From the NCBI GenBank assembly GCA_017439345.1, contig JAFSJJ010000010.1, forward strand, positions 10,442 to 74,441: a stretch of 64,000 nt of DNA, read 5' to 3'. The position numbers and the translations under genes were made by a program. Origin of the DNA: Synergistaceae bacterium (lineage in GTDB: Bacteria; Synergistota; Synergistia; Synergistales; Aminobacteriaceae). Within the stretch, counting starts at the first letter, position 1; each line of letters opens with the position of its first letter. Under the pieces are notes generated by a model. It saw only the letters and a list, made by a program, of their open reading frames with translations. It was not told where the DNA came from and did no database searches. Shown in pieces: positions 1 through 64,000 of this stretch.

Positions 1-777
1 AAGAGACATATTCAAAGCTGCAACGTTATAGCCTTCTTCGACCAAATCTATAACGTATTCAACGCCTTCCATTATGTCGTCAAGAGTTCCTGAACCGTCC
101 GCATTCATTGTCTTGATGGGAATGATTTTAACGTTCCAGTTGACTCCGGTTACGCCTTTAGAGTTATTGCCCCTTGCTCCGATTATGCCTGCAACGTGAG
201 TCCCGTGTCCGTTGTCGTCAAGAGCTGATGAAGTGCCACTCACGAAAGTTTTTGCGAGGTCTTGAGCAACATTAGGCTCTAAGTCCGGATTAGTCCAGTC
301 AACTCCGGTGTCGATTACAGCAACGTAAATATTATCGCTTCCCGTTGCAACGTCCCATGCATCAGGAGCGTTAATATAATCCAAGCCCCATAATTCGCTA
401 TACATAGGGTCATTAGGAGTCGCAGATATTCTTGCTATATAGTTCGGGGACGCTGCAATTACGTCAGGATTGTTTAATAATTCTTGTGCGAGTTCATCAG
501 CTTTTTTTGTGTCAGAATGAATTAACCCGAATATATTATTAGACTTGGCTGATAATTTCTTGTAGCTGCTGACAACGTAGGCTCCTGATTGAGATGCAAC
601 TGAAGCGAGTCTTAACGAGTCAACACCTATGCCGCTAAGTGAAGACACGGAGACTTGAGAACTTCCCGGCTTCAACACGACAATGACATCACCGGGCTTA
701 TATTCACTTGCATGGAGACATGAAGCAAACGCGCATATAATAATGAAACATGTGATCAATAATTTTTTTGTTTTCAT
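1..777 (-). CDS. Subtilisin-family serine peptidase (S8), N-terminal 259 codons; the rest lies outside the window
   Basis: Not in the ORF track because it runs off the edge. Hand translation from ATG 777..775 gives MKTKKLLITCFIIICAFASC (signal peptide), then AVIDTGVDWTNPDL (catalytic Asp box) and DDNGHGTHVAGIIGA (catalytic His box). The frame is open to position 1. Confidence 0.85.
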   Translation of the reverse strand, partial: MKTKKLLITCFIIICAFASCLHASEYKPGDVIVVLKPGSSQVSVSSLSGIGVDSLRLASVASQSGAYVVSSYKKLSAKSNNIFGLIHSDTKKADELAQELLNNPDVIAASPNYIARISATPNDPMYSELWGLDYINAPDAWDVATGSDNIYVAVIDTGVDWTNPDLEPNVAQDLAKTFVSGTSSALDDNGHGTHVAGIIGARGNNSKGVTGVNWNVKIIPIKTMNADGSGTLDDIMEGVEYVIDLVEEGYNVAALNMSL

Positions 778-868
778 GATTGAAACATTCTCTCCCTATA
801 AAAGAATTTATTATGACTAAGAATTATATAACAGCATGTATAATTTTTATGGAGGTGTGAAATTACTA

Positions 869-2407
869 ATGCACGAAAATATTATTATTATAAATTGCGG
901 TTCTCAGTTCACGCAGTTAATAGCACGAAGACTCCGTGAAATGAAAATACACAGCGTTATTCTTAACTGGGATGTTAAAGCCTCTGAAGTGTTAAAGCTC
1001 TCCCCCAAAGGCATAATTATCTCAGGAGGCCCCGACAGCGTTAATGAACCTGACGCAATTAATATAGACTCTGAAATATTAAGCGCAGGCTGTCCTGTTC
1101 TTGGAATTTGTTACGGAATGCAGTTAATCACGAAATTAACCGGCGGTGAAGTTAGCTCCGGCAATGCACCTGAATACGGAGTTACGCAAATCACAAAGCA
1201 AAATGATTCGGACTCGTTATTACTCGATAAAAATATTCCTGAAGAGTTCAAGGCTTTAATGAGTCACGGCGATAATGTCTCGAGATTACCTGAAGGCTTC
1301 GTTATCACTTCAAAGACTCAATCAGGAGTCATAGCTTCGATCGAGAATGCTCACAAAAAGTTTTTCGGACTCCAGTTTCATCCTGAAGTCATTCACACTG
1401 AACACGGAGATAAAATCATTCATAACTTCGCGTTTAATGTATGCAAGTGTTCGGGCGACTGGGACTTAACGGACTGGGTGAACACATCAGTTAATAATAT
1501 TCGTAATGCAGTAGGCGATTCAAAAGTAGTGTGCGGTTTATCCGGAGGCGTTGACTCGAGCGTCTGTGCAGTACTCGTTAATAAAGCGATAGGTCAGAAT
1601 CTTCACTGTGTGTTCGTCAATCACGGCTTAATGAGGCTCAATGAACCCGAAGCAGTCATGGCTCAGTATAAAGCACTCGGCCTTAATGTAATTTACGTTG
1701 ATGCAAGCGAAAGATTCTTAGAAGCACTCAAGGGAGTAACTGATCCTGAGAAAAAGCGGCACATAATCGGACATTTATTTATTGATGTGTTCGAGGAGGA
1801 AGCAAAGAAGATTCAGGGCACAGAGTATTTATTACAGGGAACTATTTATCCTGATGTCATAGAGAGCGGCAGCAAGAAGGGAGCAGCGTTAATCAAGTCT
1901 CATCACAACGTAGGCGGCCTGCCTGAGAAAATGAACTTGAAATTGTTAGAGCCTCTTAGAGATTTATTCAAAGATGAAGTGCGTAAACTTGGGAAAATAA
2001 TCAACATGCCTGAGTCAATTATTAACCGTCAGCCTTTCCCTGGACCCGGCCTCGCTGTCAGGTGTCTGGGAGAAATCACCAAAGCAAGACTTGATACTCT
2101 CAGGGCAGCAGATGCAATTTTCAGGACGGAATTGCAAAGAGCTAATCTGTATCAGGATATATGGCAGGCTTTCTGTGTGTTATTACCCGTTAAGAGCGTC
2201 GGCGTTATGGGAGACAGCAGGACATACAGCGAAGTTATAGCACTAAGGGCAATCAATTCACAGGACGCAATGACCGCAGAATTCACCCGAATAGATTATG
2301 ATGTTCTTGACAGAGTCGCAAAACGTATCTGCAACGAAGTCCCCGGAGTAAATAGAATAGTGTTAGATGTTACGTCAAAGCCTCCTGCAACGATTGAATG
2401 GGAGTAA
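869..2407 (+). CDS. guaA: GMP synthase (glutamine-hydrolysing)
   Basis: From ORF 836..2407; start moved to ATG 869 with GGAGGTG 9 nt upstream. It has an N-terminal class-I amidotransferase (GICYGMQ, FHPE), the ATP-PPase loop SGGVDSS, and a C-terminal GMP-synthase domain ending TIEWE. Confidence 0.95.
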   Translation: MHENIIIINCGSQFTQLIARRLREMKIHSVILNWDVKASEVLKLSPKGIIISGGPDSVNEPDAINIDSEILSAGCPVLGICYGMQLITKLTGGEVSSGNAPEYGVTQITKQNDSDSLLLDKNIPEEFKALMSHGDNVSRLPEGFVITSKTQSGVIASIENAHKKFFGLQFHPEVIHTEHGDKIIHNFAFNVCKCSGDWDLTDWVNTSVNNIRNAVGDSKVVCGLSGGVDSSVCAVLVNKAIGQNLHCVFVNHGLMRLNEPEAVMAQYKALGLNVIYVDASERFLEALKGVTDPEKKRHIIGHLFIDVFEEEAKKIQGTEYLLQGTIYPDVIESGSKKGAALIKSHHNVGGLPEKMNLKLLEPLRDLFKDEVRKLGKIINMPESIINRQPFPGPGLAVRCLGEITKARLDTLRAADAIFRTELQRANLYQDIWQAFCVLLPVKSVGVMGDSRTYSEVIALRAINSQDAMTAEFTRIDYDVLDRVAKRICNEVPGVNRIVLDVTSKPPATIEWE

Positions 2408-2410
2408 ATT

Positions 2411-3139
2411 TTAGTTCGTAGTCCTGTATAAATCCTGTATATCAATACGGGACTGCATATTTTCTCTCAAGGATCTGCGCGATGAATTATTATTATTTGC
2501 CTGAGTCGTATTCTTTGCACCTGCACCCTGTCCACTGAGTGAGTAGACGAAATTACGCTTCTCATAGCTCAAAGTTACGCTGTCCCTGTTTATGGCTGTT
2601 ATTCGACCTAAACCGCCGGGCAGCTTATTTCCCCTTTTGACTATTAAGCCCGTATTATTCGGAGTGTTTATCACAGCGAGTCTGTTTTTGCCTGTTAACA
2701 TGACTGCTTTGACTTCAATTTCAGGAGGAGTTATCTCTTGAATGACAGGGACTTCGGGTATATTAAGATTTCCGTTTTCAGCAAGAGTTATATTATCTGT
2801 TCCGTTAATATTTTCTATGTCAGTGTTAAATAATCTCCTGTTCATGGCAGTCATAGAACCTGCAAGAATGCTCCCGTCCTCGCGTTTATGTTTTACAAGA
2901 TTGATGCGCTCTATGAGTTTGTTAATATTTACGTCATTTCTTGAACGCCTGGTTACTATTGGTGAGTCCGGAGAAATTTCCGAAAGCTCCTCAGATTTCA
3001 AGTAATTCATGACAGCCCAAACACTGCCCATAATCAGGACAGAAAAATATATTAGCCTGAGAATTTTTGATCTCTCGCCGATCTGAATTCCTGAAAGATT
3101 TTCCCATAAAAATATAAACGCGCTTTTTAGATTTCCCAT
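2411..3139 (-). CDS. Membrane-anchored hypothetical protein, possible PilP/GspC-type beta domain
   Basis: Has an N-terminal TM helix (LIYFSVLIMGSVWAVM). The C-terminal beta-rich segment AVMLTGKNRLAVINTP...GNKLPGGLGRITAINRDSVTLSY resembles PilP/GspC domains by eye only. The tail is Asn-rich. Confidence 0.5.
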   Translation of the reverse strand: MGNLKSAFIFLWENLSGIQIGERSKILRLIYFSVLIMGSVWAVMNYLKSEELSEISPDSPIVTRRSRNDVNINKLIERINLVKHKREDGSILAGSMTAMNRRLFNTDIENINGTDNITLAENGNLNIPEVPVIQEITPPEIEVKAVMLTGKNRLAVINTPNNTGLIVKRGNKLPGGLGRITAINRDSVTLSYEKRNFVYSLSGQGAGAKNTTQANNNNSSRRSLRENMQSRIDIQDLYRTTN

Positions 3140-3154
3140 TTTAATTATTTCCTG

Positions 3155-3688
3155 TTAATTATTATTATTATTTTTATTATTTTCACTAGTTTCGTTCATG
3201 AGAGCTGCAAGAGTTACATCAGCCGTAACGAAAAGCGATGGAGCATCTTTGTCCCTCTGAATCTTTATACTCGTAATCTTTCCTGCTGTAGACATTGCCC
3301 GCCAGTCTGCTATTAAGTGCATTAAGCTGTAATATCCGCCCCTGAGATTCATAGTTATAGAACTGCTGCTTTGTCTGGTAGTAATTATATTTACCCCGTT
3401 ATTCTCTGCTGCCTGTCTGACGTAAGCATAAAATTCTACTATATCTGAAGCCGGCCTGATATTTTTAGGAGTTGATGCTTCGACCTTCCGAAGATTGTCC
3501 TGGACAATCGAAAAATTTTCAACTGTAAGAACTAAATCTGCCCGTTCGTTTTCAAGCGAGTCATACTCTTCACGCATTACTTCAAGCAAATGAACAGGAT
3601 ACCATGTTATTACGCATATAAGAATGCAAATTCCTGATAATACTCCTGCAAGAGCTAGAACTAATCTTTGATCAACGTCTGAATTCAT
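3155..3688 (-). CDS. Membrane-anchored hypothetical protein, PilO/GspM-like architecture
   Basis: Architecture is an N-terminal TM helix (LVLALAGVLSGICILICVITW), a coiled-coil stretch, then a small alpha/beta domain (GGYYSLMHLIADWRAMSTAGKITSIKIQRD). It ends in a poly-Asn tail. The family call is by architecture only. Confidence 0.5.
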   Translation of the reverse strand: MNSDVDQRLVLALAGVLSGICILICVITWYPVHLLEVMREEYDSLENERADLVLTVENFSIVQDNLRKVEASTPKNIRPASDIVEFYAYVRQAAENNGVNIITTRQSSSSITMNLRGGYYSLMHLIADWRAMSTAGKITSIKIQRDKDAPSLFVTADVTLAALMNETSENNKNNNNN

Positions 3689-3691
3689 GAT

Positions 3692-4300
3692 TTAATTACG
3701 GGATTTGTAAGCCAGACCCGTTATAGCTGTAACTGATTTAACCGGAGTCATCATCATAGAGCGAGTTACAGATAATCCGATTCTCTTATGTGCATTTAAT
3801 ATCATAATTATGTCCTCGATTACGCTTAGATTTAAATCACCGTAGCCGGGGCTGAATCTCGATGTCATGAATTCGCCCTCATGAAGTTCCGGAGCAATTT
3901 CTGATTTCATGAACTGGTCAATAAATGCGTCAATCCTGACCGAAGCACACGCATCAAGAGCAAGACCGTCAAGCATATTCTTTTGCTGAGAGATGGTTAT
4001 CTGCCTGTCGACCTCAAGGCCAAGAGTAGCCGCAAGTAAAATGCAGTCCCTAGACCTTGAAGTCAGGCGTTCAATATCTTCACTGTAGATATATGCTCCT
4101 GCAACTTCTATGCCTCCGTCAAAGCGAATAACAGGGAACCTGGCCCATACACATCTAGGCTGAATGAATGTCTCTAGTCTCTCGAAAGCGTTTTTCACAG
4201 TCTTGATTAACTCCTCGTCATGTATACTTGAAGGCACACGCATATAACGCAGGGCATCAGTGATTAATTTGTCAGTTATATTAGTTATGAGAAATTTCAT
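3692..4300 (-). CDS. Methionine synthase activation (AdoMet-binding) domain protein, stand-alone
   Basis: From ORF 3692..4336; start moved to ATG 4300 (MKFLITN). It carries ALRYMRVP near the N-terminus and the characteristic FSPGYGDLNL...IGLSVTRSMMMTPVKSVTAITG C-terminal motif. It overlaps the metF stop, so the two are likely coupled. Confidence 0.75.
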   Translation of the reverse strand: MKFLITNITDKLITDALRYMRVPSSIHDEELIKTVKNAFERLETFIQPRCVWARFPVIRFDGGIEVAGAYIYSEDIERLTSRSRDCILLAATLGLEVDRQITISQQKNMLDGLALDACASVRIDAFIDQFMKSEIAPELHEGEFMTSRFSPGYGDLNLSVIEDIIMILNAHKRIGLSVTRSMMMTPVKSVTAITGLAYKSRN

Positions 4301-5168
4301 AACGCTTTGTGTATAACACCGAACGAATTCCTGCATCGATTCGGCGCACTGTATCAGCTTGATTCATAGTATATAAGTGAATTCCTTCAACGTCTCTTGC
4401 AAGAAGGTCTATTATCTGCTCAGCTGCGTAGGCAATACCGGCTTCCTTAACTGCTCCTGCGTGATGGCCGTATGCGTTCACGAATCTCCTGACTCTTTCG
4501 GGCACAGAAGCTCCGCACATCTCTACAACTTTGCTGATCTGGGCGGCACTGGTTATGGGCATTATTCCGGCTATAATAGGCTGAGTTATTCCCATGTCCC
4601 TGACTCGTTCTTTCCAGTTCGAGAAAATATCATTATCAAAGAATAATTGCGATATAAGAGCTTTGACTCCCAGCTTGCATTTTTCCTTGAGGTGCTTCAA
4701 GTCGTCTTCAACTGAATCAGCCTCCGGGTGTTTCTCAGGGTAACATGCAGCGAACACATCAAAATCATCGCCGTACTCGCCCTTAATGAACTCGATTAAC
4801 TCAGAAGCATGGTGAAATTCTCCTAAGTCTGACTCGTCTTTAAGATCGCCCCTGAGAGCAAGAATATTTTTAACGTTATTTGCCTTGAGCTGTTCGAGGA
4901 TTCCCCGAATATTTTCGCGAGTGCTGCCTACGCATGTTAAGTGAGCTACTCCGCAGACGTGATATTTATTCTGGATTCCTGAAGCAATTTCTACGGTGTT
5001 ATCGCGGCTTGAACCTCCTGCCCCGTAAGTTACGCTGATTAAGTCCGGGTTAAAACTTACTAGACTGTCTATGACTGCATAAGTTCCCTCGAGGCTTTTA
5101 TTGCCCTTAGGAGGAAATATCTCAAAAGTGTAGCTTGGTGCAGGTTTAGTAAAAAAGTTCTCCATCAT
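4281..5168 (-). CDS. metF: 5,10-methylenetetrahydrofolate reductase
   Basis: 295 aa with FEIFPPK, SVTYGAGGS and HLTCVG motifs typical of the MetF TIM barrel. Confidence 0.9.
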   Translation of the reverse strand: MMENFFTKPAPSYTFEIFPPKGNKSLEGTYAVIDSLVSFNPDLISVTYGAGGSSRDNTVEIASGIQNKYHVCGVAHLTCVGSTRENIRGILEQLKANNVKNILALRGDLKDESDLGEFHHASELIEFIKGEYGDDFDVFAACYPEKHPEADSVEDDLKHLKEKCKLGVKALISQLFFDNDIFSNWKERVRDMGITQPIIAGIMPITSAAQISKVVEMCGASVPERVRRFVNAYGHHAGAVKEAGIAYAAEQIIDLLARDVEGIHLYTMNQADTVRRIDAGIRSVLYTKRYEISHN

Positions 5169-5258
5169 GATATTAAAAAAGTTTTTCTCCCTCGTAAAAA
5201 ATAAAAAAGTTAATTGCTGTATGTTATCTGATAAACAAAATTTTTCAAGCTGAATTAT

Positions 5259-6218
5259 TTATTTACCCTGAGCAAACAGCCAGTCCCTTAACGCCTGAAT
5301 TCTATACGCGTAATCAAATGAGCTCATGTGTTCAGAATATTGAACTTGGCCTTCAGTTAAAGCTGGTAAAGTGCTGCCCTGCCTGAAAGTTATAAACGTG
5401 TGAGCCTGTGATTTATTAAGTGTTAAGTCCGGATTCTTAGCGTCAACGTTACTGAACGAGTCAAATTTAATATTATCCCGCCTGAACATGTCCATAACTT
5501 CGCGCTGACCTGCTGAGGCTTTATCATCACCAGCTGAAGTGATATAAATAAATTTCTGAGACTCAAGCCCGTTTAATTCTTTAATATCCCATTGACCGGA
5601 CACGAATAAACATGCCGTGAACAAATCAGGGTTATTCGCTGCCAGTAAAAGCAGTGTCATACAGCCCATTGACTGTCCTGTTGCGTAAACTCTTGATTTA
5701 TCTATGCTGTAGTGATTAATTGCATGAGTAATAAATCTTTTTGTCAAGTTCACATAATCACTGACTTTAAAGCCGTTATGATCGCCAAGTATAACTTCAG
5801 GATAAAACGGAACTATAACAACGCATTTATATTTTTCCCAAACAAGTGCGCCGTAACCCTGCCTTATAGAGAAATCTGAAGGTTTGCCTGCTGCGCTTGC
5901 GTCTGCGATAAAGAATATCACGGGAAATTTTTTATCAGTCGAATAATCATCAGGGAAGCAAATATTATACTGAATGCTTTTGCCTGTTATATCATCGCTG
6001 AAAGTCTTAACCTGAAATTTATTTATTGACTCGTTTATGAGCGTATTTAACTCTTCATCGCTTGATTTATCAGGACGAAATATTTTAGCGCGTGCCTGAG
6101 TATCTGACTTTGACTTCGAGTGAAAATTTTCGTCAGCACTTCCTGCCCATGAAGCAAGAGAATAAGCAAGAATAATAATTGCCGCAAGAAAAATTTTTGC
6201 TGTCTTAATCTTAATCAT
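5259..6218 (-). CDS. Secreted alpha/beta-hydrolase esterase
   Basis: Has a signal peptide (KIFLAAIIILAYSLASWA) and the nucleophile elbow GQSMGC. It has a 4-nt overlap with the upstream speD. Confidence 0.7.
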   Translation of the reverse strand: MIKIKTAKIFLAAIIILAYSLASWAGSADENFHSKSKSDTQARAKIFRPDKSSDEELNTLINESINKFQVKTFSDDITGKSIQYNICFPDDYSTDKKFPVIFFIADASAAGKPSDFSIRQGYGALVWEKYKCVVIVPFYPEVILGDHNGFKVSDYVNLTKRFITHAINHYSIDKSRVYATGQSMGCMTLLLLAANNPDLFTACLFVSGQWDIKELNGLESQKFIYITSAGDDKASAGQREVMDMFRRDNIKFDSFSNVDAKNPDLTLNKSQAHTFITFRQGSTLPALTEGQVQYSEHMSSFDYAYRIQALRDWLFAQGK

Positions 6219-6631
6219 GACTGCTTTGCACCGTTAATCCTGTCTTCTTCCCAAGTTATGAACGAGTGATAATATTTCTGGTCATCATCATCAAGTCCGC
6301 GGCTTATTTCAGTTATGTGAATATGTGAAGCGTGAACTTGTTCTAATACATAATCAACGGCTAACATAGGCTCAGTGTGTTCACCGCAAGTGTAAATATC
6401 CAGAGCCATATAATTAACTTCCGGCCACGTATGAACAGAAAGATGCGACTCGCTGATGACGACTACTCCGCTTACTCCGCTAGGGGGGAATTTGTGAAAA
6501 GATACCGACCATACTTGAGCGTGTGCTCTTCTGGCAGCTTCAGTTAATATATCCTGAAGTTTTGATACGTTAGTGATAGTGTCATCACAGCCAGAAACTT
6601 CGACGATATAATGAACACCCTTAGGGGACAA
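6215..6631 (-). CDS. speD: S-adenosylmethionine decarboxylase proenzyme (pyruvoyl type)
   Basis: 138 aa with VVVISESHLSVHTWPE, the self-cleavage (E-S) motif of class-1 AdoMetDC. Confidence 0.85.
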   Translation of the reverse strand: MSPKGVHYIVEVSGCDDTITNVSKLQDILTEAARRAHAQVWSVSFHKFPPSGVSGVVVISESHLSVHTWPEVNYMALDIYTCGEHTEPMLAVDYVLEQVHASHIHITEISRGLDDDDQKYYHSFITWEEDRINGAKQS

Positions 6632-6704
6632 AATTAATCAGCCTCCTGAATAAAAAAATTAAAGAATATATTAATGAAAACTAAAAAATTTTATCACATA
6701 ACGC

Positions 6705-6737
6705 AAAAAAAACAGCAGACCCGTAATGAGTCCGCTG
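6705..6737 (-). terminator. Rho-independent terminator after the S9 peptidase gene
   Basis: On the minus strand: CAGCGGAC - 9-nt loop - GTCTGCTG (8 bp including one G-U), followed by T8. Confidence 0.6.
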
Positions 6738-6757
6738 CCCTGTGAGCAAAATAATAA

Positions 6758-8650
6758 TTAACGGGAGCCTAAATGCTTTCTGAAAAATTCCTCAAGCTGC
6801 CTGTAAAAATCGAATCTGTTCTCCTCGTTAGAAAATCCGTGTCCTTCGTTATCTTTGACCAGATAGACGACATCTTTACCTGCTTTTCTTACTGCTTCGA
6901 CTATCTGATCTGACTCTGCTTTATTAACTCTAGGATCATTTGCACCCTGAGCTACGAACAACGGAATATTAATTTTATCAGCGTGAAATACCGGCGAGAC
7001 TTCTTCGAGTAATGCTTTGTCTTTGCTTGGATCTCCTATCATCTCATACTCCATCTCGAGAAAAGGCTTCCAGTAAGGGGGAATGCTCTCTAACAACGTG
7101 AAAATATTTGACGGACCGACATAGCTCACTGCACACGCATATAAATCAGGAGTGAAGACTGCTCCTGCGAGTGCTGCATAACCGCCGTAACTGCCTCCGT
7201 AGATTGCAAGTTTATTCTTGTCTGCTATGTCCTGAGATACTGCCCAGAGTACACCGTCCGTTATATCATCCTGCATTTTCCTGCCCCACTGCTTGAAACC
7301 TGCCTGCCAGAAATTTTTGCCGTAACCAGTTGAACCCCTGTAATTAACCTGCAAGACTGCTATGCCCCTATTTGCCAAGAACTGAGCTTCAGAGTCAAAG
7401 CCCCAGCCGTCTCTAGCACTTGGCCCCCCGTGAGGAATGACGACTAAAGGCAATTTAACCGGATTAATTCCAACAGGAAGAGTCAAATAGCCGTGAATTA
7501 ATAAGCCGTCCCGAGCATTAAAACTTATTGCTTTCATGGGAGCCATGTTCTCTTCTTTGAGCCATGGTGATAACTCAGCAAGTTTTGACATTGAATTATC
7601 TTTGCTGTCATATAGATAATATGTGCCTCTAGTTCTGTCGCTGTAAGTCCTGATTATGAATTTGCGTTCGTCGTCGTCCATATCTGCAATGCTGACTTCA
7701 TAATTTGGGAAAAATTCCTCAAGAGTTTTCTGCAATGCTTCTCTGTCAGCGTCAAAAAATTTGTAGTGCCTCTTGTCGGTCGTGTAAGTTACGCCTGTGA
7801 TAATTCTTTTTTTCTTAGAGTGAAGTATGCCTCCTGTGTCGACTTCAGGATGTTCAAATATTAAGTCAAGTAATTTGTTTTCGTCAGGATCGAATTTATA
7901 TATAGCAGTCTTGTCGTGGCTTAAATTGCTTGCAACGTACATGAATTTATTGTCATAGTCAAATAATACCGGAGCAAACTCTTCTTTAAAGTTAGTCGTG
8001 ATTAATTTCCTGAAAGGTTCTGACTCGTTAGCCCTGTATAAAAAACTTGTGTTGACTCCGTCAGTCTCCCAAGCACATCTTAATTTTCCGTTATGGTCAG
8101 TCATCCAGCCGGTGATATTTCCGGGATTCTCTGCTATTAAGACAAGCTCGCCTGTATTAATATCGCACCTGTAAATATCAAAGACTTCGGGATTATTTTT
8201 ATTCATGTCTATTAACATGTGATTAGGGTCATCTTCAAGATCGTCAAGAATGCCTGCTTTGACCTTCTCAAACGGAGTCAAGTCCCTGGCTTCAGAGCCT
8301 TTTATATCAGTGATATAGACGTGATAATTTTCATCGCCGCCCGAATCCTGAGCAAAAACTATTTTATCGCTGCCCTTCCAGAAAAAGCCTGCTATGTCGC
8401 GTTCAGTTGCTGAAGTTATGCGTTTCTCTATGCCTGTTGCAATTTCCCTGACATAAACATTCATTCTATGTTCCCAAGGCTTAAAGAAAGCTAATCTTGT
8501 CCCGTCCGGTGAGATTGAGAAGCCTGCGTTATCAGGATTCCTGAAAAAGTCTTCCATAGGCAATATGGGAGGCATGGCAGCAAGGGCTGAAGCTGCAGGT
8601 AAGAACATAAACATGAATAGTGCGATAAAAAATAATCTCGTCGTTATCAT
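6758..8650 (-). CDS. Secreted S9 family serine peptidase (prolyl oligopeptidase / dipeptidyl aminopeptidase type)
   Basis: Has a signal peptide, a beta-propeller-like N-terminal half, a C-terminal alpha/beta hydrolase with GGSYGGY, and a late GHGF His motif. Confidence 0.85.
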   Translation of the reverse strand: MITTRLFFIALFMFMFLPAASALAAMPPILPMEDFFRNPDNAGFSISPDGTRLAFFKPWEHRMNVYVREIATGIEKRITSATERDIAGFFWKGSDKIVFAQDSGGDENYHVYITDIKGSEARDLTPFEKVKAGILDDLEDDPNHMLIDMNKNNPEVFDIYRCDINTGELVLIAENPGNITGWMTDHNGKLRCAWETDGVNTSFLYRANESEPFRKLITTNFKEEFAPVLFDYDNKFMYVASNLSHDKTAIYKFDPDENKLLDLIFEHPEVDTGGILHSKKKRIITGVTYTTDKRHYKFFDADREALQKTLEEFFPNYEVSIADMDDDERKFIIRTYSDRTRGTYYLYDSKDNSMSKLAELSPWLKEENMAPMKAISFNARDGLLIHGYLTLPVGINPVKLPLVVIPHGGPSARDGWGFDSEAQFLANRGIAVLQVNYRGSTGYGKNFWQAGFKQWGRKMQDDITDGVLWAVSQDIADKNKLAIYGGSYGGYAALAGAVFTPDLYACAVSYVGPSNIFTLLESIPPYWKPFLEMEYEMIGDPSKDKALLEEVSPVFHADKINIPLFVAQGANDPRVNKAESDQIVEAVRKAGKDVVYLVKDNEGHGFSNEENRFDFYRQLEEFFRKHLGSR

Positions 8651-8765
8651 TGTGAACGAAGACTCCTTTCATTTATTTTATTTATATATTTATCTATCAG
8701 TGTGAATTTTGAATTATATCATGAGTAAATAAATATTAAAGTCTGCCATCGTCCAGCCTGCAAAG

Positions 8766-9701
8766 TTATTCAGTTATGCCCGTAGCTTGAGATGCAAGTT
8801 CCGGAGAAAAGCCCATTTCGAGCAGCTTTTGATAAATATTCCTGCTTGCCTCTGCTTTACCATCAAGCAAACCCTTAGCTATTCCTTCGCGTCTGCCTTC
8901 ACGCCTGCCTTTAGCTTCGCCTTTAGCTACCTGCCGTGAAAGAAAGTTATCCATTGTTACTTTGTCTCCTTTCTCGTAATCATAAAGAATTCTGTTTTGT
9001 GCATATTCAAAAGTTTTATCGCCTGTCAATGCCCTCATCAGCTTTAACAGGGAGTCAACGTGTTCAATCTCCCATTTTGAAGCCTTGTAGTTCTTAGTAA
9101 TTCTCTTCTGCCTGAAGTAATCTACGACGATCCTGAAATCACTCGTAAACTTCGCCGCTTGTTCGTCAGTGAGCCACGCAATTTCTATTATATTAAGTTT
9201 TGCATCGTTCACAAACGGCCTAAAGCTCTTGGGAATATCCAGACATTCAAAAAGTGTTCGGGGCTTCTTCCAGCATCTCATGCCGTAATATAACACGATT
9301 GTTACTACAGGATAAAATTTCGTGTTAAGAAGTCTTTTCACTTCCTCAGAGTCCTCTGCTTTCTTGGCTGCCTTTATATCATCATCGCGTCTGGTTATCT
9401 GTACCCGATAGTCTCCTCCCTCGTAACCTGCGACTCTGACCGGCATTGCTTTATCAATCGTGCTTTGGTTCTCAAGACCTAGAAGACAAAAAATTATTCC
9501 GCCCTTAGTCCATAATTTAACGGTGTCCCGTTCCTGCTCGTGTATCTCTCCTGATGACGAATAAACATTTCGAGTCCTGACATCCTGCAAGTCCTCAGGA
9601 GCTATTTTTTCATCAAGAGGCAGCAAACCGTTAATAATATCTGCAAAGACATCGTTATAATCTTCAAGTTTTTTCTCAAGTATATCTTTATCGTGAGTCA
9701 T
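8766..9701 (-). CDS. Rpn/YhgA-family recombination-promoting nuclease (putative transposase-like PD-(D/E)XK)
   Basis: 311 aa with an N-terminal DVFADIINGLL region and the family-typical C-terminal KGxxEG-type repeats (GEAKGRREGRREGIAKGLLDG). Confidence 0.7.
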   Translation of the reverse strand: MTHDKDILEKKLEDYNDVFADIINGLLPLDEKIAPEDLQDVRTRNVYSSSGEIHEQERDTVKLWTKGGIIFCLLGLENQSTIDKAMPVRVAGYEGGDYRVQITRRDDDIKAAKKAEDSEEVKRLLNTKFYPVVTIVLYYGMRCWKKPRTLFECLDIPKSFRPFVNDAKLNIIEIAWLTDEQAAKFTSDFRIVVDYFRQKRITKNYKASKWEIEHVDSLLKLMRALTGDKTFEYAQNRILYDYEKGDKVTMDNFLSRQVAKGEAKGRREGRREGIAKGLLDGKAEASRNIYQKLLEMGFSPELASQATGITE

Positions 9702-9766
9702 AATGTGATAAATTTAGCGTGATATTAAATTTTTTGCTATTCGTAATTTTATGGAGGACTCTTAAC

Positions 9767-10948
9767 GTGAACATTTACCCGTTGAATATATCATCACAGC
9801 AGGACATCAATAACATATGCGCAAAGATTCAGACGGACTCAAGGGCATTGGCTTACTTGTCGCCTAAATATAAAATTCTGCACTTCTACGCTGAGAACAT
9901 AGACTACAGGGCAGCGGCTTTTCTCAAGCAGGAATTATTATCACGCGGCGGAGACACTATAGTTACTAAGCACGTAATAGACGGCAAAAGCTCATCAAGC
10001 AATATATTACTCATGGGAACAAGCTCGCAGATTAAGAGCCTGATTCAAAAATTATCTTCAATGGACTGCTGGGGACTGAAAGATTTACGCGAGAGTCTTT
10101 CACGTTCATTCACGAATATAAATATTAACAAATGGCACATCAACAGCAAAATAACTCTCGACAACGATAACACTAAATTAATGGCAATTATAAATCTTAC
10201 TCCGGACTCATTCTACGAGGGCAGCAGAGTCAACGAGTCTCAAATAATCAACACTGCACAGAAATTCTTGAACGAGGGCGCATATATTCTTGACATCGGG
10301 GCAGAGTCGACGCGTCCCGGAGCAGCTCAGGTTGACTCAGAAGAGGAAATTTCGCGGTTAATCCCTGCACTGAAAATTTTACGGCGTGAGTTTGGTGATA
10401 AATTAATAATTTCAGTCGACACTTACAAAGCACTCACAGCACGGTCAGCAATTGACTCAGGAGCAGACATAATTAACGACATAAGCGGCTTCTCACTTGA
10501 TAGGGACATGCTAACTACAATCGCAAAGTTAAACGTCCCGTATATACTCTCTCACATTGAAGGCACTCCATCTAACATGAAAGAATTTGAAGGCCATGAA
10601 GATATTATTAATACCCTGCAAGTTTACTTCACTGATAAAATAAACGCTCTCGAACAGGCAGGACTCAGACGTGAGAATATTATTCTTGATCCGGGCTTAG
10701 GCTTTGCTAAGTCAGAACACGACAACTTCATGATAATAAAGCATATCGAATCGCTAAAAGTTTTCGGGCTGCCAATCATGACAGGACACTCAAGAAAGAG
10801 ATTCACAGGTGATAAAAACGAAATTGCAGGGACTCTTGCCGTGAGTTCATTATTGGCTGGACGGGTGAGTCTCCTGCGTGTTCATGATGTCAGAGAAAAT
10901 TTGCTTGCTGTCTCAGTGAGTCAAAGTATTCATGAATCACAGTTTTGA
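9767..10948 (+). CDS. folP: Dihydropteroate synthase with an uncharacterised ~135-aa N-terminal extension
   Basis: From ORF 9719..10948; the likely start is GTG 9767 with GGAGGA 8 nt upstream. The pterin-binding domain begins near LMAIINLTPDSFYEGSR, followed by DIGAESTRPGA, DTYK, INDISG and GHSRK. Confidence 0.9.
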   Translation: MNIYPLNISSQQDINNICAKIQTDSRALAYLSPKYKILHFYAENIDYRAAAFLKQELLSRGGDTIVTKHVIDGKSSSSNILLMGTSSQIKSLIQKLSSMDCWGLKDLRESLSRSFTNININKWHINSKITLDNDNTKLMAIINLTPDSFYEGSRVNESQIINTAQKFLNEGAYILDIGAESTRPGAAQVDSEEEISRLIPALKILRREFGDKLIISVDTYKALTARSAIDSGADIINDISGFSLDRDMLTTIAKLNVPYILSHIEGTPSNMKEFEGHEDIINTLQVYFTDKINALEQAGLRRENIILDPGLGFAKSEHDNFMIIKHIESLKVFGLPIMTGHSRKRFTGDKNEIAGTLAVSSLLAGRVSLLRVHDVRENLLAVSVSQSIHESQF

Positions 10949-10952
10949 TTTA

Positions 10953-12091
10953 TTAATGTGAGAACTTGTGCCTAATCCAGAACCAAGTATATTTAATCAA
11001 GTTAAGAACTGGTATTTTATTTATGACCCGATACTTAAATGATGCAAAGATTCTCTGAAGCAAAGGCTTGTTTAAACGTTCGGTTAATAAATCTATATTA
11101 GCTGTCGTCTTATCTGCAAGAATGTCTATTAATTCACTGTGAGTTATATCTCTTCCCCATTCAGCTGCGAGAAATGTATTCCAGTATAATTTTTCGTGTG
11201 CTGCTCCTGTGAAGACTTTCCACGGCTTGGGGACTGCGTACATATGCATTATGCAATGTGATAAATCTAGGTCTTTATTAAGAAGGTCATAGACATTGAA
11301 TCTGGGATCAATAAATTTTTTATCGCTTTCGAAAACAGAATTAATTGCATCCTGGTCCGGGAAGAGCGGCATATGACGATAATACATAAGCCATTCAAGG
11401 ATAATTTTGCTGAAATCTCCTCTTTCGCGAATTTTTTTGAGATTCATAACAGTTACTCCGGAATTAATATATTGTGTTCTGTTGCAGCCTAAAAATTCTA
11501 CATGCAGTGATAATTCTGATAAAAATTTCTGGCTGTGAACCCTGTCTAATACGCCGGCAATGCTTTTATTCTCAAGATCGATGCTCCAGAGTTCGTTAAT
11601 ATCAAGATTTACGATTATGTCGCAGTCAATATAGATTATTTTGTCAAGTGCAGGCAAAGCTTCAGGGATAAACATTCTGTAAAGAGCTCCGACCGTCCAT
11701 TGTCCTGAAATATGCTTTATTGATTCGCTGATTCTTTTTTCATGCTCTGTTATGTCGATAAACTCTAAAGTCTGTGAAAAATTTTCTGCTGTCTTGATTA
11801 ATTTATTGCGGTTGTCCTGTGTTAAAGTCTCATCATGCAGAATATGAATTGTAACAGGATTATGAGTGTGCTGAAAAATTGAAGTGATTACTACGCCTGC
11901 ATTCTGTGAATAATTTCCTGAAGGGTCATAGAGTGCTAATGCTACGTGTATGCGTTCAAGTGTTTCATTAGGCTTTAAGGCACAATAACAGCGTTGGGCG
12001 TTGGGCGTTGGGCGTTGGGCGTTGGGCGTTGGGCGTTGGGCGTTGGGCGTTGGGCGTTGGGCGTTGGGCGAATTGTAAAGTTATTTTGCAT
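10953..12091 (-). pseudogene. GT8-family glycosyltransferase with no usable in-frame start (phase-OFF or frameshifted)
   Basis: The listed ORF 10953..11675 (DCDIIV, GT8 C-terminal half) continues open upstream to 12080, encoding ...NETLERIHVALALYDPSGNYSQNAGVVITS (the GT8 N-terminus). That stretch has no ATG/GTG/TTG. The upstream ATGs at 12091 and 11968 are both in the wrong frame. Confidence 0.7.
11991..12070. repeat. Perfect heptanucleotide tandem repeat, (GCGTTGG)x11 plus GCG
   Basis: Read directly from the sequence: 80 nt with an exact 7-nt period. The ORF-track entry 11994..12197 (GVGRWAL repeats) is its translation. Confidence 0.97.
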
Positions 12092-12100
12092 TCCTGTCAA
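12072..12100 (-). promoter_or_regulatory. Sigma70-type promoter, TTGACA-17 nt-TACAAT, facing the GT8 gene
   Basis: On the minus strand the -35 TTGACA is at 12100..12095 and the -10 TACAAT is at 12077..12072, with a 17-nt spacer. The same architecture is conserved in the paralogous copy at 17198..17226. Confidence 0.5.
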
Positions 12101-12158
12101 GCTCCCTGTTAATAATTTGCGTTTTTGTAATTACAACATAAAGCATTCATGCACTATT

Positions 12159-12269
12159 ATAAAAACGAAATTGCAGGGACTCTTGCTGGACGTGTGAGTC
12201 TCCTGCGTGTTCATGATGTCAAAGCTAATATGATTGCCGTCTCAGTGAGTAAAAGTATTCATGAATCAC
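12159..12269 (+). pseudogene. Relic duplicate of the folP 3' end (last ~37 codons, in-frame 18-nt deletion)
   Basis: Aligns with 10812..10940 with about 8 substitutions and one 18-nt gap. It translates as KNEIAGTLAGRVSLLRVHDVKANMIAVSVSKSIHESLF*, compared with KNEIAGTLAVSSLLAGRVSLLRVHDVRENLLAVSVSQSIHESQF* for folP. Confidence 0.85.
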
Positions 12270-12614
12270 TTTTCTAATTGACTCGCATTCTGACTCGGTC
12301 AATCTTGAGTCATTATTCTCGTCAAACATTTTATTGATTCCGCCTATGATTTCTTCAGCGAGTGAAGCAACTAAATCACTATCACCGGACATGCTTAATA
12401 TTTTTATGCCGTAATCGAAATCGCGTTTCAGGTTATCGAATTTTTCAGGGGTCGCAACAACTCTGCATTCATTCAGGGAGGATTCACGGACTCCGGGCTT
12501 CATGAGTTCCCATTTAAATTTTGCCTGAGGGTCAAAGCGGTTTGCAAGCTCCATTAATTCTTTGGCTCCTGATGAGATTTTCTTCTTGAACGTGTTAATT
12601 ATGTTCGCTGCCAT
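12225..12614 (-). CDS. Hypothetical small soluble protein (129 aa), last gene of the GTPase operon
   Basis: The ORF overlaps the upstream gene by 20 nt. I recognise no motif. Its final 15 codons are antisense to the folP-tail relic. Confidence 0.6.
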   Translation of the reverse strand: MAANIINTFKKKISSGAKELMELANRFDPQAKFKWELMKPGVRESSLNECRVVATPEKFDNLKRDFDYGIKILSMSGDSDLVASLAEEIIGGINKMFDENNDSRLTESECESIRKVIHEYFYSLRRQSY

Positions 12615-13449
12615 GTGATAAAGTTTTGTCTATTGACGGCGATACTACATCGTATTTTAAGACGCTGGAGTCTCTCGATGAAAAATGACGTTCCGGAAGT
12701 GCTTTCTTAATATCTTCTGTGAGTCCGTTGATAACTTCTCGGCGGTTGACCTCTTGAGCCTTCTGAATCTCTTGAGCCTTATCCCTGCCTCCAAAGACAT
12801 AACAGCCCGCGATAAAAACTCCTACAAGTACTGCAACACCTACTGTAACTGCTGCAATCTTCTTTACTTTACCTGAAGAGTTATCTTTATCATCATCAGC
12901 AAATGACTCTGTTTCTGTTATGTCAAAGACCCTGCCAATATTAATATATTGCTCCTCACCGTTACGCTTCGTCCACTTCAGAACTTTGCCTTTATGAAGC
13001 CAGCCGTTGTCCTCGAAATCTCCGCCGTCAGACTGAAGCCAGCTCATGAAAGCAGACTCGTCAAGTTTAACGCCTTCTGCTTCAGTGCCTTCGTTAATGT
13101 CTTGAAGATTATTACTCAGCCAATTTTCAACGTCCTCCCAGTGATCGCTAATCTTAATGAACGCTGAAGCTGCTTTGCTAATCTCTTCAATCGGGAAAAT
13201 TTCACAGAACGAGAATCTTATTGCTCGTCCCCTCTCGTCTCGTTTATGGCGGTCAAGACCTGAAGCTACGAGATAAATTTTTGCATTCTCAATGAACGAA
13301 CATACGCACTCTTCGCCTTCAAGAATGCTGCATTTCTGACGCAGGGGCCTGAAACCTTCATAATTGCTGACAGTACCTGAGCCTCCGTTGATAAAGACCC
13401 TGTAATCTACAAATCTTGTGCGCGTTACGAATCTGAAATTATCACTCAT
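12595..13449 (-). CDS. Hypothetical single-pass membrane protein (284 aa)
   Basis: Has GGGGGTG 8 nt upstream of the ATG. It has a ~195-aa N-terminal domain, one TM helix (IAAVTVGVAVLVGVFIAGCYVF) and a ~65-aa charged C-terminal tail. Confidence 0.7.
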   Translation of the reverse strand: MSDNFRFVTRTRFVDYRVFINGGSGTVSNYEGFRPLRQKCSILEGEECVCSFIENAKIYLVASGLDRHKRDERGRAIRFSFCEIFPIEEISKAASAFIKISDHWEDVENWLSNNLQDINEGTEAEGVKLDESAFMSWLQSDGGDFEDNGWLHKGKVLKWTKRNGEEQYINIGRVFDITETESFADDDKDNSSGKVKKIAAVTVGVAVLVGVFIAGCYVFGGRDKAQEIQKAQEVNRREVINGLTEDIKKALPERHFSSRDSSVLKYDVVSPSIDKTLSHGSEHN

Positions 13450-13453
13450 AGTT

Positions 13454-14437
13454 TTACACCCCCATTAATTCTTTTCCGCAGATTATTTCATTTCTGCTGC
13501 TTCCGGAAGATATTCCGCTGCGGACATATTTTGCGATGTCAGGCATGTTGTCAGGCGAGAAAAATTCCCAGTCCCAAACGCAAACAAAGTGAAACATTTT
13601 GCGCCATATACTTTTGCTGCGTTTCTGCTGCTTCCTGAACTGCTCGAATAAGAAGCTCATTGCGAATCTCAAAGGCTGGTCGGTGTATTCGGGACTAAAA
13701 GTTTTGCCGTTGACTTTCATGAAAACCTGCTCTACTGCTCTGCCGCCTGCTGTCTTTAAATAGCTGAATTTGACATTGCCCATCGTGTTAATCGGGACTA
13801 TTGCAATTGCCAGCTTGCCTTTATAAGTTTCCTGTCCCATTTTGATTGTGTCATGAAAAGCATTCTTGACTGCCTGCTTCAATGCCTGCTGAGAGCTCCA
13901 GCTTTCCATATACTTTTCGCACTTAATCGGCACGAGCAGAATTAATCTCTCCTGCTTGTCTGATTCTCCGATTACTTCTTTTATCATGAGTTCGACATCT
14001 CTAATAGCTGCCTGCTCTGCATATTTCCCGCCTTGTTCCATTAAGTAGGGTGTATCGACTGCGACTATAAACACCAAAGACTGCTTCATTAACTTGATGA
14101 CTTGATTATAGTCTTGATCTGCTGCACTGCGAGCTATCCATCTTCCGGGGAAATCAAAGAATCTCACGGGCATAATGTTTTTATTACCCTTAATCTTGAA
14201 ATCGAAGGAAGTCATGTCTTCAGTATTCTTGACTTCACTGATATTCAATGTGCTAGGGTTTGCTGATTCCTTGAGTCTCTGATAAGCGTCCTCAAGAATG
14301 CCAAATGTCCTTCTGTCAGGGTAAAACGTTCCGGGTATCATGCTCTCAAGCTCTCTGTTCATGCAGGCAAGCATTGAAGTTTTGCCCGAACCCGAAGGCC
14401 CAAGCATTGTGAATATTAACGGTTTTGTCTCTGCCAT
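13454..14437 (-). CDS. P-loop GTPase-like protein (327 aa, TRAFAC-type motifs)
   Basis: Walker A/G1 is MLGPSGSGKTSML and G3/Walker B is RFFDFPGRW. There is no canonical NKxD; LVPIKCEKY is a possible G4 variant. Confidence 0.8.
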   Translation of the reverse strand: MAETKPLIFTMLGPSGSGKTSMLACMNRELESMIPGTFYPDRRTFGILEDAYQRLKESANPSTLNISEVKNTEDMTSFDFKIKGNKNIMPVRFFDFPGRWIARSAADQDYNQVIKLMKQSLVFIVAVDTPYLMEQGGKYAEQAAIRDVELMIKEVIGESDKQERLILLVPIKCEKYMESWSSQQALKQAVKNAFHDTIKMGQETYKGKLAIAIVPINTMGNVKFSYLKTAGGRAVEQVFMKVNGKTFSPEYTDQPLRFAMSFLFEQFRKQQKRSKSIWRKMFHFVCVWDWEFFSPDNMPDIAKYVRSGISSGSSRNEIICGKELMGV

Positions 14438-14479
14438 AACGTTAACTCCTTTGTTAGTAGAATCTTTTCGCTGAGATAA

Positions 14480-14647
14480 TTACTTGCTTTGTTTAAGTAT
14501 CCAAGCAATGACAAAAGCTGTTACTGCTGAAGCTAGTGCTGAGGCCAAGAGCCACATCACTTTTTCTAAATTGCCTAAACTATTTTCCGCAAGCAAAACA
14601 AACCAAGAAGTCCCGCATAGAAGAAAAATAATACACACACAATCCAT
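14480..14647 (-). CDS. Possible small hydrophobic protein (55 aa); an alternative 25-aa ORF runs from ATG 14652
   Basis: Below the ORF-track cutoff. Hand translation gives MDCVCIIFLLCGTSWFVLLAENSLGNLEKVMWLLASALASAVTAFVIAWILKQSK. It fills the only gap in the operon. GGGGG lies 10-15 nt upstream of the two ATGs. Confidence 0.3.
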   Translation of the reverse strand: MDCVCIIFLLCGTSWFVLLAENSLGNLEKVMWLLASALASAVTAFVIAWILKQSK

Positions 14648-14659
14648 TTCATATTGTAT

Positions 14660-16933
14660 TTACCCCCTGAACATAAAATTAGATGAACTCAATAACGCAG
14701 CAATCTCACTCAACGGAGCGCGTAAAGCTGCACATAATTCATTTCGTCTTTGTGAAGCCCCGTACTCTTCAGGCCACACTTTCCCCCTGATTGACCGGTA
14801 AAATCTCCGCCACTGATTTTGAAGACTCTTGCCTTCAAGTTGATTTGATCTGATGACTATATCTTTGAATTCTTCGGCCGCTGCAAAAGCTGCCTTGTTA
14901 GGTTCCGAGTATATATCTGCAAATGTCCTGTAAATCTCGTTAATCGTTTCGTAATAAAGAGCCTCAAGCAGTGTTATTGTCTCGCCGATGTCTGACAAGG
15001 GAACAACGTATTCTTGTGACGCTTTGTCTAACGGGTCAAGCCTGTTGAGCGAACTTCTGAGCCTGTGCTGAATAAAGCTCCTGTAATTCATTGAGTAGCC
15101 GAATAACAGGTTAAAGCCTTCAATGAGGGCGGGGACATCGTCTTTGAATTCTGATTTATCAAGGAAATTTATAATCTCGTTGAGCAGTCTGTAATCTCTG
15201 ACTCCGAAAGCCTTTTCAAGTCTGCCGGTATCTGCAAGAATCTCGCATATTTTATTCTTCATGTCGAGCAGCACAGCATTTAATGTAACGTCTAAATTTT
15301 CCTGAAGCTGTGAACTTAATTCCGTCCTGAGCAGGTGCATTGCATTTTCACGGGCCGTCTGAAGTCCTCCTGCCATGTTTGAAGTTTCCTTGATGTAGCT
15401 AGTGTAGTTTGCAGCCAAATCAAATTCTTCTGCCGACTTTAGAATCTCCATGATCTTTTCTTTAAATGGTATGCAGTCATCATCGCGCTTGACTCTTAAT
15501 TCTGAACCTTCGCCGACAACTTCTTGAAGCTTCATCCGCAGTTTGTTCCATAAGTCGTCCCAGAGGTCGTCAAATTTTCCGCTGTCCCTCTCTGAGTTAG
15601 AGTCATCACGCAAGAGCCACATAGCTTTATCCGTAATATCTTTGATGTCTGATAACAGCTTGTTCAAGAGTTCCTGAAGATTTTTCGCGTACTCTAAATC
15701 ATTGCGTTCAATATTGGCTGCGAGAAACTCTAATGCCTTATCAATTAATTTCTGTGAGACTTCATCAGGATTAGTGCAGTCTACGATAACAGAGTCAGAC
15801 ACTTTGATTTGAGCACTTGACATGTACTTTTGCATTAACTCGCACTGAGGCATATTCTCCGCTCCAGGTCTTGAGTCGTGGTTGAATACCCAGAATGACC
15901 AGCGTTCTATAGGAAGTTTTTCACCGAGCGCACGTTTTGCCTGACTATATAAATGAATCTCGTTATCCTGCCAGGCTGCTCCGGTATTTGAGGGCTTTGA
16001 CAGAAAGAAGACTAAATCAACCTGATCGCTCAATGCAGATACGACTCTTTTAACGTCTCCGATTCGAGTGTCTCCGAGTCCCGGCAGGTCTATTAATCTC
16101 AATGCGTTTACGTCAGTGTTAGGGAACTTGCAGAAAATTTCTACCCGGTCAACTGCTGCGTGTTTGAAAAATACTCTTTCACCCTTTGCGTTATCTTGAG
16201 CTACGTATTCGCGTATTTGTTCCCGTGATATTCTTAGCGGCGGCTTGTCTAAGTACTCCTGATACTGGCTCAAGTGGTCTTGTAAGTCCTTCAGGTGTTC
16301 TAAGTGCAGATTCATTTGAGTTATATATTCAGGGCTTGCCTTCAACGTTCCAGGCTCAGGGATATTTTGAGTCTTGAACTCTGCAACGCTTGACGGAGGG
16401 AATAAATCAATTTTATGCTGCTGAAGGTCTGCAAAGTAAGGCTCGATGTTCTCAGATATAAAGCGTCTCTCAGTCAGAAAATTTACTACTGCATAGGCTT
16501 CACTTGCTGAAGGGTCGTTAATTATATCGCTTCGGACTCCTGTGCAGAATGCCAAATTTCCGTCCGGTATCTCCTGAGCACTTAGTCCCGTTATCGTCTG
16601 TAAGAGTCTGCTCTTGCCCTGTCTAGCTCTGCCGATTACTGCGATGTTAAGGGTTCTGCGTGAGAGTCTTGCTGCTATGTTGTGCAAGTCCGCCGTTAAC
16701 CAGCTGCCTTCGTTGATTATGTGTTCCGATGAGTTCACTGTCTTGAAGAGTTCCGCAAGGTTTCCTGATTCTGAGTCTGACTCTGAGTCTATGTCCCTGT
16801 TATATTTCCTGCATAAGTTCGAGAATTCCTCAAACTTTGAGAGTACCCGCGATAATTTCTCTCTTGACTGGGTAATCTTCTCTGCAAGAGGCGCGCGCTG
16901 ATTGATAATGCTCTCGATGAAGTCCTGTCTCAT
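14660..16933 (-). CDS. Dynamin-family large GTPase (bacterial dynamin-like protein, 757 aa)
   Basis: G1 is IAVIGRARQGKSRLLQTITG and G3 is LRLIDLPGLGDT. It has a long helical C-terminal half (~400 aa) and an N-terminal acidic/Ser stretch, DIDSESDSESG. Confidence 0.85.
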   Translation of the reverse strand: MRQDFIESIINQRAPLAEKITQSREKLSRVLSKFEEFSNLCRKYNRDIDSESDSESGNLAELFKTVNSSEHIINEGSWLTADLHNIAARLSRRTLNIAVIGRARQGKSRLLQTITGLSAQEIPDGNLAFCTGVRSDIINDPSASEAYAVVNFLTERRFISENIEPYFADLQQHKIDLFPPSSVAEFKTQNIPEPGTLKASPEYITQMNLHLEHLKDLQDHLSQYQEYLDKPPLRISREQIREYVAQDNAKGERVFFKHAAVDRVEIFCKFPNTDVNALRLIDLPGLGDTRIGDVKRVVSALSDQVDLVFFLSKPSNTGAAWQDNEIHLYSQAKRALGEKLPIERWSFWVFNHDSRPGAENMPQCELMQKYMSSAQIKVSDSVIVDCTNPDEVSQKLIDKALEFLAANIERNDLEYAKNLQELLNKLLSDIKDITDKAMWLLRDDSNSERDSGKFDDLWDDLWNKLRMKLQEVVGEGSELRVKRDDDCIPFKEKIMEILKSAEEFDLAANYTSYIKETSNMAGGLQTARENAMHLLRTELSSQLQENLDVTLNAVLLDMKNKICEILADTGRLEKAFGVRDYRLLNEIINFLDKSEFKDDVPALIEGFNLLFGYSMNYRSFIQHRLRSSLNRLDPLDKASQEYVVPLSDIGETITLLEALYYETINEIYRTFADIYSEPNKAAFAAAEEFKDIVIRSNQLEGKSLQNQWRRFYRSIRGKVWPEEYGASQRRNELCAALRAPLSEIAALLSSSNFMFRG

Positions 16934-17166
16934 GATAAATAAATCAATCCTTTCATGTTATGTGTGTGATGAGTGAATTAATGATCTCGAAATGTTCACA
17001 GCGAATCAAATGCATCTGGGTTAATGCATAAAATCAAATGTGAGCAGCCTTGTATTTCGTGAATGTAAATGTAAATTTGAATCGTGAAGAGCGTGTTAAT
17101 ATAAATACTGGTGTGAAAAATTTATTTTTATTTCGTTGAGTGTGATTTAATTCGTTTGAGTTCTCA

Positions 17167-17246
17167 GGCGTTAAGGCACAATAATAGCGTTGAGCAAAAT
17201 GTAAAATTATTCTGCATCCTTGTCAAGTTCTCCTTCATTAATGATT
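17167..17246. repeat. Direct repeat copy B of the promoter/leader element (single degenerate heptamer unit)
   Basis: GGCGTTAAGGCACAATAATAGCGTTGAGCAAAATGTAAAATTATTCTGCATCCTTGTCAAGTTCTCCTTCATTAATGATT aligns with copy A at 11971..12118. Confidence 0.8.
17198..17226 (-). promoter_or_regulatory. Sigma70-type promoter, TTGACA-17 nt-TACATT, facing the dynamin-like operon
   Basis: On the minus strand the -35 is at 17226..17221 and the -10 is at 17203..17198. This implies a leader of about 255 nt before ATG 16933. Confidence 0.5.
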
Positions 17247-17401
17247 AATAAATAATTTTCATTCAGTTTATTGAGTGATTATAACAAAAAATTTTTCTGC
17301 GTGAATGTTTTTATTTTTTCGTGAACGTTTATTAAAGCCCCTGTAAATTTGCTCTTACTTCTGAAATAATTATTATAGGATTTAATATTTAATCTGGAGG
17401 T

Positions 17402-18721
17402 ATGAGTCTTGTGTATAACTTGATCGTTTCCAAATTCGGCGGCAGTATAACGTGCAGTGCTGAGAAAATAAAACACTCTGTAGAAATCATCAGGTCAAAC
17501 CCTGCCCGGCGTTACATGATTGCTTCAGCTCCCGGAACAAATCCCCCTAATCATGGAATAACTGATTTGCTTTTCATGTCTCATTCGAGATTCTCAGACA
17601 ATAAAGATTATGAAGGACTGCTCGCGGAAATTGCAGATAGTTACAGAGCAATAATTGACGGTCTCGAGATAAATTTTGACATCGACTCTGAAATAGAGAA
17701 GCTGAGACAAGATTTGCTTGCAGGCCGTGAACTCGCTTATATAGGCAGCCGCGGCGAGTACATAATGGGTAAAATTCTAGCTGAGTTATTAGGCTGGACG
17801 TTTGTAGATGCAGCAGAGTTAATTTTCTTCAACGATGACGGTACGTTAAACGAGCCCAAGACATTTAGAACTGCAAACGAGAGACTCAAAAATATAGAAC
17901 ATGCAGTTATACCGGGTTTTTATGGCTCAATGCCTGACGGAAAAATTAAGACGTTCCCGCGCGGTGACGGCGATTCTTCAGGCGCTGTTATTGCCCGTGC
18001 AGTCAATGCAGATTTATTCGAGAAGTGGAGCGAAGTCAACAAAGTTTTTGCTATAGATACTGACGTGATTCCTGAGTCAAGACTCGTTAAATACATAACG
18101 TACAACGAGATTATAGAATTAAATTACATCAGGAAAACTATAATCCGTGACAGCGTTATATTCATGTTAAGAGAAGCAAATATCCCGATGAGAGTCAGCA
18201 GTATTTATGACGATGAAGGGACGTTGATAGGCTCAAGCATTCCAGAAGGCACAAGGAGCAGTACAGCAGCATGTATCAGCGGACGCAGAAATTTCAAGAT
18301 AATTCATATCGAGAAATATGGGCTTAACGAAATATTTGGGTTCGGTGAAAAATTGCTTGGAATATTCGCAAAGTACGGCGCAGCATGTGAACATTGTCTC
18401 TCAGGAGTTCATAAAATTGCTCTGGTAGTCAAAAATCCCATTTTCGACTTGAGATGCAATGCAATTATTGACGAGATAAAACGAGTCATCCAGCCTGATA
18501 CAATAAGACTCGATAAAGATTTATCACTCATTACAGTAATCGGCGAAGGCATGGGAACTGTCAGCGGCAAATTTGAGAAGATATTTCTTGCCCTGTGGAA
18601 GCCTAAAATCAACGTCAAAATGTTAGATCAGGGAGCGGACGACACTAATATAATTCTCGGAGTGTCTGATAAAGATTACGAGAACGCAATGAAGGCTTTA
18701 TATGACACGATTATAAAGTAA
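17402..18721 (+). CDS. lysC: Aspartate kinase
   Basis: 439 aa with IVSKFGGS at the N-terminus, an amino-acid kinase fold, and a C-terminal ACT-like pair (LITVIGEGM...). GGAGG lies just upstream of the ATG. Confidence 0.88.
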   Translation: MSLVYNLIVSKFGGSITCSAEKIKHSVEIIRSNPARRYMIASAPGTNPPNHGITDLLFMSHSRFSDNKDYEGLLAEIADSYRAIIDGLEINFDIDSEIEKLRQDLLAGRELAYIGSRGEYIMGKILAELLGWTFVDAAELIFFNDDGTLNEPKTFRTANERLKNIEHAVIPGFYGSMPDGKIKTFPRGDGDSSGAVIARAVNADLFEKWSEVNKVFAIDTDVIPESRLVKYITYNEIIELNYIRKTIIRDSVIFMLREANIPMRVSSIYDDEGTLIGSSIPEGTRSSTAACISGRRNFKIIHIEKYGLNEIFGFGEKLLGIFAKYGAACEHCLSGVHKIALVVKNPIFDLRCNAIIDEIKRVIQPDTIRLDKDLSLITVIGEGMGTVSGKFEKIFLALWKPKINVKMLDQGADDTNIILGVSDKDYENAMKALYDTIIK

Positions 18722-18956
18722 CGCTTTTATTATCATCATTATCATCATTGACTCAAGCCTCTGTGATTTTGATTTTCATGCTTTAATGAATTTCTTAATT
18801 CAGGAGGCATTTTTTATTTGCCTGTTAATGCGAAAGTTTTATTGAGTAGCTCTAACATAAAGTATTCATGCTAAAATTATTCATTCATATAATCATATAA
18901 TTAATAATTAAGTAGTACGCTACAAAAAATTTTGAGAGGAGAACAAATTCTTTCTT

Positions 18957-21578
18957 ATGTCAGACGAAAATTTAAACCAGCCTATTCAGCAAGAAATCAC
19001 AAACCCTGACGAGGCAGGAAGAATAATATCACTTCCACTAGTTGGAGAAATAAAGACAAGTTATCTTAATTACGCTATGAGTGTCATTGTCGGCAGAGCT
19101 TTACCTGATGCAAGAGACGGACTCAAACCTGTTCAGCGAAGAGTACTCTATGCAATGTCAGAACTTGGCCTGAAACATAACACAGCGTACAAGAAATCAG
19201 CTCGTATAGTCGGTGAAACTATGGGTAAGTATCACCCTCACGGAGACAGCGCAATCTATGACACCATGGTACGACTTGCTCAGAATTGGAACTTGAGATA
19301 CTGCCTTGTTGACGGTCAAGGAAATTTCGGCTCAGTCGACGGAGACAGCGCGGCGGCCATGCGTTACACTGAAGCGAGACTCAGCTGGCCGGGTGAAATA
19401 ATGTTAGCTAATCTCGACGAAGACACTGTTGACTGGGGACAAAACTTTGACGAGTCTCTCAAGGAACCTTTAACTCTGCCGTCTATACTGCCAAATCTTT
19501 TAGTCAACGGCTCAACGGGTATAGCTGTCGGAATGGCTACGAACATGCCCCCTCATAACTTGAATGAAGTTGCAGAAGTGTTATGCTGGCTCATTGAGAA
19601 TAATATAGAACCTGAAGACGCAGACTTACGCGAAATCATGAAGATTATGCCGGGCCCGGACTTCCCTACAGGAGGCGAAATCTTGGGACGTGCAGGAATT
19701 CACGAGGCTTACTCAACAGGACGAGGCAAGATAACTATTCGAGGCAAAATGCACGCTGAACAGTCAAAGCGGGGCAAGAACAGAATAATCATTACTGAGA
19801 TTCCGTTTAACGTGAATAAAACTATGCTGCTTGAAGCTATGGTCAGTGCTGTACAGGATAAGCAGATCGAAGGCATTACTGAAATCCGGGACGAGTCAGA
19901 CCGTGACGGCTTAAGAATAGTAGTCGAAATTGCAAGGGATATTGACTCGGACTTGATAATCAGACAGCTTTACAAACATACTCAGCTTCAGGCAACTTAC
20001 GGAGTTATTAATCTCGCTCTAGTTAATCAGCACCCCGAAATTTTGCCGATTAAAAATTTACTCAGCATTTATCTTAACTACAGGCGCGATGTTGTCAGAC
20101 GCAGAACTGAATTCAGGCTCAGGCAGGCTCAGGCAAGAGAGCATATCATCGAAGGCTTGAAGAAGGCTCTTGAGAATATCGAACAGGTAATAAAGATTAT
20201 TCGAGGCACTAATTCCGCAGGTGAAGCAAAAGAGAGCTTGCAGACTCAATTAGAGTTCTCGGACGTTCAGGCACAGGCAATACTTGATATGAGGCTCCAG
20301 AGACTCACAGGACTTGAACGCAATAGACTTGATGACGAACAAACTAAATTGCTTGGTGATATAGAGTCATATAATCACATTCTCAGCGACAAGAAGACTC
20401 TTGATAACGTTATTCGCGATGAACTCAGAGAGATTGCTTCACGCTTCGGAGACAAGAGACGAACTGAAATTATCGATAATTATGAAGAAGTCTCAGATGA
20501 AGACATGATTCAAGAGTCAGATATAGTGATTACCCTTTCACAAGATGGCTTCATTAAGCGTCAGCCGGTCGAGTTCTACAAGTTACAGGCCAAAGGAGGC
20601 AAGGGACGCAAGGGAGCTAACATTCAAGATGATGACAGCATTTCTCTTGTCAGCGTAACTCATACTCACAAGCATATTTACTTCTTTACGAATATGGGAC
20701 GAGTCATGACGGTCAAAGGCTACGAAATTCCAGAGACTAAATCAGGCAAAGGGAAACCCGTTAATAAAACTCTGCCGCTTTATGAGAATGAACGAATTGT
20801 CAATATCGCAAGTGATGACGACACAGGAAGCAAGTATTTATTCTTTATTACCAGATTGGGAATTGCGAAAAGAGTCAGCCTTGACGAAATGAAAGCCAGC
20901 AATAGACCTCGAAAAGCTATGAATATCGATGAAGGAGACGAGATCGCTCAAGTCAGACTCACTAACGGAGAAAATAATTTGCTTATCGTAACAGCTAAAG
21001 GCCAAGCCCTCAGGGTATCAGAACAGGAATTCAGGCAGATGGGCAGGACTGCACGAGGCGTTAAGGCTATAAATCTCAAGAACGGCGATAAAGTTTTGAG
21101 CTGCGATGTTGTCGATGATTCACGGACTATCTTATTAATCAGCGAACACGGTATAGGCAAACGCACAGATTTTGAAGCGTTCACTCCTCATCATAGAGCT
21201 ACGGCAGGAATCAAGATAATGAATCTCAATCACAGGACAGGAAAGCTCGCAGGCTGTTTATCAGTCAAAGATAATGACGAAATGTTAATAATCACGTCAA
21301 AAGGCATGATGATTAGACTTGAAACTAACAGCGTATCGAAATTATCACGAGTTGCAACAGGAACGATTATATTGCGTCTTAACGAAGGCGACACCGTTGC
21401 AGATTGCAGCCTCATCAAAGCACCTGAAGAGAGCAATGAACCTAAGTCAGAAAATTTGATTATGTTCAATGCCCCTGAAGACTTCAACGAGCAAGAGACT
21501 ATCACATTCAATGACTATGATTATGATAGTGATAACCAGGAGGACTCTGACAATGACAACGAAGATGAAAATAGCTAG
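18957..21578 (+). CDS. gyrA: DNA gyrase subunit A with an acidic C-terminal tail
   Basis: Has the [28 protein letters not shown] and HPHGD motifs and the active-site region [10 protein letters not shown]. The C-terminal beta-pinwheel is followed by [22 protein letters not shown]. Confidence 0.97.
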
Positions 21579-22185
21579 GGACGGTATAGCAATAATAACG
21601 TTCTTGATTCTATGCACAATAGCTTTTGCCTTTATCTCGATTATTCCTGCTGTAATAATGGGAGTTCTTGCAGTGTTCGTTATATGGTTCTTTCGAGACC
21701 CTGAGAGAAACGCAAATTATCAGGACGGATATTTTTTCTCACCAGCTGACGGCAACATCGTCGAAATCTCAGAGGCTGAACACCCATTCACAGGCCGGGC
21801 TCTCAAAGTCGGGATATTCATGAACGTTTTTAGTGTCCACGTTAATAGAGCTCCCTGCACAGGACGTGTTGATTATCTTGAATATATTCCAGGCAAGAAA
21901 ATTGCAGCGTTCTCACCTAAAGCAAGCGAAATAAATGAACGCAACATAGTAGGCTTGTCTACTCAGTGGGGACCGGTAATGATGACTCAGATAGCAGGGT
22001 TAATAGCGCGTCGAATAGTATGCAGATTAAGACGGGGCGACATTCTCGAAGCGGGGCAGCGTTACGGAATGATAAAGCTTGGCTCCCGTGTTGATTTATA
22101 TCTGCCTCGTGATACAGTATTGAAAGTTAATAAAGGCGACCGGGTCAAAGCCGGTATAACTTGTATAGGAGTGAAAGAAGAGTGA
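21553..22185 (+). CDS. psd: Phosphatidylserine decarboxylase proenzyme (short form)
   Basis: From ORF 21469..22185; start moved to ATG 21553 with GGAGGA 8 nt upstream. It has an N-terminal TM segment and the LGSRVD self-cleavage motif. It overlaps the end of gyrA. Confidence 0.85.
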
Positions 22186-22961
22186 ATTTAAGAATACGAA
22201 AATTTTTGCAGAGACGAAGGAAGCTCGGCAGAATAACTAAGAAACCCGTTGAGTTCAGGCAGTTAGCCCCTAACATGGTAACCAGCGGCAATTTATTATG
22301 CGGTATATTCTCGTTAATGCTGGTGTTACATGGTAGATTTATTCCTGCTGCATGGATGATATTCTTTGCTGTGATATTCGACGGCTTCGACGGCAAAGTT
22401 GCCAGGATGCTCGGAGGAGGCTCTCAATTTGGACTCGAGTTCGACAGCTTGGCAGATCTAGTCAGCTTCGGTGTAGCTCCGTCAATATTGCTTTATCAAG
22501 TTTTCGTGAAAGAGCTTTATCTCATCGGCGCAGTATCGTCATGCTTCTTTGCGTTGTGTGTAGCTTTGAGGCTTGCGAGATTTAATATAGTTCATGTTCC
22601 CGGACCGTTTCAGGGTCTGCCTTGTCCTGCAGGAGGGTTATTCGTGGCTTCGTTCATAATTGCGAAAATTAATCTGCCCTCGTGGGTTATGGCTCTAATT
22701 CTGGTATTAACGGGCTTCCTTATGATCTCGAGTATTCCATATGCTAACATGAAGAAATTAACTAAGAAGACTGCTGACAAGACTAAATTCTTTGCTTTGT
22801 TATCGCTTATTGCAGTATCGTTTATCTTCCTGAAGAGTGCTGCTCCGTTATTCTTGTTCGCGTTGTATATAATAAGCGGCTTGATTAAATTCGACTGGGG
22901 AAGCTGGTTATTGAGACCTGAAGCAAGAGATGAAGCTCTGAGTACTTCACATAAGAAATAA
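22182..22961 (+). CDS. pssA: CDP-diacylglycerol--serine O-phosphatidyltransferase
   Basis: Has the CDP-alcohol phosphatidyltransferase motif DGFDGKVARMLGGGSQFGLEFDSLAD. The likely start is GTG 22182, which overlaps the psd stop as GTGA. The ORF-track TTG 22161 is an alternative. Confidence 0.85.
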   Translation: MNLRIRKFLQRRRKLGRITKKPVEFRQLAPNMVTSGNLLCGIFSLMLVLHGRFIPAAWMIFFAVIFDGFDGKVARMLGGGSQFGLEFDSLADLVSFGVAPSILLYQVFVKELYLIGAVSSCFFALCVALRLARFNIVHVPGPFQGLPCPAGGLFVASFIIAKINLPSWVMALILVLTGFLMISSIPYANMKKLTKKTADKTKFFALLSLIAVSFIFLKSAAPLFLFALYIISGLIKFDWGSWLLRPEARDEALSTSHKK

Positions 22962-22985
22962 TATTATATTTACTCAAAAAAAATT

Positions 22986-23025
22986 GCAGGCTCGAGAGAA
23001 ATTTTAATCCCCCGAACCTGCTTTT
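22986..23025. terminator. Bidirectional hairpin terminator between pssA and the convergent STAS gene
   Basis: GCAGGCTCG - 18-nt loop - CGAACCTGC (one mismatch), flanked by A8 upstream and TTTTATT downstream. Confidence 0.5.
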
Positions 23026-23039
23026 ATTGTGTGTGTTAA

Positions 23040-23339
23040 TTACTGAACGTTGAGAATTTCATCAAATCCTGTTGTCTCAAAAATCTTCATGACTTCCGGT
23101 ACAGCGTTCTTGATTACCATAGTTCCCTGCTGTGAATTCATGTACTTCTGAGCCTTCAGTAAAACTCTTAGTCCTGCCGATGAGACATAAGCTAGCTTTG
23201 ACATATCAACAACAAAATTCTTTACGCCCTTGAGATTAGTGCTTAAATCCTTTTCGAGCTGGTCTGCCGTTACTGCACTCAGCTTCTTATCGAGCGTCAA
23301 TGTAAGGTCTTGGCCGTTATCTGACTTGTCGAATATCAT
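23040..23339 (-). CDS. STAS-domain protein (SpoIIAA/RsbV-like anti-sigma-factor antagonist fold), 99 aa
   Basis: Contains DMSKLAYVSSAGLRVLLKAQK, with the conserved Ser-containing loop, and a C-terminal FETTGFDEILNV. Confidence 0.85.
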   Translation of the reverse strand: MIFDKSDNGQDLTLTLDKKLSAVTADQLEKDLSTNLKGVKNFVVDMSKLAYVSSAGLRVLLKAQKYMNSQQGTMVIKNAVPEVMKIFETTGFDEILNVQ

Positions 23340-23363
23340 ATTATGCCTCCTGCTTAATCACTC

Positions 23364-23657
23364 TTACTCAATGTTGAGCAGTTCATCGAAGCCCGTAACT
23401 TCGAATATTTCCCGTATCTCCTGACTTATATTCTTGACCGTCATGCTGCCCTGCTTGTTCATGATTTTCTGAGCCTTAAGTAAAACTCTCAATCCTGCTG
23501 ATGAGATATAAACAAGTTTGCTCATGTCCATAACTAGAGCTTTTACGCCCGCAAGTCCGCCGAGTTCAGCCTCAAGTTCAGGAGCTGTCGTGGTGTCAAG
23601 TCTGCCGTCAAGTGAAATTGTTAATTCGTCTCCGTTAGTTGTTTTGTTGATTAACAT
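23364..23657 (-). CDS. STAS-domain protein, 97 aa (tandem paralog)
   Basis: Contains DMSKLVYISSAGLRVLLKAQK and FEVTGFDELLNI. It is a clear paralog of 23040..23339. Confidence 0.85.
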   Translation of the reverse strand: MLINKTTNGDELTISLDGRLDTTTAPELEAELGGLAGVKALVMDMSKLVYISSAGLRVLLKAQKIMNKQGSMTVKNISQEIREIFEVTGFDELLNIE

Positions 23658-23661
23658 GTTT

Positions 23662-25524
23662 TTATTTGCCTCCAGATTTTAATAATTTTATTTTGTTAGC
23701 TGCGTCTGCTTTTAGACCCTTGAGATCTATTTTGCCGCTCCCAAGTACCGGAAGTTTATTATACACAATAAAGTATGAAGGTATCTTAAACTTCGATAAA
23801 TGTTTTGCTAATTCAGAACGTATGAATTTCTCATCGAATTTAGCTCCGTCCTTAAGCGTTATACATGCACAGACCTCTTCACCGAAAAATTCACTGGGAA
23901 CTCCGACAACTTTCACTTCTGAGATAATATCACTAAGTAAAGTTATTGCATTCTCAACTTCAATCGGAGTGATGTTCTCGCCGCCCCTGATGATTAACTC
24001 TTTCAATCTGCCTGATAATCTCAAGTAGCCGTCAGCGTCAATCATGCCTAAGTCTCCTGTGTGAAGCCAGCCTTCTGCGTCAATTGACTGGTCATCAATC
24101 GGAACTTTGTAATAGCCGAGCATTAAATTGCTGCCCTGAACGAGAATTTCTCCCTGCTGATTTATATCACAGTCTTGATTTGTCTCGATATTGCGTATCT
24201 TGATTTCGAGTATCCCGAACGGAAGCCCTACAGTGTGCAGAATATGATCTTGACTGTCATCTGCCTTAGTGAGTGAAACCGGAGCCATCTCGCTTAGTCC
24301 GTATGCTGACATGAAATGATTTGCGGGCATATTCTTCTGGAACATCTCAATCTGAGCCGGTGTTGCTGCTGCTGCTGATATTATCGTTCGTCTTAAGCTG
24401 GCGGCTTTATCAGGAGTGAAATTCTTGTTATTCACAAGAGCTATTAACATCGCCGGAACTGAGTGAAATATCGTGCATTGATGCTTCGAGATAAGCTCTA
24501 ATATCGTATCAGTTCTTATATTCTCAGGGAAATAAACGCTTGAATTCACGATCAAACTTGATAATAAATTCGCTACAAGTCCGAATATGTGAAATAACGG
24601 AGCAATTATGCAGCTTCTATCGCTTTCAGTTATGTTCATGCGCTTTGTGTTCTCAACTGAAGCGTTCATCAAGTTAAAATACGAGAGCAATACACCTTTG
24701 GGACGGCCTGATGAACCTGACGTAAATATTACAACTGCAGGATCGTCAGCTTCAAAGTCGTGCTGGTATTTATCTTTGATTGCGTCATATTCGCCGATAC
24801 GGGACTTGTAATTAATATCTTTCGCAAATGAGTACGTCTTAACGCCTTCAAGAGCAATATTTTTCTCGACTGCCTCGCCTATGCATAGATAATCAGTGTC
24901 AGAGATTTTCATAAACATAGACAATTCGCTTGCATTGAGATTAAAGTTTAACAACACTGCGATTGCCCCTAATTTCTGAAGTGCAAAGAACGTTAATACC
25001 CAGTTTGCAGAGTTTGCCCCGAGTATGCCTACATGAGAGCCTTTGTGAATTCCCAGCTTGCTTAAGTCATCGGCTATAACGTGAGAACATTGTTCTATTT
25101 CCTGCCAAGTATAAGAGTCAATTGCATCAAATAAAATTTTCCTGTATCCTGACTCATAAACGCTCTTAGCAAGAAATTTCTTGAAGTTAAAGTGTATCAG
25201 CTCGTCTAGCTTGCTCTCTGAATCATGCTTGATTAATTCAACGTTCAAAATCTGGTCAAAGCCGGTAGTCTCGAATATATCAAAGACTTCTTGAGTAACG
25301 TTTATAATCTTGAATTTATCCTTGAATCTCTTGGCACAGATTAATAATTCTCTAAGTCCGCTCGATGAGATATAAGGCACGTCCTTTAAGTCAAATATCA
25401 AAGCGTCTGCATCATCAGGGATTTTTGCAGCATTAAGCCTCAATTCAGGAGAACTAGCCGTATCTATTCTGCCGGAAAGTTTGGCCAGAAAGTTTTTGTT
25501 ATCCTGCTGAACCTGAAACTGCAT
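23662..25524 (-). CDS. N-terminal STAS domain fused to an ANL-superfamily acyl-AMP/CoA ligase
   Basis: Residues 1-~100 form a STAS domain (DLKDVPYISSSGLRELL, FETTGFDQILNV). These are followed by the AMP-binding motifs IFTSGSSGRPKGV, YGLSE, HTGDLG, IIRGGENI and GSGKIDLKGLK. Confidence 0.85.
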   Translation of the reverse strand: MQFQVQQDNKNFLAKLSGRIDTASSPELRLNAAKIPDDADALIFDLKDVPYISSSGLRELLICAKRFKDKFKIINVTQEVFDIFETTGFDQILNVELIKHDSESKLDELIHFNFKKFLAKSVYESGYRKILFDAIDSYTWQEIEQCSHVIADDLSKLGIHKGSHVGILGANSANWVLTFFALQKLGAIAVLLNFNLNASELSMFMKISDTDYLCIGEAVEKNIALEGVKTYSFAKDINYKSRIGEYDAIKDKYQHDFEADDPAVVIFTSGSSGRPKGVLLSYFNLMNASVENTKRMNITESDRSCIIAPLFHIFGLVANLLSSLIVNSSVYFPENIRTDTILELISKHQCTIFHSVPAMLIALVNNKNFTPDKAASLRRTIISAAAATPAQIEMFQKNMPANHFMSAYGLSEMAPVSLTKADDSQDHILHTVGLPFGILEIKIRNIETNQDCDINQQGEILVQGSNLMLGYYKVPIDDQSIDAEGWLHTGDLGMIDADGYLRLSGRLKELIIRGGENITPIEVENAITLLSDIISEVKVVGVPSEFFGEEVCACITLKDGAKFDEKFIRSELAKHLSKFKIPSYFIVYNKLPVLGSGKIDLKGLKADAANKIKLLKSGGK

Positions 25525-26396
25525 TATTGATTTAACTCCTTGTTGACGACATCGAGAATAACTGCGCGTAATTCAGGGTCTTCCAGTGCTAACTGGACAT
25601 TTGCCGAGAGCCAGCCTTTTTGAGTTCCGCAGTCAAATCTGCGTCCTTTGAAGACTACTCCCCATACTGGTTCTTGAGAGCATAATGTCTTGAGAGAGTC
25701 TGTGAGCTGAATTTCTCCGCCGGTGCCTGCCTGCTGGTTGTGCAATAACTCAAATATCTTAGGCGATAATACATAGCGTCCCATGATTGCTAAGTTGCTG
25801 GGTGCTTCCTCAAGCAAGGGCTTCTCTACCATGTCAACGATCTTGTGAATTCCTGGTTCAACTTCGAACTGAGATTTCACTATTCCATAGCGCGAGACGT
25901 TCTGAGGCTCGACCTCTTCAAGGGCTATGACACTGCCGCCCATCTTCTCATGAACGCGGATTAACTGGGCAATAACAGGGTCTTCAGGGTTAATAAATAC
26001 GTCATCGGGCAAAGCTACTGCAAAGAACTCATTCTTGCACATAGGCTCGGCACATAATACAGCGTGGCCAAGTCCTAGAGGCTGTCTCTGCCTGACAAAT
26101 AATATCTCGGCCATGTTCGCTATCTTGAGCATCTTCTCATAAAGTGCTACTTTGCCTCGTGATTTCAGCATTTCCTCGAGTTCAAACGACCGGTCAAAAT
26201 AGTCCTCAATTGAACGCTTGGCACGTCCTGTTATCATTATAATCTCGTTACAGCCTGAAGCTACTGCTTCTTCGACACCATACGAAATTATCGGACGATT
26301 GACAAGGGGAAGCATTTCCTTCGCAAGTTCCTTCGTTACAGGCAAAAAACGAGTCCCTAAACCAGCAACAGGAAATACACATTTCGTAATCTTCAT
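25524..26396 (-). CDS. galU: UTP--glucose-1-phosphate uridylyltransferase
   Basis: Has KCVFPVAGLGTRFLPVTKELAKEMLP at the N-terminus and VEKP. The stop overlaps the downstream ATG by 1 nt. Confidence 0.9.
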   Translation of the reverse strand: MKITKCVFPVAGLGTRFLPVTKELAKEMLPLVNRPIISYGVEEAVASGCNEIIMITGRAKRSIEDYFDRSFELEEMLKSRGKVALYEKMLKIANMAEILFVRQRQPLGLGHAVLCAEPMCKNEFFAVALPDDVFINPEDPVIAQLIRVHEKMGGSVIALEEVEPQNVSRYGIVKSQFEVEPGIHKIVDMVEKPLLEEAPSNLAIMGRYVLSPKIFELLHNQQAGTGGEIQLTDSLKTLCSQEPVWGVVFKGRRFDCGTQKGWLSANVQLALEDPELRAVILDVVNKELNQ

Positions 26397-26414
26397 GATA
26401 AATAAATTACCTCC

Positions 26415-28166
26415 TTAAAAATTTTGAGCAAACTGACTGTTATACAAATCCGCATAAAGTCCGTTCTTCGCTAATAATTCATCGTGAGTCCCGGCTTCAC
26501 AGACATCGCCGTTGTTCATGACTAGAATTAAATCAGCGTTCTTTATCGTCGATAACCTGTGAGCTATTACAAATGACGTTCGACCCTTCATTAAGTTATC
26601 AAGGGCTGACTGTATTATTTTCTCTGTCCTAGTATCTACGTTCGATGTAGCTTCGTCAAGTATCAATACAGGCGAGTTCTTTATCATTGCTCGTGCTATA
26701 GTGATTAACTGCTTCTGACCTGATGAAAGACTTGATATGTCATTTATAATCGTGTCTACGCCTTCGGGTAATGCCTTCACCGAGTAATCAAGACCTGATG
26801 CTTTTAATACGTCATTCAAGTTCTGATCTGAAATATTCTTGCTGGAATAAATAATATTATCTTTAACAGAACCTTCAAACGTCCATATATCCTGAGGCAC
26901 TAAGCCTATAAAGTCATGAAGCCTTTCACGCGATATTGTGCTGATGTCTACTCCGTCAAAGTATATTTTGCCGTCATTCAGGTCATAAAAACGCATTAAT
27001 AAATTCATCATCGTTGACTTGCCTGCGCCGGTCGGCCCTACGATTGCTACTTTCTGGCCGGATTTAATATCTGCGCTGAAATCATGAATTATAATCTGTC
27101 CGGGAACATAGCCGAATTTAACATGTGAGAATTTTACGTCTCCCATGATTTTATTATTATTATTCTCTTTCTCTGGTGAAGTTATTTCGCTGATTTCAGG
27201 CTCCTCGAGAAGCTCAAATATTCTCTCTGCTGAGGCCATCGCAGGCTGCAAGAACGATATGAACTGCGAGATATTTATCAACATCTGAGAAAATATATTC
27301 GAGTACGTCATAAATGCTACCATGACACCTAGTGTTACGCCTTCGGATTTCGAGAGAATTAAATTAGACGTTACAAATACTATCAAGAACTGCGCTATTA
27401 ACCCTCCTGCTGTCATTATGGGCTGCATTATTCCTGATACGAACTGCGATAACCTGGAGCTTTCATATAATTCATCATTGCCGGCTTCGAATAAGGCTTT
27501 AATTCTGTCCTCGTTGTTAAATGCCTTTATTACTGAATGACCGTTGAAGGCTTCTTCTGCAAGAGAATTCACTTTGCCTAACAACATCTGCTGCTTGATA
27601 AAATACGGCTGGGATCTGCCCATCAGGAATTTATTTATATTCAGGAATATAATACTCGTAATCACAGTAACAAGAGCTAATATCACATTCATATAGAGCA
27701 TTATGCACGATGCGCAGATTAATACTACTATTGACGTAACTATTGCGCTTAAATTATTCGTCAAGGCATTAACCATTATGTCTATATCAGTAGTTATCCG
27801 GCTCATAATATCTCCGGTCTGGCGGGTATCAAAATATGACAGGGGTATTCTATCAAGTTTGGCATTTATCTCAGTTCGTAAATCACGGCCCATTAACTGT
27901 GAGACATGAACAAGCATTATATTCTGAATGAACGTTAATAAACTTCCTCCGGCAAGAAATATCACAGCAAGTCCGGAATAATATAACACTTGATTAATAT
28001 TCATAGGCTTAGAAATTCCTGACGCTATCTCATCAGTGATTAGCTTGACTAACTGTGGCAGTACTATCGAAGCTATCGTCCCGATTAATGCAAGTATTAA
28101 CGAGATAAAAATTTTTGCGCTGTATATCTTGAGACGTGAATATATTTTTGCAATTAGTCTTAGCAT
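26415..28166 (-). CDS. ABC exporter subunit (TMD-NBD), consensus ATPase site
   Basis: Six-helix TMD. Walker A is GPTGAGKST, the signature is LSSGQKQL, Walker B is LILDEATSNVD and the H-loop is IAHRLST. Confidence 0.9.
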   Translation of the reverse strand: MLRLIAKIYSRLKIYSAKIFISLILALIGTIASIVLPQLVKLITDEIASGISKPMNINQVLYYSGLAVIFLAGGSLLTFIQNIMLVHVSQLMGRDLRTEINAKLDRIPLSYFDTRQTGDIMSRITTDIDIMVNALTNNLSAIVTSIVVLICASCIMLYMNVILALVTVITSIIFLNINKFLMGRSQPYFIKQQMLLGKVNSLAEEAFNGHSVIKAFNNEDRIKALFEAGNDELYESSRLSQFVSGIMQPIMTAGGLIAQFLIVFVTSNLILSKSEGVTLGVMVAFMTYSNIFSQMLINISQFISFLQPAMASAERIFELLEEPEISEITSPEKENNNNKIMGDVKFSHVKFGYVPGQIIIHDFSADIKSGQKVAIVGPTGAGKSTMMNLLMRFYDLNDGKIYFDGVDISTISRERLHDFIGLVPQDIWTFEGSVKDNIIYSSKNISDQNLNDVLKASGLDYSVKALPEGVDTIINDISSLSSGQKQLITIARAMIKNSPVLILDEATSNVDTRTEKIIQSALDNLMKGRTSFVIAHRLSTIKNADLILVMNNGDVCEAGTHDELLAKNGLYADLYNSQFAQNF

Positions 28167-28168
28167 GA

Positions 28169-29899
28169 TTAATCCTGTCCTGTCTGCGATTTCGCTATTT
28201 CCTGATAGAGTGGGCAGCTTTGCATTAACTCCGAATGAGTACCTTCACCGACTATGCGCCCTTTGTCTATCACTATGATTTTATCAGCGTTAATTATAGT
28301 GCTGATTCTCTGGGCTGCTATCAAGATCGTTGCGTCCTGAAATTCTTCTCGTAAGGCTTGGCGTAACTTCTTGTCAGTAACTAAATCAAGTGCCGAAAAC
28401 GAGTCATCGAATAAATATATCTCAGCAGATTTACTTACTGCGCGCGCGATTGTCAATCTCTGCCTCTGGCCTCCTGAAAAATTACCGCCCCCGTGTTCGA
28501 CTTGAGAATTATAGCTGTCAGGTCTGGCCTCGATAAAGTCTTTAGCCTGTGCAATTTCCGAAGCTCTCTCAAGATTATTATTATTCCCTGAGAAATTTAT
28601 ATTATCTGCTATAGTACCTGTGAACAAAATATTTTTCTGGGGGACATAGCCTATTCTTGAGCGTAAATCAGCAAGATTGAAGTCTTTAACGTCAACGCCG
28701 TCTACTAGAATTCTGCCCTCTGAAGCGTCATATAATCTGGGAATTAAATTCAAGAGCGAACTCTTTCCGCACCCTGTAGGCCCGATAAATGCTACTGTCT
28801 GACCTCGTGAAACACTAAATGATATATCATCAAGAGAATTTGCTCCTGCTCCGGGATACTTGAAGCTGACGTGATTGAATTCTATAGTTCCGGACTTCGC
28901 AATTTCGCCTGAATAATTACCGTCCTGAATGCTCACGGGAGAATTAATTACTTCATTCACGCGGCCTGAACATACTAATAATCTTGGGAGCTGAATAAGC
29001 ATTAACGTTATAATCATGAAAGCATTGATGACTATTCCGCTGTAGAAAAATGCTACCAGCATATCAGAAAACAGAGCAAGTTTCGCTGATGAGTCAGCAA
29101 GAGACATTATCATATATGCTCCGGTTACATAAATAATTATTCCCGGTATGCTCTGAAAGAACGTTAAAACAGGATACATCGCTGACATTCGGGAATTGAC
29201 ATATATATTAGTGTCAGTCAACGGCGCGTTTACGTCATTAAATCTCTTGGCCTGATAATCATAAGCGTTGTAGGCGTGAATTACTCTTATACCTGATATA
29301 TGCTCGAACGAAACTTGATTTAGCTTGTCAGTTAATTTATTTACTATTTTCATTCGGGGCGTTAATGACGTTATCAAGAATATCACGAATATTATTATAA
29401 TCAGGACTATCGAAGCTATTACACCAGTCCAGATATAATTTTGCTTTGATAAATTTATCACGGCTAGAATTCCGGTCAACGGAGCACGAATTATGATCAT
29501 AGGCAGCATTGATATAAACATTTGAATTTGCGTTATATCAAGTGTACAGCGCGTTAATAAGCTCGGCACTGTGAACTCGTTGACTTCCTTCAATGAGAAA
29601 TCTATAACTTTGTCAAATGTCCGTGTCCGTAATCTTTTAGCTATGATGCTTGCTAGTTTTGCCGTGAAATATACGCTTCCTACACCGCATAACAAATTAG
29701 CCCCCGCACAGGCTAACATCGCTAAACATAAAGGCACTATTGCACTGAACGGGGTATTATTATTCTGTAATAAAAGCGTTATATTCTTGATATATTCCGG
29801 GAATAACAAATCAAGTCTGGCCTGACATGCTATTAATACAAGAGCAATAACAAGCCAGATATATTCACGGGCTTTGATTTGACGAAATATATTTTTCAC
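28169..29899 (-). CDS. ABC exporter subunit (TMD-NBD), degenerate ATPase site
   Basis: Walker A is GPTGCGKSS and the signature is FSGGQRQR. Walker B is YLFDDSFSALD (catalytic Glu replaced by Asp) and the H-loop is IAAQRIST (His replaced by Gln). Confidence 0.9.
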   Translation of the reverse strand: MKNIFRQIKAREYIWLVIALVLIACQARLDLLFPEYIKNITLLLQNNNTPFSAIVPLCLAMLACAGANLLCGVGSVYFTAKLASIIAKRLRTRTFDKVIDFSLKEVNEFTVPSLLTRCTLDITQIQMFISMLPMIIIRAPLTGILAVINLSKQNYIWTGVIASIVLIIIIFVIFLITSLTPRMKIVNKLTDKLNQVSFEHISGIRVIHAYNAYDYQAKRFNDVNAPLTDTNIYVNSRMSAMYPVLTFFQSIPGIIIYVTGAYMIMSLADSSAKLALFSDMLVAFFYSGIVINAFMIITLMLIQLPRLLVCSGRVNEVINSPVSIQDGNYSGEIAKSGTIEFNHVSFKYPGAGANSLDDISFSVSRGQTVAFIGPTGCGKSSLLNLIPRLYDASEGRILVDGVDVKDFNLADLRSRIGYVPQKNILFTGTIADNINFSGNNNNLERASEIAQAKDFIEARPDSYNSQVEHGGGNFSGGQRQRLTIARAVSKSAEIYLFDDSFSALDLVTDKKLRQALREEFQDATILIAAQRISTIINADKIIVIDKGRIVGEGTHSELMQSCPLYQEIAKSQTGQD

Positions 29900-29905
29900 G
29901 TTATA

Positions 29906-31045
29906 TTAACCTGCAAAGCCTTCCCATAAGTCTTTGAAATCATGTGTCTGCAAGTACTTAGGGTAATTCTTTCTCACTGTTTCCCATACTTTAGGGTCGC
30001 TTGTAATAGAAAGGCCGTCAACTATAGCCGGATAATTTCTGTGAAGTTCATAGAACAAGAATTCAACGTATTCTGCCTTGTCGCCGAACTCCTGAACAAA
30101 GAAATCATGAATAACATTATCGGCTCTCATACCGTCTTCGCCCATGTTCTGATAATCTATCCTGATAAAGCCGTCTTCTAAGCTCTTCATCATGTGAGCT
30201 AATACCAGCCAGAATTTTTCGGGATTGTCTCTGAAGTAGGCTATTTTCATAACTGAAGACTTCATGAGATTTAATCCGTTCAACTGTGATGATACTGCCT
30301 TTAATGTTCCCTTAGGGCTTCTTGTGCTGCGTGATAAAGACGTAAAACTCGGCCTGTATATATACCAACCTCCGGGGTTGACAACGTAATTCTTTGCATT
30401 GAACAGACACTCAAGCGAGAATATTAAATCTTCGGCTAACTTCATTTCACCGAACTTGATATTATGCGCGAGTAAAAATTCCCTCTTGTAAAGCTGGTTC
30501 CATACTGCCCAGTGATATTTATGCTTTAGCCAGCCGTCAAGACGTTCGTCCATATCATCATTAATTAACGTAACTTCCTGAGCAGGCTGAAAATCAAGAT
30601 GAACTACAAACGATAATACACTATCTTTATCCGTCATATCAACAGGGATATATTCGCCTTTAGCAGGTATAATCGGGTTTAAGCCTGTGTTATGAACTAC
30701 ATCTGCGTTAAATTTACTTGCAGCACTGAACATTTTCTCGAACATTTCGGGCTGAACTTGATCATCGCTGTCAACAAAACCTATATATTTGCCTCGTGCT
30801 TCCTGAATTCCCCGATTACGGGCTTCACCTGCTCCCATGTTTCTGGGCTGATTAATTAACTGTACACGTTCATTATTTCCGTAAAGTTCTTCGCATATCT
30901 TCATGCTGTTATCCGGTGTGCAGTCGTTCACAAGGACAACTTCAAGATTTGAGAGCGTCTGATTCAATATGCTGTCAACGCACACTTTGATATACTTTTC
31001 CACGCCGTAGACAGGCACTATAACTGATACATCGAAATTATTCAT
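29906..31045 (-). CDS. GT2-family glycosyltransferase
   Basis: Contains VSVIVPVYGVEKYIKVCVDSILNQT and FVDSDD. Start moved to the second ATG, 10 nt after AGGAG. Confidence 0.85.
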   Translation of the reverse strand: MNNFDVSVIVPVYGVEKYIKVCVDSILNQTLSNLEVVLVNDCTPDNSMKICEELYGNNERVQLINQPRNMGAGEARNRGIQEARGKYIGFVDSDDQVQPEMFEKMFSAASKFNADVVHNTGLNPIIPAKGEYIPVDMTDKDSVLSFVVHLDFQPAQEVTLINDDMDERLDGWLKHKYHWAVWNQLYKREFLLAHNIKFGEMKLAEDLIFSLECLFNAKNYVVNPGGWYIYRPSFTSLSRSTRSPKGTLKAVSSQLNGLNLMKSSVMKIAYFRDNPEKFWLVLAHMMKSLEDGFIRIDYQNMGEDGMRADNVIHDFFVQEFGDKAEYVEFLFYELHRNYPAIVDGLSITSDPKVWETVRKNYPKYLQTHDFKDLWEGFAG

Positions 31046-31076
31046 GTAAATCATCTCCTGGATTAAATCGATTAAA

Positions 31077-31901
31077 TCAAATCAAATCAAAATTTTTCAG
31101 GGCGTTATATATTCCATCGTGATCTATGTCATCTGTTATATAATCCCCGTATTCTTTGGCTGCGTTTGAACCGTTGCCCATAACTATGCCGGTTCCTGAA
31201 GAGTTCAGCATTTCCAAATCATTAACGCTGTCTCCGAATGCATAAGTATCGCTCACTGACAAGCCGAGTTTCTCACAAAGCCTGCGAATTCCTGAACCCT
31301 TGCTCATGCCCTCAGGGACTATTTCGAAGACATCAAGGCGTTCACGATTTATAAATATGGGCTGCTGAATCAGGACATCATAATATTCTGACATGAGATT
31401 TAGAAATTTCACCCTGTCCCACTTGTCAGCTTCACTGCCTGCTACACATGTTGCCTTGCTGATTATTAATTCGCTGTCAACGTCAATATCGTTAATTGAA
31501 AGCAGATTATCGCCTACAGATTTTCTCAACGTGTCAACTTGTCCTGGAGGGTTAAAGCCTTCGGGGTCGAAATAAAGATTATAACGACCCTCGTAGACTG
31601 CACCGAACTTGTATTTACGAATGGCATTCAGTGTCTGAACAGCAAGCTCATGGGAAAGCTCATAATAAAATAACGTATTATTATCGTGTTCTATCAAAGT
31701 TCCGCAGCCGGATATTATTCCGCTGAAGCCTAGATTTATAACTTGAGACGGGATATTAACTTTCGTTCGTCCTGTGCAGATAAATGCAAGATTGCCTTTT
31801 TCCTGAAGCATTTTGATTGAATCACGTGTACTTTCAGGGATAAAGCCTTTGCTGGTCATTAAAGTCCCGTCTATATCAAAGAAAGCCGCTTTCCTGTTCA
31901 T
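31077..31901 (-). CDS. HAD-IIB (Cof-type) sugar-phosphate phosphatase
   Basis: Contains AAFFDIDGTLM, CTGR and the C-terminal GDSVNDLEM. Confidence 0.85.
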   Translation of the reverse strand: MNRKAAFFDIDGTLMTSKGFIPESTRDSIKMLQEKGNLAFICTGRTKVNIPSQVINLGFSGIISGCGTLIEHDNNTLFYYELSHELAVQTLNAIRKYKFGAVYEGRYNLYFDPEGFNPPGQVDTLRKSVGDNLLSINDIDVDSELIISKATCVAGSEADKWDRVKFLNLMSEYYDVLIQQPIFINRERLDVFEIVPEGMSKGSGIRRLCEKLGLSVSDTYAFGDSVNDLEMLNSSGTGIVMGNGSNAAKEYGDYITDDIDHDGIYNALKNFDLI

Positions 31902-31904
31902 GAT

Positions 31905-33221
31905 TTATTCATGAATTAAACGTTCGACTAACATTTTCTCACAGCTGATAATTCCGACATCGTTAATATAATTATCTATTCCGGCCTCACTAAATCTGCG
32001 TGAAATGCTCTGTACGAGTTTGTCGCTGTCAAATCTCTGCGTTAATCTGAACGTTATATCTTCCTCGTTAGCTCCAACGAAAATATAAAATCCGTCCGTC
32101 GTTGCATGAGGTTCCATTTGAACGCGTTCGACAAGCTGATAATATTCCGGCCTCAAAGTTACGCGTCCTGGATAAGTTATAACGTAAGTATCAGGATTTG
32201 AGCCTTCGTTTGAGTGTGCATTAGAATTCTCGCGTTCAATCTCTTCAATTGACTTAGTGCCGTTCTCAAAGCCTTTAACCGTATTAACTTTTCGTGCTAC
32301 GACAGAGCCGTAATTCTCTTTGTGCAGCTGTGCTTTCATGAAACCTGATAATTCAGTGCATATTTCCGGAAGACTCTTAACGCGTAATTCAGGAGTTATA
32401 GGCAGAATAAAGCTCTCTGAACAGTTCTCGTCAGTCCAGATATTATATAAGTGCCTCAAGTCAACAGGAATTTTCGCAATAATAGTCTGGTCTTCGGGTT
32501 TATACGTGTCATAGACGGCTAAAGTAGTGCATGTTACTAACAAGGGAACAAATGAGACGCCTAACTCTTTAGTCTTTGCTATGAACTGCTTTAGATTTAA
32601 CATGATTTCATAGCTGTGCATCTGGTCGCGTTCTTCAGGGTAAATATCTTCGACTTCAGGGGTCATGTGAAATAAATTCTCAGCCTTAAACTTCCATGAC
32701 GGCGCAATACTTTCATCGGCTAATACTGCATAAGGATTTACGAGGCCTTCTGCTTCGGGGCTGGCATGTAATCTAACGTCTTCATCGGGCTGAACGTCAA
32801 AGCCTTCAAGTTTCGCGTAGTGATATAAAAGCGTCTTCCAAATCGGCCATGATCCTTTGAAGTCCGTCATTCCGTGAAAGAATAATACTGAGAAAGACTT
32901 TTCACCGGTAATAAGAAAATAAAATAAATACCCGTTAGTGTCATCTGTGCCGTAATAGTGCCTTACATCAGGGTCATCAAAGAACGCTATTTCTTTATCA
33001 GAATTATCGATCTTCCAGACCTTATTATCTTTTATTACGGGTCTGAATGCAAAGTTAGGGTATGCCTCAAAAGTTTTCTTGGCTGCAAGTTTCAGATGTT
33101 CGAGATTAACAGGCCTGGTAAGCGTGAAGCTCATTCGGTTGCTGAATGTCGTTGAATGTCCTGCTCCCCTGTAGAACATCATTTTGTTAGAGTAACCTAG
33201 TTCCCTAAGTTCCATATTCAT
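31905..33221 (-). CDS. Condensation/CAT-superfamily-like acyltransferase (HxxxD = HGMTD)
   Basis: Start moved to ATG 33221, 12 nt after AGGAGTG. Contains FFHGMTDFKGSWP. It is a paralog of 37800..39095 along its full length. Confidence 0.65.
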   Translation of the reverse strand: MNMELRELGYSNKMMFYRGAGHSTTFSNRMSFTLTRPVNLEHLKLAAKKTFEAYPNFAFRPVIKDNKVWKIDNSDKEIAFFDDPDVRHYYGTDDTNGYLFYFLITGEKSFSVLFFHGMTDFKGSWPIWKTLLYHYAKLEGFDVQPDEDVRLHASPEAEGLVNPYAVLADESIAPSWKFKAENLFHMTPEVEDIYPEERDQMHSYEIMLNLKQFIAKTKELGVSFVPLLVTCTTLAVYDTYKPEDQTIIAKIPVDLRHLYNIWTDENCSESFILPITPELRVKSLPEICTELSGFMKAQLHKENYGSVVARKVNTVKGFENGTKSIEEIERENSNAHSNEGSNPDTYVITYPGRVTLRPEYYQLVERVQMEPHATTDGFYIFVGANEEDITFRLTQRFDSDKLVQSISRRFSEAGIDNYINDVGIISCEKMLVERLIHE

Positions 33222-33262
33222 GATAAATAAAATCACTCCTTAATAAATTTAAGAAAAAATAC

Positions 33263-35827
33263 TTATCTAGCGCACACACTCTGAATTATACGCGACTTGA
33301 AAAATTTTATTGCTTTTGGACTGTCCGTAACGTGAACGGGGTCTATTGCATCAGGTAAAACATTACGCTTATACTGGAGAATATCACGATATAATATATG
33401 CGTCTTTGGCTCGTTGAACATGATTTTGACTTCACGGGACAGCATTCTTGATACAAGATTTTCTGCACGTGAAATTTTTTCCTTATCGAGTTTTACGCCT
33501 TCATAATACGGAAGCTCCAGAATTAGGCAGTAAGTCTCATCGTCCTTGAAAAATACGAAATCACGGACTTCAATATTTATCTCGCGCTCGCACAATATTG
33601 CAGATTCGTACATATCATCTTCGCTTATTCCCCCGTAAATAGCATAACGCCTTCCTGGAGCTGAGAATATTAAATTCTTATCCGTGAGTTCTTCTGCCTT
33701 GATTATAAGTTCTGTCCTGTATCTATAAAGCCCTGCCAATGTCGATACTATCAGCCTGTAAGACCTGCCCGGTTCTAACTGGTGAGCGTAATACATTCTG
33801 CCGTCATCAAGAGCTTCGAATTCATAAAATGCTGATGTCAAACACAACTTGAACATGTCATGAGAATACACGCTGCCTGCAAAGACTTCTTCTGAGGCAA
33901 TTCCGGCATTCTCTACTGGAATATTCTTTACATATAATTTCAGGTGATGAGCATGTATCTTGAACGCTCCTGAAGTGTTGCATATGAATTTCTCAAGCTC
34001 TGGCCATATCTGACTTATTGCATCGTCTGCATAGAAATCTACTGTCCTGAGTTCTTCGGCCCGTGCCTTATCCGGTGAAATTCTCTTGTTCAGAGCTTCC
34101 CTTAAGCTGTCGGGGAGACCTTCTCTATCACTGATACAGCCTGCTTCTATGTCATTGCAAAGTTCCTGCCAGTGTTCGAACATAAACTCAAGATTATCAA
34201 TCAGTATCCATGCATTAGGCGCGAAAATAACGTCAAGGCCTCGTTCCTTGAGTGCAAAGAATAACCGTGCGTAATCGGCATTCAATATCTCATTCGGGAA
34301 CATCAGCTCAACAGGATTTATCAAATTCAGCCTGTTATTCAGTTCAGTCAAATTGTTCGAGTATAATTCTGACAATATCAAGCCCAGCAAAGTATTTGTA
34401 TACGTGTTGTCCAAGTCAAGACCGGATGAGTGATACGGCAGACTTTCAAGCATCAGGAAAATTTTACGCCCTGCAATCAGCTTCCGAAACTCATCAACGT
34501 AATATTTCAAGTGCCTCTGTGTAAACGGAAGCCTTCTCGCTTTACCCATTATGCCGTGAGTCAGGGCATACGATGTTATGTCGCTGTCTGTGAATATTCC
34601 TGTCTCTGCTATTCTTGCTGTAAGTCTTATCATAGGCTCGTAAGTGTCATAATCAGTCAAGGGCAGCCGCGAAGAATAACCTTCCATTGTCATTATATTC
34701 TCGAACTGATAGCGTTTTCCGTAATCAGAGTGTTCACCGTTCTCAAGAATATTCTTCAATATTTGAGCCTGACAATCTTTCACAGTTATGGGCATTGGCT
34801 GTCTTCGATACGAGATAAAGCTCCGGCTTGAGTCTAATTCTCCCTCATTGATTATAACCTGAGGAAGTGTCAAAAGCTCTTTGCGCCTCTGGTCAGAATA
34901 TAATTTTGTCGCAGGCAGAGGAGTCAGCATTCTCACATATGGTTCAAGAATTTCACGTATTTCATTGCGCGTCTCTTTAGTAATAACAGTGCTTGAGAGT
35001 ATCAGCATTGCCTCATGGGTCAACAAATTATGCATGACATCATTCATATTGAACCCGAAACTCAGACCGGTATCAAATATTTTCTTGAAGCCTAGTGCAT
35101 ACGATATTAACTTCTCATTCGAAAGATCCGTTGCCTGTACAAGCGAGGCACTGTTCACAAAATACACATAGCCAATTAACTGAGGCAGCAAACATACATT
35201 ATCAGCATAACCATACGCCTTGACGTTGAAAGCAAAATCCTCTGCAAAGAATATATCTTCGTCAAAACGCAGATTATGTTCATCGAGAAATTTACGCCTG
35301 TACAGCTTTGAAGTTACCATGCCCCATATTACGTTAAAAATTTTCTTGTCGTCCCAGTTATGCCTGTTCACTACAATGCGTTCTTGAGTCTGATCCCACA
35401 AAACTTTTTCGTTCAAGATTAAGTGCGACTCAGCCTCTAACTCAATCTCACGCCGGAACGCGCATATATCAGAGTTCGTGTTGATTATATTATTCAACGC
35501 AGATTTTATACACTCAGGGGTATATTTATCATCGCCGTCAAGAAATCCTACATAATCGCCCGATGCATGTTCAAGCGCGTAATTTCTGGGACTTGAAGGG
35601 GTGTGATAATCATTATCAAGAATGCATATTTTCACGTTGTCATAACCTGCAAGCATTGTCCGTATACTGTCTTGATAGTCTTTAGGCGAATTGTGAACCG
35701 CCACTACCCACTCAATATCAGCAAAGCCGAACGTCTGAGCCTTCATTGACTCAAACGCCCGTGCGAAGATATTTAAATCTACGTTGTGAAGAGGTGTTAT
35801 TACAGAAATTTTATAATAATCTCTCAT
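33263..35827 (-). CDS. Fusion protein: N-terminal GT2 glycosyltransferase plus C-terminal GH3-like (acyl-acid amido synthetase type) adenylating domain
   Basis: GT2 part: ISVITPLHNV...FLDGDD. From about residue 345 it shows the GH3 pattern AQILKNILENGEHSDYGKRYQFENI...RLPLTDYDTYEPMIRL...SYALTHGIMGKARRLPFT. Confidence 0.7.
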   Translation of the reverse strand: MRDYYKISVITPLHNVDLNIFARAFESMKAQTFGFADIEWVVAVHNSPKDYQDSIRTMLAGYDNVKICILDNDYHTPSSPRNYALEHASGDYVGFLDGDDKYTPECIKSALNNIINTNSDICAFRREIELEAESHLILNEKVLWDQTQERIVVNRHNWDDKKIFNVIWGMVTSKLYRRKFLDEHNLRFDEDIFFAEDFAFNVKAYGYADNVCLLPQLIGYVYFVNSASLVQATDLSNEKLISYALGFKKIFDTGLSFGFNMNDVMHNLLTHEAMLILSSTVITKETRNEIREILEPYVRMLTPLPATKLYSDQRRKELLTLPQVIINEGELDSSRSFISYRRQPMPITVKDCQAQILKNILENGEHSDYGKRYQFENIMTMEGYSSRLPLTDYDTYEPMIRLTARIAETGIFTDSDITSYALTHGIMGKARRLPFTQRHLKYYVDEFRKLIAGRKIFLMLESLPYHSSGLDLDNTYTNTLLGLILSELYSNNLTELNNRLNLINPVELMFPNEILNADYARLFFALKERGLDVIFAPNAWILIDNLEFMFEHWQELCNDIEAGCISDREGLPDSLREALNKRISPDKARAEELRTVDFYADDAISQIWPELEKFICNTSGAFKIHAHHLKLYVKNIPVENAGIASEEVFAGSVYSHDMFKLCLTSAFYEFEALDDGRMYYAHQLEPGRSYRLIVSTLAGLYRYRTELIIKAEELTDKNLIFSAPGRRYAIYGGISEDDMYESAILCEREINIEVRDFVFFKDDETYCLILELPYYEGVKLDKEKISRAENLVSRMLSREVKIMFNEPKTHILYRDILQYKRNVLPDAIDPVHVTDSPKAIKFFKSRIIQSVCAR

Positions 35828-37796
35828 GAGTTGCTAAGAAATTCTTTATATCAAAATCCGTGCTGAACAGGAAATCAAGGTTGTAATTATTATGCCCGTC
35901 CTTGTCTTTGGTTATTGACATGTCATCTGATGCAAACGCAATAATCTTTGCGCTCTCAGAAGTCTTGCGCTGTTTCTCGAAATCATAAGGCTGGCCGGAA
36001 TCTTTGAACGTAAGCCTGAGGTAATCACTAAAGCATACTAGATCTAAGTGAATATCGCCTACGTCATCAAATGCGTTCATAATGCGCTCGATAAGCATTT
36101 CTTCTGAAGCAAGACGGATTCTGCGCGCCTTTCTGACATCAAAGCCGAACTGCATTGCATAGCCTTCTATCATCGAAATTAACGGGTCTATAGCATATGA
36201 AGTGTTCTTGACTACAACACTGCTGACTTCAACGCCCTTCTTGAGTTCGCCTTCAAGTTCAAGGGTTCTCAGCTTCATTAACATATCGACATGCAGTTTT
36301 CTCTGGTCAATTTTGCCTGTAGCATTCAGCGGGAACTTGTCATATATAAAGAAATACGCAGGGACTTTGAACGAGCCTACAGTTTCCTTAAGATGCTTGC
36401 GTAATGCGTCCTCATCAAATTTTGCGCCTTCCTTGAGAGTTATGCACGCACCCAAGTTCTCACCGTAAAGCCTGTCTTTGAAGCCGAATATACGACATTC
36501 CTTAATGCCTTCTAAGCTGATTGCCTGAGCCTCGATTTCGCCGGGGGTGATATTCTCTCCGCCCTTGATAATAATATCTTTAATGCGTCCTGCGATTCTT
36601 ACGTTGCCGTCTTCGTCCATAACGCCTAAATCTCCGGTATGGAACCAGCCGTTTTCGTCAATAGCCTGTTTCTCCGGAGGCAGCTTGTAATATCCGTTCT
36701 TAACATGGAAGCCTCGAGTTACAAGTTCGCCGACTTCTCCAGCAGGAAGCAGCTGATTATTTTCACCGCAAATGCCTATCTCGACTTCAGGTATTCTGCG
36801 TCCTATTGTGTTATGCCTCACTGAAATATTATCTTCAGGCCGTGCCATAATGAAAACTGTAGCTGTCTCAGTCATTCCGAACATATTCAAGAACGTTGCG
36901 TTATTCAATGCCGTCTCAAACCTCACGAACTGAACAGGTGACGTATAACTTCCTGCTATTCCGCACATCCTGACATACGGCGCGCATTTGGCTGTAGCGT
37001 CTTTGCTGTCTATTATAGACTGATATACTGCTGCTACTGACCATAAGTCGCTTACATGCTCTCTATTTACTATATCGGCTATAGCGTCAGCTTTCACTTT
37101 CTCAGGAATATATACAGTTCCGCCAAGACATAAATATATGCACGGGATACTCAATCCAAACGCATGGAACAGGGGAAGTGCTACACATGCCTTAGTGCCT
37201 CGAATTGACTTGAACTCATCGGCAAATATCAGCGAACAGTTAATCATCGAGTACTGTGAAGTCAATACAGCCTTAGGAAATGAAGTAGTCCCTGAAGTGT
37301 AAATAATATATGCATCGTCCTTAATGTCCCATTTTGAGTCATCAACAGCAATTTTCTCACATGAAGCAAAATCCGTCTCAAGATACGAGAACACTTTATC
37401 TTGAGGAAGCTCAAAGGATTTAGCTAGCATTTCAGCCTCTGAAGCAACACCTTTAGTATCATGAGTAGCTCCGTAAAGGACATATTTAGAATCTGCAAAT
37501 GTTACTAACGGGGTTACATCATTGATAGAATAATTCGAGTTAAGGCACACTGCAACACCGCCGGCGTGAACAATGCCGTAATAAGTGCAGAGCCATTCAG
37601 GTGAAGGACTTCCCCATATTACAACATGGTCATTTTTCTTGACACCGTGCTTGACTAGATACGATGATACAGCGTCAATATTCTCAATCAGCTGCTTGTA
37701 AGTAACCCGCTTATCTCCCATTACAACAGCGTCTTTGTCAGGGTGCAGGGCTGCCTGCTCGGTGAATATCTGATAATACGTCTTGTTTGTGAACAT
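35811..37796 (-). CDS. ANL-superfamily acyl-AMP/CoA ligase with a C-terminal RsbW/SpoIIAB-like domain
   Basis: AMP-binding motifs are IIYTSGTTSFPKAV, FGMTET, HTGDLG, IIKGGENI and ATGKIDQRKL. An extra ~140 aa follows (residues ~520-661), containing RRIRLASEEMLIERIMNAF...GDIHLDLVCFSDYLRLTFKDSGQPYDF. Confidence 0.8.
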   Translation of the reverse strand: MFTNKTYYQIFTEQAALHPDKDAVVMGDKRVTYKQLIENIDAVSSYLVKHGVKKNDHVVIWGSPSPEWLCTYYGIVHAGGVAVCLNSNYSINDVTPLVTFADSKYVLYGATHDTKGVASEAEMLAKSFELPQDKVFSYLETDFASCEKIAVDDSKWDIKDDAYIIYTSGTTSFPKAVLTSQYSMINCSLIFADEFKSIRGTKACVALPLFHAFGLSIPCIYLCLGGTVYIPEKVKADAIADIVNREHVSDLWSVAAVYQSIIDSKDATAKCAPYVRMCGIAGSYTSPVQFVRFETALNNATFLNMFGMTETATVFIMARPEDNISVRHNTIGRRIPEVEIGICGENNQLLPAGEVGELVTRGFHVKNGYYKLPPEKQAIDENGWFHTGDLGVMDEDGNVRIAGRIKDIIIKGGENITPGEIEAQAISLEGIKECRIFGFKDRLYGENLGACITLKEGAKFDEDALRKHLKETVGSFKVPAYFFIYDKFPLNATGKIDQRKLHVDMLMKLRTLELEGELKKGVEVSSVVVKNTSYAIDPLISMIEGYAMQFGFDVRKARRIRLASEEMLIERIMNAFDDVGDIHLDLVCFSDYLRLTFKDSGQPYDFEKQRKTSESAKIIAFASDDMSITKDKDGHNNYNLDFLFSTDFDIKNFLATHERLL

Positions 37797-37799
37797 GTT

Positions 37800-39095
37800 T
37801 TATTCAACCTTTCTTAATTTTTCTAAGTCTACTATATTATGACTTATACGGCCTCTATCCGTGAATTCAGTCTTGAAGCCTGCTTTGATCAGCTCAGAGT
37901 TCATCGCACGCGCTAATTTATCATCATCAAATCTCTGAATTGACGTAACGTTCAGAATATCTCTAAACGTAGTTATAATGAAATACGACAAAGCAAACGG
38001 AGCATCAACGAAAATATTCTCGAACAGGTCATTAACTGCGCCGGGCATATCCATAATGCCAAGATAACTTGTACCGTAAGTTACTCCGCCGGGAACTGAT
38101 GACGTAAGCTCTTTACTCTTTGATATAATATCCTCTTTCTCGAACTCCCGAACCGCACAAGCCTTGTTGTATAACGATTTAGCGTAATTCTCAGGCTTCC
38201 TTTGAAGATTAATGACGTTCTTAATATAAGCGCAGAAATCTTCATCATTCATTGCAAGCTCTTGACTTGACACAGGGATAAACACAGCGTCTGAGAAATT
38301 CACTATGCTTGAACACTTGAACACAGCACGAAGATCAACGGGCAGGGCAGTTAATATATTCCGTGAGCCGATATCATAATTATTATTTACAGCTTTTACC
38401 ATAAGACTTATCATCAACGGCATAAAACTTGTATGCATTGACTTTGAAGCCTTCAGAAATTCACTCAGGCTCAGGGTAATTCTATAGTGATGAGAGTACG
38501 TTTCAGCAGGATTATAGAACTCAACTGGAAGCGGGTAATAATTCGCGAAGTCCGGCACAAACGACGGCTCTATGTCCTTATCAGCAAAAGTATTATACGG
38601 GTCAAGATTTTCAGGAGTATCCCAGTTTTCAGGCTCTTTAGTCCTTATTTCGGCCTTAGCAAGTTCTTCAGGTGAGAGTTCAATCTTTGCGTAATAATAC
38701 AATGCTGTCTTGAGAAAACTGCTCAGACCCCGCCAGTCAGATATTCCGTGATACATCGAGATAATAACATGCTTATCATCTTCAGAGTCCTGAATAATTG
38801 CCATCAAGTACCCGTTAGTCTCATCTGAACCGAGATTAATTATACGGTCATGTCTGATTACTTTCACAGGTGCATTATTGCTCTCAAAGAAAATTTTGCC
38901 TTCTTTAATTACAGGTCTGTAAGCGAACTCCGGGAAAAGCGATAAAGCCTTCTCGAGACCTGCTCTCAGCGCGTCAACATCAACTTTGGACTTGAAATAA
39001 AGATTAACTCGAACGTCCATAGTTGCACCACTACCCGAAGCTGTATAGTAAAAATATTTGTCAGAAGCTCCGGGAACACGTAAATTACTATTCAT
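37800..39095 (-). CDS. Condensation/CAT-superfamily-like acyltransferase (HxxxD = HGISD)
   Basis: Contains SMYHGISDWRGLSSF. It is a paralog of 31905..33221 (shared ETNGYL, YYYAK and LPVDLR blocks). Confidence 0.65.
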   Translation of the reverse strand: MNSNLRVPGASDKYFYYTASGSGATMDVRVNLYFKSKVDVDALRAGLEKALSLFPEFAYRPVIKEGKIFFESNNAPVKVIRHDRIINLGSDETNGYLMAIIQDSEDDKHVIISMYHGISDWRGLSSFLKTALYYYAKIELSPEELAKAEIRTKEPENWDTPENLDPYNTFADKDIEPSFVPDFANYYPLPVEFYNPAETYSHHYRITLSLSEFLKASKSMHTSFMPLMISLMVKAVNNNYDIGSRNILTALPVDLRAVFKCSSIVNFSDAVFIPVSSQELAMNDEDFCAYIKNVINLQRKPENYAKSLYNKACAVREFEKEDIISKSKELTSSVPGGVTYGTSYLGIMDMPGAVNDLFENIFVDAPFALSYFIITTFRDILNVTSIQRFDDDKLARAMNSELIKAGFKTEFTDRGRISHNIVDLEKLRKVE

Positions 39096-40590
39096 GATAT
39101 TTTCTGCTCCATAAAGTTAATTTTTCGGGTGTGAAATCTTTATACGGCTCGAATATATCTGCATCGAACCTGTACATTTTATTCCTTTCCCAGTCTGAAC
39201 CGGGGTTGCCTGTCTTGGCGAAATTTACTGCACGTTCAAAGAATTTATCACCGGTTACGAAATCTGCTTCAGTCCAGTAATCTTTTCTCAAGTCCGAATA
39301 GTGCTTGAATAAATACGCCAGCTCCGAAGAGTGGAAAGAACCCCATATATTTGACTCAGGTCCCGGCATAACGTGTTCAAAGCGCAGCAGCCATGTATTA
39401 TTATTTCCTGTCTTAGAGCGTGCATTAGCGAATAAAACATTTTCTGCTGATAAGAAATCCTGCTGCATAACAGCCAGCGAACCGGGAAATTTATCAGGCG
39501 GGTAAATCGCCATAGCTTGAGAGAATAACTCATCACCGAAGAATTTTCTTGCTGAATTTATATAATCCTGCTCGTTCTCGGCTTCAATGAACGGGAAAAG
39601 TAAATAATCATTGGCAACAAAACTTGCTATATAGTCATAATCATTAGTCAAGCCCTGAATTACTCCGTCATGAAAAGTTTTGTCAAGCACGTAACTATCA
39701 AGACAATACGGCAGATACTGTTTAGGCAGCTTTAATAAATCATCAGCCGGAATACTGCGCATTTGTTCTGCATCGAGCGAACCTAATAATTCATCACCAA
39801 GTGCTTCACAGTGCTTCAAAGGCTCATAAATAAAAACTTTGTCGAAACCTTTACCAGTCTTACTCGGAACGTTTGAAGCAGGCAGATGAAACGTTGTATG
39901 ACTCATTGCGAAAACACGCTTGAACAGTCCCTTAGCCAGCGGTGAGACAGCAAGAGTATTGACCGCAGCAGCCCCCGAAGATTGTCCTGCAATAGTGATA
40001 TTGTCAGGATTCCCTCCGAAAGCCTTTATGTTGGCTCGAACCCATTTTAACGCCTTAATCTGGTCTAACAGCTGATAATTTCCTGAAACGTGTTTATCAT
40101 TTTCAGAGCTTAAAGCAGAACTTGCCAGCAGTCCGAGAATTCCTTCTCTGAAATTAACGCTGACGAATATAACTCCTGAGCGTGCAAGATTTTCACCGTC
40201 ATAGACTTCACACGATGAGCCTCCTGAAATGAAGTTGCCTCCGTGAAAGTAGACGATAACAGGTTTATTATCTGCATTATCGTTAGGAGACCATATATTG
40301 AGATACAAGCAGTCTTCTGAATAGCCTTTAGTAGTGTCGATAATGAACTCGCTACTCCACATCAAGAATGCTTCCTGCTTAGCCTGAATTGCACTCTTTG
40401 CCCATGAAGTACAGTCTCTAACGCCGTCCCATTGAATTACGTCCTGAGGGGCTTTCCATCTCAAATTTCCAACAGGAGGGGCAGCATATGGAATTCCCTT
40501 GAAGATATTAACGGCTTTGTCGCTGGTCATACAGCCCGAGATATTTCCGCCTTCAACGCTGAATACGCCAGTGCTCAATAAATTTTGCAT
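39088..40590 (-). CDS. Type-B carboxylesterase (para-nitrobenzyl-esterase-like), no signal peptide
   Basis: Contains FKGIPYAAPPVGNLRWKAP, EDCLYLNIWSP, VYFHGGNF and the nucleophile GQSSGA. AAGGGAG lies 12 nt upstream of the ATG. Confidence 0.88.
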   Translation of the reverse strand: MQNLLSTGVFSVEGGNISGCMTSDKAVNIFKGIPYAAPPVGNLRWKAPQDVIQWDGVRDCTSWAKSAIQAKQEAFLMWSSEFIIDTTKGYSEDCLYLNIWSPNDNADNKPVIVYFHGGNFISGGSSCEVYDGENLARSGVIFVSVNFREGILGLLASSALSSENDKHVSGNYQLLDQIKALKWVRANIKAFGGNPDNITIAGQSSGAAAVNTLAVSPLAKGLFKRVFAMSHTTFHLPASNVPSKTGKGFDKVFIYEPLKHCEALGDELLGSLDAEQMRSIPADDLLKLPKQYLPYCLDSYVLDKTFHDGVIQGLTNDYDYIASFVANDYLLFPFIEAENEQDYINSARKFFGDELFSQAMAIYPPDKFPGSLAVMQQDFLSAENVLFANARSKTGNNNTWLLRFEHVMPGPESNIWGSFHSSELAYLFKHYSDLRKDYWTEADFVTGDKFFERAVNFAKTGNPGSDWERNKMYRFDADIFEPYKDFTPEKLTLWSRKYHE

Positions 40591-40737
40591 ATCGCCGATA
40601 AACTCCCTTCGTGAATTTAAGGTTTTAATTTATAAAATTGTAACACGAATTTTTATTTTATTTACATCTTCAAGCATATTGTTCAAATGCTATAATTAAT
40701 AAATTTTATTTTTATTCTGGAGGCTTCTCTAAATATC

Positions 40738-41406
40738 ATGAAAACGAAAAAATATTTTTACCTGCTGATACTTGCTTTAATGTTCAGTGCTTTTGCTTCA
40801 GGAGGCTGCGGCGGCAGTTCCGATGGTTTCGTCTATACGCAGCCTGCCACAGAGTCGCTTCTTAACGGTGAATGGCGTATTGTTTCCGGGCATGTAGAGA
40901 TTTACAACATGGAAGTATCTGGAGACTATATTATCCCCAGTTTTGACGAGCTACCCTTATACACAGAATTTTCTGTTACAGTCAGCGAAAACGGCAGCAA
41001 TGATAAATATACAATTACACTTAAAGGCGGCGGTGTTTACGCACAGGACAATACGACTTCAGTGTTTGGGCAGTTTTACCCTAAGTACTTCTCAAACTAT
41101 GATACAGATCAGCAGAAGATTGCATTAACTTTTGATTCATTGCCCATAGTTCTTGGCACCCCGTTTTACACGCAGCTTGATGCTGAAAACTTTACCAGCG
41201 AAGATTTAAGCGAAGGTCTTACTGACAACGTTAACATGGACATAATCAGCGAGTATCTGCCAGAAGAGCCTATAGAAATTTACTCATGGGAGATAGCACC
41301 GGAACATCTATCTTTGTTCTGGATTGAGAGCGGTGACATCGATACACTTTACTGGGAATCTGTAGGCAACACAAATTATTATATAAAAATGGAGCGTCAA
41401 GATTAG
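40738..41406 (+). CDS. Lipoprotein of unknown function
   Basis: Has a signal peptide with the lipobox FASGGC. GGAGG lies upstream. Confidence 0.7.
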   Translation: MKTKKYFYLLILALMFSAFASGGCGGSSDGFVYTQPATESLLNGEWRIVSGHVEIYNMEVSGDYIIPSFDELPLYTEFSVTVSENGSNDKYTITLKGGGVYAQDNTTSVFGQFYPKYFSNYDTDQQKIALTFDSLPIVLGTPFYTQLDAENFTSEDLSEGLTDNVNMDIISEYLPEEPIEIYSWEIAPEHLSLFWIESGDIDTLYWESVGNTNYYIKMERQD

Positions 41407-41411
41407 ACTAT

Positions 41412-41446
41412 AAAAAAAAAATAAGGGGGTCGCTTTGACCTCCTTT
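41412..41446. terminator. Hairpin terminator, strong for the minus-strand efflux operon and weaker for the plus-strand lipoprotein gene
   Basis: AAGGGGGTC - GCTTT - GACCTCCTT (9 bp including one G-U), with an A9 run on the plus side that reads as a U-run on the minus strand. Confidence 0.65.
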
Positions 41447-41455
41447 ATGTTATCT

Positions 41456-42892
41456 CTACATCATTGGCTGCCATCCTCCGCCCAGAGCCTTAAAGAGTGT
41501 TATCAAGTTCAGCATTCGTTGACCGTTGCTTGAAGCTAAATCGTTCTCGATAGAATTAACGCTTTCCATAGCATTTAAGACGCTGTTAAAGTCCGTAAGT
41601 CCCTGTTCATATTTATCTCTTGCAGTGTTCAAAGCGTCATGAGCGGAATTCAATGCACTCTGCAAACTCTGATTTCTGATTTCCTCCTGAACATTCGACG
41701 TTAAAGCATTCCTGACTTCTGATACTGCACTTAATACAGTTTTCTCATAGGCGGCAAGCATTTGCTCTTCTCTAGCTGTCTGAACCTTAATATTCTTTCT
41801 GATTTGACCTCCGTTAAATATAGGCCAGGATAATCTAGGCAAAAACGTTGAACCTATGCTGTGTCCCTCGAAAATAGTACTTGAATGCAGGCTGTCAAGA
41901 CCTATAGAGCCCGTTAATGTGATAGTCGGATAATAATCTTTCTGAGCGGCTTTCTTTCTTGAACGCTGGGCGGCTAAATTTCTTTCAGCGGCAATAATAT
42001 CCGGCCTCTGTCTTATAGTCTCTGCGGGAATACCGTTAAGCCTGTTTACGTCAACTTCAGGAAAAGAATTATTGTTATTTAACAGCTCGTTAATGCTTCC
42101 CGGAACTTCACCGGTTAATATAGCTAATGCATTCATGATTTCTTCAATCTGCTGCCTCAATGCCGGCAAAGTCGATTTAGTGCGCTCAAGGGTATATCTT
42201 GACTGTTTGACAGCGAGTTCATCTTTCAAGCCTGCGTCAAACTGTGATTGAGTAAGATTTAGCATATCCTGTTGAAGATTAATATTATTCTCGGCTATCT
42301 TGATACGTTCCTGAAAAGTTCTGAGATTAATATAATTTCCTGCGACTTCAGCAGAAAGACTTACCCAAGCATTATGAAGCGAGGCATATTCGGCTTCGTA
42401 GGCTGCTTTAGAGGCGTTGATGTTATCCTGTTTCTTGCCCCACAAGTCAAGCTCCCATGAAGCATCAAATCCTAAGTGATAATTATTCGAGCTTCCTGCA
42501 TTGGGAATATTTTTAGACGGCTCTGAATGCGTCCATGTCCCTGAACCGTCAACTCTAGGGGAAGCATCAGCCATTGAGAGACCTAATTGAGCGCGTGCTT
42601 CCTGAACTTTGGCTCTTGATGTCTGAATATCTTTGTTATTCGCAAATGCCCTGCCGATTAATTCTGTCAAAGTCGGATCATTGAAAGTCTCCCACCATTG
42701 AGCAAGAATGTTTATATTCTTGTCTTTACGTCCTGAGCTTTCGTTGATTAACTTATCCCATTTTGAGGGTGCAAAGTTAATTTTATCTGCACTTGTATAT
42801 TTCTGAACGAGTTCGAGCCAGTCATCTGCATATACAGTGTGTGTGTTCAATGTAAGTAAAATTACTAATGCTAAGATTGCTTTATTCGTCAT
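41456..42892 (-). CDS. Outer-membrane efflux factor (TolC/NodT family)
   Basis: From ORF 41456..42949; start moved to the Met before TNKAILALVILLTLNTHTVYA (signal peptide). It has two OEP repeats with coiled-coil segments. Confidence 0.85.
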   Translation of the reverse strand: MTNKAILALVILLTLNTHTVYADDWLELVQKYTSADKINFAPSKWDKLINESSGRKDKNINILAQWWETFNDPTLTELIGRAFANNKDIQTSRAKVQEARAQLGLSMADASPRVDGSGTWTHSEPSKNIPNAGSSNNYHLGFDASWELDLWGKKQDNINASKAAYEAEYASLHNAWVSLSAEVAGNYINLRTFQERIKIAENNINLQQDMLNLTQSQFDAGLKDELAVKQSRYTLERTKSTLPALRQQIEEIMNALAILTGEVPGSINELLNNNNSFPEVDVNRLNGIPAETIRQRPDIIAAERNLAAQRSRKKAAQKDYYPTITLTGSIGLDSLHSSTIFEGHSIGSTFLPRLSWPIFNGGQIRKNIKVQTAREEQMLAAYEKTVLSAVSEVRNALTSNVQEEIRNQSLQSALNSAHDALNTARDKYEQGLTDFNSVLNAMESVNSIENDLASSNGQRMLNLITLFKALGGGWQPMM

Positions 42893-45800
42893 CATCATCG
42901 TCATCATCTCCTTCGTCGTCATCGTCATAATTATAATCATAATCATCATGGCCGAACATTCGCGCTAATCCTGCCTTTAATTTCTCTCTGAAAGTCTGCA
43001 TCAACACGAATAATCCGGGAATTAGGAACACTCCGAACACTGTTGCTACAGTCATTCCGAACACCATAGTAGTACCGACATGAAGACGGCTTGCGGCACC
43101 TGCTCCAGTAGCAAATATCATAGGCAATGCACCCAAAACGCATGTAAAAGCAGTCATAAGGACGGATCTAAATCTTTCACGGGCAGCTTCGGCAGCAGCA
43201 TTCAAGATAGTTTGACCTCTTAATTCTCGTTCTTCTTTTGCAAATTCGATGATTAATATAGCGTTCTTGCTTGCGAGACCTACCAGAAGCAATAATCCTA
43301 ACTGAGTATATACGCTGATAGTGATACCCATTACGTAAATTCCGGCTAGTGCGCCTAAAATAGCTACAGGAAGCGAAAGCATAACTGCAAACGGAATGCT
43401 CCAGCTTTCGTATTGAGCAACGAGAAATAGAAATCCGAATAAGACTGCGGCTGTAATGACTATTATAAATTGACTGCCTTCTCTTTGTTCCTGGTAAGTC
43501 TGTCCTGACCACTGATAGGCATAACCTGCGGGAAGTGTTTTAGATAATTCCTGAATTTTTGCGATACCCTGACCGCTTGAATATCCAGGATTTAATGTAA
43601 TCATGACATCTGCGCAGGGATATAGATTAAATCTTGATACAGCTCTTGGTGCAGTTATTTCGCGAAGAGTTACGACACTGCTTACTGGAACCTGCTCGCC
43701 CCATATGTTCGGAATTGGAAGCCTGCCTATGTCGTCAACTGTATTTCTAAATGCCCAGTCGGCTTGAAGCATAACCCTGTTAATCTGCGAGCCTAAGTTA
43801 ATATCATTGACGTAAAGTGTTCCCAGATACATATATAACGTATCGAAAATAGTTCCTGTATTAACGCCCATACTTTCGGCCTTAGCTCTGTCAACGTCAA
43901 GAAATATATGCGGTGTGCTGGCATTGTAAGTCGAGAAAGCATACATGAATTCAGGAGCAGCGTTAATCTGCATAATGAAGTTCTGCAAAACTTTTTCGAG
44001 TTCCAGAGGGTCAAATCTTCCTACAGCCTGCAGCTTCATTTCAAGACCGTTCATCATGCCCAGACCAGGAACTCCTCCTTGAGCGAATATATTAACCTGA
44101 GCTTGAGGGAACTTGCTTGTTATCGCATTAGCCTGAGCCATTATAGAACTCTGTGATAATTCAGGAGTTTTTCTCTCGTCCCAGTCCTTCAGAGTCAAAG
44201 AGAATGCACCGGTATTTTCGCCTGCACCGCCTACAAAGCTGAAACCTTCAATGCCCATGTTATTCTTAACGCCGTCAATCTTTGCCAGAGCCGGAACGAT
44301 TTCGCTTACAAATTTAGAAGTCCTTGCTCCCGATGCACCTTCAGGAAGCTGTATAACTCCCATCAATGAGCCTTGATCTTCCTGAGGGATAAATTCTGAC
44401 GGAGTTATATCCATAATGTAATAAGATGCCCAGCCTACCAGAGCCAGAGATAATATAATTACTATCATACTTCTTGCGATTAACACAGAGATTTTCACGA
44501 ATATATTCGTACTGACATTCAATATAGCATTGAACCATGCAAGAGGCCCTCTAGTCTTAGGCTTTATATTAGTCAGCATATGGGCGCACATTGCAGGACT
44601 CAAAGTAAATGCAACTGTCGTAGAACATACTACGGCGAATGACATAGTAACTCCGAATTGTTTATAAATCTCGCTGGTAATTCCTCCCATGAAGGCAACA
44701 GGAACAAATATAGCCATGAATACCAAAGTAGTAGCAATCATAGGCCCGGAAACGTCAATCATTGCCCGTTCAGTAGCTGCCTTAGCGTCAAGCCCTTCAT
44801 GTTCCATTATGTAAAGCACTCTTTCAACAACGACAATAGCGTCATCAACGACAGTGCCTATGACCAGAACTAAGCCGAACAGGGTAAAAGTATTAATGCT
44901 GTAGTCCAGAACCGCAAGACTTATGAACGTAGCCAATAACGAGACAGGAATAGCAGCCGCCGGTACAAGAGTAACTCTCCAGTCCTGTAAAAATATATAG
45001 CAGACTAACACGACAAGAAAGAATGTTAATGCAAGGGTCTCTAATATTTCCTGAATAGATATTCTGACAAAATCTGTGCTGTCGTAAATTATCTCGAACG
45101 CAGTATCAGAAGGCATAGAATTTTTTGTTTCTTCCATGAACTTTTTAACGCCGTCCATAACGTCAAGAGCATTTGCGTCAGCTCCCTGAGACAAGAATAA
45201 AACAGTACATTCATCGCCGTTGTAAGTCGAATTCACTGAATATGACTCAGAGCCTAACTCAACCCTCGCTACATCTTTGAGCCTGACTACAGCACCTGTA
45301 TTACTGCGCTTTACTATTATATCCTCGAACTCTTCAGCAGCATTTAATCTGCCTTTAGCCACGAGTGAATAAACTATCGGGGTATTATTATCATATCTGG
45401 GACTTGAACCGATTGAACCCAGGGCAGCCTGCTTGTTCTGACTTTGAATAGCCGCACTGACATCTACAGGCGACATGTTCATACTTGATAATTTATCAGG
45501 GTCGAGCCATATTCTGACGCTGTACTTAGCTCCCATGACGTTGACGCTTCCCATACCGGGAATACGCTTTAACGAGTTCACAACGTTATTAACGGCATAA
45601 TCACTCAGGAATAATGCATCACGAGTTTTATTAGGTGAAATAACTGCAACGAAAGCCAGCATGTTCGAGAATGAGACCATAGCAGTTATACCCATTTGAT
45701 TAACTATTGCGGGAAGCTGAGCCGTAGCCTGATGAATTTTGTTCTGAACTTTGACAAGAGCCATATCTGAATTAGTGCCGGTCTCGAACGTTACGACAAG

Positions 45801-46070
45801 ATTATATGCGCCGTTGTTGCTTGATGTAGAATTCATATAAATCATGCCTTCAACGCCGTTGATAGCTTCTTCTAATGGAATTCCTACAGTATTTGCGACG
45901 GTCTGGGCATCTGCGCCGGGGTAATTAGCCATGACCATAATTTGAGGCGGTGCAATATTCGGGTATTGCTTAATAGGCAGTCTGTGAGCGCACAATATAC
46001 CTGCTATCATCAGGATACATGAAATAACTACAGCAAATCTCGGCCTTTGTATAAAAAATTTCGAGAACAT
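42882..46070 (-). CDS. RND-family inner-membrane efflux permease (AcrB-like) with an acidic C-terminal tail
   Basis: 1062 aa starting MFSKFFIQRPRFAVV, with a 12-TM / two-large-loop architecture. The tail is GHDDYDYNYDDDDEGDDDDDDDE. Confidence 0.93.
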   Translation of the reverse strand: MFSKFFIQRPRFAVVISCILMIAGILCAHRLPIKQYPNIAPPQIMVMANYPGADAQTVANTVGIPLEEAINGVEGMIYMNSTSSNNGAYNLVVTFETGTNSDMALVKVQNKIHQATAQLPAIVNQMGITAMVSFSNMLAFVAVISPNKTRDALFLSDYAVNNVVNSLKRIPGMGSVNVMGAKYSVRIWLDPDKLSSMNMSPVDVSAAIQSQNKQAALGSIGSSPRYDNNTPIVYSLVAKGRLNAAEEFEDIIVKRSNTGAVVRLKDVARVELGSESYSVNSTYNGDECTVLFLSQGADANALDVMDGVKKFMEETKNSMPSDTAFEIIYDSTDFVRISIQEILETLALTFFLVVLVCYIFLQDWRVTLVPAAAIPVSLLATFISLAVLDYSINTFTLFGLVLVIGTVVDDAIVVVERVLYIMEHEGLDAKAATERAMIDVSGPMIATTLVFMAIFVPVAFMGGITSEIYKQFGVTMSFAVVCSTTVAFTLSPAMCAHMLTNIKPKTRGPLAWFNAILNVSTNIFVKISVLIARSMIVIILSLALVGWASYYIMDITPSEFIPQEDQGSLMGVIQLPEGASGARTSKFVSEIVPALAKIDGVKNNMGIEGFSFVGGAGENTGAFSLTLKDWDERKTPELSQSSIMAQANAITSKFPQAQVNIFAQGGVPGLGMMNGLEMKLQAVGRFDPLELEKVLQNFIMQINAAPEFMYAFSTYNASTPHIFLDVDRAKAESMGVNTGTIFDTLYMYLGTLYVNDINLGSQINRVMLQADWAFRNTVDDIGRLPIPNIWGEQVPVSSVVTLREITAPRAVSRFNLYPCADVMITLNPGYSSGQGIAKIQELSKTLPAGYAYQWSGQTYQEQREGSQFIIVITAAVLFGFLFLVAQYESWSIPFAVMLSLPVAILGALAGIYVMGITISVYTQLGLLLLVGLASKNAILIIEFAKEERELRGQTILNAAAEAARERFRSVLMTAFTCVLGALPMIFATGAGAASRLHVGTTMVFGMTVATVFGVFLIPGLFVLMQTFREKLKAGLARMFGHDDYDYNYDDDDEGDDDDDDDE

Positions 46071-46076
46071 AATTAA

Positions 46077-47123
46077 TTACTCCTGAATTTGAACCGGTGC
46101 ATTGTCAAATAATTTCTGAATGCCTTCGACGACAACCAAATCACCCGTGTTAATGCCTGTAACAGCGGACATTCCGTCATCAGTGTCTGCTTTAACTGTA
46201 ATTTTCGTGTAGTGAGCCTTATTATTCTTTATGACATACACATAATTTGCGTTATTAGCACTTATCTTTGCCGCTTGTGGAATTAACACGCCCTTTTCTG
46301 GTATCTTGGGGGACAGCAAAACATGAACGCCGGCACCTGATATTAAATTATTATCGGGATTATCGAACAGCCACCATGTTTTTATAGTCCCTGTTGACGA
46401 AGCTATATAGTTATCATCAAATTCATGTTCACCGGAAAGATTATAGCCCTGAATTTCTGCCTTGTAGTCATTATTTTTTATTTCAAGATAATCGCTGTCA
46501 GGAATATCAATAGCTGCCCTGATTGGATCTGACTGAACTATTGTTGCAAGAGTCGAACTCGGCCCGACGTAATTGCCTTTTGTGAATTCAGCGCGTCCTA
46601 TAATGCCTGAAATAGGAGCAGTAATTCTTGTACGTCCTGCATCAATCTGAGCAATCTGCAAACTTGCCTTAGCCTGAGCTACATTCGCCTGACCCTGTTT
46701 GACATTAGCGTCTGCTGTGTCCATATCTGAAGCCGGTACTGAGCGTTTATCTGCTGCCTTGAGCCTCTGCAAATATTTTCTGGCACGTTCTAAATTAGCT
46801 TCAGCGTTCTGTAATTCTGCTTTTCTTAATGCTACAGTTGCGTTGAACTGTGAACTTTCGAGAGTGAATAGAGTTTGGCCTGCTTTGACGTACGAACCTT
46901 CTTTGAAGTGGACTTTGTTGATCTTAGCTGATACTTCAGGTTTTATCTGCACTGACTGGACTGCCTGAATGAAGCCCGTATATTCGTGTTTAACGTGAAT
47001 ATCGCCGTAAACAGCTTTACTGACTTTGACTATAACACCATCAGCAGCAAAACTTTTCGTCTCTGTCTGCAATAACAGCAACAACAACAGAAACGTAACC
47101 GCTGAAAAAATTTTTTCTCTCAT
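46077..47123 (-). CDS. RND periplasmic adaptor (membrane fusion protein)
   Basis: Has a signal peptide, a lipoyl/alpha-hairpin region (KAELQNAEANLERARKYLQRLK) and a beta-barrel. Confidence 0.88.
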   Translation of the reverse strand: MREKIFSAVTFLLLLLLLQTETKSFAADGVIVKVSKAVYGDIHVKHEYTGFIQAVQSVQIKPEVSAKINKVHFKEGSYVKAGQTLFTLESSQFNATVALRKAELQNAEANLERARKYLQRLKAADKRSVPASDMDTADANVKQGQANVAQAKASLQIAQIDAGRTRITAPISGIIGRAEFTKGNYVGPSSTLATIVQSDPIRAAIDIPDSDYLEIKNNDYKAEIQGYNLSGEHEFDDNYIASSTGTIKTWWLFDNPDNNLISGAGVHVLLSPKIPEKGVLIPQAAKISANNANYVYVIKNNKAHYTKITVKADTDDGMSAVTGINTGDLVVVEGIQKLFDNAPVQIQE

Positions 47124-47231
47124 GTAACAAAAATCTCCCCGATAACGTTATAATATTCTTAATGAAAGTTCGTAAATTATACTACGTTGAATAGAGCTTG
47201 AATAAAATTTATTTTGGGAAGATATTATTAC

Positions 47232-47477
47232 TTATTGCGGCTTGTAAATTCTTTTAGCACGTTCTGCTTTCTTTCTGGCTTCCTCTCGTTTATAGGCATT
47301 CTCAAGGACTCTGACAATCTCGCTCCATTTCTTACTCCAGGCTAATTCGGCTTTACTAGGCTCATCAAGTCCGGGCTTATCAGGAGCGTCAATATCTTTA
47401 GGTGATTTATACACAGTGAAATTTTCACCGTCAAACGACACTGATGAACCGTCATTGAACGGGATATACACTCTCAC
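47232..47477 (-). CDS. Hypothetical 81-aa protein
   Basis: The ORF has a 4-nt overlap with the upstream GNAT gene. It has a basic C-terminal tail and no recognised motif. Confidence 0.5.
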   Translation of the reverse strand: MRVYIPFNDGSSVSFDGENFTVYKSPKDIDAPDKPGLDEPSKAELAWSKKWSEIVRVLENAYKREEARKKAERAKRIYKPQ

Positions 47478-47953
47478 GGCCTGACACCCTGAACTAACGG
47501 CAGCTTTGCACTCATGACGATAGCGTCTTCACCGTTGGAATAATAACCCTGACGAATTTTCTCGCTCTTGAACTTCATGCTTGAATATAAAGCTATAGCA
47601 GCAATATTAGATTTCCTGACACGAAGCATTAATCTTCGCATATTTAAATACTCTGCACAGTCGCTGACGGCTAATAATAACTGCGAGCCTATTCCCTTTC
47701 TGTGAAAATGTTTGTCGACTAACAGAGCCATCAACACCCCTGAACGTTTCTCGCGTCCCAGAACTGCATAGCCTAATAAAGGAGCTTCCGGAGTTGTAGC
47801 GAAAGCCCCTATATAAGTCGTCTCAGTGCCTGAATCCTGACCCAAGTCCGATTTAATAACTTCTTCAGGCCACGACCAGCTCAAACCGGCATTAATTCGC
47901 AATATACCGGGAAGGTCATTAAGGGTCAAGAAATTAATCTCAGGCACGAACAA
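47474..47953 (-). CDS. rimI: GNAT N-acetyltransferase, RimI-like
   Basis: 159 aa with the acetyl-CoA loop HRKGIGSQLL. Its size and layout match ribosomal-protein-alanine acetyltransferases. Confidence 0.6.
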   Translation of the reverse strand: MFVPEINFLTLNDLPGILRINAGLSWSWPEEVIKSDLGQDSGTETTYIGAFATTPEAPLLGYAVLGREKRSGVLMALLVDKHFHRKGIGSQLLLAVSDCAEYLNMRRLMLRVRKSNIAAIALYSSMKFKSEKIRQGYYSNGEDAIVMSAKLPLVQGVRP

Positions 47954-47959
47954 TATAAA

Positions 47960-49252
47960 TTACATTCCTTTATTAATCGTCTGGTTTCTGTCAGCACCGA
48001 CACCAATTAAGCCTACCTGAACGCCTAGTGCTTCTTCGATATATTTCACGTAAGATTTTGCATTCTCGGGAAGCTCATCAAAGCTCTTGCAGTGGGTAAT
48101 GTCATCGTCCCAGCCCGGCAGGGTCTCATAAACGGGCTTTAACTCGCTCAGAATTCTTGTATCAGTCGGCCATGAAGTAATTTTCTCGCCGTCAAGTTCA
48201 TAGCTTGTGCAGACTTTAATATCTCCCATTCCGGTTAAGACATCAAGTTTTGTCAATGCGATTATGCTTGCTCCGTTCAGTTCAGTCGAATATTTCAAGC
48301 CGGGAATATCGAGCCATCCGCAGCGTCTCGGCCGTCCTGTAGTAGCTCCGAATTCTCCGCCGTTAGCTCTTAACTTCTCGCCTGCTTCCGTGAAATCTTC
48401 AGTTGGAAAAGGTCCTTCGCCTACTCTCGTAGTATATGCCTTTACGACTGAAATAACGCGTGTTAAATCACTGGGTGCAAGTCCTGTACCTGTGAAAGCT
48501 CCTGAAGCGGAAGTGCTTGAACTCGTTACATATGGATATGTCCCGTGATCTATATCGAGCAATGCAGCCTGAGCGCCTTCGAGTAAAATATGTTTGCCTT
48601 CATCAACTGCTTTGCGTAAAAGTGCGCGTGTATCATCAACGTACGGAGCAATAGCCTCGCCCCATTTTCTAGCGGGTTCATAGACTTCATCGAACGGCAT
48701 AGGCTTTTGATTATATAATTTCGTGAAGATTAAATTTTTCTCTTCAAGTATATAAGTCAATCTTTCGCGCAGTAAATCAGGGTTGATTAAATCCTCAATT
48801 CTCAAGCCGGAACGCGAATATTTATCAACGTAACAAGGACCTATGCCCCTGCCTGTAGTGCCTATTTTACGGCCTTTGCCTCTAGCTTCTTCCTGTAACT
48901 TATCAAGCATCTTGTGATACGGCATAACGACATGAGCATGAGGACTTACGGCTAATCTTGCTCTGTCCTGACCGCGTGCGAATAATTCTCCTGTCTCATT
49001 TAAGAACTGCTCAGGGTCAATAACGAGTCCATTACCCAGAACACATAATTTTCCGGGATAAAGCATACCTGAAGGCAGCAGGTGAAACACTACTTTTTGA
49101 CCGTCCGCAACGACAGTGTGTCCTGCATTAGCTCCGCCCTGATAGCGTACAAACACGTCAACTTCAGAGCCAAGCATATCGACTACTTTGCCTTTACCTT
49201 CATCGCCCCATTGAGCTCCGACTAACAAATCAACATTTTTATTATTACTCAA
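47960..49252 (-). CDS. purA: Adenylosuccinate synthetase
   Basis: Contains GAQWGDEGKGK, GGANAGHT, TTGRGIGP and GATTGRPRRCGW. Confidence 0.96.
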   Translation of the reverse strand: MSNNKNVDLLVGAQWGDEGKGKVVDMLGSEVDVFVRYQGGANAGHTVVADGQKVVFHLLPSGMLYPGKLCVLGNGLVIDPEQFLNETGELFARGQDRARLAVSPHAHVVMPYHKMLDKLQEEARGKGRKIGTTGRGIGPCYVDKYSRSGLRIEDLINPDLLRERLTYILEEKNLIFTKLYNQKPMPFDEVYEPARKWGEAIAPYVDDTRALLRKAVDEGKHILLEGAQAALLDIDHGTYPYVTSSSTSASGAFTGTGLAPSDLTRVISVVKAYTTRVGEGPFPTEDFTEAGEKLRANGGEFGATTGRPRRCGWLDIPGLKYSTELNGASIIALTKLDVLTGMGDIKVCTSYELDGEKITSWPTDTRILSELKPVYETLPGWDDDITHCKSFDELPENAKSYVKYIEEALGVQVGLIGVGADRNQTINKGM

Positions 49253-49300
49253 AATTTTATTGCCTCCTGTAATATATATATATTATATAAGTGTGTGTGT

Positions 49301-50572
49301 TTATTTCCTGCGCATAGATTTCTTGATTTCACTCATTGCCGCAAGTAACTGGGCATCTTTATTAACGTCTCTGTCAGGTTCGCCCTTGACTTCTATATCA
49401 GGAGTTAAGCCTACATGATCTATAACTTTTCCTGAAGGTGTGTAATATCTTGCAATAGTTACATAAACACCGCTTCCGTCAGTCAATGGGAACAGAGTTT
49501 GAACGCTTCCTTTACCGAAAGACTTTTCACCGAGCAATTTAGCCCTTCCCCTGTCGTTCAAAGCACCTGCAACAATTTCGCTTGCACTGGCACTGCCTCC
49601 GTTAATCAAGACTATCATCGGCATATCTGTCATGAAGGTTTTCTTGTCAACGTAATATTTCTCGTTAGCACGTTCCGAACGTCCTTTAGTCTCGACTACG
49701 AGACCATTTTTCAGAAACATGCTCGCTATTTTCACGCTTACGTCAAGCAGTCCGCCTCCGTTGTTGCGCAAGTCAAGAATCAGAGCTTTTGCACCCTGCT
49801 TTATTAAGTCTTTTAGAGCAGTCTTTGCTTCGTCATCAGTCTTGTGCTTGAACTGAGTTAATTTGATATAGCCTATATCATCCGAGAGCATTTGAGAACG
49901 TACACTCTTGAGCTTGATTATTTCTCTGGTAATCTCGAAACTTAATAATTCATCTTCCCCTTCACGCCTGACCCAGACAGTAACTTTTGTATCAGGTTCG
50001 CCTCTCAATTTCTGGACAACTCTATCAGAAGTCCAGCCTACGACAACTTCATTATCGACTTTGACTATTTGATCTTTGGCCTTAAGTCCTGCACGTTCAG
50101 CCGGTGAGTCTTCCATAGGTGCAATGACGAGAATAGCACCGTCTCTGTCTCCTACGTACATGCCCAAGCCTCCGTAACGTCCTTCGAGTTCAATTTCTTC
50201 GTCTTTGAGCTGAGTAGGCGACACAAAGCGTGTATATGGGTCTTTCCATGCCTCGACCATGCCTTTAGCTGCACCGTGAAGCAAATCTTCTTCTTTGGCC
50301 GGTTTAGTTTCTGCATCGACTTGATAGCTTTCTATAATATATCTCACTTGACGCAGAAGCCACAATGAACGAACATTAAACGGCGATATTCTGTTAAAGT
50401 CCTGTTCTGAGAAATCGGCGGCTCGAATTTCATTAATTTTTAATACATGACCACAAAAGAAGCCTATTGACGCGAAGACTATAAAAATCAGGATATATAT
50501 TTTTTTGCTATTTTTCACTTTGCTATACGCACCTGCCTTGAAAAAATTATAATGCCCTGAATTATACAGCAT
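49301..50572 (-). CDS. ctpA: Carboxy-terminal processing protease (S41) with a PDZ domain
   Basis: Has an N-terminal TM segment, a PDZ domain (SPAERAGLKAKDQIVKVD) and the S41 core (LRNNGGG, GGSASASEI, GEKSFGKG). Confidence 0.88.
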   Translation of the reverse strand: MLYNSGHYNFFKAGAYSKVKNSKKIYILIFIVFASIGFFCGHVLKINEIRAADFSEQDFNRISPFNVRSLWLLRQVRYIIESYQVDAETKPAKEEDLLHGAAKGMVEAWKDPYTRFVSPTQLKDEEIELEGRYGGLGMYVGDRDGAILVIAPMEDSPAERAGLKAKDQIVKVDNEVVVGWTSDRVVQKLRGEPDTKVTVWVRREGEDELLSFEITREIIKLKSVRSQMLSDDIGYIKLTQFKHKTDDEAKTALKDLIKQGAKALILDLRNNGGGLLDVSVKIASMFLKNGLVVETKGRSERANEKYYVDKKTFMTDMPMIVLINGGSASASEIVAGALNDRGRAKLLGEKSFGKGSVQTLFPLTDGSGVYVTIARYYTPSGKVIDHVGLTPDIEVKGEPDRDVNKDAQLLAAMSEIKKSMRRK

Positions 50573-50593
50573 TCACGAATAAATATTATTTTC

Positions 50594-51868
50594 TCAGCGT
50601 AAGTAATTCATGGGGTTTTGCGCACTTCCTCCTTTTCTGACCTCAAAATGAAGCCCGTACTCCGAGTCAGTCCCAGTGTTGCCTACCGTTCCTATGACTG
50701 CACCCTTCTGAACTGAGGCACCTTCACGCACTGAAGCACCGCCTAAATGAGCATACACTGTAGATAAATCACCGCCGTGATCTATAATAACAACTTGACC
50801 GAAGCCCCTAAGCCAGCCTTGATAAAGAACTTCCCCCGGACCTGCTGCCTTAACTGGAGTCCCTGCCGCTGCCCTGATGTCTATTCCTGAATTAAATATT
50901 TTAGTCTTGAACGTAGGGTGAACTCGATTGCCATACTGCATAGTTACAGTTCCCCGAACCGGCCATGATAAAGCCCCTGTATATCTTGCAGGTGAAGGAC
51001 TTGAAGGCGGAGGAGTCTGCTTAGTTCTTGCAGGAGTAGGAGTCTGAGCCGGAGCCGCTTTACTTGATTTATTCTGAGTCTGAGGTGCAGGAGTCTGAGT
51101 CTTCTTTGCTTGAGCTGTTCTCTTTTGCTGTTTCTGTTTCATGAGAGAGTTTATTTTATTACCTACTGCACGTTGAGCGTTCTCAAGTTCTCTAGCTGCT
51201 GACTCTGCCTTTTTCTGTTCGCTCTGAACGTCTCTTAATAACGAGTCAGTTTTCTTTATAGAGCTGTCATATTCAGAACGTTTCTTTCTTAATTCGCCTG
51301 CCTGAGCTTCGAGCTGTTTTTGATTGTCTTCAAGCTGTTTCTTTGATGCCGTCAATTCCTGCTGCTGATTATATAATTTTTCGATTAGTGCTGTATCCTG
51401 CCTTGCGAATCGTCTAAGCATATACGCTGTATTAACTGCCTCATGAGGTCCTTCTGAAGCGAACAGAATACTCAAATTATTTTCTTCAGGAGTAAATTTA
51501 TATATATCAACGAGTCTTGCACGCAAAGTTTTCATTACGTTCTCTATAGAGTTATTCAGGTCTTGAATTTTCTTGTTAATCTCATTTGATAAATTCTTAA
51601 GCCTTGAAATTTCCTTTTCTATATTTTGCATTTGCTCTTGTGAGTTATTTGCATTTTGCTTTAATCTTGACAGCTGACTCAATAAATTTCTTGACTCCTG
51701 AGATTTTTTCTTTGCGAGTTCATTATACTGTTTAATTTTTTTGCGCATATCTTCTTGATTCTTCTGCTGGGTCTTTATCTGAGTATCTATATTTGCTGCT
51801 TGTGTCTTATCTTGAGTATGTGCAAGTAATATTATGCTGATTAATATGACTATAAAAGATTTTTTCAT
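50594..51868 (-). CDS. EnvC-like coiled-coil protein with a degenerate M23/LytM domain
   Basis: Has a signal peptide, a long coiled coil and a Pro/Thr/Gln linker. In the LytM domain HxxxD reads NSGID and HxH reads GLH. Confidence 0.8.
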   Translation of the reverse strand: MKKSFIVILISIILLAHTQDKTQAANIDTQIKTQQKNQEDMRKKIKQYNELAKKKSQESRNLLSQLSRLKQNANNSQEQMQNIEKEISRLKNLSNEINKKIQDLNNSIENVMKTLRARLVDIYKFTPEENNLSILFASEGPHEAVNTAYMLRRFARQDTALIEKLYNQQQELTASKKQLEDNQKQLEAQAGELRKKRSEYDSSIKKTDSLLRDVQSEQKKAESAARELENAQRAVGNKINSLMKQKQQKRTAQAKKTQTPAPQTQNKSSKAAPAQTPTPARTKQTPPPSSPSPARYTGALSWPVRGTVTMQYGNRVHPTFKTKIFNSGIDIRAAAGTPVKAAGPGEVLYQGWLRGFGQVVIIDHGGDLSTVYAHLGGASVREGASVQKGAVIGTVGNTGTDSEYGLHFEVRKGGSAQNPMNYLR

Positions 51869-51886
51869 GATTAATTCACCTTCAAG

Positions 51887-53056
51887 CTATTTCTTGAGAT
51901 AATCCAAAGGGTTCTGAACGTAGCTGCCTTTTCTGACTTCAAAGTGTAAATGATAGCCTGTAACGTTGCCTGTTTTGCCTACGCGGGCTATAGTTGCTCC
52001 TGCCCTGACGACCTGGCCTTCTTTAACGAGACTTGATGACAAGTGAGCATATAACGTTGAGTAATCTCTGCCGTGATCAAGAATAACGACTCTGCCGTAA
52101 CCCCTAAGCCATCCGTCAAATAACACTTCACCTGCTGCGGCTGCTTTAACAGGAGTCCCGTTTGGAGCTGCTATGTCGATTCCAGTGTGTAATATTTTGC
52201 GCTTTAGAATAGGGTGAATTCTGTAACCGTAATTACTCGAAATTTTGCCTCGTACAGGCCAGTCGAACATTGAGCCTCTGCCCTTGCCTGCGAGATAATC
52301 ATTTTTCTTGAGGGCATCTTTTTTCTTGCGTAACATGACTATCATATCGCCTGCTGCTTTCTGAGCCTGTTCTGCCTCGAGAGCTGCTTTCTCTGCCAAA
52401 GCCTTTTGTCTCCTTAGAGAGTTTATAAAGCTGTTAGTATCTTTAATGCTCTTCTTGTATCTGTCTCTCTGAGTCTGTACCTGTTCAGTTTTCTCTCTGA
52501 GTCTGGCCTGCTGGTCGTCCATAGTGATTCTAGACAGCTCCATATTCTGGACTCGTGCCTGAAGCTGGCTCAATATTGCCTCGTCTCGTTGATTAACGAG
52601 TCTCAAAAGGTGCGCTGTTTCCACTGCCTCAAAGACGCTCCGTGAAGCAAAAAGGGTTCTCATAGCTTCGGCTTCTCTGTATTTGTACATGTCCACGAGT
52701 CTGCCTTTAATCTGCTCTGAGAGTTCATTAATCTTAATCTGCTCTTCCTGCATGTTAGTATTCAGAGTCTCTATATTATCTTGAATTTTCTGATTCTGAA
52801 GCTCTAGAACCGTAAGCTCTTGACGCGCAAAATTTTCGTCCTGCTGAAGCGTATTTACTTTAGTCAACAAGCCTTCGACCTTAACGCCCATCTCGCGGAT
52901 CTGTTTTTTATAGTCAGCAATTTGTCTCGTTAAATCCGAACGTTTTTTCTCTTCAGCAGCAATCTGAGCATCAAGACCTTGTTTACTTGCAGCACTCACG
53001 AGGCCGGGAGCCAGCATTAATATTAATATAAATCCTGCAAATAATCGCTTAATCAT
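51887..53056 (-). CDS. Coiled-coil M23 metallopeptidase with intact catalytic motifs
   Basis: Has a signal peptide and a coiled coil. The HTGID (HxxxD), YAHL and HLHFE (HxH) motifs are all present. Confidence 0.85.
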   Translation of the reverse strand: MIKRLFAGFILILMLAPGLVSAASKQGLDAQIAAEEKKRSDLTRQIADYKKQIREMGVKVEGLLTKVNTLQQDENFARQELTVLELQNQKIQDNIETLNTNMQEEQIKINELSEQIKGRLVDMYKYREAEAMRTLFASRSVFEAVETAHLLRLVNQRDEAILSQLQARVQNMELSRITMDDQQARLREKTEQVQTQRDRYKKSIKDTNSFINSLRRQKALAEKAALEAEQAQKAAGDMIVMLRKKKDALKKNDYLAGKGRGSMFDWPVRGKISSNYGYRIHPILKRKILHTGIDIAAPNGTPVKAAAAGEVLFDGWLRGYGRVVILDHGRDYSTLYAHLSSSLVKEGQVVRAGATIARVGKTGNVTGYHLHFEVRKGSYVQNPLDYLKK

Positions 53057-53058
53057 AA

Positions 53059-53955
53059 TTATTCAGGCCTGGTTATGGCATTAATAAATCTCGCAACGAC
53101 AAGATAACTGCATACCCATCCCAGAGTCGCCCCGAACCCTGCAAGAAGCGCACAGAACCTCCAGATAACTGCATTATCAGATAATAAACTCGAACTCAAG
53201 AACGGCATATTTTCATGAATCAATCTCACAGCAGGAATATATACGGCTATAATTCCCCCTCCAGCAGCCAATGCACCGAGCAACGCTAATAATGTCCCTT
53301 CAAGAACAAACGGTGTTGCTATATAAGAACGTGTTGCGCCTACAAGATACATTATGCCTATCTCATCACGCCTTGAGTAAAGCGAAATATGAATCGTGTT
53401 ATATACGACTAAAGCCGTAATTATTACTGATAATATAAACATTGCGAGTGCTGCTCTTGATGAAATCTGCGACAATGCATTAATCCTCTTGACGACTAGA
53501 CCGGCATAGACTATATCTTCAATTTCGGGCATAGTCTTTAACTCGCTGACTAGGGGCTCAACATCACTTGCGGCGTTCACATGGATCTCGAAATTATAGG
53601 GAATGGGATTATCTCCTATCATGTCAAGTGCTTTTGACTGAGAACCCATTTTTTCCTGTAATTTTGCCAGTGAATCCGAAGGCGAATATATTTTCATAGC
53701 GTGGACGTATTCAAGAGACTGAATTTTTGCTGCAATCTCCTCAACGTTAAGAGTATTATCTTTGACTAAGTAAGCCTGAACGACTAATTCACTTTCGAGA
53801 CGCGATAATAAATTTTCCATGTTGAGCGAAAACAAAGTAGTTATGCCCAGAATCCAGAACATAACTCCTGCCGTAATTAAAGTTAAGAGACCTAATACCC
53901 AGTGATTTATAGTCAACCGCCACATATCGCGCAGGATATATTTAAACGTAGTCAA
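53059..53955 (-). CDS. ftsX: Cell-division ABC transporter permease FtsX
   Basis: 298 aa with 4 TM segments and a large first extracytoplasmic loop. It lies immediately downstream of ftsE. Confidence 0.85.
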   Translation of the reverse strand: MTTFKYILRDMWRLTINHWVLGLLTLITAGVMFWILGITTLFSLNMENLLSRLESELVVQAYLVKDNTLNVEEIAAKIQSLEYVHAMKIYSPSDSLAKLQEKMGSQSKALDMIGDNPIPYNFEIHVNAASDVEPLVSELKTMPEIEDIVYAGLVVKRINALSQISSRAALAMFILSVIITALVVYNTIHISLYSRRDEIGIMYLVGATRSYIATPFVLEGTLLALLGALAAGGGIIAVYIPAVRLIHENMPFLSSSLLSDNAVIWRFCALLAGFGATLGWVCSYLVVARFINAITRPE

Positions 53956-54633
53956 TTAATAGCCTCCTCCCTTCTCATCGCGGATTAATTTGCCTGATTC
54001 AAGCTCTAAAACTCTCTGCCTTGCCGAGTTCACTATATTTTGATTATGAGTGCTCATTACGACCGTAACACCTGCTGCATTAATAGCGAACAAAATTTTC
54101 ATGACTTCAGCTGAAGTGTGAAAGTCAAGATTTCCTGTAGGCTCATCGGCAATAAATAACGACGGCGAGTTTGCCAGGGCTCTTGCAATTGCGACTCTCT
54201 GCTGTTCTCCTCCTGAGAGCTGGGCAGGCTTGAAGTTTCTCCGTCTCCACAGACCGACTTGGTTAATAACGTCTTTGGCTCGTTCTTCGACTATTTTCTT
54301 TGGAACTGACATAGCTTCCATGACGAACGCAACGTTTTCATATACGGTCAAACTTGATATTAATCTGAAATCCTGAGCTACGAGACCTACATCACGCCGA
54401 TAATACGGGACATCAGCACTTCGCATTCTCCGCAGGTCAAAGCCTCCGACGGCAACGACACCTTTAGAAGGCATAAGTTCTCTTGTAATTAATCTTAACA
54501 GCGTAGATTTCCCGGAACCTGTCTGACCGATTACGTAAACAAATTCGCCCTGTTCGATATTAAAATTTACGTCTACCAGAGCAGCTATATCAGGCTCAAA
54601 AATTTTGCTTACTCCTGAAAACGAAATATTCAT
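53956..54633 (-). CDS. ftsE: Cell-division ABC ATPase FtsE
   Basis: Contains [24 protein letters not shown] and [11 protein letters not shown]. It is 225 aa. Confidence 0.9.
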
Positions 54634-54685
54634 GTTATAAAATCATCATCTCCATATGCATTTAGGGTGCGCATGTTATTATTTA

Positions 54686-55594
54686 TCATTGTTTATATTT
54701 ATCACGTTCTGCAACTGCTTCAAGAGTGTCATAATATCCCCATATTGCATTAACGATTTCATTGACGGGCATTTTGCGGACTTCTCTCAGGACGTTCCAG
54801 AGTTCATGATTCAGATATACCCACACGAAAAATATAGCTTCAGATAAATTTAAATTGCTTGAGCTGCTTTTTCTGCCGAACCTGCCGTGAATGAGCCACC
54901 CGCTTTTGGGATTATAGACGACTACGGGCGATATATTCTGCGCGCTGATTTTCTGGAGTTCCATTTTTGTGAACGAATAATTTTCTTCAAGTTCTTTGAG
55001 AGATTCTTTATCCGGTAAATCAGTCAATGAGAAATATATTTTTGCCTCATGTTCACTCTTGTCGAAATTTTCCGGGCCTGCCCTGAGCCATGCTTTTATT
55101 CTGGTAACTTCTTCGAGTTCGCTTCGGGACAATGCAAATCTCAGAGTCCAATATGCTTTATATAATCTTGAATCTTTCTGCATCTCTAGTGCGAAAATAT
55201 TCTCGTCAAGATAATCTATATTTTCATTAACGAACGCAGGATGATACTTCAAGAAAGTCTTTAATAACATAACTGTTGCAGTATGCTGCCCCGGAGGCTC
55301 ACAAATCATGAATAACTCTTTGCGCAGCTCATTCACAGTCTGGGCAGAAATTATTATCGGTCTTGTATCTTGATTTGCCAGAGCTAATTTCGTATCGTCA
55401 TATAGAAACACTTCCTGAGCATGATTAGCAGCATTTAAATCCGAGTAAATCCATTTATCGAACGTACCCAGTAAATATTTATTATGAGGGAGCAGCACCA
55501 TCACTGCGGGTTCATCTGGTAATTTCACACCGTCAGGGACATATTCAGACGGCAGCTTGGCCAGATTTCCGTTAGACATTAATTCAAGCAGCAA
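54686..55594 (-). CDS. Hypothetical soluble protein (302 aa)
   Basis: A long ORF in the gene-dense minus-strand run. I recognise no motif. Confidence 0.55.
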   Translation of the reverse strand: MLLELMSNGNLAKLPSEYVPDGVKLPDEPAVMVLLPHNKYLLGTFDKWIYSDLNAANHAQEVFLYDDTKLALANQDTRPIIISAQTVNELRKELFMICEPPGQHTATVMLLKTFLKYHPAFVNENIDYLDENIFALEMQKDSRLYKAYWTLRFALSRSELEEVTRIKAWLRAGPENFDKSEHEAKIYFSLTDLPDKESLKELEENYSFTKMELQKISAQNISPVVVYNPKSGWLIHGRFGRKSSSSNLNLSEAIFFVWVYLNHELWNVLREVRKMPVNEIVNAIWGYYDTLEAVAERDKYKQ

Positions 55595-55615
55595 ATTTTT
55601 TCTCTCCTCTCATGA

Positions 55616-56533
55616 TTAATTTTCATACTCCCGCAATAATAAACCGTGCCTCAAACCGTTAATACTGACTATGCATTTATCAGCGTTTAACACTTTCAGA
55701 GCTTCATATGCTATGCAGGCACTTCCCAGAATAACATCAGCCCTTGAAGCGGGAAGTCCTATTATATTTTCACGTTCACTCAGCGTTAATGAGGCATAAA
55801 TTCTAATCTGAAGGCTTATATCACGAAGAGTTAATATAGAACCGTGCAGCTTTGACGGCATAAAGTTTTCGCAGGCATTCTTAACGCTTGACATTGCTGC
55901 GACTCCGCCTCCTACTCCGATTATGTGAGAATTATTATTAATTAACGAGAATGAAGCTGTATCATATTCACTAAATAAATTTTTTACGAATTCTAATGCT
56001 TTATCACATGAAGATTTGCTGAAAGGTTTATTATGTTCGTTAAAGAATTTCTCGCAGAGATTAACTGCACCGACCGGGACGCTTATAACTTTTTCAACGC
56101 CCTGAGCTACATTGCCCGAAACAAATTCAGTGCTGCCTCCTCCTGAATCAAACATGATTATATTTCCTGACAAGTCAAAGCCGTCAACAGCTCCCAGCCA
56201 TGAATATTTAGCCTCGTCAATTCCTGATAACACATGAACTTCAAGACCTGTAGAATCTTTCACGAGCTTTAAGAACTCATCAGCATTCTTTGCAGTTCTC
56301 AAGGCCATAGTACCAGCTATGAATATATCGCCTTTAGCATGTTTTATCATTCTACAGACTGCATCACAGGATTTCTTCATACTTTCGGGGCTTAACAATC
56401 CCGTTGAACTCATTCCGCGAGACAATCTTACGACTTCAGTTTCATCATGTATAATGCTGACTTTATTATTATATATTCTCGCAGTCCTCATCTTGATTGA
56501 GTTGCTTCCGATGTCTATTACAGTCCTAATCAT
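55616..56533 (-). CDS. Ppx/GppA-family phosphatase (ASKHA-fold N-terminal module only)
   Basis: Contains IDIGSNSIKM and FDSGGGSTEF. At 305 aa it lacks the HD-type C-terminal domain. Confidence 0.8.
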   Translation of the reverse strand: MIRTVIDIGSNSIKMRTARIYNNKVSIIHDETEVVRLSRGMSSTGLLSPESMKKSCDAVCRMIKHAKGDIFIAGTMALRTAKNADEFLKLVKDSTGLEVHVLSGIDEAKYSWLGAVDGFDLSGNIIMFDSGGGSTEFVSGNVAQGVEKVISVPVGAVNLCEKFFNEHNKPFSKSSCDKALEFVKNLFSEYDTASFSLINNNSHIIGVGGGVAAMSSVKNACENFMPSKLHGSILTLRDISLQIRIYASLTLSERENIIGLPASRADVILGSACIAYEALKVLNADKCIVSINGLRHGLLLREYEN

Positions 56534-57650
56534 TATGCCTTCTCAAGCCTTCTTGAAACACGAAACAGAACGCTGTAGCCGGTATAGTGAACAACAAGCC
56601 CAGGGTACCTGCCACACCTTGAACTATTTCCTGAGCAATATACGGATCATTAAGAACCCCTGAGAGTTCAACGCCCGCAGAGCATATTAACACCGCCATA
56701 GGGAGCGAACTTCCCATGTAAGCAAGTATTAACGTATTAATCATGCTTCCCAGAACTTCAGAGCCTACGTTCAAGCCAGCAAGCAATAATCTATCTAACG
56801 GGATATTTTCATCATAGTCAACGAATTCGGACATTGAAGCAGTAACTGACACACCGACATCAAGAACTGCACCGATTGAGCCTATTAACACACTTGCAAG
56901 CAGCAAGCCCCTCATGTTAAGTTCAGGAATAGTCGAAGCTAACAGCGCAGCCCCTTCACCTGCAAGACCTGATAACTGCCAGATATAGACCATCAAAGCA
57001 CCTGACAGGAAACCGCATAGAACTCCGCCAAGACTTCCCAGCAAAGCAACGAGCATATATCTAAAGTGTCTGACAACGCATAATATAGTTACAGTAGAGA
57101 TTATGAACACCGAAGCCATAGCCAGCCATACAGGAGACCAGCCTTGAGTAATTAACGGAATCATAGTGAAGATTAACACAGCGATTGAAGCTCCGAGTCC
57201 TAATAAAGCAAGAAGCCCCCTTGTTCCTGTAAGAGCAATGAGGATTAAGCAAACTCCCATAACGAAGCCTGCAACATGTGAGACTCTAAATGCGTCAGAG
57301 ATTGAATATTGAGTCCTGCCGTCGTCGAACATGTCCCATACAAGTAAATAACGCCTTCCGGGGATAACTTCCAAGCCGCTCCCTGCAAGCCTTACTGTTT
57401 TGACTGTCATTAACTCTTTATTATGACTGCCTGATAAAATCTGAAGGGTCAACGTGCGTTCAAGGGTCTCATAATTGTCTTCGTCTTCGTTGATATTTTC
57501 ATGTTTAGCTACACTTTCCGGGCCTGCCTCGATGACTTTTACGATTAATGACTCGTTGTTGTTCCAGTTCTTGACAGCGAGATAATCTACAGCGAAATAG
57601 AAGCCTATAGAAATTAACAGAGCAATAAATATTTTCATAAAGAACTTCAT
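56526..57650 (-). CDS. YibE/F-like multi-pass membrane protein
   Basis: Has an N-terminal TM helix plus an extracytoplasmic domain, followed by about 7 TM helices. The family call is by architecture. Confidence 0.55.
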   Translation of the reverse strand: MKFFMKIFIALLISIGFYFAVDYLAVKNWNNNESLIVKVIEAGPESVAKHENINEDEDNYETLERTLTLQILSGSHNKELMTVKTVRLAGSGLEVIPGRRYLLVWDMFDDGRTQYSISDAFRVSHVAGFVMGVCLILIALTGTRGLLALLGLGASIAVLIFTMIPLITQGWSPVWLAMASVFIISTVTILCVVRHFRYMLVALLGSLGGVLCGFLSGALMVYIWQLSGLAGEGAALLASTIPELNMRGLLLASVLIGSIGAVLDVGVSVTASMSEFVDYDENIPLDRLLLAGLNVGSEVLGSMINTLILAYMGSSLPMAVLICSAGVELSGVLNDPYIAQEIVQGVAGTLGLLFTIPATAFCFVFQEGLRRHND

Positions 57651-57652
57651 GA

Positions 57653-58591
57653 TTATAAATCGACCTCCCAGCCTCTTGCTTGTATAAATATTTTCATGTC
57701 TTCAGGTATCGGAGCAGTAAATTTTCTGCCTGCTATTTCACTCAATGAGTCATTAACTTTTTCGGGGAACTCAAGCTGCCATGCATGTAACAACGGACGA
57801 GTTATATTCTTGTTCTCTCGATTAGCAGAGAATGAGCCGTATTTCCTGTCGCCTAAGATAGGATGCTTAATATATGCCATGTGAACGCGTGCTTGATGAG
57901 TCCTTCCCGTCAATAATTCAAGTTTAACGAGTGAAAAATTTTTGTCTCCTGCAATGAATTCGCATTTAGTCATAGCTTTTACGCCTGCATTATCATCAAC
58001 GCGGACTAAATTATTATCAGGATCTTTCACCAATGGAGCGTCAATCAACACATTATCAGGAGCGCGCCCCGTAACTATGGCGAGATAGAATTTGCGAATC
58101 AATCTTTGCTTGAATAACTCTTCCATAGCCCTTAACGAGTCCCCGTGCAATGCAACCGCAAGAACTCCTGTAGTGTTGCGATCAAGTCTGTGAACTGCTG
58201 CAGGTGTCTTAGTTCCTAACACTCCCCATACACGTGAAATAACGCTGTCTCCTCCCGGCTCATCGGGCTGAACGAGCATACCAGAAGGCTTATCGAGAAT
58301 TAAGACGTTATCGCCTTGAAATAAAATTTTTATCTTACCCCATGAAGAGTGCCTGAAGACTCTAGACTCTTTATCAGAATTATTATTATTCAGAGGCCAT
58401 ATGACGCTCAACTCATCGCCTGTGTTTAAGTGAGTCCCCGGTTCCCGCACCCTTTTAGAGTTAATGCGAACATCACCCTTGCGAATAGCCTTCATGATCT
58501 CGCCAAGAGTTACCCATTTGAATAACGAGCGTAAAGTTCTGTCGAGTCTTCTGCCGTCGTTATCCTGATTAATTTTTATAATATAGCTCAC
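57653..58591 (-). CDS. RluA-family pseudouridine synthase with an N-terminal S4 domain
   Basis: Contains RLDRTLRSL...GDVRINSKR (S4 domain), the catalytic HRLDRNTTG motif, and TGRTHQARVH. Confidence 0.88.
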   Translation of the reverse strand: MSYIIKINQDNDGRRLDRTLRSLFKWVTLGEIMKAIRKGDVRINSKRVREPGTHLNTGDELSVIWPLNNNNSDKESRVFRHSSWGKIKILFQGDNVLILDKPSGMLVQPDEPGGDSVISRVWGVLGTKTPAAVHRLDRNTTGVLAVALHGDSLRAMEELFKQRLIRKFYLAIVTGRAPDNVLIDAPLVKDPDNNLVRVDDNAGVKAMTKCEFIAGDKNFSLVKLELLTGRTHQARVHMAYIKHPILGDRKYGSFSANRENKNITRPLLHAWQLEFPEKVNDSLSEIAGRKFTAPIPEDMKIFIQARGWEVDL

Positions 58592-59631
58592 TGAATATCA
58601 ACTCCGCGCCATAGTCTCCGGTCAACGAAGCTCAAATAGTCCGTGAATTCGCTTTGAGTTCCCATAGCGTCAATCTGCGATTTCCAGTAATTTAACTTGA
58701 AGTCCAAATCATCAGCAGCACTTACAATCATAGCTTCAGGAGTGGCAGGCAGGACAGGTGAGCCGAATTCTCTTAATCCGTGATGACTGACTATAATATG
58801 AGCTATTGCGTTAGTTATATTCTCGTCAAGATTTTCACCTTCAGCAAATTTCAGAAACATATTTGAACCCAAAACTATATGTTCCATTATGTTGCCTTTG
58901 ACAGTATTTCTCGGAGTCGTATCAATCGAGTAGCTTTCGAGTTTGCCTATATCATGAAGCAGTGCACCAGCTATGACTATGTTCATGTTGACAGGGACTT
59001 GAAATGCCTCATAGTGTTTAGCAATATCGCGCGCACCTATTGCGACTGAGACGGAATGCTCTAACAATCCTCCGACATAAGCATGATGAAGCAGAGTAGC
59101 AGCCGGCCAAATCTTGAACTTTTCCCAAAGATTATATTTAGTGAAGAAGACTGACAACAGGAAATCATGAATTTCTTTGTGCTTAACTTGTGCGATTAAG
59201 TCTCTGAATTGATCTTCAAGATAAGCTGCATTAACCGGAGAAGTCTTAATAAAACCGCTCGGAGGATACTGCTCTTGATCAAGATAATATACTTCATTGA
59301 AATTATATTGCATTAGGTCTCTGTACTGTCCGACTTTGCCGGCAATGCCTATGCTTTTGCCCTCGAATGTGAGTCCGCAGTTATCCGGGTCAACAGGGAA
59401 CGAGTCTCCGCCCTGCCTGTTAATCCAGCTTGAGTTAGTCCAAATTTTGCCGTCTAAATCTCCTGTCTTGTCGCTTAAAGTCATTTCCCAGAAAGGATTA
59501 TTATTACGGTCAACGCGTCTGGATAATCTTGAAGCCACACCCATAACGTAAAATTCTGCGTCTATTGGAAGCAGCTTCACCTCTCGAATATTAAGAAGTT
59601 TTTTGCTCATGGAAGAAAATTTGCCTTTCAT
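58588..59631 (-). CDS. YhaM-like 3'-5' exoribonuclease (OB fold + HD domain)
   Basis: Has an N-terminal OB-fold region and the HD motifs HHAYVGGLLEHS and LLHDIGK. Confidence 0.75.
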   Translation of the reverse strand: MKGKFSSMSKKLLNIREVKLLPIDAEFYVMGVASRLSRRVDRNNNPFWEMTLSDKTGDLDGKIWTNSSWINRQGGDSFPVDPDNCGLTFEGKSIGIAGKVGQYRDLMQYNFNEVYYLDQEQYPPSGFIKTSPVNAAYLEDQFRDLIAQVKHKEIHDFLLSVFFTKYNLWEKFKIWPAATLLHHAYVGGLLEHSVSVAIGARDIAKHYEAFQVPVNMNIVIAGALLHDIGKLESYSIDTTPRNTVKGNIMEHIVLGSNMFLKFAEGENLDENITNAIAHIIVSHHGLREFGSPVLPATPEAMIVSAADDLDFKLNYWKSQIDAMGTQSEFTDYLSFVDRRLWRGVDIQ

Positions 59632-59740
59632 ATTTTTTGAGTTAATATTATATCAGTGAGTTAATCTGTGATAATGTATTAATATAAAGATATGAATTAC
59701 TAATACAATTACTAATACACAAAGAGAGGCTCAACACGCA

Positions 59741-60262
59741 TTGATACTTTCAGGACTCGAGATACTCAATCACATAGGACGCGAGATTATTATAGACCCT
59801 TTCGACGAGAAGAGACTCAATCCCAACAGCTATAATTTATCGTTACACAATGAATTAATCACATACACCTGCGATGAACTTGACATGAGACACGACAACC
59901 CTACTCAGAGAATATTAATACCGTCTGAAGGCTTTGTGCTGATGCCGGGTAAATTATATCTTGGCCGGACTTGTGAATACACTCGGACTGAAGGTTATAT
60001 CCCAATGTTAGAAGGACGCTCATCAATTGGAAGATTAGGAATATGCATTCATGTTACGGCAGGTTTTGGCGATGTAGGCTTTGCGGGTTACTGGACGCTT
60101 GAATTATTTTGCGTTCAGCCTGTGAGAATTTATGCAGGAGTCCAGATAGCGCAGATCTATTATCACACCATAACAGAGCCTTACGAGAATTATACTAACG
60201 GCAAGTACCAGAACAACACGGGCATTCAAGCGAGCATGTTATATAAAGAATTCCTGCTATAA
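59741..60262 (+). CDS. dcd: dCTP deaminase
   Basis: Uses a TTG start with AGAGAGG upstream. Contains LEGRSSIGRLGI and AGYWTLEL. It is 173 aa. Confidence 0.85.
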   Translation: MILSGLEILNHIGREIIIDPFDEKRLNPNSYNLSLHNELITYTCDELDMRHDNPTQRILIPSEGFVLMPGKLYLGRTCEYTRTEGYIPMLEGRSSIGRLGICIHVTAGFGDVGFAGYWTLELFCVQPVRIYAGVQIAQIYYHTITEPYENYTNGKYQNNTGIQASMLYKEFLL

Positions 60263-60274
60263 TCTTAAGCCATC

Positions 60275-61141
60275 ATGAAAGCAAAAGAACTCGGAATGAT
60301 AGTTAATTTACGCAAGCCCGAAGCTGTCAACACTGCACGGCGTTTACTTGACTGGGGACAGAAGAATAAATGCCCCTTCATGCTGCCTCATCAGGAAGCC
60401 AGCGCACTGACTACAGCAGGACTTGACGATGAACAATGGCTCAAGACGGTAAAACTTGCGCTCGTAGTTGGAGGCGACGGAACTTTTTTACGTGCAGCAA
60501 GATTCGTAATGGGTACAGATATTATTTTGCACGGCGTTAATCTTGGTCATCTTGGATTTCTTGCATCGAGCAGACCTGAAGGAGTCGAACAGGATTTAGA
60601 AAATATATTACATGACAATTTTGATGTCCTCGAACGCAGAGTCTTAACATGTACACTCAAGCACGATAACTCTGCCTCACACAAAATCTACGCTCTTAAT
60701 GATATAGTCTTGAGCTCAAATGCAATAGCAAGGCTTCTTCAAGTCGAGATAAGATTTAACGATAAATTTTTCTGTGTGTTACCAGCTGACGGAGCAATAA
60801 TCTCATCACCTACAGGTTCAACAGCATATGCTCTCTCAGCAGGAGGCCCTATCATTCCCCCTCACATGAATGCAATGTTACTTGTACCAATGTGCGCTCA
60901 CACGTTATATTCAAGACCGTTAATAGCTTCTGATAACGACACTATAACCCTAATCCCCTGCGGAGTGTCTCGAGACTTAATATTGACTCAGGACGGCCAG
61001 CTCGCTTATGAAGTCTTACCTGGCGATAGAATCGATATAAGGCTCTCACGGACAAAGAAGATCAGAACTGTAAATCTAGCAGGCAAAAACTTTCTTGACA
61101 TAGTTCGCGAGAAATTAGGCTGGGGAGTAGCGTTCAGATAA
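60275..61141 (+). CDS. nadK: NAD kinase
   Basis: Contains VVGGDGTFLRAAR, NLGHLGFL, DGAIISSPTGSTAYALSAGGPI. Confidence 0.92.
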   Translation: MKAKELGMIVNLRKPEAVNTARRLLDWGQKNKCPFMLPHQEASALTTAGLDDEQWLKTVKLALVVGGDGTFLRAARFVMGTDIILHGVNLGHLGFLASSRPEGVEQDLENILHDNFDVLERRVLTCTLKHDNSASHKIYALNDIVLSSNAIARLLQVEIRFNDKFFCVLPADGAIISSPTGSTAYALSAGGPIIPPHMNAMLLVPMCAHTLYSRPLIASDNDTITLIPCGVSRDLILTQDGQLAYEVLPGDRIDIRLSRTKKIRTVNLAGKNFLDIVREKLGWGVAFR

Positions 61142-61147
61142 TAAATA

Positions 61148-62722
61148 ATGTTAGAGAAATTATTAATTCACAACATAGGCGGACTTCGTGAAGCTGAACT
61201 TGAATTCACACCGGGACTAAATATAATCACAGGTGAGAGCGGTGCAGGAAAATCAAGCGTAATCAAAGCACTTGAACTCTTAACGGGAAGTCGTGGAGGA
61301 GCGAAATTTATTCGTGCAGGTGAAGAACGCGGCCAAGTCGAAGCAAGATTTACAGGCAGCATAATAACCCGTGAAATTCTCAATACAGGACGCAGCAAAT
61401 CAAAATTAGGAAGCATTAATATCGGCTTGAACGAATGCTCTAAAATCGTGAATGAGTTAATCAGGATTCAGAATCAGTTTGCCCAGATTGAATTACTCGA
61501 CAGCGACAGGCAGCTTGCAATGCTTGACTCATGCATTGATGACCATACTATATTTGAAGAGTTTCATGAAGCCTTTGAACGCGCTAAGACCAGCTCAGGA
61601 GAATTACAAGCCATGAAGAAGCGCAGAGCCGAAATTGAGAAGCAGTACTCTAACGCGAAAGAAATTTTTGATTTGGTCAAGACTGCGAAACCTGAACCTG
61701 GACTCGAAATAAGACTCGAAAATTTATTATCAGATATAACTCACAGGACATCAGAACGCAAACGGGCGAAAACTTCACTTGATTCATTAACAGGCGGACT
61801 GTCAGAACACGGACTAATCGAGAACGCTAAAACATGCTTTGAGAATTTATATGCTTTCATGAACGAAGATGACATTTCACAGGTAAGAGACTCGCTTGAA
61901 AATATAGATAACGTAATGAGAAATATTTCTATCGATGACGAAGAGGGCGGGCTTGCATTACGTGAAGAGACTGAATCAAGACTCGGAGCGTTGCGAAAAT
62001 TAAAGCGTATGAGCAATATTCTTGATGAGAACGAGTTATTAAACTACTGCGATGAAATATCTAATGCCCTTGAATGGCTCGAGAAGAGTTATAGCGAGCT
62101 TGAAAATTTATCAGCACGTTCACTTGATGACAGAAAAGAGGCTCAGGCCCTCGCAATGAGGATCAGGGAATCAAGACAGCATGAAGCCGACATGTTAGCG
62201 CAGAGAGTCAATAATATCCTGTGTGAACTCGCAATGCCGGGAATAAAGTTTATTATCAAGTTGAATTCACTGCAAAAATTAAATCATAACGGAGCAGATG
62301 AGATTGAATTTATATTGCAGGACTCTACTCGTTTGGGTAAGATCGAGAACATAGCTTCAGGCGGTGAACTCAGCAGGCTGTTATTAGCGTTGCAGTTATC
62401 TTTACCTGATGACTTGCTCCCACCTACGATAATATTTGACGAAGCAGCGGCAGGACTCGGGGGACGTGCAGCCACGTTGACGGGGTTGCAGCTCAAGAAG
62501 TTATCGCGAAAGTGTCAAGTTATTCTTGTAACTCATGAGGCTTCAATTGCAGCGTTGGGAGACTCGCATATACTCATTCAGCGCAGTGAATCAGAAACTT
62601 TCATGAAGAATATATCAGGAAATGAAAGAGTCCGGGAGATCGCAAGAATGTTATCAGGGTCGCCGGACTTGAACGAGGCACTTGAACACGCAAGAATTTT
62701 GTTGAAATTACCCCCTGAATGA
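61148..62722 (+). CDS. recN: DNA repair protein RecN (short form, 524 aa)
   Basis: The N-terminal Walker A is ITGESGAGKS. It has a long coiled coil, the C-terminal signature ASGGELSRLLLAL, and the Walker B FDEAAAGLGG. Confidence 0.85.
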   Translation: MLEKLLIHNIGGLREAELEFTPGLNIITGESGAGKSSVIKALELLTGSRGGAKFIRAGEERGQVEARFTGSIITREILNTGRSKSKLGSINIGLNECSKIVNELIRIQNQFAQIELLDSDRQLAMLDSCIDDHTIFEEFHEAFERAKTSSGELQAMKKRRAEIEKQYSNAKEIFDLVKTAKPEPGLEIRLENLLSDITHRTSERKRAKTSLDSLTGGLSEHGLIENAKTCFENLYAFMNEDDISQVRDSLENIDNVMRNISIDDEEGGLALREETESRLGALRKLKRMSNILDENELLNYCDEISNALEWLEKSYSELENLSARSLDDRKEAQALAMRIRESRQHEADMLAQRVNNILCELAMPGIKFIIKLNSLQKLNHNGADEIEFILQDSTRLGKIENIASGGELSRLLLALQLSLPDDLLPPTIIFDEAAAGLGGRAATLTGLQLKKLSRKCQVILVTHEASIAALGDSHILIQRSESETFMKNISGNERVREIARMLSGSPDLNEALEHARILLKLPPE

Positions 62723-62758
62723 AAATTTTTATCTCACACAAGGGGAATTGATTACGTC

Positions 62759-63970
62759 CTAAATTAATTCGTCAGCGAGTTTCATAGCAAGTTCAACGAC
62801 TAAATCAGAGTTATAGTGCTGATGTTCTCCCCAGCGGCCAAGACCGTAGAAATTTTTGCTTCTGCACCATGTCAATAAGTCTTTCATTATTCGGGGCTTG
62901 TCAAGCGTATTCAACGGGTAAGCGTACTTAATCGAGAAGCCTTCGTTATCATTATGACTCAATCTTGCTTCGTTGGTCTCTGTCCAGACTCCATGACTGC
63001 CGAGTAAAACATTATGACGCACGAATATTCTATGATAGTCAAGAGTTAAATCAGGCAAGTAAATCCATTGAGCCGAAGTGTCAATATTTTCTGGTATATA
63101 TTTAACTCTGACTGAAGTATGACGCAAATTTTGAATCGATTCTTTGAGAGCTTCAGGCATAGCTTTTATCCCGCGAAATTCTCTATAAGGTATCGTGTTA
63201 ATAATTATGCTGCCTTGATACTCCGAGCCTTCAAGAGTCCTGACGCATAATGAGTCAAAGTCAATATAATTAACGTGCTGGTTATAAATTATTTTGTCAT
63301 CGAGGGAGCGTGCCATCCTGAGCCATACTTCACCGTAGCCGTAATCTTTAGGGTAAAAGAATTCAGCATGACCGGGCTGCTTAGCGTGGGCTTTTCTCTC
63401 GAGGCATGAACGCAAAGTATCTTCAAAGCTGACTTCGGGCAACTTTTCAAGCCAATACGTGCCTAAGTTATCAAGCTCTTCACCGAACATTTTTATGTTG
63501 TAAGGTATCATGTAATCATTTGCGATTGAGTCTCCAAGTTTCCAGCGAATCCAGTCCGTGAACTTCTCAGGTTTTGGCTTACCGGTGATGCAGCCTGCCT
63601 TTGAGATTGAGCTTAAATATTTTATTTGGTTCTCTAAGTCAAGCTGCCATATATTAGCCTCGAAAGGATGCGAGATTACTTGACCGTTAATATGTATCGT
63701 TGTATCTCGTGTGAAGTGATTCCACTCAGAACGCGGCATGAATTCAAACAGGAATTTCACAACTTCGGGTCTTCTAACGTCGAGAATATGACCGCCTCCG
63801 ATGTCAAGGGCTGAACCGTCAACATTAACAGATCTGCATAAACCGCCTGCTTCGTGTTCAGCTTCGAGAATAATAAAATCGTGTTCGTTATGATTAAGCA
63901 ATCTATGGGCAAATGACAGACCAGAGGGGCCGGCACCGAGAATTAAGTATTTTGCGTTCATGAATTTCAC
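62759..63970 (-). CDS. FAD/NAD(P)-binding oxidoreductase (amine-oxidase / UDP-galactopyranose-mutase-like fold)
   Basis: Has the N-terminal dinucleotide-binding motif YLILGAGPSGLSFAHRL...ILEAEHEAGG. The substrate is unknown. Confidence 0.7.
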   Translation of the reverse strand: MKFMNAKYLILGAGPSGLSFAHRLLNHNEHDFIILEAEHEAGGLCRSVNVDGSALDIGGGHILDVRRPEVVKFLFEFMPRSEWNHFTRDTTIHINGQVISHPFEANIWQLDLENQIKYLSSISKAGCITGKPKPEKFTDWIRWKLGDSIANDYMIPYNIKMFGEELDNLGTYWLEKLPEVSFEDTLRSCLERKAHAKQPGHAEFFYPKDYGYGEVWLRMARSLDDKIIYNQHVNYIDFDSLCVRTLEGSEYQGSIIINTIPYREFRGIKAMPEALKESIQNLRHTSVRVKYIPENIDTSAQWIYLPDLTLDYHRIFVRHNVLLGSHGVWTETNEARLSHNDNEGFSIKYAYPLNTLDKPRIMKDLLTWCRSKNFYGLGRWGEHQHYNSDLVVELAMKLADELI

Positions 63971-64000
63971 CCTATAGCATTAAAGAATAGAATTACAGGA

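Follow-up and report, generated by a model that had tools for sequence, protein, structure and literature searches.

A 13-gene locus in a rumen Synergistaceae MAG is predicted to make and export an acylated glycoside or glycolipid by a pathway that needs no carrier protein and is gated by a partner-switching-like module, a reading that we favour with moderate confidence. The product possibly also carries an amino-acid or second acid moiety. We infer this pathway from directly observed domain identities, folds, catalytic motifs and conservation of gene neighbourhoods.

All 13 open reading frames (ORFs) are co-directional on the minus strand, between positions 23040 and 40590 of the window (the whole 64-kb stretch of DNA analysed), as the sequence-only reading had described, and every one of its domain assignments was confirmed by profile, motif or fold evidence. 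All coordinates below refer to the minus strand, and genes are numbered g01 to g13 in order of transcription. Successive junctions measure -8, 3, -17, 26, 3, 22, 6, 2, 18, -1, 4 and 24 nt. The claim that no gap exceeds 26 nt holds for the ORFs as listed, but g05 probably starts at the ATG of Met8, given that its homologues open with MRELG, and the g04-g05 gap would then be about 47 nt. Upstream, an AT-rich region of 147 nt (40591..40737) contains a GGGAG ribosome-binding site before gene 1 and a promoter-like site, whose hexamers at 40731-40703 are a consensus match only. Directly 3' of g13 is an intrinsic-terminator-like hairpin (22986..23021; 14 pairs, 8 of them G-C, then a T-run), the sole strong terminator-like site within 22500-41600. 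The tight junctions and terminal hairpin together predict that g01-g13 form one operon. No characterised cluster of such layout was found in the literature.

Acid activation and acyl transfer

Two ANL (acyl-CoA/AMP ligase) domains are encoded, one forming the N-terminal part of g03 (residues 1-505, 36282..37796; AMP-binding, E 2.4e-66; AMP-binding_C, E 8e-12) and the other the C-terminal part of g11 (residues 101-620, 23662..25224; AMP-binding, E 4.9e-68). Motifs A3, A5, A7, A8 and A10 are complete in both, and the top family matches of both are acyl-CoA ligases, that of g03 in NCBIfam being a long-chain-fatty-acid-CoA ligase at a score under the family cut-off. Judged by their sequences, both look like ordinary, competent acyl-CoA/AMP ligases, and probably use CoA.

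The sequence-only reading counted three adenylating enzymes, the third being the GH3-family domain in the C-terminal part of g04 (residues 321-854, 33263..34867; PF03321, E 8.9e-41; GH3_M, E 2.9e-9; plant GH3 4b2g, E 2.5e-13). This count is doubtful, since the nucleotide-binding motifs of g04 are degenerate: motif 1 reads LTHGIM against the canonical SSGTS, and motif 3 YRTEL against YRxGD. They are degenerate also in the Synergistaceae orthologues, and canonical residues are retained in paralogues elsewhere. Free acids are the substrates of GH3 enzymes. The model for OlsH, a characterised bacterial GH3 enzyme, scores 21 bits on g04 against a cut-off of 620. OlsH itself requires neither ACP nor CoA, and a GH3 enzyme and an alpha/beta-hydrolase together build a lipid of which the first step proceeds without either (PMC12493201).

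Acyl transfer would fall to two HxxxD acyltransferases of one family, g02 (X1; 431 aa, 37800..39095) and g05 (X2; 443 aa, 31905..33236). Neither has a Pfam hit, and g02 has none in NCBIfam; X1 was assigned by fold and motif, and X2 by its homology to X1 (26% identity over a full-length alignment) and its HGMTD motif. The motif residues H116 and D120 are invariant in the family common to X1 and X2. In a word-indexed search of 5.8e9 clusters X1 has just 23 relatives. Its AF2 model (pLDDT 93.2) has the condensation/BAHD/CAT fold, with matches at E ∼1e-14 to TRI101, PapA5, the TomBC C domain and an MEL acyltransferase, and with HCT and other BAHD structures also among the matches. NRPS C domains and PapA5 rank about level with CoA-dependent enzymes, and the TRI101 structure among the top matches has bound CoA. 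X1 is thus structurally as close to TRI101, plant BAHD/HCT enzymes and the MEL acyltransferase as it is to NRPS C domains, and the modelled fold suggests that X1 and X2 take acyl-CoA donors.

Is the lack of a carrier protein then an anomaly, as had been supposed? The lack itself, like that of a KS or PPTase, is borne out. PP-binding matched none of g02, g04 and g05 at a threshold as loose as E<=10, nor g03 or g11 at E<=0.01, and phmmer searches for ACP, PCP and PPTase in the six-frame translation of the window, with AcpP, DltC, PCP, ArCP, AcpS and Sfp as queries, gave a best E of 0.85. We do not regard it as anomalous, because the HxxxD fold is as close to CoA-dependent acyltransferases as to NRPS C domains, the ANL domains appear competent and OlsH acts without ACP or CoA; the puzzle mostly dissolves.

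The first gene, g01 (39088..40590), encodes a cytoplasmic type-B carboxylesterase of 500 aa (COesterase PF00135, E 2.8e-82), with its nucleophile elbow, GQSSG, at residues 202-206; the N-terminus is not hydrophobic. Its orthologues adjoin HxxxD acyltransferase (X) genes in comparison loci L001-L008, L092 and L101.

Glycosylation, export and the predicted product

The sugar enzymes comprise GalU, the UTP-glucose-1-phosphate uridylyltransferase (g10, 25524..26396; TIGR01099 equivalog, 352.1 bits against a cut-off of 326.8), two GT2 domains and a phosphatase. The GT2 enzyme g07 (29906..31054; PF00535, E 4.3e-35) is soluble, with no transmembrane segment found in it, and has homologues in L001, L020, L027, L092, L103, L104 and L106. 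The second GT2 domain is the N-terminal part of g04 (residues 1-∼320, 34868..35827; PF00535, E 3.2e-16), of which the DGDD (DxD) motif is kept in every GT2-GH3 homologue. The usual acceptors of such GT2 enzymes are lipid-linked or polymeric, not small molecules. The Cof-type HAD-IIB phosphatase g06 (31077..31901; TIGR00099, 145.3 bits against a cut-off of 137) has its DxDxT motif at residues 9-13, and the sugar-phosphate phosphatase BT4131 is among its solved relatives.

Two ABC exporter half-transporters, g08 (28169..29899) and g09 (26415..28166), each combine ABC_membrane (E 2.2e-47 in g09) and ABC_tran. The ATP site of g08 is degenerate (Walker B DD, H-loop Gln), and in g09 the catalytic Glu is canonical and the signature, LSSGQ, deviant. 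This is the classic asymmetry, with one degenerate site, that marks heterodimeric multidrug-type exporters. Beside the four-gene core (g01-g04) of L002-L008 lies an ABC pair with 53-58% identity to g08 and 56-57% to g09, compared with 41-47% for g09 against Firmicutes loci. The operon also neighbours an RND efflux pump (OEP, AcrB-like and MFP by Pfam; 41456..47123) with orthologues beside the core in L002-L008 (AcrB 66-69%, OEP 57-60%, MFP 50-53% identity). The pump is a possible outer-membrane export route for the product; alternatively its adjacency may be plain synteny, L002-L008 all being related Synergistaceae-type contigs.

Everything found fits the scheme proposed by the sequence-only reading, of acid activation, acyl transfer, glycosylation from UDP-glucose, dephosphorylation and export. 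GalU would provide UDP-glucose, and the two GT2 activities, in g07 and g04, would glycosylate a small, possibly phosphorylated acceptor; removal of its phosphate by g06 would follow, a two-step order known from the synthesis of other glycosides. The ligases g03 and g11 would convert two carboxylic acids, through acyl-AMP, to acyl-CoA, and g02 and g05 would transfer the acyl groups to the glycoside, onto its hydroxyls or amines, with CoA thioesters as proposed donors as for TRI101, BAHD and MEL-type enzymes. The GH3 domain of g04, its ATP-binding motifs decayed, may contribute to acid binding or coupling, or may be a scaffold only; g01 may act in ester trimming or trans-acylation. The asymmetric g08/g09 heterodimer would carry the product over the inner membrane, with the RND pump as a possible next stage of export.

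The same enzymes could instead serve conjugative detoxification, in which toxic carboxylic acids and esters from feed or plants (free fatty acids, phenolic acids) are neutralised and expelled. Acid released by the esterase would be activated by the ANL and GH3 enzymes and joined to a sugar or an amino compound by the HxxxD and GT2 enzymes, and the conjugate would leave through the ABC and RND pumps, a scheme that would parallel phase I-III xenobiotic metabolism in a bacterium. Several observations are in keeping with this. Nearly all relatives are from rumen and gut MAGs, and the nearest solved relatives of g01 are esterases of xenobiotic type (fumonisin B1 esterase, 8s6d, and PnbA, 1qe3). The 4CL-like ANL, BAHD-like HxxxD (with its HCT/BAHD fold matches), GH3 and glycosyltransferase enzymes mirror those of plant conjugation, and both the asymmetry of the ABC pair and the adjacent RND pump are of multidrug type. 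We nevertheless consider detoxification unlikely. The dedicated GalU and sugar-phosphate phosphatase point to a defined glycoside core, the two to four HxxxD paralogues per cluster suggest the ordered multi-acylation of a biosynthesis, and GT2 is not the usual family of detoxifying small-molecule glycosyltransferases, which are usually GT1.

More doubtful still is the decoration of an envelope glycan, in which acyl or aminoacyl groups would be placed on a lipid-linked or membrane-anchored glycan, with the ABC pair as a PglK/MsbA-like flippase and no free small molecule made. The GT2 domains do resemble WcaA-, TuaG-, PglI- and YibD-type enzymes with lipid-linked acceptors, and sister loci add AT3 (Acyl_transf_3) and HGSNAT-like membrane acyltransferases, GT2-GtrA enzymes and sugar epimerases, all typical of surface-glycan modification. 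There is also precedent for STAS control of polysaccharide enzymes (PMC13555669). However, the biosynthetic enzymes of the operon are all soluble, and its Pfam domains include no priming phosphoglycosyltransferase, Wzx/Wzy, ABC-2 transporter or ligase. Envelope decoration and the favoured acylated-glycoside pathway overlap if the product is an envelope glycolipid.

Composite make-up and relatives of the operon

To judge from sequence comparisons, the operon combines a core of Synergistaceae type, made up of genes 1-4 (esterase, HxxxD, ANL-pseudokinase and GT2-GH3), with a module that is Lachnospiraceae-like. The core stands alone in L002-L008, and a set of X2, STAS-ANL, HAD, UDP-sugar pyrophosphorylase and ABC genes occurs without it in L010, L011 and L014. 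In the Lachnospiraceae locus L010, the X-like protein and the HAD that adjoin STAS-ANL are respectively 40% identical to X2 and 39% identical to g06. STAS-ANL proteins like g11 form more than 120 clusters at 50-57% identity, chiefly from Lachnospiraceae, and 596 relatives in species genomes are nearly all from rumen or gut MAGs.

The same parts appear in shuffled order across unrelated taxa. L092 has the order X, STAS, STAS, GT2-GH3, ANL-pseudokinase, esterase, GT2, X, ABC, ABC, APH, AT3 and SpoIIE phosphatase, and other combinations are found in L027, L020/L102, L103, L106, L001 and L104, the last of which combines four X genes with four STAS fusions. The ABC pair is present in 15, STAS in 13 and GT2-GH3 in 11 of the 26 distinct loci of at least 12 kb that contain X, counts that are inflated because many loci of the comparison set were fetched by STAS-ANL bait. 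On these gene orders and sequences we place the operon in an uncharacterised, gene-shuffled cluster family that is known nearly exclusively from rumen and gut metagenomes.

The separate occurrence of the core and of the second set, and the closeness of g11 to Lachnospiraceae proteins, would be expected if genes 1-4 and genes 5-13 were unrelated units of different pathways that happen to abut. This we think very improbable. Parts of both modules are interleaved in the independent clusters L092, L027, L020/L102, L104 and L106; the ABC pair lies near the core in core-only loci but inside the second module here; the STAS domains, the only partners for the g03 pseudokinase, belong to the second module; and the junctions are tight all along g01-g13.

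STAS domains and a pseudokinase on the ligases

A partner switch (a protein on/off switch) normally controls gene expression. The sequence-only reading rightly listed the STAS and RsbW-like domains but gave them no role, although the fusion of two acid-activating enzymes to parts of such a switch is the most unusual feature of the operon. The C-terminal part of g03 (residues 506-661, 35811..36281, stop codon included) is RsbW/SpoIIAB-like by a fold match and a weak profile match. Its best PDB sequence match is RsbW (6m36, E 0.053), HATPase_c_2 is detected sub-threshold in four divergent family members (E 7e-4 to 8e-3), and the top 21 fold matches of its AF2 model (pLDDT 68.5) are RsbW, SpoIIAB and UsfX. 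We classify it, from its sequence motifs, as a putative pseudokinase because the N-box Asn is lost (Glu in g03) and the ATP lid/G2 box deleted in 23 of 23 full-length family members.

Three STAS domains accompany it. That at the N-terminus of g11 (residues 1-100, 25225..25524; PF01740, E 3.3e-10) has Ser54 at the phospho-acceptor position, and S54, G56, R58 and E59 are invariant across 24 STAS-ANL proteins. The free STAS proteins are g12 (97 aa, 23364..23657; PF01740, E 2.6e-15; TIGR00377 anti-sigma-factor antagonist, 64.1 bits against 53.45) and g13 (99 aa, 23040..23339; PF01740, E 7.7e-17), with the motifs YISSAGLR and YVSSAGLR. Serine occupies the SpoIIAA-S58 column in 78 of the 85 STAS domains of the locus set. 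ANL-pseudokinase genes adjoin STAS or STAS-ANL genes in L032, L036, L072 and L092, yet in the Synergistaceae core loci the pseudokinase domain is retained and no STAS gene occurs across the nearest 8-10 kb. The window itself yielded neither a kinase nor a phosphatase to act on the STAS proteins; in related loci PP2C phosphatases and intact RsbW-type kinases co-occur (HAMP-SpoIIE-HATPase_c_2 proteins in 7 of 57 STAS-ANL loci, stand-alone HATPase_c_2 in 4 of 57).

The pseudokinase and the three STAS domains look like a partner-switching-like module wired to both ligases, acting as a switch on the enzymes themselves and not as biosynthetic carriers. An unphosphorylated STAS domain (g12, g13 or the g11 N-terminus) would bind the g03 pseudokinase, so that both ligases are gated or tethered; phosphorylation of the STAS serine by a kinase encoded elsewhere would release it, and a PP2C phosphatase would reverse this.

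Least probable of all is that STAS is a non-canonical carrier or adaptor replacing the phosphopantetheinyl carrier. Its serine would be loaded with an acyl group by the fused ANL or, in sister clusters, with a phosphoryl group by fused APH kinases, and STAS would present the group to HxxxD enzymes; a free STAS protein would reach the g03 ligase by docking on its pseudokinase domain. We know of no precedent for an acyl-O-Ser STAS. The condensation-fold acyltransferases without ACP, PCP or PPTase, the N-terminal STAS on two unrelated ATP-using activating classes (ANL and APH) in X-rich clusters, the nearly invariant serine, and a pseudokinase that presumably binds STAS without phosphorylating it would suit such a carrier, but X-containing clusters can do without any STAS domain (L001-L009, L103), X is absent from 43 of 57 STAS-ANL loci, and the co-occurring genuine phosphatases and intact kinases are what a phospho-switch predicts. 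Genetic work on a STAS-glycosyltransferase fusion has, moreover, shown that its STAS domain regulates the enzyme as a phospho-switch (PMC13555669). A search of 1.84e9 proteins gave 58 representatives of the pseudokinase domain, most of them C-terminal in proteins of 650-683 aa.

Operon, acyltransferases and the carrier question

The 13 genes g01-g13 lie on the minus strand at 23040-40590 and are arranged as an operon, as a sequence-only reading had proposed, with junctions that range from a 17-nt overlap to a 26-nt gap and together fill the interval. Ahead of gene 1 are 147 nt of AT-rich sequence that contain a promoter-like site and a ribosome-binding site, GGGAG, and directly 3' of gene 13 is a terminator-like hairpin (23021-22986; 14 pairs, then a T-run) that is the sole strong terminator-like site of the operon region. 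The families named for these genes in that reading are all borne out by profile searches, including the type-B carboxylesterase (g01), the two ANL ligases (g03 and g11), the GT2-GH3 fusion (g04), the GT2 (g07), the two ABC half-transporters (g08 and g09) and the three STAS domains (in g11, g12 and g13); the Cof-type HAD phosphatase g06 exceeds the NCBI curated cut-off, and GalU (g10) exceeds its equivalog cut-off. All operon domains belong to known superfamilies. What was undescribed in the literature searched is the gene combination, a Pfam-less branch of HxxxD enzymes, a GT2-GH3 fusion with decayed ATP motifs, an abundant STAS-ANL family and a rare family of ANL-pseudokinase fusions of the g03 type; nor was any description found there of STAS-ANL, ANL-RsbW-like or GT2-GH3 clusters.

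The two acyltransferases, g02 (X1) and g05 (X2), match no family in Pfam or NCBIfam, one chance match at Pfam E<=10 aside, and the Pfam Condensation model fails to match either of them even at E<=10. Relatives of X1 are few: across 5.8 billion clusters, a word-indexed search found only 23, in Synergistaceae and Lachnospiraceae MAGs. Alignment of the X family shows that His116 and Asp120 of the HxxxD motif are invariant and that PxDxR and NxS motifs are conserved, and the AlphaFold model of an X protein (pLDDT 93.2, pTM 0.91) has a two-lobed chloramphenicol-acetyltransferase-like fold with the catalytic HxxxD. This model matches TRI101 (2zba, a structure solved with CoA), the MEL acyltransferase 8jos and HCT (6dd2), with E values of 1e-14 to 1e-12 and TM scores of 0.55-0.63, and also PapA5 (1q9j), plant BAHD enzymes and NRPS condensation domains, at identities of 10-14%. 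The DFGWG motif of BAHD enzymes was sought, and neither X1 nor X2 contains DFGxG. The designation HxxxD acyltransferase is thus right, given the fold shared with chloramphenicol acetyltransferase, condensation and BAHD enzymes and the invariant HxxxD, and the branch would be an addition to the condensation/BAHD superfamily. As a test of condensation-type function the result is divided, in that the fold and HxxxD are present, the Condensation model is silent and CoA-dependent relatives score equally; judging from the model, the fold would be compatible with a CoA-thioester or a carrier-bound-thioester donor alike. In one comparison locus, L010, a single 730-aa ORF (2788-4980) joins an APH kinase domain recognised by Pfam to an X-homologous C-terminal half, a kinase-acyltransferase fusion.

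Both ANL ligases have the AMP-binding and AMP-binding_C domains (Pfam E 2.4e-66 for g03 and 4.9e-68 for g11) with complete core motifs A3, A5, A7, A8 and A10, the A10 lysine included; A7 of g11 reads HTGD. Their best NCBIfam models are acyl-CoA ligases, none of which reaches its equivalog cut-off. The GH3 half of g04 is equally clear in its family (PF03321, E 8.9e-41; GH3_M, E 2.9e-9; plant GH3 structures, E 2.5e-13 to 1e-9) and appears, from its motifs, to have lost canonical ATP binding. The reference motifs of AtGH3.11 are SSGTSQGRPK, YGSSE and GLYRYRLGD, and their OlsH versions are recognisable. In g04 the first motif (canonical SSGTS..K) reads LTHGIMGKARR, the second (canonical YxSSE) is partly kept as IASEE, and the third (canonical YRxGD) reads YRYRTEL, without Gly-Asp. 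The Synergistaceae orthologues of g04 are degenerate in like manner, whereas a tandem paralogue in locus L008 and a protein in L020 retain TSGS/SGGG and the terminal GD. The OlsH equivalog model NF052613 gives g04 21 bits, far from its cut-off of 620. Because of this degeneracy we do not regard g04 as proven to be a third adenylating enzyme; the earlier tally of three stands for the two ANL ligases, with their intact motifs, but is doubtful for the GH3. This domain may instead bind an acyl-adenylate or acid made by a neighbour, or serve as a scaffold for the GT2 half. The L008 genes (13336-15957 and 15969-18563) are both GT2-GH3 fusions, the first with g04-like degenerate GH3 motifs and the second with near-canonical TSGSMGQTK and YRYRLGD, and their motifs suggest an active/inactive pair.

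The absence of a carrier protein and of a phosphopantetheinyl transferase (PPTase), on which the sequence-only reading had laid stress, holds for the operon proteins and for all six frames of the 64-kb window. The PP-binding family is absent from g02, g04 and g05 at a lenient Pfam threshold of E<=10 and from the remaining operon proteins at E<=0.01. AcpP, DltC, a PCP, an ArCP, AcpS and Sfp were used as phmmer queries against stop-to-stop translations of the six frames; the four carrier queries gave nothing below E 1.7 and the two PPTase queries gave a best E of 0.85 at 4 bits, which is noise. A scan of the operon proteins for [GA]xDS[LIVMFA] found none, and the assigned domains account for all residues of the large proteins. 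A cryptic carrier domain within one of these large proteins, which would have overturned the earlier description, is ruled out by the lenient Pfam scans, the six-frame phmmer searches and the GxDS motif scan.

Is the lack of a carrier then an anomaly, as was first thought? CoA-using relatives with the HxxxD fold exist, and OlsH, the only bacterial GH3 enzyme so far characterised, works on free fatty acid with ATP and needs neither CoA nor ACP (PMC12493201). The absence is therefore explainable rather than paradoxical, and the central puzzle of the earlier reading is largely resolved. The OlsH/OlsI ornithine-lipid pathway of Singulisphaera acidiphila, from which it is known that bacterial GH3 proteins function in lipid-type biosynthesis, places a GH3 enzyme and an alpha/beta-hydrolase together in one operon, as ours does, and makes a lipid conjugate without ACP or CoA at the acid-activating step (PMC12493201). 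There are differences, however. The GH3 of g04 is fused to a GT2 and has degenerate motifs, whereas OlsH retains TSGTT and the terminal GD; the hydrolase here is a type-B carboxylesterase; and the operon adds ANL ligases, HxxxD enzymes, a sugar supply and exporters. Thiotemplate (NRPS) assembly lines likewise combine an adenylate-forming enzyme with a condensation-fold enzyme, but the operon lacks their carrier domain, PPTase and thioesterase, and its HxxxD enzymes escape the Condensation model at E<=10.

Proposed product and export

We conclude that the operon most likely carries out the carrier-free assembly of an acylated glycoside. GalU would supply UDP-glucose, the two GT2 domains would glycosylate, and the phosphatase would render a glycosylation step irreversible. 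The two ligases would feed the two HxxxD acyltransferases, most simply via CoA thioesters, the esterase would trim or trans-acylate, and the product would exit through an asymmetric heterodimeric ABC exporter formed by g08 and g09. This scheme sets the observed domain identities, folds, motif states and gene co-occurrence beside substrates and a use of CoA that we infer. The ABC pair (26415-29899, minus strand) has one degenerate and one consensus ATP site: g08 has DD in Walker B (IYLFDD) and Gln in the H-loop (AAQR), and g09 has the canonical Glu (LILDE) and His (IAHR) with a deviant LSSGQ signature. We take this asymmetry to be that of the heterodimeric ABC exporters with one degenerate ATP site, of the TM287/288 and BmrCD type.

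Precedents exist for carrier-free acyl-glycoside assembly, as they do for STAS control of a biosynthetic enzyme. Fungal mannosylerythritol lipids (MEL) are made by Emt1, Mac1/Mac2 and Mmf1, and mycobacterial acyl-trehaloses by PapA, FadD, Chp and MmpL proteins, the ANL-family FadD and an alpha/beta-hydrolase transacylase also taking part in the latter. Both pathways share with the scheme proposed for the operon the succession of a glycosyltransferase, two HxxxD acyl transfers and a dedicated exporter. The identities are only 10-14%, however, the glycosyltransferase and exporter families are different, the operon has no PKS, and nothing in these pathways corresponds to its GH3, HAD, STAS and pseudokinase parts. 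The hyellamide cluster, for a glycosylated N-acyl tyrosine, was considered as a chemical analogue and set aside as a loose parallel only, since its enzymes are different.

Detoxification by conjugation is a less likely reading. The restriction to the rumen, the xenobiotic-type esterase and the efflux machinery would all be in keeping with it, but it accounts less well for a sugar-nucleotide supply of the operon's own and for several paralogous acyltransferases. The GT2 subtypes, together with AT3, GtrA and epimerase genes in sister loci, hint at the decoration of a lipid-linked glycan of the envelope, but the operon itself has no priming, polymerising or ABC-2 functions.

STAS domains and the RsbW-like pseudokinase

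Why should such an operon encode three STAS domains and a relative of an anti-sigma kinase? The best reading of the STAS domains and the pseudokinase is a partner-switching-like device that acts directly on enzymes. For the last ~155 residues of g03, RsbW is the best PDB sequence match (E 0.053). This region and those of three relatives (24-36% identical), each taken alone, fall just below the threshold of HATPase_c_2 (E 7e-4 to 8e-3; 19.4 bits against 27.4), with matches that cover only profile positions ~8-90 of 127. The model of the g03 domain is of moderate confidence (pLDDT 68.5, pTM 0.70), and its 21 best structural matches are RsbW, SpoIIAB and UsfX (target-normalised TM up to 0.86), anti-sigma kinases whose structures were determined together with their STAS partners. 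When aligned with RsbW and with a stand-alone homologue that is intact, g03 has Glu in place of the Mg-ATP-binding Asn of the N-box and lacks 16-18 residues spanning the ATP lid and the G2 box. The same losses are found in 23/23 full-length family members, and an active kinase is ruled out by this family-wide loss of motifs; with the N-box Asn gone and the ATP lid and G2 box deleted, no kinase activity is expected of the g03 domain. Presumably it only binds STAS, either gating g03 or tethering it to g11. An exhaustive search of 1.84 billion representatives yielded 58 proteins with the domain, the full-length ones being nearly all ANL fusions of 650-683 aa in which the domain is C-terminal; a word-indexed protein search with the domain returned only 4 short fragments.

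On the STAS side, g12 passes the anti-sigma-factor-antagonist model TIGR00377. The serine aligned with the phospho-acceptor Ser58 of SpoIIAA is invariant in STAS-ANL proteins (n=24), as are Gly56, Arg58 and Glu59, and it is present in g11, g12 and g13 and in 78/85 STAS domains of all the fetched loci, a count that takes in 12/12 free proteins and 12/12 fusions to APH-type kinases, within a common motif Y-[IV]-S-S-A-G-L-R. STAS-APH fusions, whose kinase part is aminoglycoside/choline-kinase-like, occur in L010 (121-1356), in L027 (5491-6663) and in three copies in L104 (6476-7735, 11270-12538 and 12562-13842), and they have the motif YISSAGLR in common with STAS-ANL proteins. Both the binding of these STAS domains and their phosphorylation are what we infer.

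In RsbV-RsbW and SpoIIAA-SpoIIAB the folds are those of the STAS proteins and of the g03 C-terminal domain, and a like contact between STAS and kinase-like domain would be expected; these systems differ in that the operon has no sigma factor and the g03 domain is tethered to an enzyme. Further parallels are the All4160/HenR/Alr3423 switch of Anabaena, where a biosynthetic enzyme likewise has STAS as its N-terminal domain (PMC13555669), and the SypA/SypE pair of Vibrio fischeri, in which a free STAS protein is encoded within a glycan locus. As there, control would act on a pathway and not on a sigma factor; the serine that accepts the phosphate is conserved, and PP2C and RsbW-type partners are found in sister loci. 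The Anabaena STAS-glycosyltransferase is phosphorylated in vitro by RsbW-type kinases, and its non-phosphorylatable variant bypasses the PP2C phosphatase HenR (PMC13555669). STAS-sugar-transferase fusions are described as largely confined to cyanobacteria (PMC13555669). The enzyme fused to STAS is a sugar transferase in Anabaena and an acid-activating ANL ligase here, with APH-type kinases in sister clusters. In contrast to both switches, the RsbW-like partner in the operon is fused to a second ligase and is, as its sequence indicates, a catalytically dead domain.

No PP2C (SpoIIE-type) phosphatase or kinase was found elsewhere in the 64-kb window, where the flanks are housekeeping genes. Such phosphatases occur in sister loci (7/57 STAS-ANL loci, and L092). 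Proteins with a HAMP-SpoIIE(PP2C)-HATPase_c_2 architecture, phosphatase and kinase in one chain, are encoded in L064 (19295-20869) and in six other STAS-ANL loci, and L092 encodes a 584-aa SpoIIE protein (19378-21132); proteins of this kind, encoded repeatedly next to STAS-ANL or STAS, are candidate sensors that drive the switch.

A very different role for STAS, as a phosphopantetheine-free carrier or adaptor in a thiotemplate-like logic, instead of or in addition to that of a switch, seems to us highly improbable. It would be just as surprising if the invariant serine were loaded by the fused ANL (with acyl) or APH (with phosphoryl) and its load passed to X, and we give similarly little credence to the ANL-fused pseudokinase as a docking site for free STAS proteins within such a scheme. 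STAS as carrier is disfavoured by the existence of X clusters without STAS, by the lack of X in most STAS-ANL loci and by the co-occurrence of genuine phosphatases and kinases. STAS as an obligatory partner of X was likewise rejected, as X occurs without STAS in L001-L009 and L103, and 43/57 STAS-ANL loci have no X.

Cluster family and genomic setting

STAS-ANL proteins are abundant, with >120 clusters at 50-57% identity to g11 and 596 relatives confirmed among species-representative genomes. Almost all of the latter are rumen or gut MAGs, of Lachnospiraceae, Ruminococcaceae, Oscillospiraceae, Christensenellales, Coriobacteriaceae, Selenomonadaceae and Synergistales. The record titles of L013-L091 name almost exclusively rumen and herbivore-gut MAGs, from at least 5 phyla, and this restriction across phyla suggests habitat-specific horizontal spread.

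Synergistaceae-type contigs have a conserved core of esterase, X, ANL-pseudokinase and GT2-GH3, beside which are an orthologous ABC pair and an RND pump, with no STAS domain within 8-10 kb. The RND adjacency was downgraded as independent functional evidence, because it is seen only in Synergistaceae-type contigs that are related to one another and in which every gene has diverged to a similar degree. In the Lachnospiraceae locus L001 the order is GT2, GT2-GH3, GT2, GT2, GT2-GH3, X, esterase, ABC, ABC, with no ANL, and L010 and L011 have APH, STAS-APH, X-like, APH-X, ABC, ABC, X2-like (40% identical to its operon counterpart), STAS-ANL (55%), Cof-type HAD (39%) and UDP-sugar pyrophosphorylase genes. 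From the core-only and Firmicutes loci, the operon can be seen as a Synergistaceae core (genes 1-4) joined to a Lachnospiraceae-like module (genes 5-13); the Synergistaceae ABC pair sits inside the latter. The metagenomic locus L092 has another order, X, STAS, STAS, GT2-GH3, ANL-pseudokinase (53% identical), esterase, GT2, X, ABC, ABC, after which come genes for an APH kinase, an AT3 acyltransferase, an amylase-family enzyme and the SpoIIE phosphatase, and L020/L102, L027, L103, L104 and L106 mix parts of both gene sets. The possibility that two unrelated units merely abut is weakened by this interleaving of the gene sets in independent clusters.

Clustering of all ORFs in the 57 STAS-ANL loci gave the families most often found around STAS-ANL: X-like proteins (14 loci), the ABC pair (12), HAMP-SpoIIE-HATPase_c_2 (7), AT3 acyltransferases (7), HGSNAT-like acyltransferases (6), STAS-APH (6), GT2-GtrA (5) and stand-alone HATPase_c_2 (4). 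Among 26 distinct X-containing loci of >=12 kb, the ABC pair is present in 15, GT2-GH3 in 11, the esterase in 7 and ANL-pseudokinase in 6; a STAS domain is present in 13, a count biased upward since STAS-ANL served as bait for many of these loci. Gene order is variable and content recurrent across phyla, the signature of a functional cluster family.

If this is correct, the operon belongs to a cluster family that gene shuffling and transfer have carried among Firmicutes, Synergistaceae and others of the rumen and gut, and that makes or conjugates an acyl-glycoside for export. Enzyme-level partner switching, for which there has so far been a genetic demonstration for one cyanobacterial STAS-glycosyltransferase, would extend to acyl-activating enzymes, and a pseudokinase derived from RsbW and joined permanently to a ligase would be an added element. 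Hundreds of STAS-ANL proteins are present in public data without described function, and the Pfam-less HxxxD branch and the GT2-GH3 fusion would be useful targets for enzyme discovery. Experimental follow-up would be worthwhile both for the wiring of regulation and assembly and for the rumen metabolite of the operon.

The DNA is from a Synergistaceae MAG, and g02 is 100% identical to a protein that NCBI records for a genome of this kind. Outside the operon the window is ordinary chromosome, with guaA, metF, gyrA, psd, pssA, purA, ftsEX and others, and Rfam at gathering thresholds finds no RNA element in it. A 222-aa ORF (40738-41406, plus strand) separates the RND pump from the operon and is read in the opposite direction to the latter; it has no Pfam match and a lipoprotein-like N-terminus with a signal-like stretch ending ...FASGGCGG, and no homologue of it was found in the related Synergistaceae loci L002-L008. 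At 12225-16933 (minus strand) a DO-GTPase2 (Double-GTPase-2) protein (13454-14437) is surrounded by three Pfam-less ORFs, one of 757 aa; reading these neighbours as a defence system was rejected, there being no PADLOC match. A 240-aa GT8 glycosyltransferase ORF (10953-11675, minus strand), whose match begins at profile position 91 of 253, may have lost its N-terminus or had its start mis-called. Finally, the listed gyrA (18957-21578) and psd (21469-22185) ORFs, which are on the same strand, have 110 nt in common (21469-21578), and the start of psd has probably been over-called.

Follow-up and report, generated by a model that had tools for sequence, protein, structure and literature searches.

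The stretch of DNA considered here (hereafter the window; 64,000 nucleotides) comes from a Synergistaceae MAG and carries, on its minus strand, a 17.5-kb operon of the lipid/sugar-conjugate biosynthesis type. The operon is closed by three paralogous STAS domains of the RsbV/SpoIIAA class, two of which are encoded by stand-alone genes, the third forming the N-terminus of a 620-aa ANL ligase (STAS-ANL). The genes and features are as follows:

22986-23021, minus strand: intrinsic terminator at the operon end (14-bp stem with 8 G-C pairs, followed by a T run)
23040-23339, minus strand: stand-alone STAS protein of 99 aa, RsbV/SpoIIAA class, last gene of the operon (Pfam STAS, E=7.7e-17)
23364-23657, minus strand: stand-alone STAS protein of 97 aa (Pfam STAS, E=2.6e-15)
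23662-25524, minus strand: STAS-ANL fusion of 620 aa, consisting of STAS, a linker of ~30 aa and an acyl-CoA-ligase-like adenylating enzyme (Pfam)
25237-25524, minus strand: N-terminal STAS domain (residues 1-96) of the 620-aa ligase (Pfam STAS, E=3.3e-10, residues 3-96)
26415-29899, minus strand: pair of ABC exporter half-transporters, 576 and 583 aa (Pfam ABC_membrane and ABC_tran)
31905-33236, minus strand: C-like HxxxD acyltransferase of 443 aa (AF2 and Foldseek)
33263-35827, minus strand: GT2 glycosyltransferase fused to a GH3 acyl-acid amido synthetase, 854 aa (Pfam)
35811-37796, minus strand: ANL ligase of 661 aa with an RsbW-like domain (ANL-RsbWl; Pfam AMP-binding, E=2.4e-66, and AMP-binding_C)
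35811-36284, minus strand: RsbW/SpoIIAB-like pseudokinase domain, the C-terminal 157 aa of the 661-aa ligase (profile, AF2 and Foldseek)
37800-39095, minus strand: C-like HxxxD acyltransferase of 431 aa, directly upstream of ANL-RsbWl (HGISD motif)

The two STAS genes and the STAS-ANL gene are tightly packed, with intergenic gaps of 4 and 24 nt, and each of the two small genes is preceded by a GGAGG Shine-Dalgarno sequence. The terminator (23021-22986), 3' of the last STAS gene, is the only terminator-like site within 22800-26500.

The earlier note on this DNA described three paralogous STAS domains, one of them on a ligase, and this description is borne out by ORFs at the minus-strand positions given above and by Pfam STAS (PF01740) scores of 61.4, 56.5 and 40.1 bits (cut-off, 22.6). 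In a three-way alignment, the 97-aa paralogue and the STAS domain of the ligase are 58% and 31% identical, respectively, to the 99-aa protein, and the shared motifs reported in the note, Y(I/V)SS(A/S)GLRxLL and FE(T/V)TGFD..LN, are recovered. The 97-aa protein matches 4hyl (E=1.3e-12), RsbV (6m36_B, E=3.8e-8) and SpoIIAA (1th8_B, E=9.4e-8) in the PDB, and the only strong matches of a profile of the window STAS domains are anti-sigma antagonists (4hyl, 2.5e-16; RsbV, 1.9e-13; SpoIIAA, 8e-12). The phosphorylatable Ser expected at the N-terminus of helix α2 is present: when the domains are aligned with solved structures in HMMER, the second Ser of "SSAG" shares a column with the phospho-Ser of SpoIIAA and RsbV, and this column is the position mutated to Ala in 1tid_B. 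The claim that all three domains keep the Ser of the SpoIIAA/RsbV phospho-loop therefore stands. This residue (Ser54 of STAS-ANL) is invariant across 25 diverse STAS-ANL homologues, and, judging by visual inspection of the alignment, none of the 54 unique STAS domains gathered from the fetched loci has lost the phospho-acceptor Ser. On sequence evidence, the window STAS domains are thus assigned to the RsbV/SpoIIAA class, with the phospho-acceptor Ser kept. Unlike SLC26/YchM-type proteins, the window STAS proteins have no membrane domain.

Assignment to the ANL superfamily was based on PF00501 and PF13193, a TSGxxGxPKG motif and a catalytic Lys in a GK near the C-terminus. Both ligases have AMP-binding matches (E=4.9e-68 for residues 129-472 of the 620-aa protein, which has AMP-binding_C at residues 522-598, and E=2.4e-66 for the 661-aa protein) and the core motifs, their translations containing IFTSGSSGRPKGV / SGKID and IYTSGTTSFPKAV / TGKID. 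Both score best as acyl-CoA ligases in NCBIfam; the best model for the 620-aa ligase is the long-chain-fatty-acid--CoA ligase PRK06187, at 350 bits, below its cut-off. The earlier note had envisaged that the STAS-ANL architecture might prove to be both common and already characterised. It is common in rumen Lachnospiraceae, as 119 of the 120 best database matches to the 620-aa ligase combine STAS with AMP-binding, but no paper describing or characterising it was found in the literature. The association of a STAS-ANL gene with a STAS gene is found in the same synteny in five related loci (L003, L010, L012, L021 and L030), and the 97-aa STAS protein is 59-64% identical to the product of the STAS gene directly following STAS-ANL in two of these, the Lachnospiraceae loci L003 and L030. 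STAS domains of this clade occur in addition on APH kinases and on an LCM-type methyltransferase (MT-STAS), whose gene comes last in the arrangement ANL-RsbWl / C-like / C-like / MT-STAS.

The C-terminal domain of the 661-aa ligase has the RsbW/SpoIIAB fold (PF13581 class). As a single sequence, it matches Pfam HATPase_c_2 with E=1.1e-3 (19.4 bits, below the gathering score of 27.4), and a profile of its family matches RsbW in the PDB (6m36, E=3.9e-9). Its AF2 model has a pLDDT of 94.8, and the best 19 Foldseek matches in the PDB are all RsbW/SpoIIAB/UsfX anti-sigma kinases, with a target-normalised TM-score of up to 0.91; the SiaB-SiaC complex is also among the fold matches. RsbW, SpoIIAB and UsfX have been solved structurally in complex with their STAS partners. 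ATP binding and phosphotransfer were judged by the N-box Asn, the ATP lid and the G2 box (GxxGxG). The window domain has Glu in place of the Mg-binding N-box Asn and has lost both the ATP lid and the G2 box by deletion; it is therefore considered to be a pseudokinase. The same changes run through the family, in which a deletion of ~12 residues takes out the lid and the GGLG motif, the N-box column contains Glu or Asp in 26 of 34 representatives, and 33 of the 34 have no GxG. The stand-alone and PP2C-fused kinases of related loci retain the N-box Asn and G2 motifs. The pseudokinase is also found fused to GNAT and MatE proteins, and the fusion families are plentiful among Firmicutes of the rumen and gut and among Synergistaceae. 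No paper describing STAS or RsbW-like enzyme/exporter fusion families was found in the literature.

Two enzymes of the operon, of 431 and 443 aa, are unannotated. The 443-aa protein has no match by sequence in Pfam, NCBIfam or the PDB, and the 431-aa protein, its paralogue (PapA5/condensation fold), belongs to no Pfam family. The AF2 model of the 443-aa protein (pLDDT 89.2, pTM 0.88) gives 254 Foldseek matches at E≤0.001, headed by PapA5 (1q9j, E=6e-15) and followed by NRPS condensation domains and BAHD/TRI acyltransferases. Both proteins are thus assigned two-lobed, CAT-like HxxxD folds of the type found in PapA5, BAHD enzymes and NRPS C domains, and the HxxxD catalytic residues, H121 and D125, are invariant. 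In 32 of 51 de-duplicated related loci, ANL-RsbWl has a C-like gene no more than 300 bp away. An orthologue of the GT2-GH3 gene directly follows STAS-ANL in L031 (E=2.5e-113).

Pfam searches of about 50 long window ORFs (nearly all of those of at least 100 aa) detected no sigma factor, SpoIIE/PP2C (PF07228) or canonical HATPase_c_2, and in-house PP2C and HATPase_c_2 profiles applied to all window ORFs of at least 50 aa matched only the C-terminal domain of the ligase. There is likewise no sigma factor, PP2C or kinase in the 10 kb beyond either end of the window, giving a total of ~84 kb examined. The statement in the earlier note that no sigma factor, anti-sigma kinase or phosphatase lies nearby thus holds for a sigma factor, a PP2C and an active kinase, but needs the correction that an RsbW-like domain is encoded within the operon, fused to the 661-aa ligase. 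Related loci are better equipped. A PP2C and/or HATPase_c_2 protein is encoded in 12 of 23 de-duplicated STAS-ANL loci of at least 8 kb, often adjacently (0-76 bp), and a PP2C in nine of the 23; Pfam confirms HAMP- or dCache-SpoIIE and HATPase_c_2 proteins in such loci. Active RsbW-type kinases are present in L003, L005, L018 and L030, and loci of the L003/L030 type combine STAS, GGDEF, PP2C and kinase. No HATPase_c_2 is encoded within 10 kb in the STAS-ANL clusters most similar to the window (L009, L015, L022, L027, L031 and L034). Among the ANL-RsbWl loci, STAS is present in L005, L033, L042, L059 and L100, and PP2C in L005, L042, L055, L057, L059 and L100. Of those with sufficient context, about half lack a STAS, PP2C or kinase in the vicinity (L006, L043, L065, L068, L076, L083 and L094), and the role of the RsbW-like domain is therefore independent of a locally encoded STAS in such loci. 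STAS-ANL and ANL-RsbWl each constitute a conserved family whose members are repeatedly found next to sensor PP2C phosphatases and intact RsbW-type kinases.

These observations are best accommodated by a model in which the three STAS domains and the RsbW-like pseudokinase form a partner-switch-type interaction module that is carried by enzymes, rather than aimed at a sigma factor, and that regulates or docks them; the chances that this model is correct are judged to be about even. The complementary fusions of known binding partners, STAS and RsbW-like, suggest that these domains also pair here. An unphosphorylated STAS domain, either the one tethered to the 620-aa ligase or one of the free proteins, would bind the pseudokinase domain as RsbV binds RsbW. 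Binding would either join the two ligases or displace another partner of the RsbW-like domain, most plausibly the neighbouring PapA5-like acyltransferase, and by either route acyl activation and transfer in the pathway would be switched on or off. The two free STAS proteins may compete with, or buffer, the tethered domain. Phosphorylation of the invariant Ser probably gates binding, although such gating is only a candidate for the window, given that no kinase or PP2C is encoded there or in the flanks. If it happens, the kinase and PP2C must be encoded outside the ~84 kb, because the local RsbW-like domain cannot plausibly phosphorylate; a pseudokinase and no phosphatase in the window imply phosphorylation from elsewhere in the genome or phosphorylation-independent binding. 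In SpoIIAB complexes, the ATP lid contacts STAS, and loss of the lid might weaken STAS binding too. The earlier note had proposed two readings, and the one in which a partner switch acts on enzyme activity is the better supported: the RsbW/SpoIIAB-like domain is real, STAS domains of this class bind such domains, and homologues adjoin sensor PP2C phosphatases and intact kinases. This reading has to be refined, as the RsbW-like domain of the window is a pseudokinase and no phosphatase is present.

The two domains could also have been co-opted purely as a heterodimerising pair, assembling the two ligases and the PapA5-like acyltransferases (and, elsewhere, APH kinases, a methyltransferase and MatE exporters) with no phosphorylation in the host. 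Such constitutive docking would fit a partner domain that, from its motifs, is predicted to be catalytically dead across the family, the absence of kinase and PP2C from ~84 kb, and the fusion of STAS and RsbW-like domains to varied pathway enzymes and an exporter. L075, L084 and L086, in which ANL-RsbWl / C-like / MT-STAS occurs with no visible PP2C, point the same way, but contigs such as these are short. Pure docking would not, however, need the phospho-acceptor Ser, which is conserved everywhere; PP2C and intact kinases often neighbour both fusion families, and the two free STAS proteins have no enzyme to dock, making this explanation unlikely. The second reading in the earlier note, in which the STAS domain docks the host acyl carrier protein on the ligase, as does that of YchM/DauA, and supplies a missing carrier, was not upheld and seems highly improbable. 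The binding of ACP by the YchM STAS is cited in a passage of PMC5613929, and no PP-binding or ACP-like ORF was detected in the operon with Pfam or with a crude AcpP profile of low sensitivity. The window STAS profile nevertheless found no SLC26/YchM STAS at E≤1, the best match to a transporter STAS having E=0.33, and both ligases resemble CoA ligases. STAS-ANL also occurs beside an NRPS with its own carrier domain, STAS is fused to enzymes needing no carrier (APH, methyltransferase), and many ANL + C-like loci lack any STAS. Nor is the missing carrier a puzzle: the acyltransferase fold includes CoA-dependent families (BAHD, TRI101 and TRI3 in Foldseek), some members of the PapA5/BAHD/condensation superfamily using acyl-CoA, and no carrier is therefore required.

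The exporters offer another potential target, as the STAS proteins might bind the nucleotide-binding domains of the adjacent ABC pair and modulate export in the manner of MlaB. Orthologous exporter pairs (E=1e-129 to 1e-175) adjoin STAS-ANL in at least seven related loci (L009, L015, L018, L022, L027, L031 and L034), as in the window, and there is weak similarity to MlaB (NCBIfam E=4e-4 and 7e-4; 7ch8_K, E=0.012). This possibility is nonetheless improbable, given that scores against the MlaB equivalog NF033618 are only 20.8 and 19.9 bits (cut-off, 90), that RsbV/SpoIIAA matches are at least 10 orders of magnitude better, and that the window ABC proteins are exporter-type fused half-transporters as opposed to an MlaFE-type partner. 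Moreover, L003-type STAS-ANL + STAS loci have no such exporter, and the RsbW-like domain and the PP2C/kinase neighbours would be left unexplained. It is very improbable that the free STAS proteins are conventional antagonists acting on a sigma/anti-sigma pair elsewhere, carried along with a horizontally acquired half of the operon. They do pass the anti-sigma-antagonist superfamily model TIGR00377 of NCBIfam (64.0 and 64.1 bits; cut-off, 53.45), and the STAS-ANL + STAS pair appears to come from a Lachnospiraceae-like donor. They are, however, predicted from gene packing and the single terminator to be co-transcribed at the end of a biosynthetic operon, one copy has been duplicated locally and retained, and no sigma factor is present in the related loci with Pfam gene tables. 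An oligomeric, stressosome-like core of free (RsbS-like) and enzyme-fused (RsbR-like) STAS domains, on which the RsbT/RsbW-like domain docks, would have parallel parts in STAS-only proteins, STAS with an extra domain and a GHKL-type partner, and several STAS-enzyme fusions do occur in loci with no RsbW-like domain (L009, L031 and L034). This arrangement is scarcely credible, as the window STAS profile matched RsbV and SpoIIAA but no RsbS or RsbR chain in the PDB at E≤1, and STAS is N-terminal in the window ligase but C-terminal in RsbR.

A partner-switch-type module on enzymes, thus, remains the preferred reading, and a broader version of it can be put forward tentatively, as a doubtful proposal. 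STAS and the pseudokinase may be complementary, previously unrecognised docking-and-gating tags for specialised-metabolite pathways with no carrier protein, borne by ligases, APH kinases, methyltransferases, GNATs and MatE exporters. Enzymes and exporter would be brought together in one complex by these tags, with the STAS Ser as the point through which sensor PP2C phosphatases and kinases switch the assembly, and the RsbW-like domain would hold the PapA5-like acyltransferase as RsbW holds sigma-B, until displaced by STAS. Partner-switching modules are textbook regulators of sigma factors. Their direct action on enzymes has been shown only very recently, for SiaABCD and in a 2026 preprint on All4160; in the window, both halves of the module are on pathway enzymes, and across the families they are also on exporters. 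If the proposed binding is true, a large group of biosynthetic gene clusters, as yet uncharacterised, would have a post-translational on/off switch, and the system would offer a natural case of a kinase fold retained for binding alone as well as a possible tool for engineered enzyme docking. The binding partner of STAS proteins like SypA in biosynthetic loci also becomes testable.

Several known systems resemble the window in part. MlaB-MlaF, in which a STAS-fold protein has a role in lipid transport (PMC7367683), and the STAS-ACP pair of YchM/DauA show that STAS folds can serve lipid transport or metabolism rather than transcription, but similarity to the window STAS domains is marginal (MlaB, 20 bits against 90) or undetectable (YchM), and neither system has an RsbW-like partner. 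In the syp polysaccharide locus of Vibrio fischeri, SypA is a STAS-only protein encoded, like those of the window, inside a biosynthetic/export locus, the product of which it controls post-transcriptionally (PMC4517449, PMC10120452). There, active kinase and PP2C are both supplied by SypE, encoded within syp itself, whereas the window has neither. To our knowledge, the syp locus has no STAS-enzyme or RsbW-like-enzyme fusions. The RsbV-RsbW-sigmaB and SpoIIAA-SpoIIAB-sigmaF systems of Bacillus share the STAS class, the conserved Ser and the fold of the partner domain with the window; they differ in that the window has no sigma factor or PP2C and in that its RsbW-like domain is part of an enzyme and no longer has the ATP-binding motifs.

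The closest precedents are SiaABCD and All4160. In Pseudomonas aeruginosa, the PP2C SiaA, the RsbW-like kinase SiaB and the small phosphorylatable partner protein SiaC control the diguanylate cyclase SiaD by direct binding, rather than a sigma factor (PMC8457831, PMC7647112; PDB 6kko). RsbW-type parts would act on an enzyme in both cases, although SiaC falls outside the Pfam STAS family and its phosphorylation site is a Thr, and SiaD has no fused STAS or RsbW-like domain; the L003/L030-type relatives are closer to this system than is the window. In the All4160/HenR/Alr3423 system of Anabaena PCC 7120, a biosynthetic enzyme has, as in the window, an N-terminal STAS domain with a conserved phospho-Ser. 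The STAS domain of this sugar transferase is phosphorylated in vitro by RsbW-type kinases, All4160 is under the genetic control of a SpoIIE phosphatase, and control is post-translational with no involvement of a sigma factor (bioRxiv 10.64898/2026.04.08.717354), as proposed for the window, the STAS-ANL homologues of which have SpoIIE-type phosphatases and RsbW-type kinases alongside. The window itself differs in having no kinase or phosphatase, its enzyme is an ANL adenylating ligase whereas All4160 is a Bac_transf glycosyltransferase, and it adds to this scheme a second ligase with an RsbW-like pseudokinase and two free STAS paralogues.

The STAS domains lie at the 3' end of a minus-strand operon, the genes of which are listed here from 5' to 3'.

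39088-40590, minus: carboxylesterase, the 5'-most gene
37800-39095, minus: 431-aa protein of no sequence family
35811-37796, minus: ANL ligase, 661 aa
33263-35827, minus: GT2-GH3 fusion, 854 aa (GT2 glycosyltransferase and GH3-family acyl-acid amido synthetase)
31905-33236, minus: 443-aa protein of no sequence family
31077-31901, minus: HAD hydrolase
29906-31054, minus: GT2 glycosyltransferase
26415-29899, minus: two ABC exporter half-transporters
25524-26396, minus: GalU-like nucleotidyltransferase
23662-25524, minus: STAS-ANL, a 620-aa ligase (Pfam STAS, residues 3-96, E=3.3e-10; AMP-binding, E=4.9e-68, and AMP-binding_C)
23364-23657, minus: free STAS protein, 97 aa (Pfam STAS across the whole protein, E=2.6e-15)
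23040-23339, minus: free STAS protein, 99 aa (Pfam STAS across the whole protein, E=7.7e-17)

The three STAS genes are separated by gaps of 4 and 24 nt, a GGAGG ribosome-binding site precedes each of the small ones, and a strong terminator (23021-22986) follows the last. The 661-aa ligase shares 100% identity with a Synergistaceae MAG protein, an origin with which the RND/OEP efflux genes (Pfam) found upstream agree. The 431-aa and 443-aa paralogues share an invariant HxxxD motif; sequence and profile searches against Pfam, NCBIfam and the PDB gave no match for their family (C-like), which was placed by fold search alone. The AF2 model of the 443-aa protein, built on an alignment of database homologues (pLDDT 89, pTM 0.88), had PapA5 as its best match (E=6e-15), with NRPS condensation domains and BAHD/TRI acyltransferases ranking next; a word-indexed search of 5.8 billion proteins yielded only 18 homologues. 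As these fold matches place both proteins among the HxxxD acyltransferases, the pathway appears to combine two ligases for acyl activation and the two acyltransferases with glycosyltransferases and an amido synthetase, all leading to an exporter; its likely product is an acylated glycoconjugate. The GT2-GH3 fusion (33263-35827) has a faint NCBIfam match to OlsH, a lyso-ornithine-lipid synthetase, with a score of 21 bits that falls well short of the cut-off; the likeness hints at amino-acid-lipid chemistry. Elsewhere in the window (12225-16933, minus), a Double-GTPase 2 (PF19993) protein adjoins a 757-aa dynamin-like GTPase and two family-less ORFs; this group may serve defence or membrane remodelling and is unrelated to the STAS domains.

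The description of the STAS domains as three paralogues, one of them fused to a ligase, is borne out by Pfam, by a three-way alignment (the other two domains are 58% and 31% identical to the 99-aa protein) and by the motifs quoted in the earlier note, which all three share. Both free proteins pass the NCBIfam anti-sigma-factor-antagonist superfamily model and fall 70 bits short of the MlaB model. The best solved-structure matches are 4hyl, RsbV and SpoIIAA, and the second Ser of 'SSAG' occupies the phospho-Ser column of the RsbV and SpoIIAA structures, in agreement with the claim that the Ser of the phospho-loop is kept. On sequence grounds, these results show the window STAS domains to be of the RsbV class, with the predicted phospho-acceptor Ser retained.

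A putative partner is carried by the second ligase, the last 157 residues of which lie outside the ANL fold. Searched singly, this domain has weak matches (HATPase_c_2, E=1.1e-3, below the gathering score; RsbW, E=0.056), but an exhaustive search returned a family of 58 representatives, mostly C-termini of ~660-680-aa ligases, and a profile of 34 members matched RsbW at E=3.9e-9. The 19 best PDB fold matches of its AF2 model (pLDDT 94.8) were all RsbW, SpoIIAB or UsfX, anti-sigma kinases with crystal structures in complex with STAS partners. Motifs were compared in an alignment of the family with intact kinases of related loci and with Bacillus RsbW and SpoIIAB. In the ligase-fused domains, the Mg-binding Asn of the N-box is replaced by Glu, and ~12 residues, including the ATP lid and the GGLG G2 box, are absent; among the 34 representatives, the Asn column holds Glu or Asp in 26 and GxG is missing from 33. 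Given these losses, the domain is, as judged from sequence and model, a predicted RsbW-fold pseudokinase that would not be expected to phosphorylate; the companion finding of an RsbW-like domain thus stands as regards the fold, but not as regards phosphorylating ability. RsbW-like domains also occur N-terminally on GNAT acyltransferases of ~480 aa (proteins P0278, P0284, P0286 and P0291) and C-terminally on MatE exporters (related loci L001:19254-21032 and L042:8314-9999), and the G2 box is degenerate in the MatE-fused copies too.

No sigma factor, PP2C phosphatase or canonical HATPase_c_2 was found by Pfam among the ~50 long window ORFs scanned (nearly all those of at least 100 aa) or in the 10 kb beyond each window end, and custom PP2C and HATPase_c_2 profiles run on every window ORF of at least 50 aa matched the ligase C-terminal domain only. 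The reported lack of a nearby sigma factor, phosphatase or anti-sigma kinase gene therefore holds at the level of ORFs, although an RsbW-like domain does exist, fused to a ligase and degenerate.

The STAS and AMP-binding architecture was present in 119 of the 120 best matches to the 620-aa protein (~50-56% identity, mostly from Lachnospiraceae MAGs, the proteins having generic names only); it is thus common, but neither STAS-ANL nor ANL-RsbW-like proteins were described in any paper returned by a literature search that covered part of the journals. Among species-representative genomes, a scan yielded 34 STAS-ANL loci, nearly all from rumen Lachnospiraceae or Clostridiales, with some Selenomonadales, and including the isolates Lachnospiraceae XBB2008 and [Eubacterium] cellulosolvens LD2006. 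Most contexts used here, for either ligase family, were taken from short metagenomic contigs, and their domains were assigned in part with profiles built in this analysis, key calls being verified with Pfam. A membrane sensor phosphatase (HAMP- or dCache-SpoIIE) adjoins STAS-ANL in ten loci (L014, L016, L018, L019, L023, L026, L028, L029, L030, L032), an intact HATPase_c_2 kinase lies near it in eight (L003, L010, L012, L021, L018, L029, L030, L032), and PP2C and/or HATPase_c_2 genes occur in 12 of the 23 loci that remained after de-duplication and spanned 8 kb or more. In related loci, STAS-ANL and a 99-aa STAS behind it form a pair syntenic with the window, and the window's 97-aa protein is 59-64% identical to the STAS following STAS-ANL there. 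Downstream of STAS-ANL and STAS, five loci (L003, L010, L012, L021, L030; ~14.5-19.6 kb in locus coordinates) encode a second STAS, a YitT membrane protein, a GGDEF protein and an intact HATPase_c_2 kinase, with a dCache-SpoIIE phosphatase also present in L030. Phosphotransferases of the APH family (aminoglycoside/choline-kinase-like) with a STAS of the same clade at the N-terminus (L009:49-1353; L031:3887-5152; L031:5118-6455; L013:2174-3358; L034:11900-13045) occur in the clusters most like the window's downstream half; these clusters have no HATPase_c_2 domain within 10 kb.

The contexts of ANL-RsbWl, the 661-aa type of ligase, were drawn from three context look-ups, two Synergistaceae relatives and 63 metagenome loci found by a scan with 9 closer RsbW-like sequences. 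A C-like gene lies at most 300 bp away in 32 of the 51 de-duplicated loci, and STAS and/or PP2C accompany the ligase in L005 (STAS and SpoIIE-HATPase_c_2), L033 (STAS), L042 (STAS, MatE-HATPase_c_2 and SpoIIE), L055, L057, L059 and L100. STAS of the same clade also forms the C-terminal end of an LCM-like methyltransferase, with the gene order ANL-RsbWl, C-like, C-like, methyltransferase-STAS. The partner domain X of such fusions (L075:5032-6369; L055:9359-10648; L084:6672-7925, minus; L086:4487-5722) is ~330 aa long; Pfam identifies those of L075 and L084 as LCM-like methyltransferases and gives no match for that of L055. L055, L075 and L086 share the order ANL-RsbWl, two or three C-like genes, X-STAS; in L084, the fusion gene runs on the other strand. 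In [Eubacterium] cellulosolvens LD2006, a truncated 81-aa ANL-type STAS (L033:10001-10246; 53% identical to the window's) is followed downstream by an Acyl_transf_3 gene, ANL-RsbWl, a free STAS and three C-like genes; it may be what is left of a STAS-ANL gene.

The operon itself may be composite. One locus (L043) has the carboxylesterase, C-like, ANL-RsbWl and GT2-GH3 genes of the window's upstream half (ligase 70% identical) without any STAS, next to an RND pump, and the nearest relatives of the downstream half (C-like, HAD, GT2, ABC pair, GalU, STAS-ANL, STAS) are Lachnospiraceae proteins. This suggests a join of two modules, 23040-33236 and 33263-40590, and the occurrence of these nearest relatives (40-55% identity) in Lachnospiraceae suggests that the downstream half was acquired by horizontal transfer. 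G+C is uniform (~0.40-0.42) across both halves.

Both fusion types are thus shown to be conserved families with neighbourhoods rich in PP2C and RsbW-type kinases. Genes of these two kinds number only a handful per genome, so their presence in about half of the 20-gene neighbourhoods would be far above chance. The explanation that we prefer, giving it roughly an even chance, is a phosphorylation-gated STAS/pseudokinase module of the partner-switch type acting on enzymes, in which sequence, model and analogy lead us to infer an interaction between STAS and the RsbW-like domain. Unphosphorylated STAS would bind the pseudokinase domain as RsbV binds RsbW, and would thereby join the two ligases or displace another partner, for which the PapA5-like acyltransferase, a near-obligate neighbour, is the obvious candidate in the role that sigma-B plays toward RsbW; the tethered STAS would face competition from the two free proteins. 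Phosphorylation of the STAS Ser, expected because this residue is conserved in every member, including loci without a visible kinase, would gate binding, and the enzymes responsible would lie outside the ~84 kb examined. The earlier proposal of a partner switch on enzymes is supported in part, by RsbV-class STAS domains, a putative RsbW-fold partner and PP2C/kinase neighbours in relatives, but the local domain is a predicted pseudokinase and no PP2C is local.

A pairing of STAS and pseudokinase independent of phosphorylation, serving docking, is considered improbable. The other proposal of the earlier note, recruitment of ACP by STAS, found no support: the window STAS profile does not detect SLC26/YchM-type STAS, both ligases resemble CoA ligases, the acyltransferase fold includes CoA-dependent families, STAS-ANL is found next to an NRPS that brings its own carrier domain, and STAS is also fused to enzymes needing no carrier. 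A search for carrier-like ORFs with a crude profile based on AcpP gave none; its sensitivity was low, as the known NRPS carrier domain in L001 was barely detected. STAS as an acyl carrier in its own right was rejected, since many loci with ANL and C-like genes have no STAS and STAS-ANL adjoins a carrier-bearing NRPS. Conserved exporter neighbours would fit an MlaB-like role on ABC exporters, which is nevertheless unlikely given the STAS sequence class and the loci without an exporter. The sequence class also makes a stressosome-like scaffold unlikely, with nothing specific in its favour, and nothing specific supports ordinary sigma-factor control in trans.

The closest precedent is All4160 of Anabaena, named in a 2021 review among multidomain STAS proteins that are not transporters. 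RsbW-type kinases phosphorylate its N-terminal STAS in vitro, and genetic data put All4160 under the control of the SpoIIE-type phosphatase HenR, direct dephosphorylation not having been demonstrated; STAS-glycosyltransferase fusions are widespread in cyanobacteria (bioRxiv 10.64898/2026.04.08.717354). In SiaABCD, too, a partner switch acts on an enzyme (PMC8457831, PMC7647112), and the Lachnospiraceae loci L003, L010, L012, L021 and L030 resemble this system in their downstream layout. SypA/SypE places a STAS protein, of unknown target, inside a polysaccharide locus (PMC4517449, PMC10120452). The window differs from these systems in having no local kinase or phosphatase, in its enzyme class (an ANL ligase), in the fusion of the predicted pseudokinase to a second enzyme of the same pathway and in belonging to a family of complementary fusions (APH, methyltransferase, GNAT, MatE).

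Follow-up and report, generated by a model that had tools for sequence, protein, structure and literature searches.

Partner-switching systems with outputs other than sigma factors include HsbR/HsbA and BtrW/BtrV. A non-sigma output has also been described for SypE/SypA in Vibrio fischeri (PMC8256260, PMC10120452, PMC4517449) and for SiaB/SiaC, which acts on SiaD (SiaB-SiaC structure, PDB 6KKO). In Anabaena, a kinase and a SpoIIE phosphatase (Alr3423, HenR) govern the STAS-glycosyltransferase fusion All4160, with All2285 and XssP as further examples (Harada et al. 2026, PMC13555669; bioRxiv 10.64898/2026.04.08.717354). TciR, a REC-RsbW-like protein, reportedly retains the residues required for kinase activity (PMC12826045), and in MlaB-MlaF a STAS protein binds and regulates an ABC ATPase in envelope lipid traffic (PMC7367683). 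An earlier reading of the present locus, made from the sequence only, knew of no precedent for its arrangement. For a ligase fused to an RsbW-like tail, we likewise found none in the literature; however, control of a biosynthetic enzyme has been described in the STAS-glycosyltransferase system (PMC13555669). Here, we analysed a 64,000-nucleotide stretch of Synergistaceae DNA (the window) containing such a ligase-tail gene.

Results

The ligase-tail gene encodes a 661-aa protein that consists of an intact fatty-acid-type ANL ligase and a 141-residue domain, with a conserved helix of 20 residues between them (Table 1). The gene call was identical on public contigs, and the gene shares its final 17 nt with the beginning of the next one. 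The translation of 35811-36239(-), KGVEVSSVVVKNTSYAIDPLISMIEGYAMQFGFDVRKARRIRLASEEMLIERIMNAFDDVGDIHLDLVCFSDYLRLTFKDSGQPYDFEKQ...HERLL*, is the C-terminus of this ORF, just as the sequence-only reading had quoted it. Pfam searches of the whole protein returned AMP-binding (residues 11-370) and AMP-binding_C (420-495), and made no assignment beyond residue 495. All of the ligase core motifs were intact: TSGTT at 167, GMTE at 307, HTGD at 386, GRIKD at 403, and the A10 motif GKIDQR at 494 (ATGKIDQRK, residues 492-500). Conservation within the tail was assessed over 71 unique family members. The linker, an AlphaFold-predicted helix spanning tail residues 2-20, keeps each of L501, L509, and L518 in at least 90 % of these tails, and G521, with which the following domain begins, is invariant. 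The predicted order of elements in that domain is strand, helix, helix, two strands, two helices, two strands, and helix.

Table 1. Coordinates of the ligase-tail gene, its parts, and associated genes in the window.
Feature	Position	Strand	Basis or detail
Ligase-tail gene, 661-aa ANL acyl-AMP/acyl-CoA ligase with C-terminal RsbW-like domain	35811..37796	(-)	ORF list, Pfam
Ligase core, residues 1-500	36297..37796	(-)	Motifs, Pfam
Helical linker LHVDMLMKLRTLELEGELKK, residues 501-520, from mobile C-terminal ligase subdomain to RsbW-like domain	36237..36296	(-)	AlphaFold, conservation
RsbW/SpoIIAB-like GHKL domain, residues 521-661	35814..36236	(-)	Profiles, hhalign, AlphaFold, Foldseek
N-box equivalent EEMLIERIMNAF, residues 565-576	36069..36104	(-)	PDB sequence alignment, hhalign
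G1-box equivalent FKDSGQPY, residues 597-604	35985..36008	(-)	Conservation, hhalign
Family-specific motif S-x-S-A-K-I-I, residues 613-619	35940..35960	(-)	Conservation, predicted secondary structure
Stand-alone STAS protein, 97 aa, YISSAGLRVLL	23364..23657	(-)	NCBIfam ant_ant_sig, E 9.4e-18
Stand-alone STAS protein, 99 aa, YVSSAGLRVLL	23040..23339	(-)	NCBIfam ant_ant_sig, E 9.7e-18
STAS-ligase fusion (N-terminal STAS)	23662..25524	(-)	Pfam STAS 3-96, AMP-binding 129-472, AMP-binding_C 522-598
Seven same-strand genes, ligase-tail gene to STAS-ligase gene	25524..35827	(-)	
HxxxD(G) protein, 431 aa, 'C' family, directly upstream of ligase-tail gene	37800..39095	(-)	No Pfam
Carboxylesterase, upstream	39088-40590	(-)	

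The nature of the tail was examined through profile, profile-profile, and structure searches. By itself, the window copy matched Pfam HATPase_c_2 with an E value of 1.2e-3 and 19.3 bits, under the gathering score of 27.4; the same profile matched 24/27 tail relatives (best E 4e-8), and NCBIfam RsbW matched the window tail at E 1.8e-4. RsbW (6m36) was the top match in a PDB sequence search, and hhalign of the tail family against seven canonical RsbW-type kinases gave a probability of 98.9 % (E 2.9e-17). When the tail was modelled with AlphaFold (pLDDT 88.6) and tail models were submitted to Foldseek, all of the top 19-21 PDB matches were RsbW, SpoIIAB, or UsfX, with target-normalised TM scores of 0.69-0.91; two independent models matched SpoIIAB and RsbW with probability 1.0 and E of about 2e-6. 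Within GHKL matches, the STAS-binding RsbW/SpoIIAB branch was ranked first. An exhaustive sequence search of 1.84 billion representatives yielded about 70 for the tail family, and the non-family matches that were examined were only RsbW-like proteins: GNAT fusions, short stand-alone copies, and canonical HATPase_c_2 proteins. The short stand-alone copies have the same N-box variant as the tail, and this ExxxR variant is also found fused to GNAT enzymes.

Because the profile matches, the hhalign comparison, and two structure searches concur, the tail is identified, on alignment and predicted structure, as a real RsbW/SpoIIAB-type GHKL domain and a divergent member of that branch, as had been proposed by eye. 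A chance resemblance, a ligase-specific C-terminal extension of unrelated fold, or an annotation or frameshift artefact is extremely improbable, even though the window copy falls short of the Pfam gathering score: the hhalign probability and the HATPase_c_2 matches among relatives rule out chance, both models retrieve RsbW or SpoIIAB rather than any unrelated fold, and the reading frame runs on without interruption and is kept in 77/77 genome loci.

The putative ATP site of this domain differs from that of canonical kinases. In the alignments, E566 occupies the position of the catalytic N-box Glu, and the Mg-binding Asn is replaced by E570-R571, Glu570 being the aligned residue; E565, E566, M567, L568, E570, R571, I572, and A575 are invariant in 71/71 tails. 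In the G1 box, F597, D599, and G601 are likewise invariant. The S-x-S-A-K-I-I motif lies on the helix after a shortened lid and probably occupies the position of GGLGI (G2 box) in canonical kinases, a placement taken from the order of predicted secondary structure, as global hhalign is unreliable over that half. S615 is invariant in 71/71 tails, and S613, A616, and I618-I619 are kept in at least 90 %. A glycine-rich G2 box is absent from all 71 unique members, and the lid is about half as long as in canonical kinases (~14 versus ~28 residues). Both the missing Asn and the missing glycine-rich lid, pointed out in the sequence-only reading, are thus traits of the whole family. The tail is also the more conserved part of the protein (40-46 % identity, versus 37-39 % for the ligase core). 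Judging from these alignments, the ATP-site motifs are non-canonical across the whole family and the remodelled site is under selection. Because of the Glu-Arg in place of Asn, the lack of a G2 box, and the half-length lid, canonical kinase function has most likely been lost.

In the window, the ligase-tail gene and three STAS domains, all of which had been noticed earlier, form one co-directional cluster. All STAS copies keep the position of the phospho-acceptor Ser in the alignment. The STAS-ligase core is 32-36 % identical to the ligase-tail cores; it retains the first part of the linker helix (LKADAANKIKLL) and lacks the tail. The seven genes between the two ligases encode a GT2-GH3 fusion, a second C-family protein, a Cof-type HAD, a GT2, two ABC exporters, and a GalU-like nucleotidyltransferase. 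No SpoIIE, canonical kinase, or sigma factor gene was found within the 64-kb window. STAS-ligase fusions were seen only in the window's lineage and in 0/77 genome loci, and the suggested pairing of a STAS-ligase with a tail-ligase therefore does not hold as a general mechanism.

The distribution of the fusion was assessed in 147 loci (77 genome and 70 metagenome). The fusion was present in 77/77 genome loci from four phyla (Synergistota, Coriobacteriia, Bacillota, and Spirochaetales) and, overall, is conserved across some 150 loci from rumen and gut bacteria. STAS or SpoIIE lay near it in 32/147 loci (20/77 genome and 12/70 metagenome), and no Pfam families were commoner than these two in a sample of 150 non-C neighbours, whose top 25 families included no sigma factor. 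Such neighbours were often immediately adjacent to and co-directional with the ligase-tail gene, which is directly adjoined by STAS in L070, L073, L025/26, L145, L149, and L150 and by SpoIIE in L002, L022, L033, and L073. In L001, a close relative at the same chromosomal site, the ligase-tail gene is followed within 1.5 kb by GalU and then by two STAS genes in succession. Most loci with STAS or SpoIIE have no canonical kinase (e.g., L044, L073, L002, L022, and L033), and the tail therefore appears to fill the RsbW slot; a canonical kinase is present besides the fusion in L011, L053, L059, L116, L123, and L150, with SpoIIE-HATPase_c_2 fusions in L011 and L053. The expected co-occurrence of tail and STAS genes was thus borne out in the enrichment but not throughout, as any STAS, SpoIIE, or RsbW gene was found in 7/18 genome loci flanked on each side by 6 kb or more and in 6/14 metagenome loci that had 8 kb or more of flanking sequence, leaving about 60 % of well-covered loci without a partner-switch gene nearby. 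It is the HxxxD 'C' protein, not STAS, that neighbours the ligase-tail gene almost universally (49 copies within 2 kb); the tail is nevertheless retained in L001, L070, and L073, which lack the C protein (L070 and L073 have an AT3 acyltransferase instead). The STAS subfamily of the window comprises at least 7948 clusters, compared with about 70 tail-family representatives, and must therefore have other main partners. It normally accompanies canonical HATPase_c_2 kinases, and the nearest canonical relatives of the tail are members of that same kinase family.

Discussion

We infer that the tail may be a built-in STAS docking module that gates the ligase, a remodelled, non-kinase relative of RsbW; we give this proposal an even chance of being correct. 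The tail would derive from small Ser kinases pairing with the local STAS subfamily, and through the conserved helix it has become a permanent extension of the mobile C-terminal subdomain in an acyl-activating ligase, where it would provide the enzyme's own docking site for unphosphorylated STAS proteins. The phosphorylation state of the latter would be set by SpoIIE-type phosphatases and, where present, canonical HATPase_c_2 kinases. ANL enzymes need to turn their C-terminal subdomain by ~140 degrees between the adenylation and thioester-forming steps; STAS bound to the tail would switch or gate the ligase, plausibly by holding back or freeing this rotation, or else by altering oligomerisation. 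The ligase might supply HxxxD or AT3 acyltransferases with acyl groups, within a cluster for envelope glycolipid or glycan acylation and export. A partner-switching module may then control a biosynthetic enzyme directly, with no sigma factor as its target.

Two other explanations were weighed. The tail could still be an active Ser kinase for the neighbouring STAS proteins, with Glu570 (together with Arg571 or Lys617) substituting for the Asn-Mg arrangement and SpoIIE reversing the reaction; the ligase would in that case bring its own RsbW along. Such a kinase would accord with the invariance of N-box Glu566 and of the adenine-binding G1 Asp599-x-Gly601, with substituted residues that are themselves invariant and not decayed, and with SpoIIE and STAS genes that adjoin the fusion mostly without a canonical kinase. 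We nevertheless consider it quite improbable: the Asn position is Glu in every tail and, to our knowledge, the Mg-binding Asn is essentially universal among active GHKL enzymes. Moreover, the G2 box is lacking, the lid is short, profile matches end at the G1 box, and some loci do have a canonical kinase.

Alternatively, the tail could be unrelated to STAS and act on the ligase as a dimerisation or scaffold domain (e.g., docking the HxxxD 'C' acyltransferase) or as an allosteric sensor of a small molecule or adenine nucleotide. RsbW and SpoIIAB are homodimers (PDB 1L0O, 6M36), the C protein is the constant neighbour, and most loci lack a nearby STAS gene. The conserved acidic and basic residues at pocket positions (E566, E570, R571, D599, and K/R617) could reflect ligand binding instead of a dead site, and GNAT enzymes carry the same ExxxR variant. 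This explanation seems somewhat unlikely, given that the tail persists in loci without the C protein, that STAS and SpoIIE are the most enriched non-C families, often adjacent and co-directional, and that the fold search favours the STAS-binding branch.

The proposed docking module can be compared with known systems. It resembles RsbW, SpoIIAB, and UsfX (HATPase_c_2, PF13581; PDB 6M36/6M37, 1TH8, 1L0O, 8IH8, 8JZT) in fold and domain size, in detectable sequence homology across the N-box helix and the G1 strand pair, in the N-box Glu and G1 Asp-x-Gly, and in having STAS and SpoIIE genes nearby. In contrast to these stand-alone kinases, the tail forms the C-terminal part of an ANL ligase, its kinase activity is doubtful on account of the Glu-Arg substitution, the lack of a G2 box, and the shorter lid, and neither the window nor the families that commonly neighbour the fusion include a sigma factor gene. 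As in the All4160 system, partner-switch components would act on an envelope-polymer biosynthetic enzyme, with one component fused to an enzyme. There, STAS is the fused part and the kinase is free and active, whereas here an apparently degenerate kinase-type domain is carried by an adenylating enzyme, and the STAS-enzyme arrangement is found only in the window's second ligase. In SypE/SypA, SiaB/SiaC, HsbR/HsbA, and BtrW/BtrV, whose outputs include polysaccharide or biofilm enzymes, the phosphorylation state of STAS picks the binding partner, as we propose here, but the RsbW-like kinase is active and separate from the target enzyme, which carries no domain of that kind. MlaB-MlaF, which has no GHKL domain, is similar in that STAS regulates a non-sigma, ATP-using enzyme, as may be the case here. 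Finally, RsbW-like modules are also part of larger proteins in Rv1364c (RsbU-RsbW-STAS, PDB 3KE6), the REC-RsbW-like TciR and LvrC (PDB 9QIH), and the SpoIIE-HATPase_c_2 fusions of L011 and L053; the fused partners there are signalling domains, whereas here the partner is a metabolic enzyme.

Results

The tailed ligase and its gene cluster

The domain under study forms the final 142 residues of a 661-aa ORF, and the tail sequence quoted in the sequence-only reading matched the translation of the window exactly. A Pfam scan of the whole protein assigned AMP-binding (residues 11-370, E 2.4e-66) and AMP-binding_C (residues 420-495, E 8e-12), with no domain beyond residue 495. The ANL core motifs were intact (TSGTT at 167, GMTE at 307, HTGD at 386, GRIKD at 403, and A10 GKIDQR at 494, including the A10 Lys), and with both Pfam domains these place the protein in the ANL family. 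The top NCBIfam model was long-chain-fatty-acid-CoA ligase, with a score under its equivalog cut-off. Behind this core follow a helical linker (residues 501-520) and the tail (residues 521-661).

The gene belongs to a single co-directional run that also holds a second ligase with a STAS domain (the STAS-ligase) and two stand-alone STAS genes; all three STAS domains named in the sequence-only reading were present. The start of the neighboring GT2-GH3 gene overlaps the stop of the tailed-ligase gene by 17 nt, and this neighbor is kept in L003-L006. Its 854-aa product joins a GT2 glycosyltransferase to a GH3-family acyl-acid amido synthetase, and thus brings the adenylating enzymes of the cluster to three.

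Coordinates of features in the window and in related loci (L001-L077, genome loci of the tailed-ligase family; higher numbers include metagenome loci)
Feature	Location	Strand	Remark
Tailed ligase	window 35811-37796	(-)	tail at 35811-36239
Stand-alone STAS	window 23040-23339	(-)	
Stand-alone STAS	window 23364-23657	(-)	
STAS-ligase	window 23662-25524	(-)	STAS at N-terminus
Run, first part	window, from 40590	(-)	carboxylesterase, HxxxD protein, tailed ligase, GT2-GH3 fusion, second HxxxD protein
Run, second part	window, to 23040	(-)	Cof-type HAD, GT2, two ABC exporters, GalU, STAS-ligase, STAS, STAS
HxxxD proteins	window 37800-39095, 31905-33236	(-)	
HxxxD protein	L010 11893-13197		
GT2-GH3 fusion	window 33263-35827	(-)	
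~425-aa STAS proteins	L011 5698-6999, L023 1606-2898, L025 6393-7676, L035 696-1967, L019 277-1935		also in L100, L112, L124, L141
MatE exporters with RsbW-like domain	L002 3869-5554, L060 7419-9170		
STAS/SpoIIE/HATPase_c_2 modules	L082 8001-15969, L085 3379-8297		
L001 cluster	L001 3000-8662		compared with window 23040-47953; shared flanks S41 peptidase, PurA, GNAT / pss, psd, gyrA
GTPase gene group	window 12225-16933	(-)	includes two proteins without Pfam match
Double-GTPase 2 protein	window 13454-14437	(-)	
Dynamin-like GTPase, 757 aa	window 14660-16933	(-)	
GyrA	window 18957-21578	(+)	
Outer-membrane factor ORF	window 41456-42949		
RND transporter	window 42882-46070	(-)	

The tail has the fold of RsbW-type anti-sigma kinases

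When compared alone with Pfam HATPase_c_2, the tail scored 19.3 bits (E 1.2e-3), below the gathering score of 27.4. At the family level the profile match to HATPase_c_2 and RsbW/SpoIIAB was significant, with 24 of 27 diverse family tails matching HATPase_c_2 (best E 4e-8). The tail also matched NCBIfam RsbW (E 1.8e-4), and the best PDB match of a 3-sequence tail profile was RsbW 6m36 (E 0.061). When a 76-sequence tail profile was aligned by hhalign with seven canonical RsbW-type kinases, the match reached 98.9 % probability (E 2.9e-17) over tail residues 26-106. PF13581 is precomputed on several relatives, automated annotation records it on some fragments, and one relative carries the NCBI name 'ATP-binding protein'. 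A word-indexed single-sequence search with the tail found 4 proteins only, and an exhaustive profile search and a genome scan were therefore required. When 1.84 billion representatives were searched exhaustively with HMMER, only 70 proteins were retrieved, most of them ligase fusions of 655-683 aa; the matches examined from outside the family were RsbW-like, some fused to GNAT, some short and stand-alone with the N-box variant of the tails, and others canonical HATPase_c_2 proteins.

Two AlphaFold models, built from alignments of 3 sequences (pLDDT 67.6) and 20 sequences (pLDDT 88.6, pTM 0.82), agreed in topology. In Foldseek searches of the PDB, the top 19-21 matches to both predicted structures were exclusively the anti-sigma kinases SpoIIAB, RsbW, and UsfX; for the second model, the top 19 had E values of 1.7e-6 to 2.4e-4, a probability of 1.0, and a target-normalised TM of 0.69-0.91. 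Histidine-kinase CA domains ranked far lower. The tail is thus predicted to form a Bergerat-type alpha/beta sandwich nearest to the RsbW/SpoIIAB structures. These sequence-profile and structure-search data refute an unrelated, ligase-specific extension.

The ATP site is remodelled throughout the family

In the profile and hhalign alignments, the catalytic N-box Glu of the ATP site corresponds to E566, and the Mg-binding Asn, which canonically stands four residues further on (E-x-x-x-N), to the position of E570. Instead of Asn, all 71 unique tails carry Glu570 followed by Arg571. Invariant among these tails were E565-E566-M-L-x-E570-R571-I, F597-x-D599-x-G601, and S615, the second of which aligns with the D-x-G of the canonical, adenine-binding G1 box. 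S613, A616, and I618-I619 were conserved in at least 90 % of them, and residue 617 was Lys or Arg in 65 of 71. No glycine-rich G2 box (GxGL/GGLG) was found in the C-terminal half of the 71 tails, and the lid, measured from G1 to the next helix, has about 14 residues versus about 28 in canonical kinases. All profile matches to the tail end at G1. In the predicted structure, S613-x-S615-A-K-I-I lies on the helix after the shortened lid; because hhalign was unreliable (confidence near zero) when made to align this half globally with canonical kinases, this motif was placed at the G2-helix position by secondary-structure order only.

The sequence-only reading had proposed an RsbW/SpoIIAB-like fold lacking both the Asn and a glycine-rich G2 lid. 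The fold was correctly assigned, as judged by the HATPase_c_2 matches, hhalign, and Foldseek, and both losses hold across the family. In distant members the tail was 40-46 % identical, compared with 37-39 % for the ligase core. As read from the alignment, the Asn and G2 changes have been fixed across the family under strong selection and do not reflect decay. Presumably not a canonical kinase, the tail may still bind some ligand or nucleotide; it is best regarded as a divergent, probably pseudo-enzymatic member of the RsbW/SpoIIAB/UsfX fold family.

The fusion is obligatory and widespread among rumen and gut anaerobes

A genome scan taking one genome per species recovered 77 loci, each from a MAG or isolate of rumen or gut origin, and the tail was fused to the ligase in every one (77/77). 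Carriers belonged to four phyla and included Synergistaceae/Fretibacterium (62-84 % identity), Coriobacteriia, many Clostridia and Lachnospiraceae, Oribacterium sp. KHPX15, Solobacterium, and a Spirochaetales MAG. A further 71 loci came from a scan of metagenomes. N-terminal extensions of about 105 aa in L025, L026, and L064, suspected to be STAS domains, proved not to be domains but to result from misplaced start codons in the calling of high-GC ORFs. Because greedy longest-ORF calling had swapped true genes for antisense ORFs at some high-GC loci (fam2, fam9), neighbors were counted on all ORFs by using HMMs.

STAS and SpoIIE genes are enriched near the fusion

STAS genes were present in 13 of the 77 genome loci and SpoIIE phosphatase genes in 14. 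At least one STAS, SpoIIE, or canonical RsbW-type kinase gene was found in 20/77, and in 7/18 when only loci flanked by 6 kb or more on each side were counted. In the metagenome set, a partner-switch gene occurred in 12/70 loci (6/14 where the flank reached 8 kb or more) and SpoIIE in 7/70. A STAS gene directly adjoins the fusion gene in L070 (23 nt), L073 (111 nt), L025/L026 (33 nt, divergent), L145, L149, and L150, as does SpoIIE in L002 (40 nt), L022 (84 nt), L033 (111 nt), and L073. When 150 neighbors other than the HxxxD proteins were sampled from the flanks of L001-L077, STAS (6) and SpoIIE (4) led the Pfam census. GGDEF diguanylate cyclases (4/150) and PAP2 phosphatases (3/150) ranked just below. 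Sigma-factor families were found neither among the top 25 neighbor families nor in the scanned ORFs of the window. A canonical kinase was also present in only about 6 of 32 partner-switch-positive loci, which suggests that the tail usually fills the 'RsbW slot'. In L011 and L053, SpoIIE is fused to the canonical kinase.

The three STAS domains of the window retain the phospho-acceptor Ser of STAS antagonists in the motif Y-[IV]-S-S-[AS]-G-L, at the position of SpoIIAA Ser58 and RsbV Ser56. Their subfamily (motif DYISSAGLRVLL, phospho-acceptor Ser kept) comprises at least 7948 clusters at E <= 1e-8. Elsewhere it occurs in STAS/SpoIIE/HATPase_c_2 modules of the ordinary kind that adjoin EamA, LPG-synthase-C, or ABC genes, and the canonical kinases of these modules fall in one family with the nearest canonical relatives of the tail. 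The size of the subfamily and these ordinary modules argue that the tail is a specialised client within a more general system and that these STAS proteins have other partners as well. L082 and L085 are typical: they combine STAS and a HATPase_c_2 kinase of 130-150 aa with one or two SpoIIE phosphatases, of which one has dCache-HAMP, next to genes for EamA, LPG_synthase_C, or an ABC exporter, and no sigma factor was seen there. The L082 module, on a contig from the same sample, was considered as the window organism's own and rejected: its GC content (48.5 % versus 41.3 %) and a tetranucleotide correlation of 0.59 assign it to a different organism.

Acyltransferase-like neighbors and other fusions

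A near-universal neighbor is a family of ~430-aa proteins with an invariant H-x-x-x-D(G) motif, of which 49 copies lay within 2 kb of the fusion in the 77 loci. Neither Pfam nor a sequence-profile search of the PDB gave a match; the motif by itself suggests a condensation/acyltransferase-like enzyme. A membrane AT3 acyltransferase takes the place of this protein in L070 and L073, and a glycosyltransferase does so in L001. From this constant neighbor and its substitutes, the ligase appears to supply acyltransferases of an envelope glycoconjugate pathway.

Related domains were also observed on other proteins. MatE-family exporters whose genes directly adjoin the tailed-ligase gene in L002 and L060 carry a C-terminal RsbW-like domain in which the N-box Asn is kept. 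Proteins of ~425 aa, with an N-terminal domain of ~330 aa without Pfam match and a C-terminal STAS domain of the same subfamily, recur near tailed-ligase genes. In P0048, P0052, P0059, P0068 (~480 aa), and P0064, recovered by the profile search, an N-terminal RsbW-like domain precedes a GNAT acetyltransferase, mostly with the same N-box variant (Asn lost, Arg following; E-E-x-L-x-x-R). The degenerate RsbW-like module is thus carried by more than one enzyme class.

A minimal cluster retains the tailed ligase and two STAS genes

L001, the closest relative (84 % tail identity), occupies the same chromosomal site, with the order GNAT, GT, tailed ligase, GalU, STAS, STAS, pss, psd, gyrA. The tie between the tailed ligase and two STAS genes therefore persists without most of the cluster, and the elements that L001 lacks (RND efflux, esterase, HxxxD proteins, GT2-GH3, HAD, GT2, ABC, and STAS-ligase) are lineage-specific additions or losses. 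The STAS-ligase fusion was not seen in any of the 77 genome loci; hence the two mutually coupled ligases put forward in the sequence-only reading can be no more than an elaboration within one lineage. The STAS-ligase core shares 32-36 % identity with tailed-ligase cores and retains the first turns of the linker helix, which hints at a paralogue with exchanged domains.

Elsewhere in the window, a gene group encodes two GTPases, and long acidic C-terminal tails were observed on GyrA and on the RND transporter (...DDYDYNYDDDDEGDDDDDDDE). The outer-membrane factor ORF begins with a Met/Ile/Thr-rich run; its start may differ slightly, as the public gene call has 494 aa versus 497 aa for the ORF.

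Discussion

We propose that the ligase carries, in its tail, a docking site of its own for unphosphorylated STAS, and that phosphatases, together with kinases in cis or trans, would set the STAS phosphorylation state. STAS binding may act on the mobile C-terminal ligase subdomain, which is joined to the tail by a conserved helix, or alternatively via dimerisation. By either route, acyl activation for downstream acyltransferases and exporters would be switched.

Other explanations carry different weight. The single tail scores below the Pfam threshold, yet its family matches significantly, and that the resemblance to RsbW arose by chance is scarcely credible. The tail might instead be an active non-canonical kinase. 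No SpoIIE/PP2C phosphatase or canonical kinase was found in the 64-kb window, so that any phosphorylation cycle would be encoded elsewhere or the tail would itself be the kinase; the invariant Glu-Arg in place of Asn and the missing G2 box speak against this activity, which we regard as improbable. Somewhat easier to envisage, though still doubtful, is a STAS-independent scaffold or ligand sensor: the conserved pocket could hold a ligand, and the enrichment of STAS and SpoIIE genes, along with the two STAS genes kept in the minimal L001 cluster, favors STAS docking.

A broader scheme, which we consider unlikely but worth stating, is that STAS and RsbW-like domains are reversible, phosphorylation-controlled docking pairs through which several enzymes assemble into a machine for acylation and export. 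RsbW-like tails on ligases and MatE exporters would pair with STAS on the second ligase, the ~425-aa proteins, and free competitor proteins, and SpoIIE phosphatases would choose which enzymes couple. The pocket (Glu-Arg, Ser-x-Ser-Ala-Lys) would then be a new Mg-independent site reading a ligand or phospho-Ser. If so, partner switching would be a programmable metabolon-assembly switch instead of a gene-expression switch.

Should the tail bind STAS as we propose, it would give the very abundant STAS/SpoIIE modules of anaerobes a concrete output other than a sigma factor, and it would offer a natural degenerate GHKL domain for studying the passage from kinase to pure binding module. A10-lysine acetylation is a post-translational control of ANL ligases, and STAS docking would add a new one beside it.

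Partner switching is textbook sigma-factor control. RsbW-like domains on signalling domains are already known (Rv1364c, and the REC-RsbW-like TciR and LvrC); in our literature search, no paper was found that reports such a domain on a metabolic enzyme. The nearest family, RsbW/SpoIIAB/UsfX, shares the fold and G1 with the tail, whereas the N-box Asn and G2 are absent from the tail. Functionally near are the non-sigma partner switches SypE/SypA, SiaB/SiaC-SiaD, and HsbA. All4160, All2285, and XssP come closest of all in function: they are STAS-glycosyltransferase fusions controlled by a kinase and a SpoIIE phosphatase, and through them direct action of a partner switch on a biosynthetic enzyme has recently been described (PMC13555669). 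The tailed ligase is the mirror image of these fusions, with the anti-sigma-kinase-type domain placed on an adenylating enzyme.
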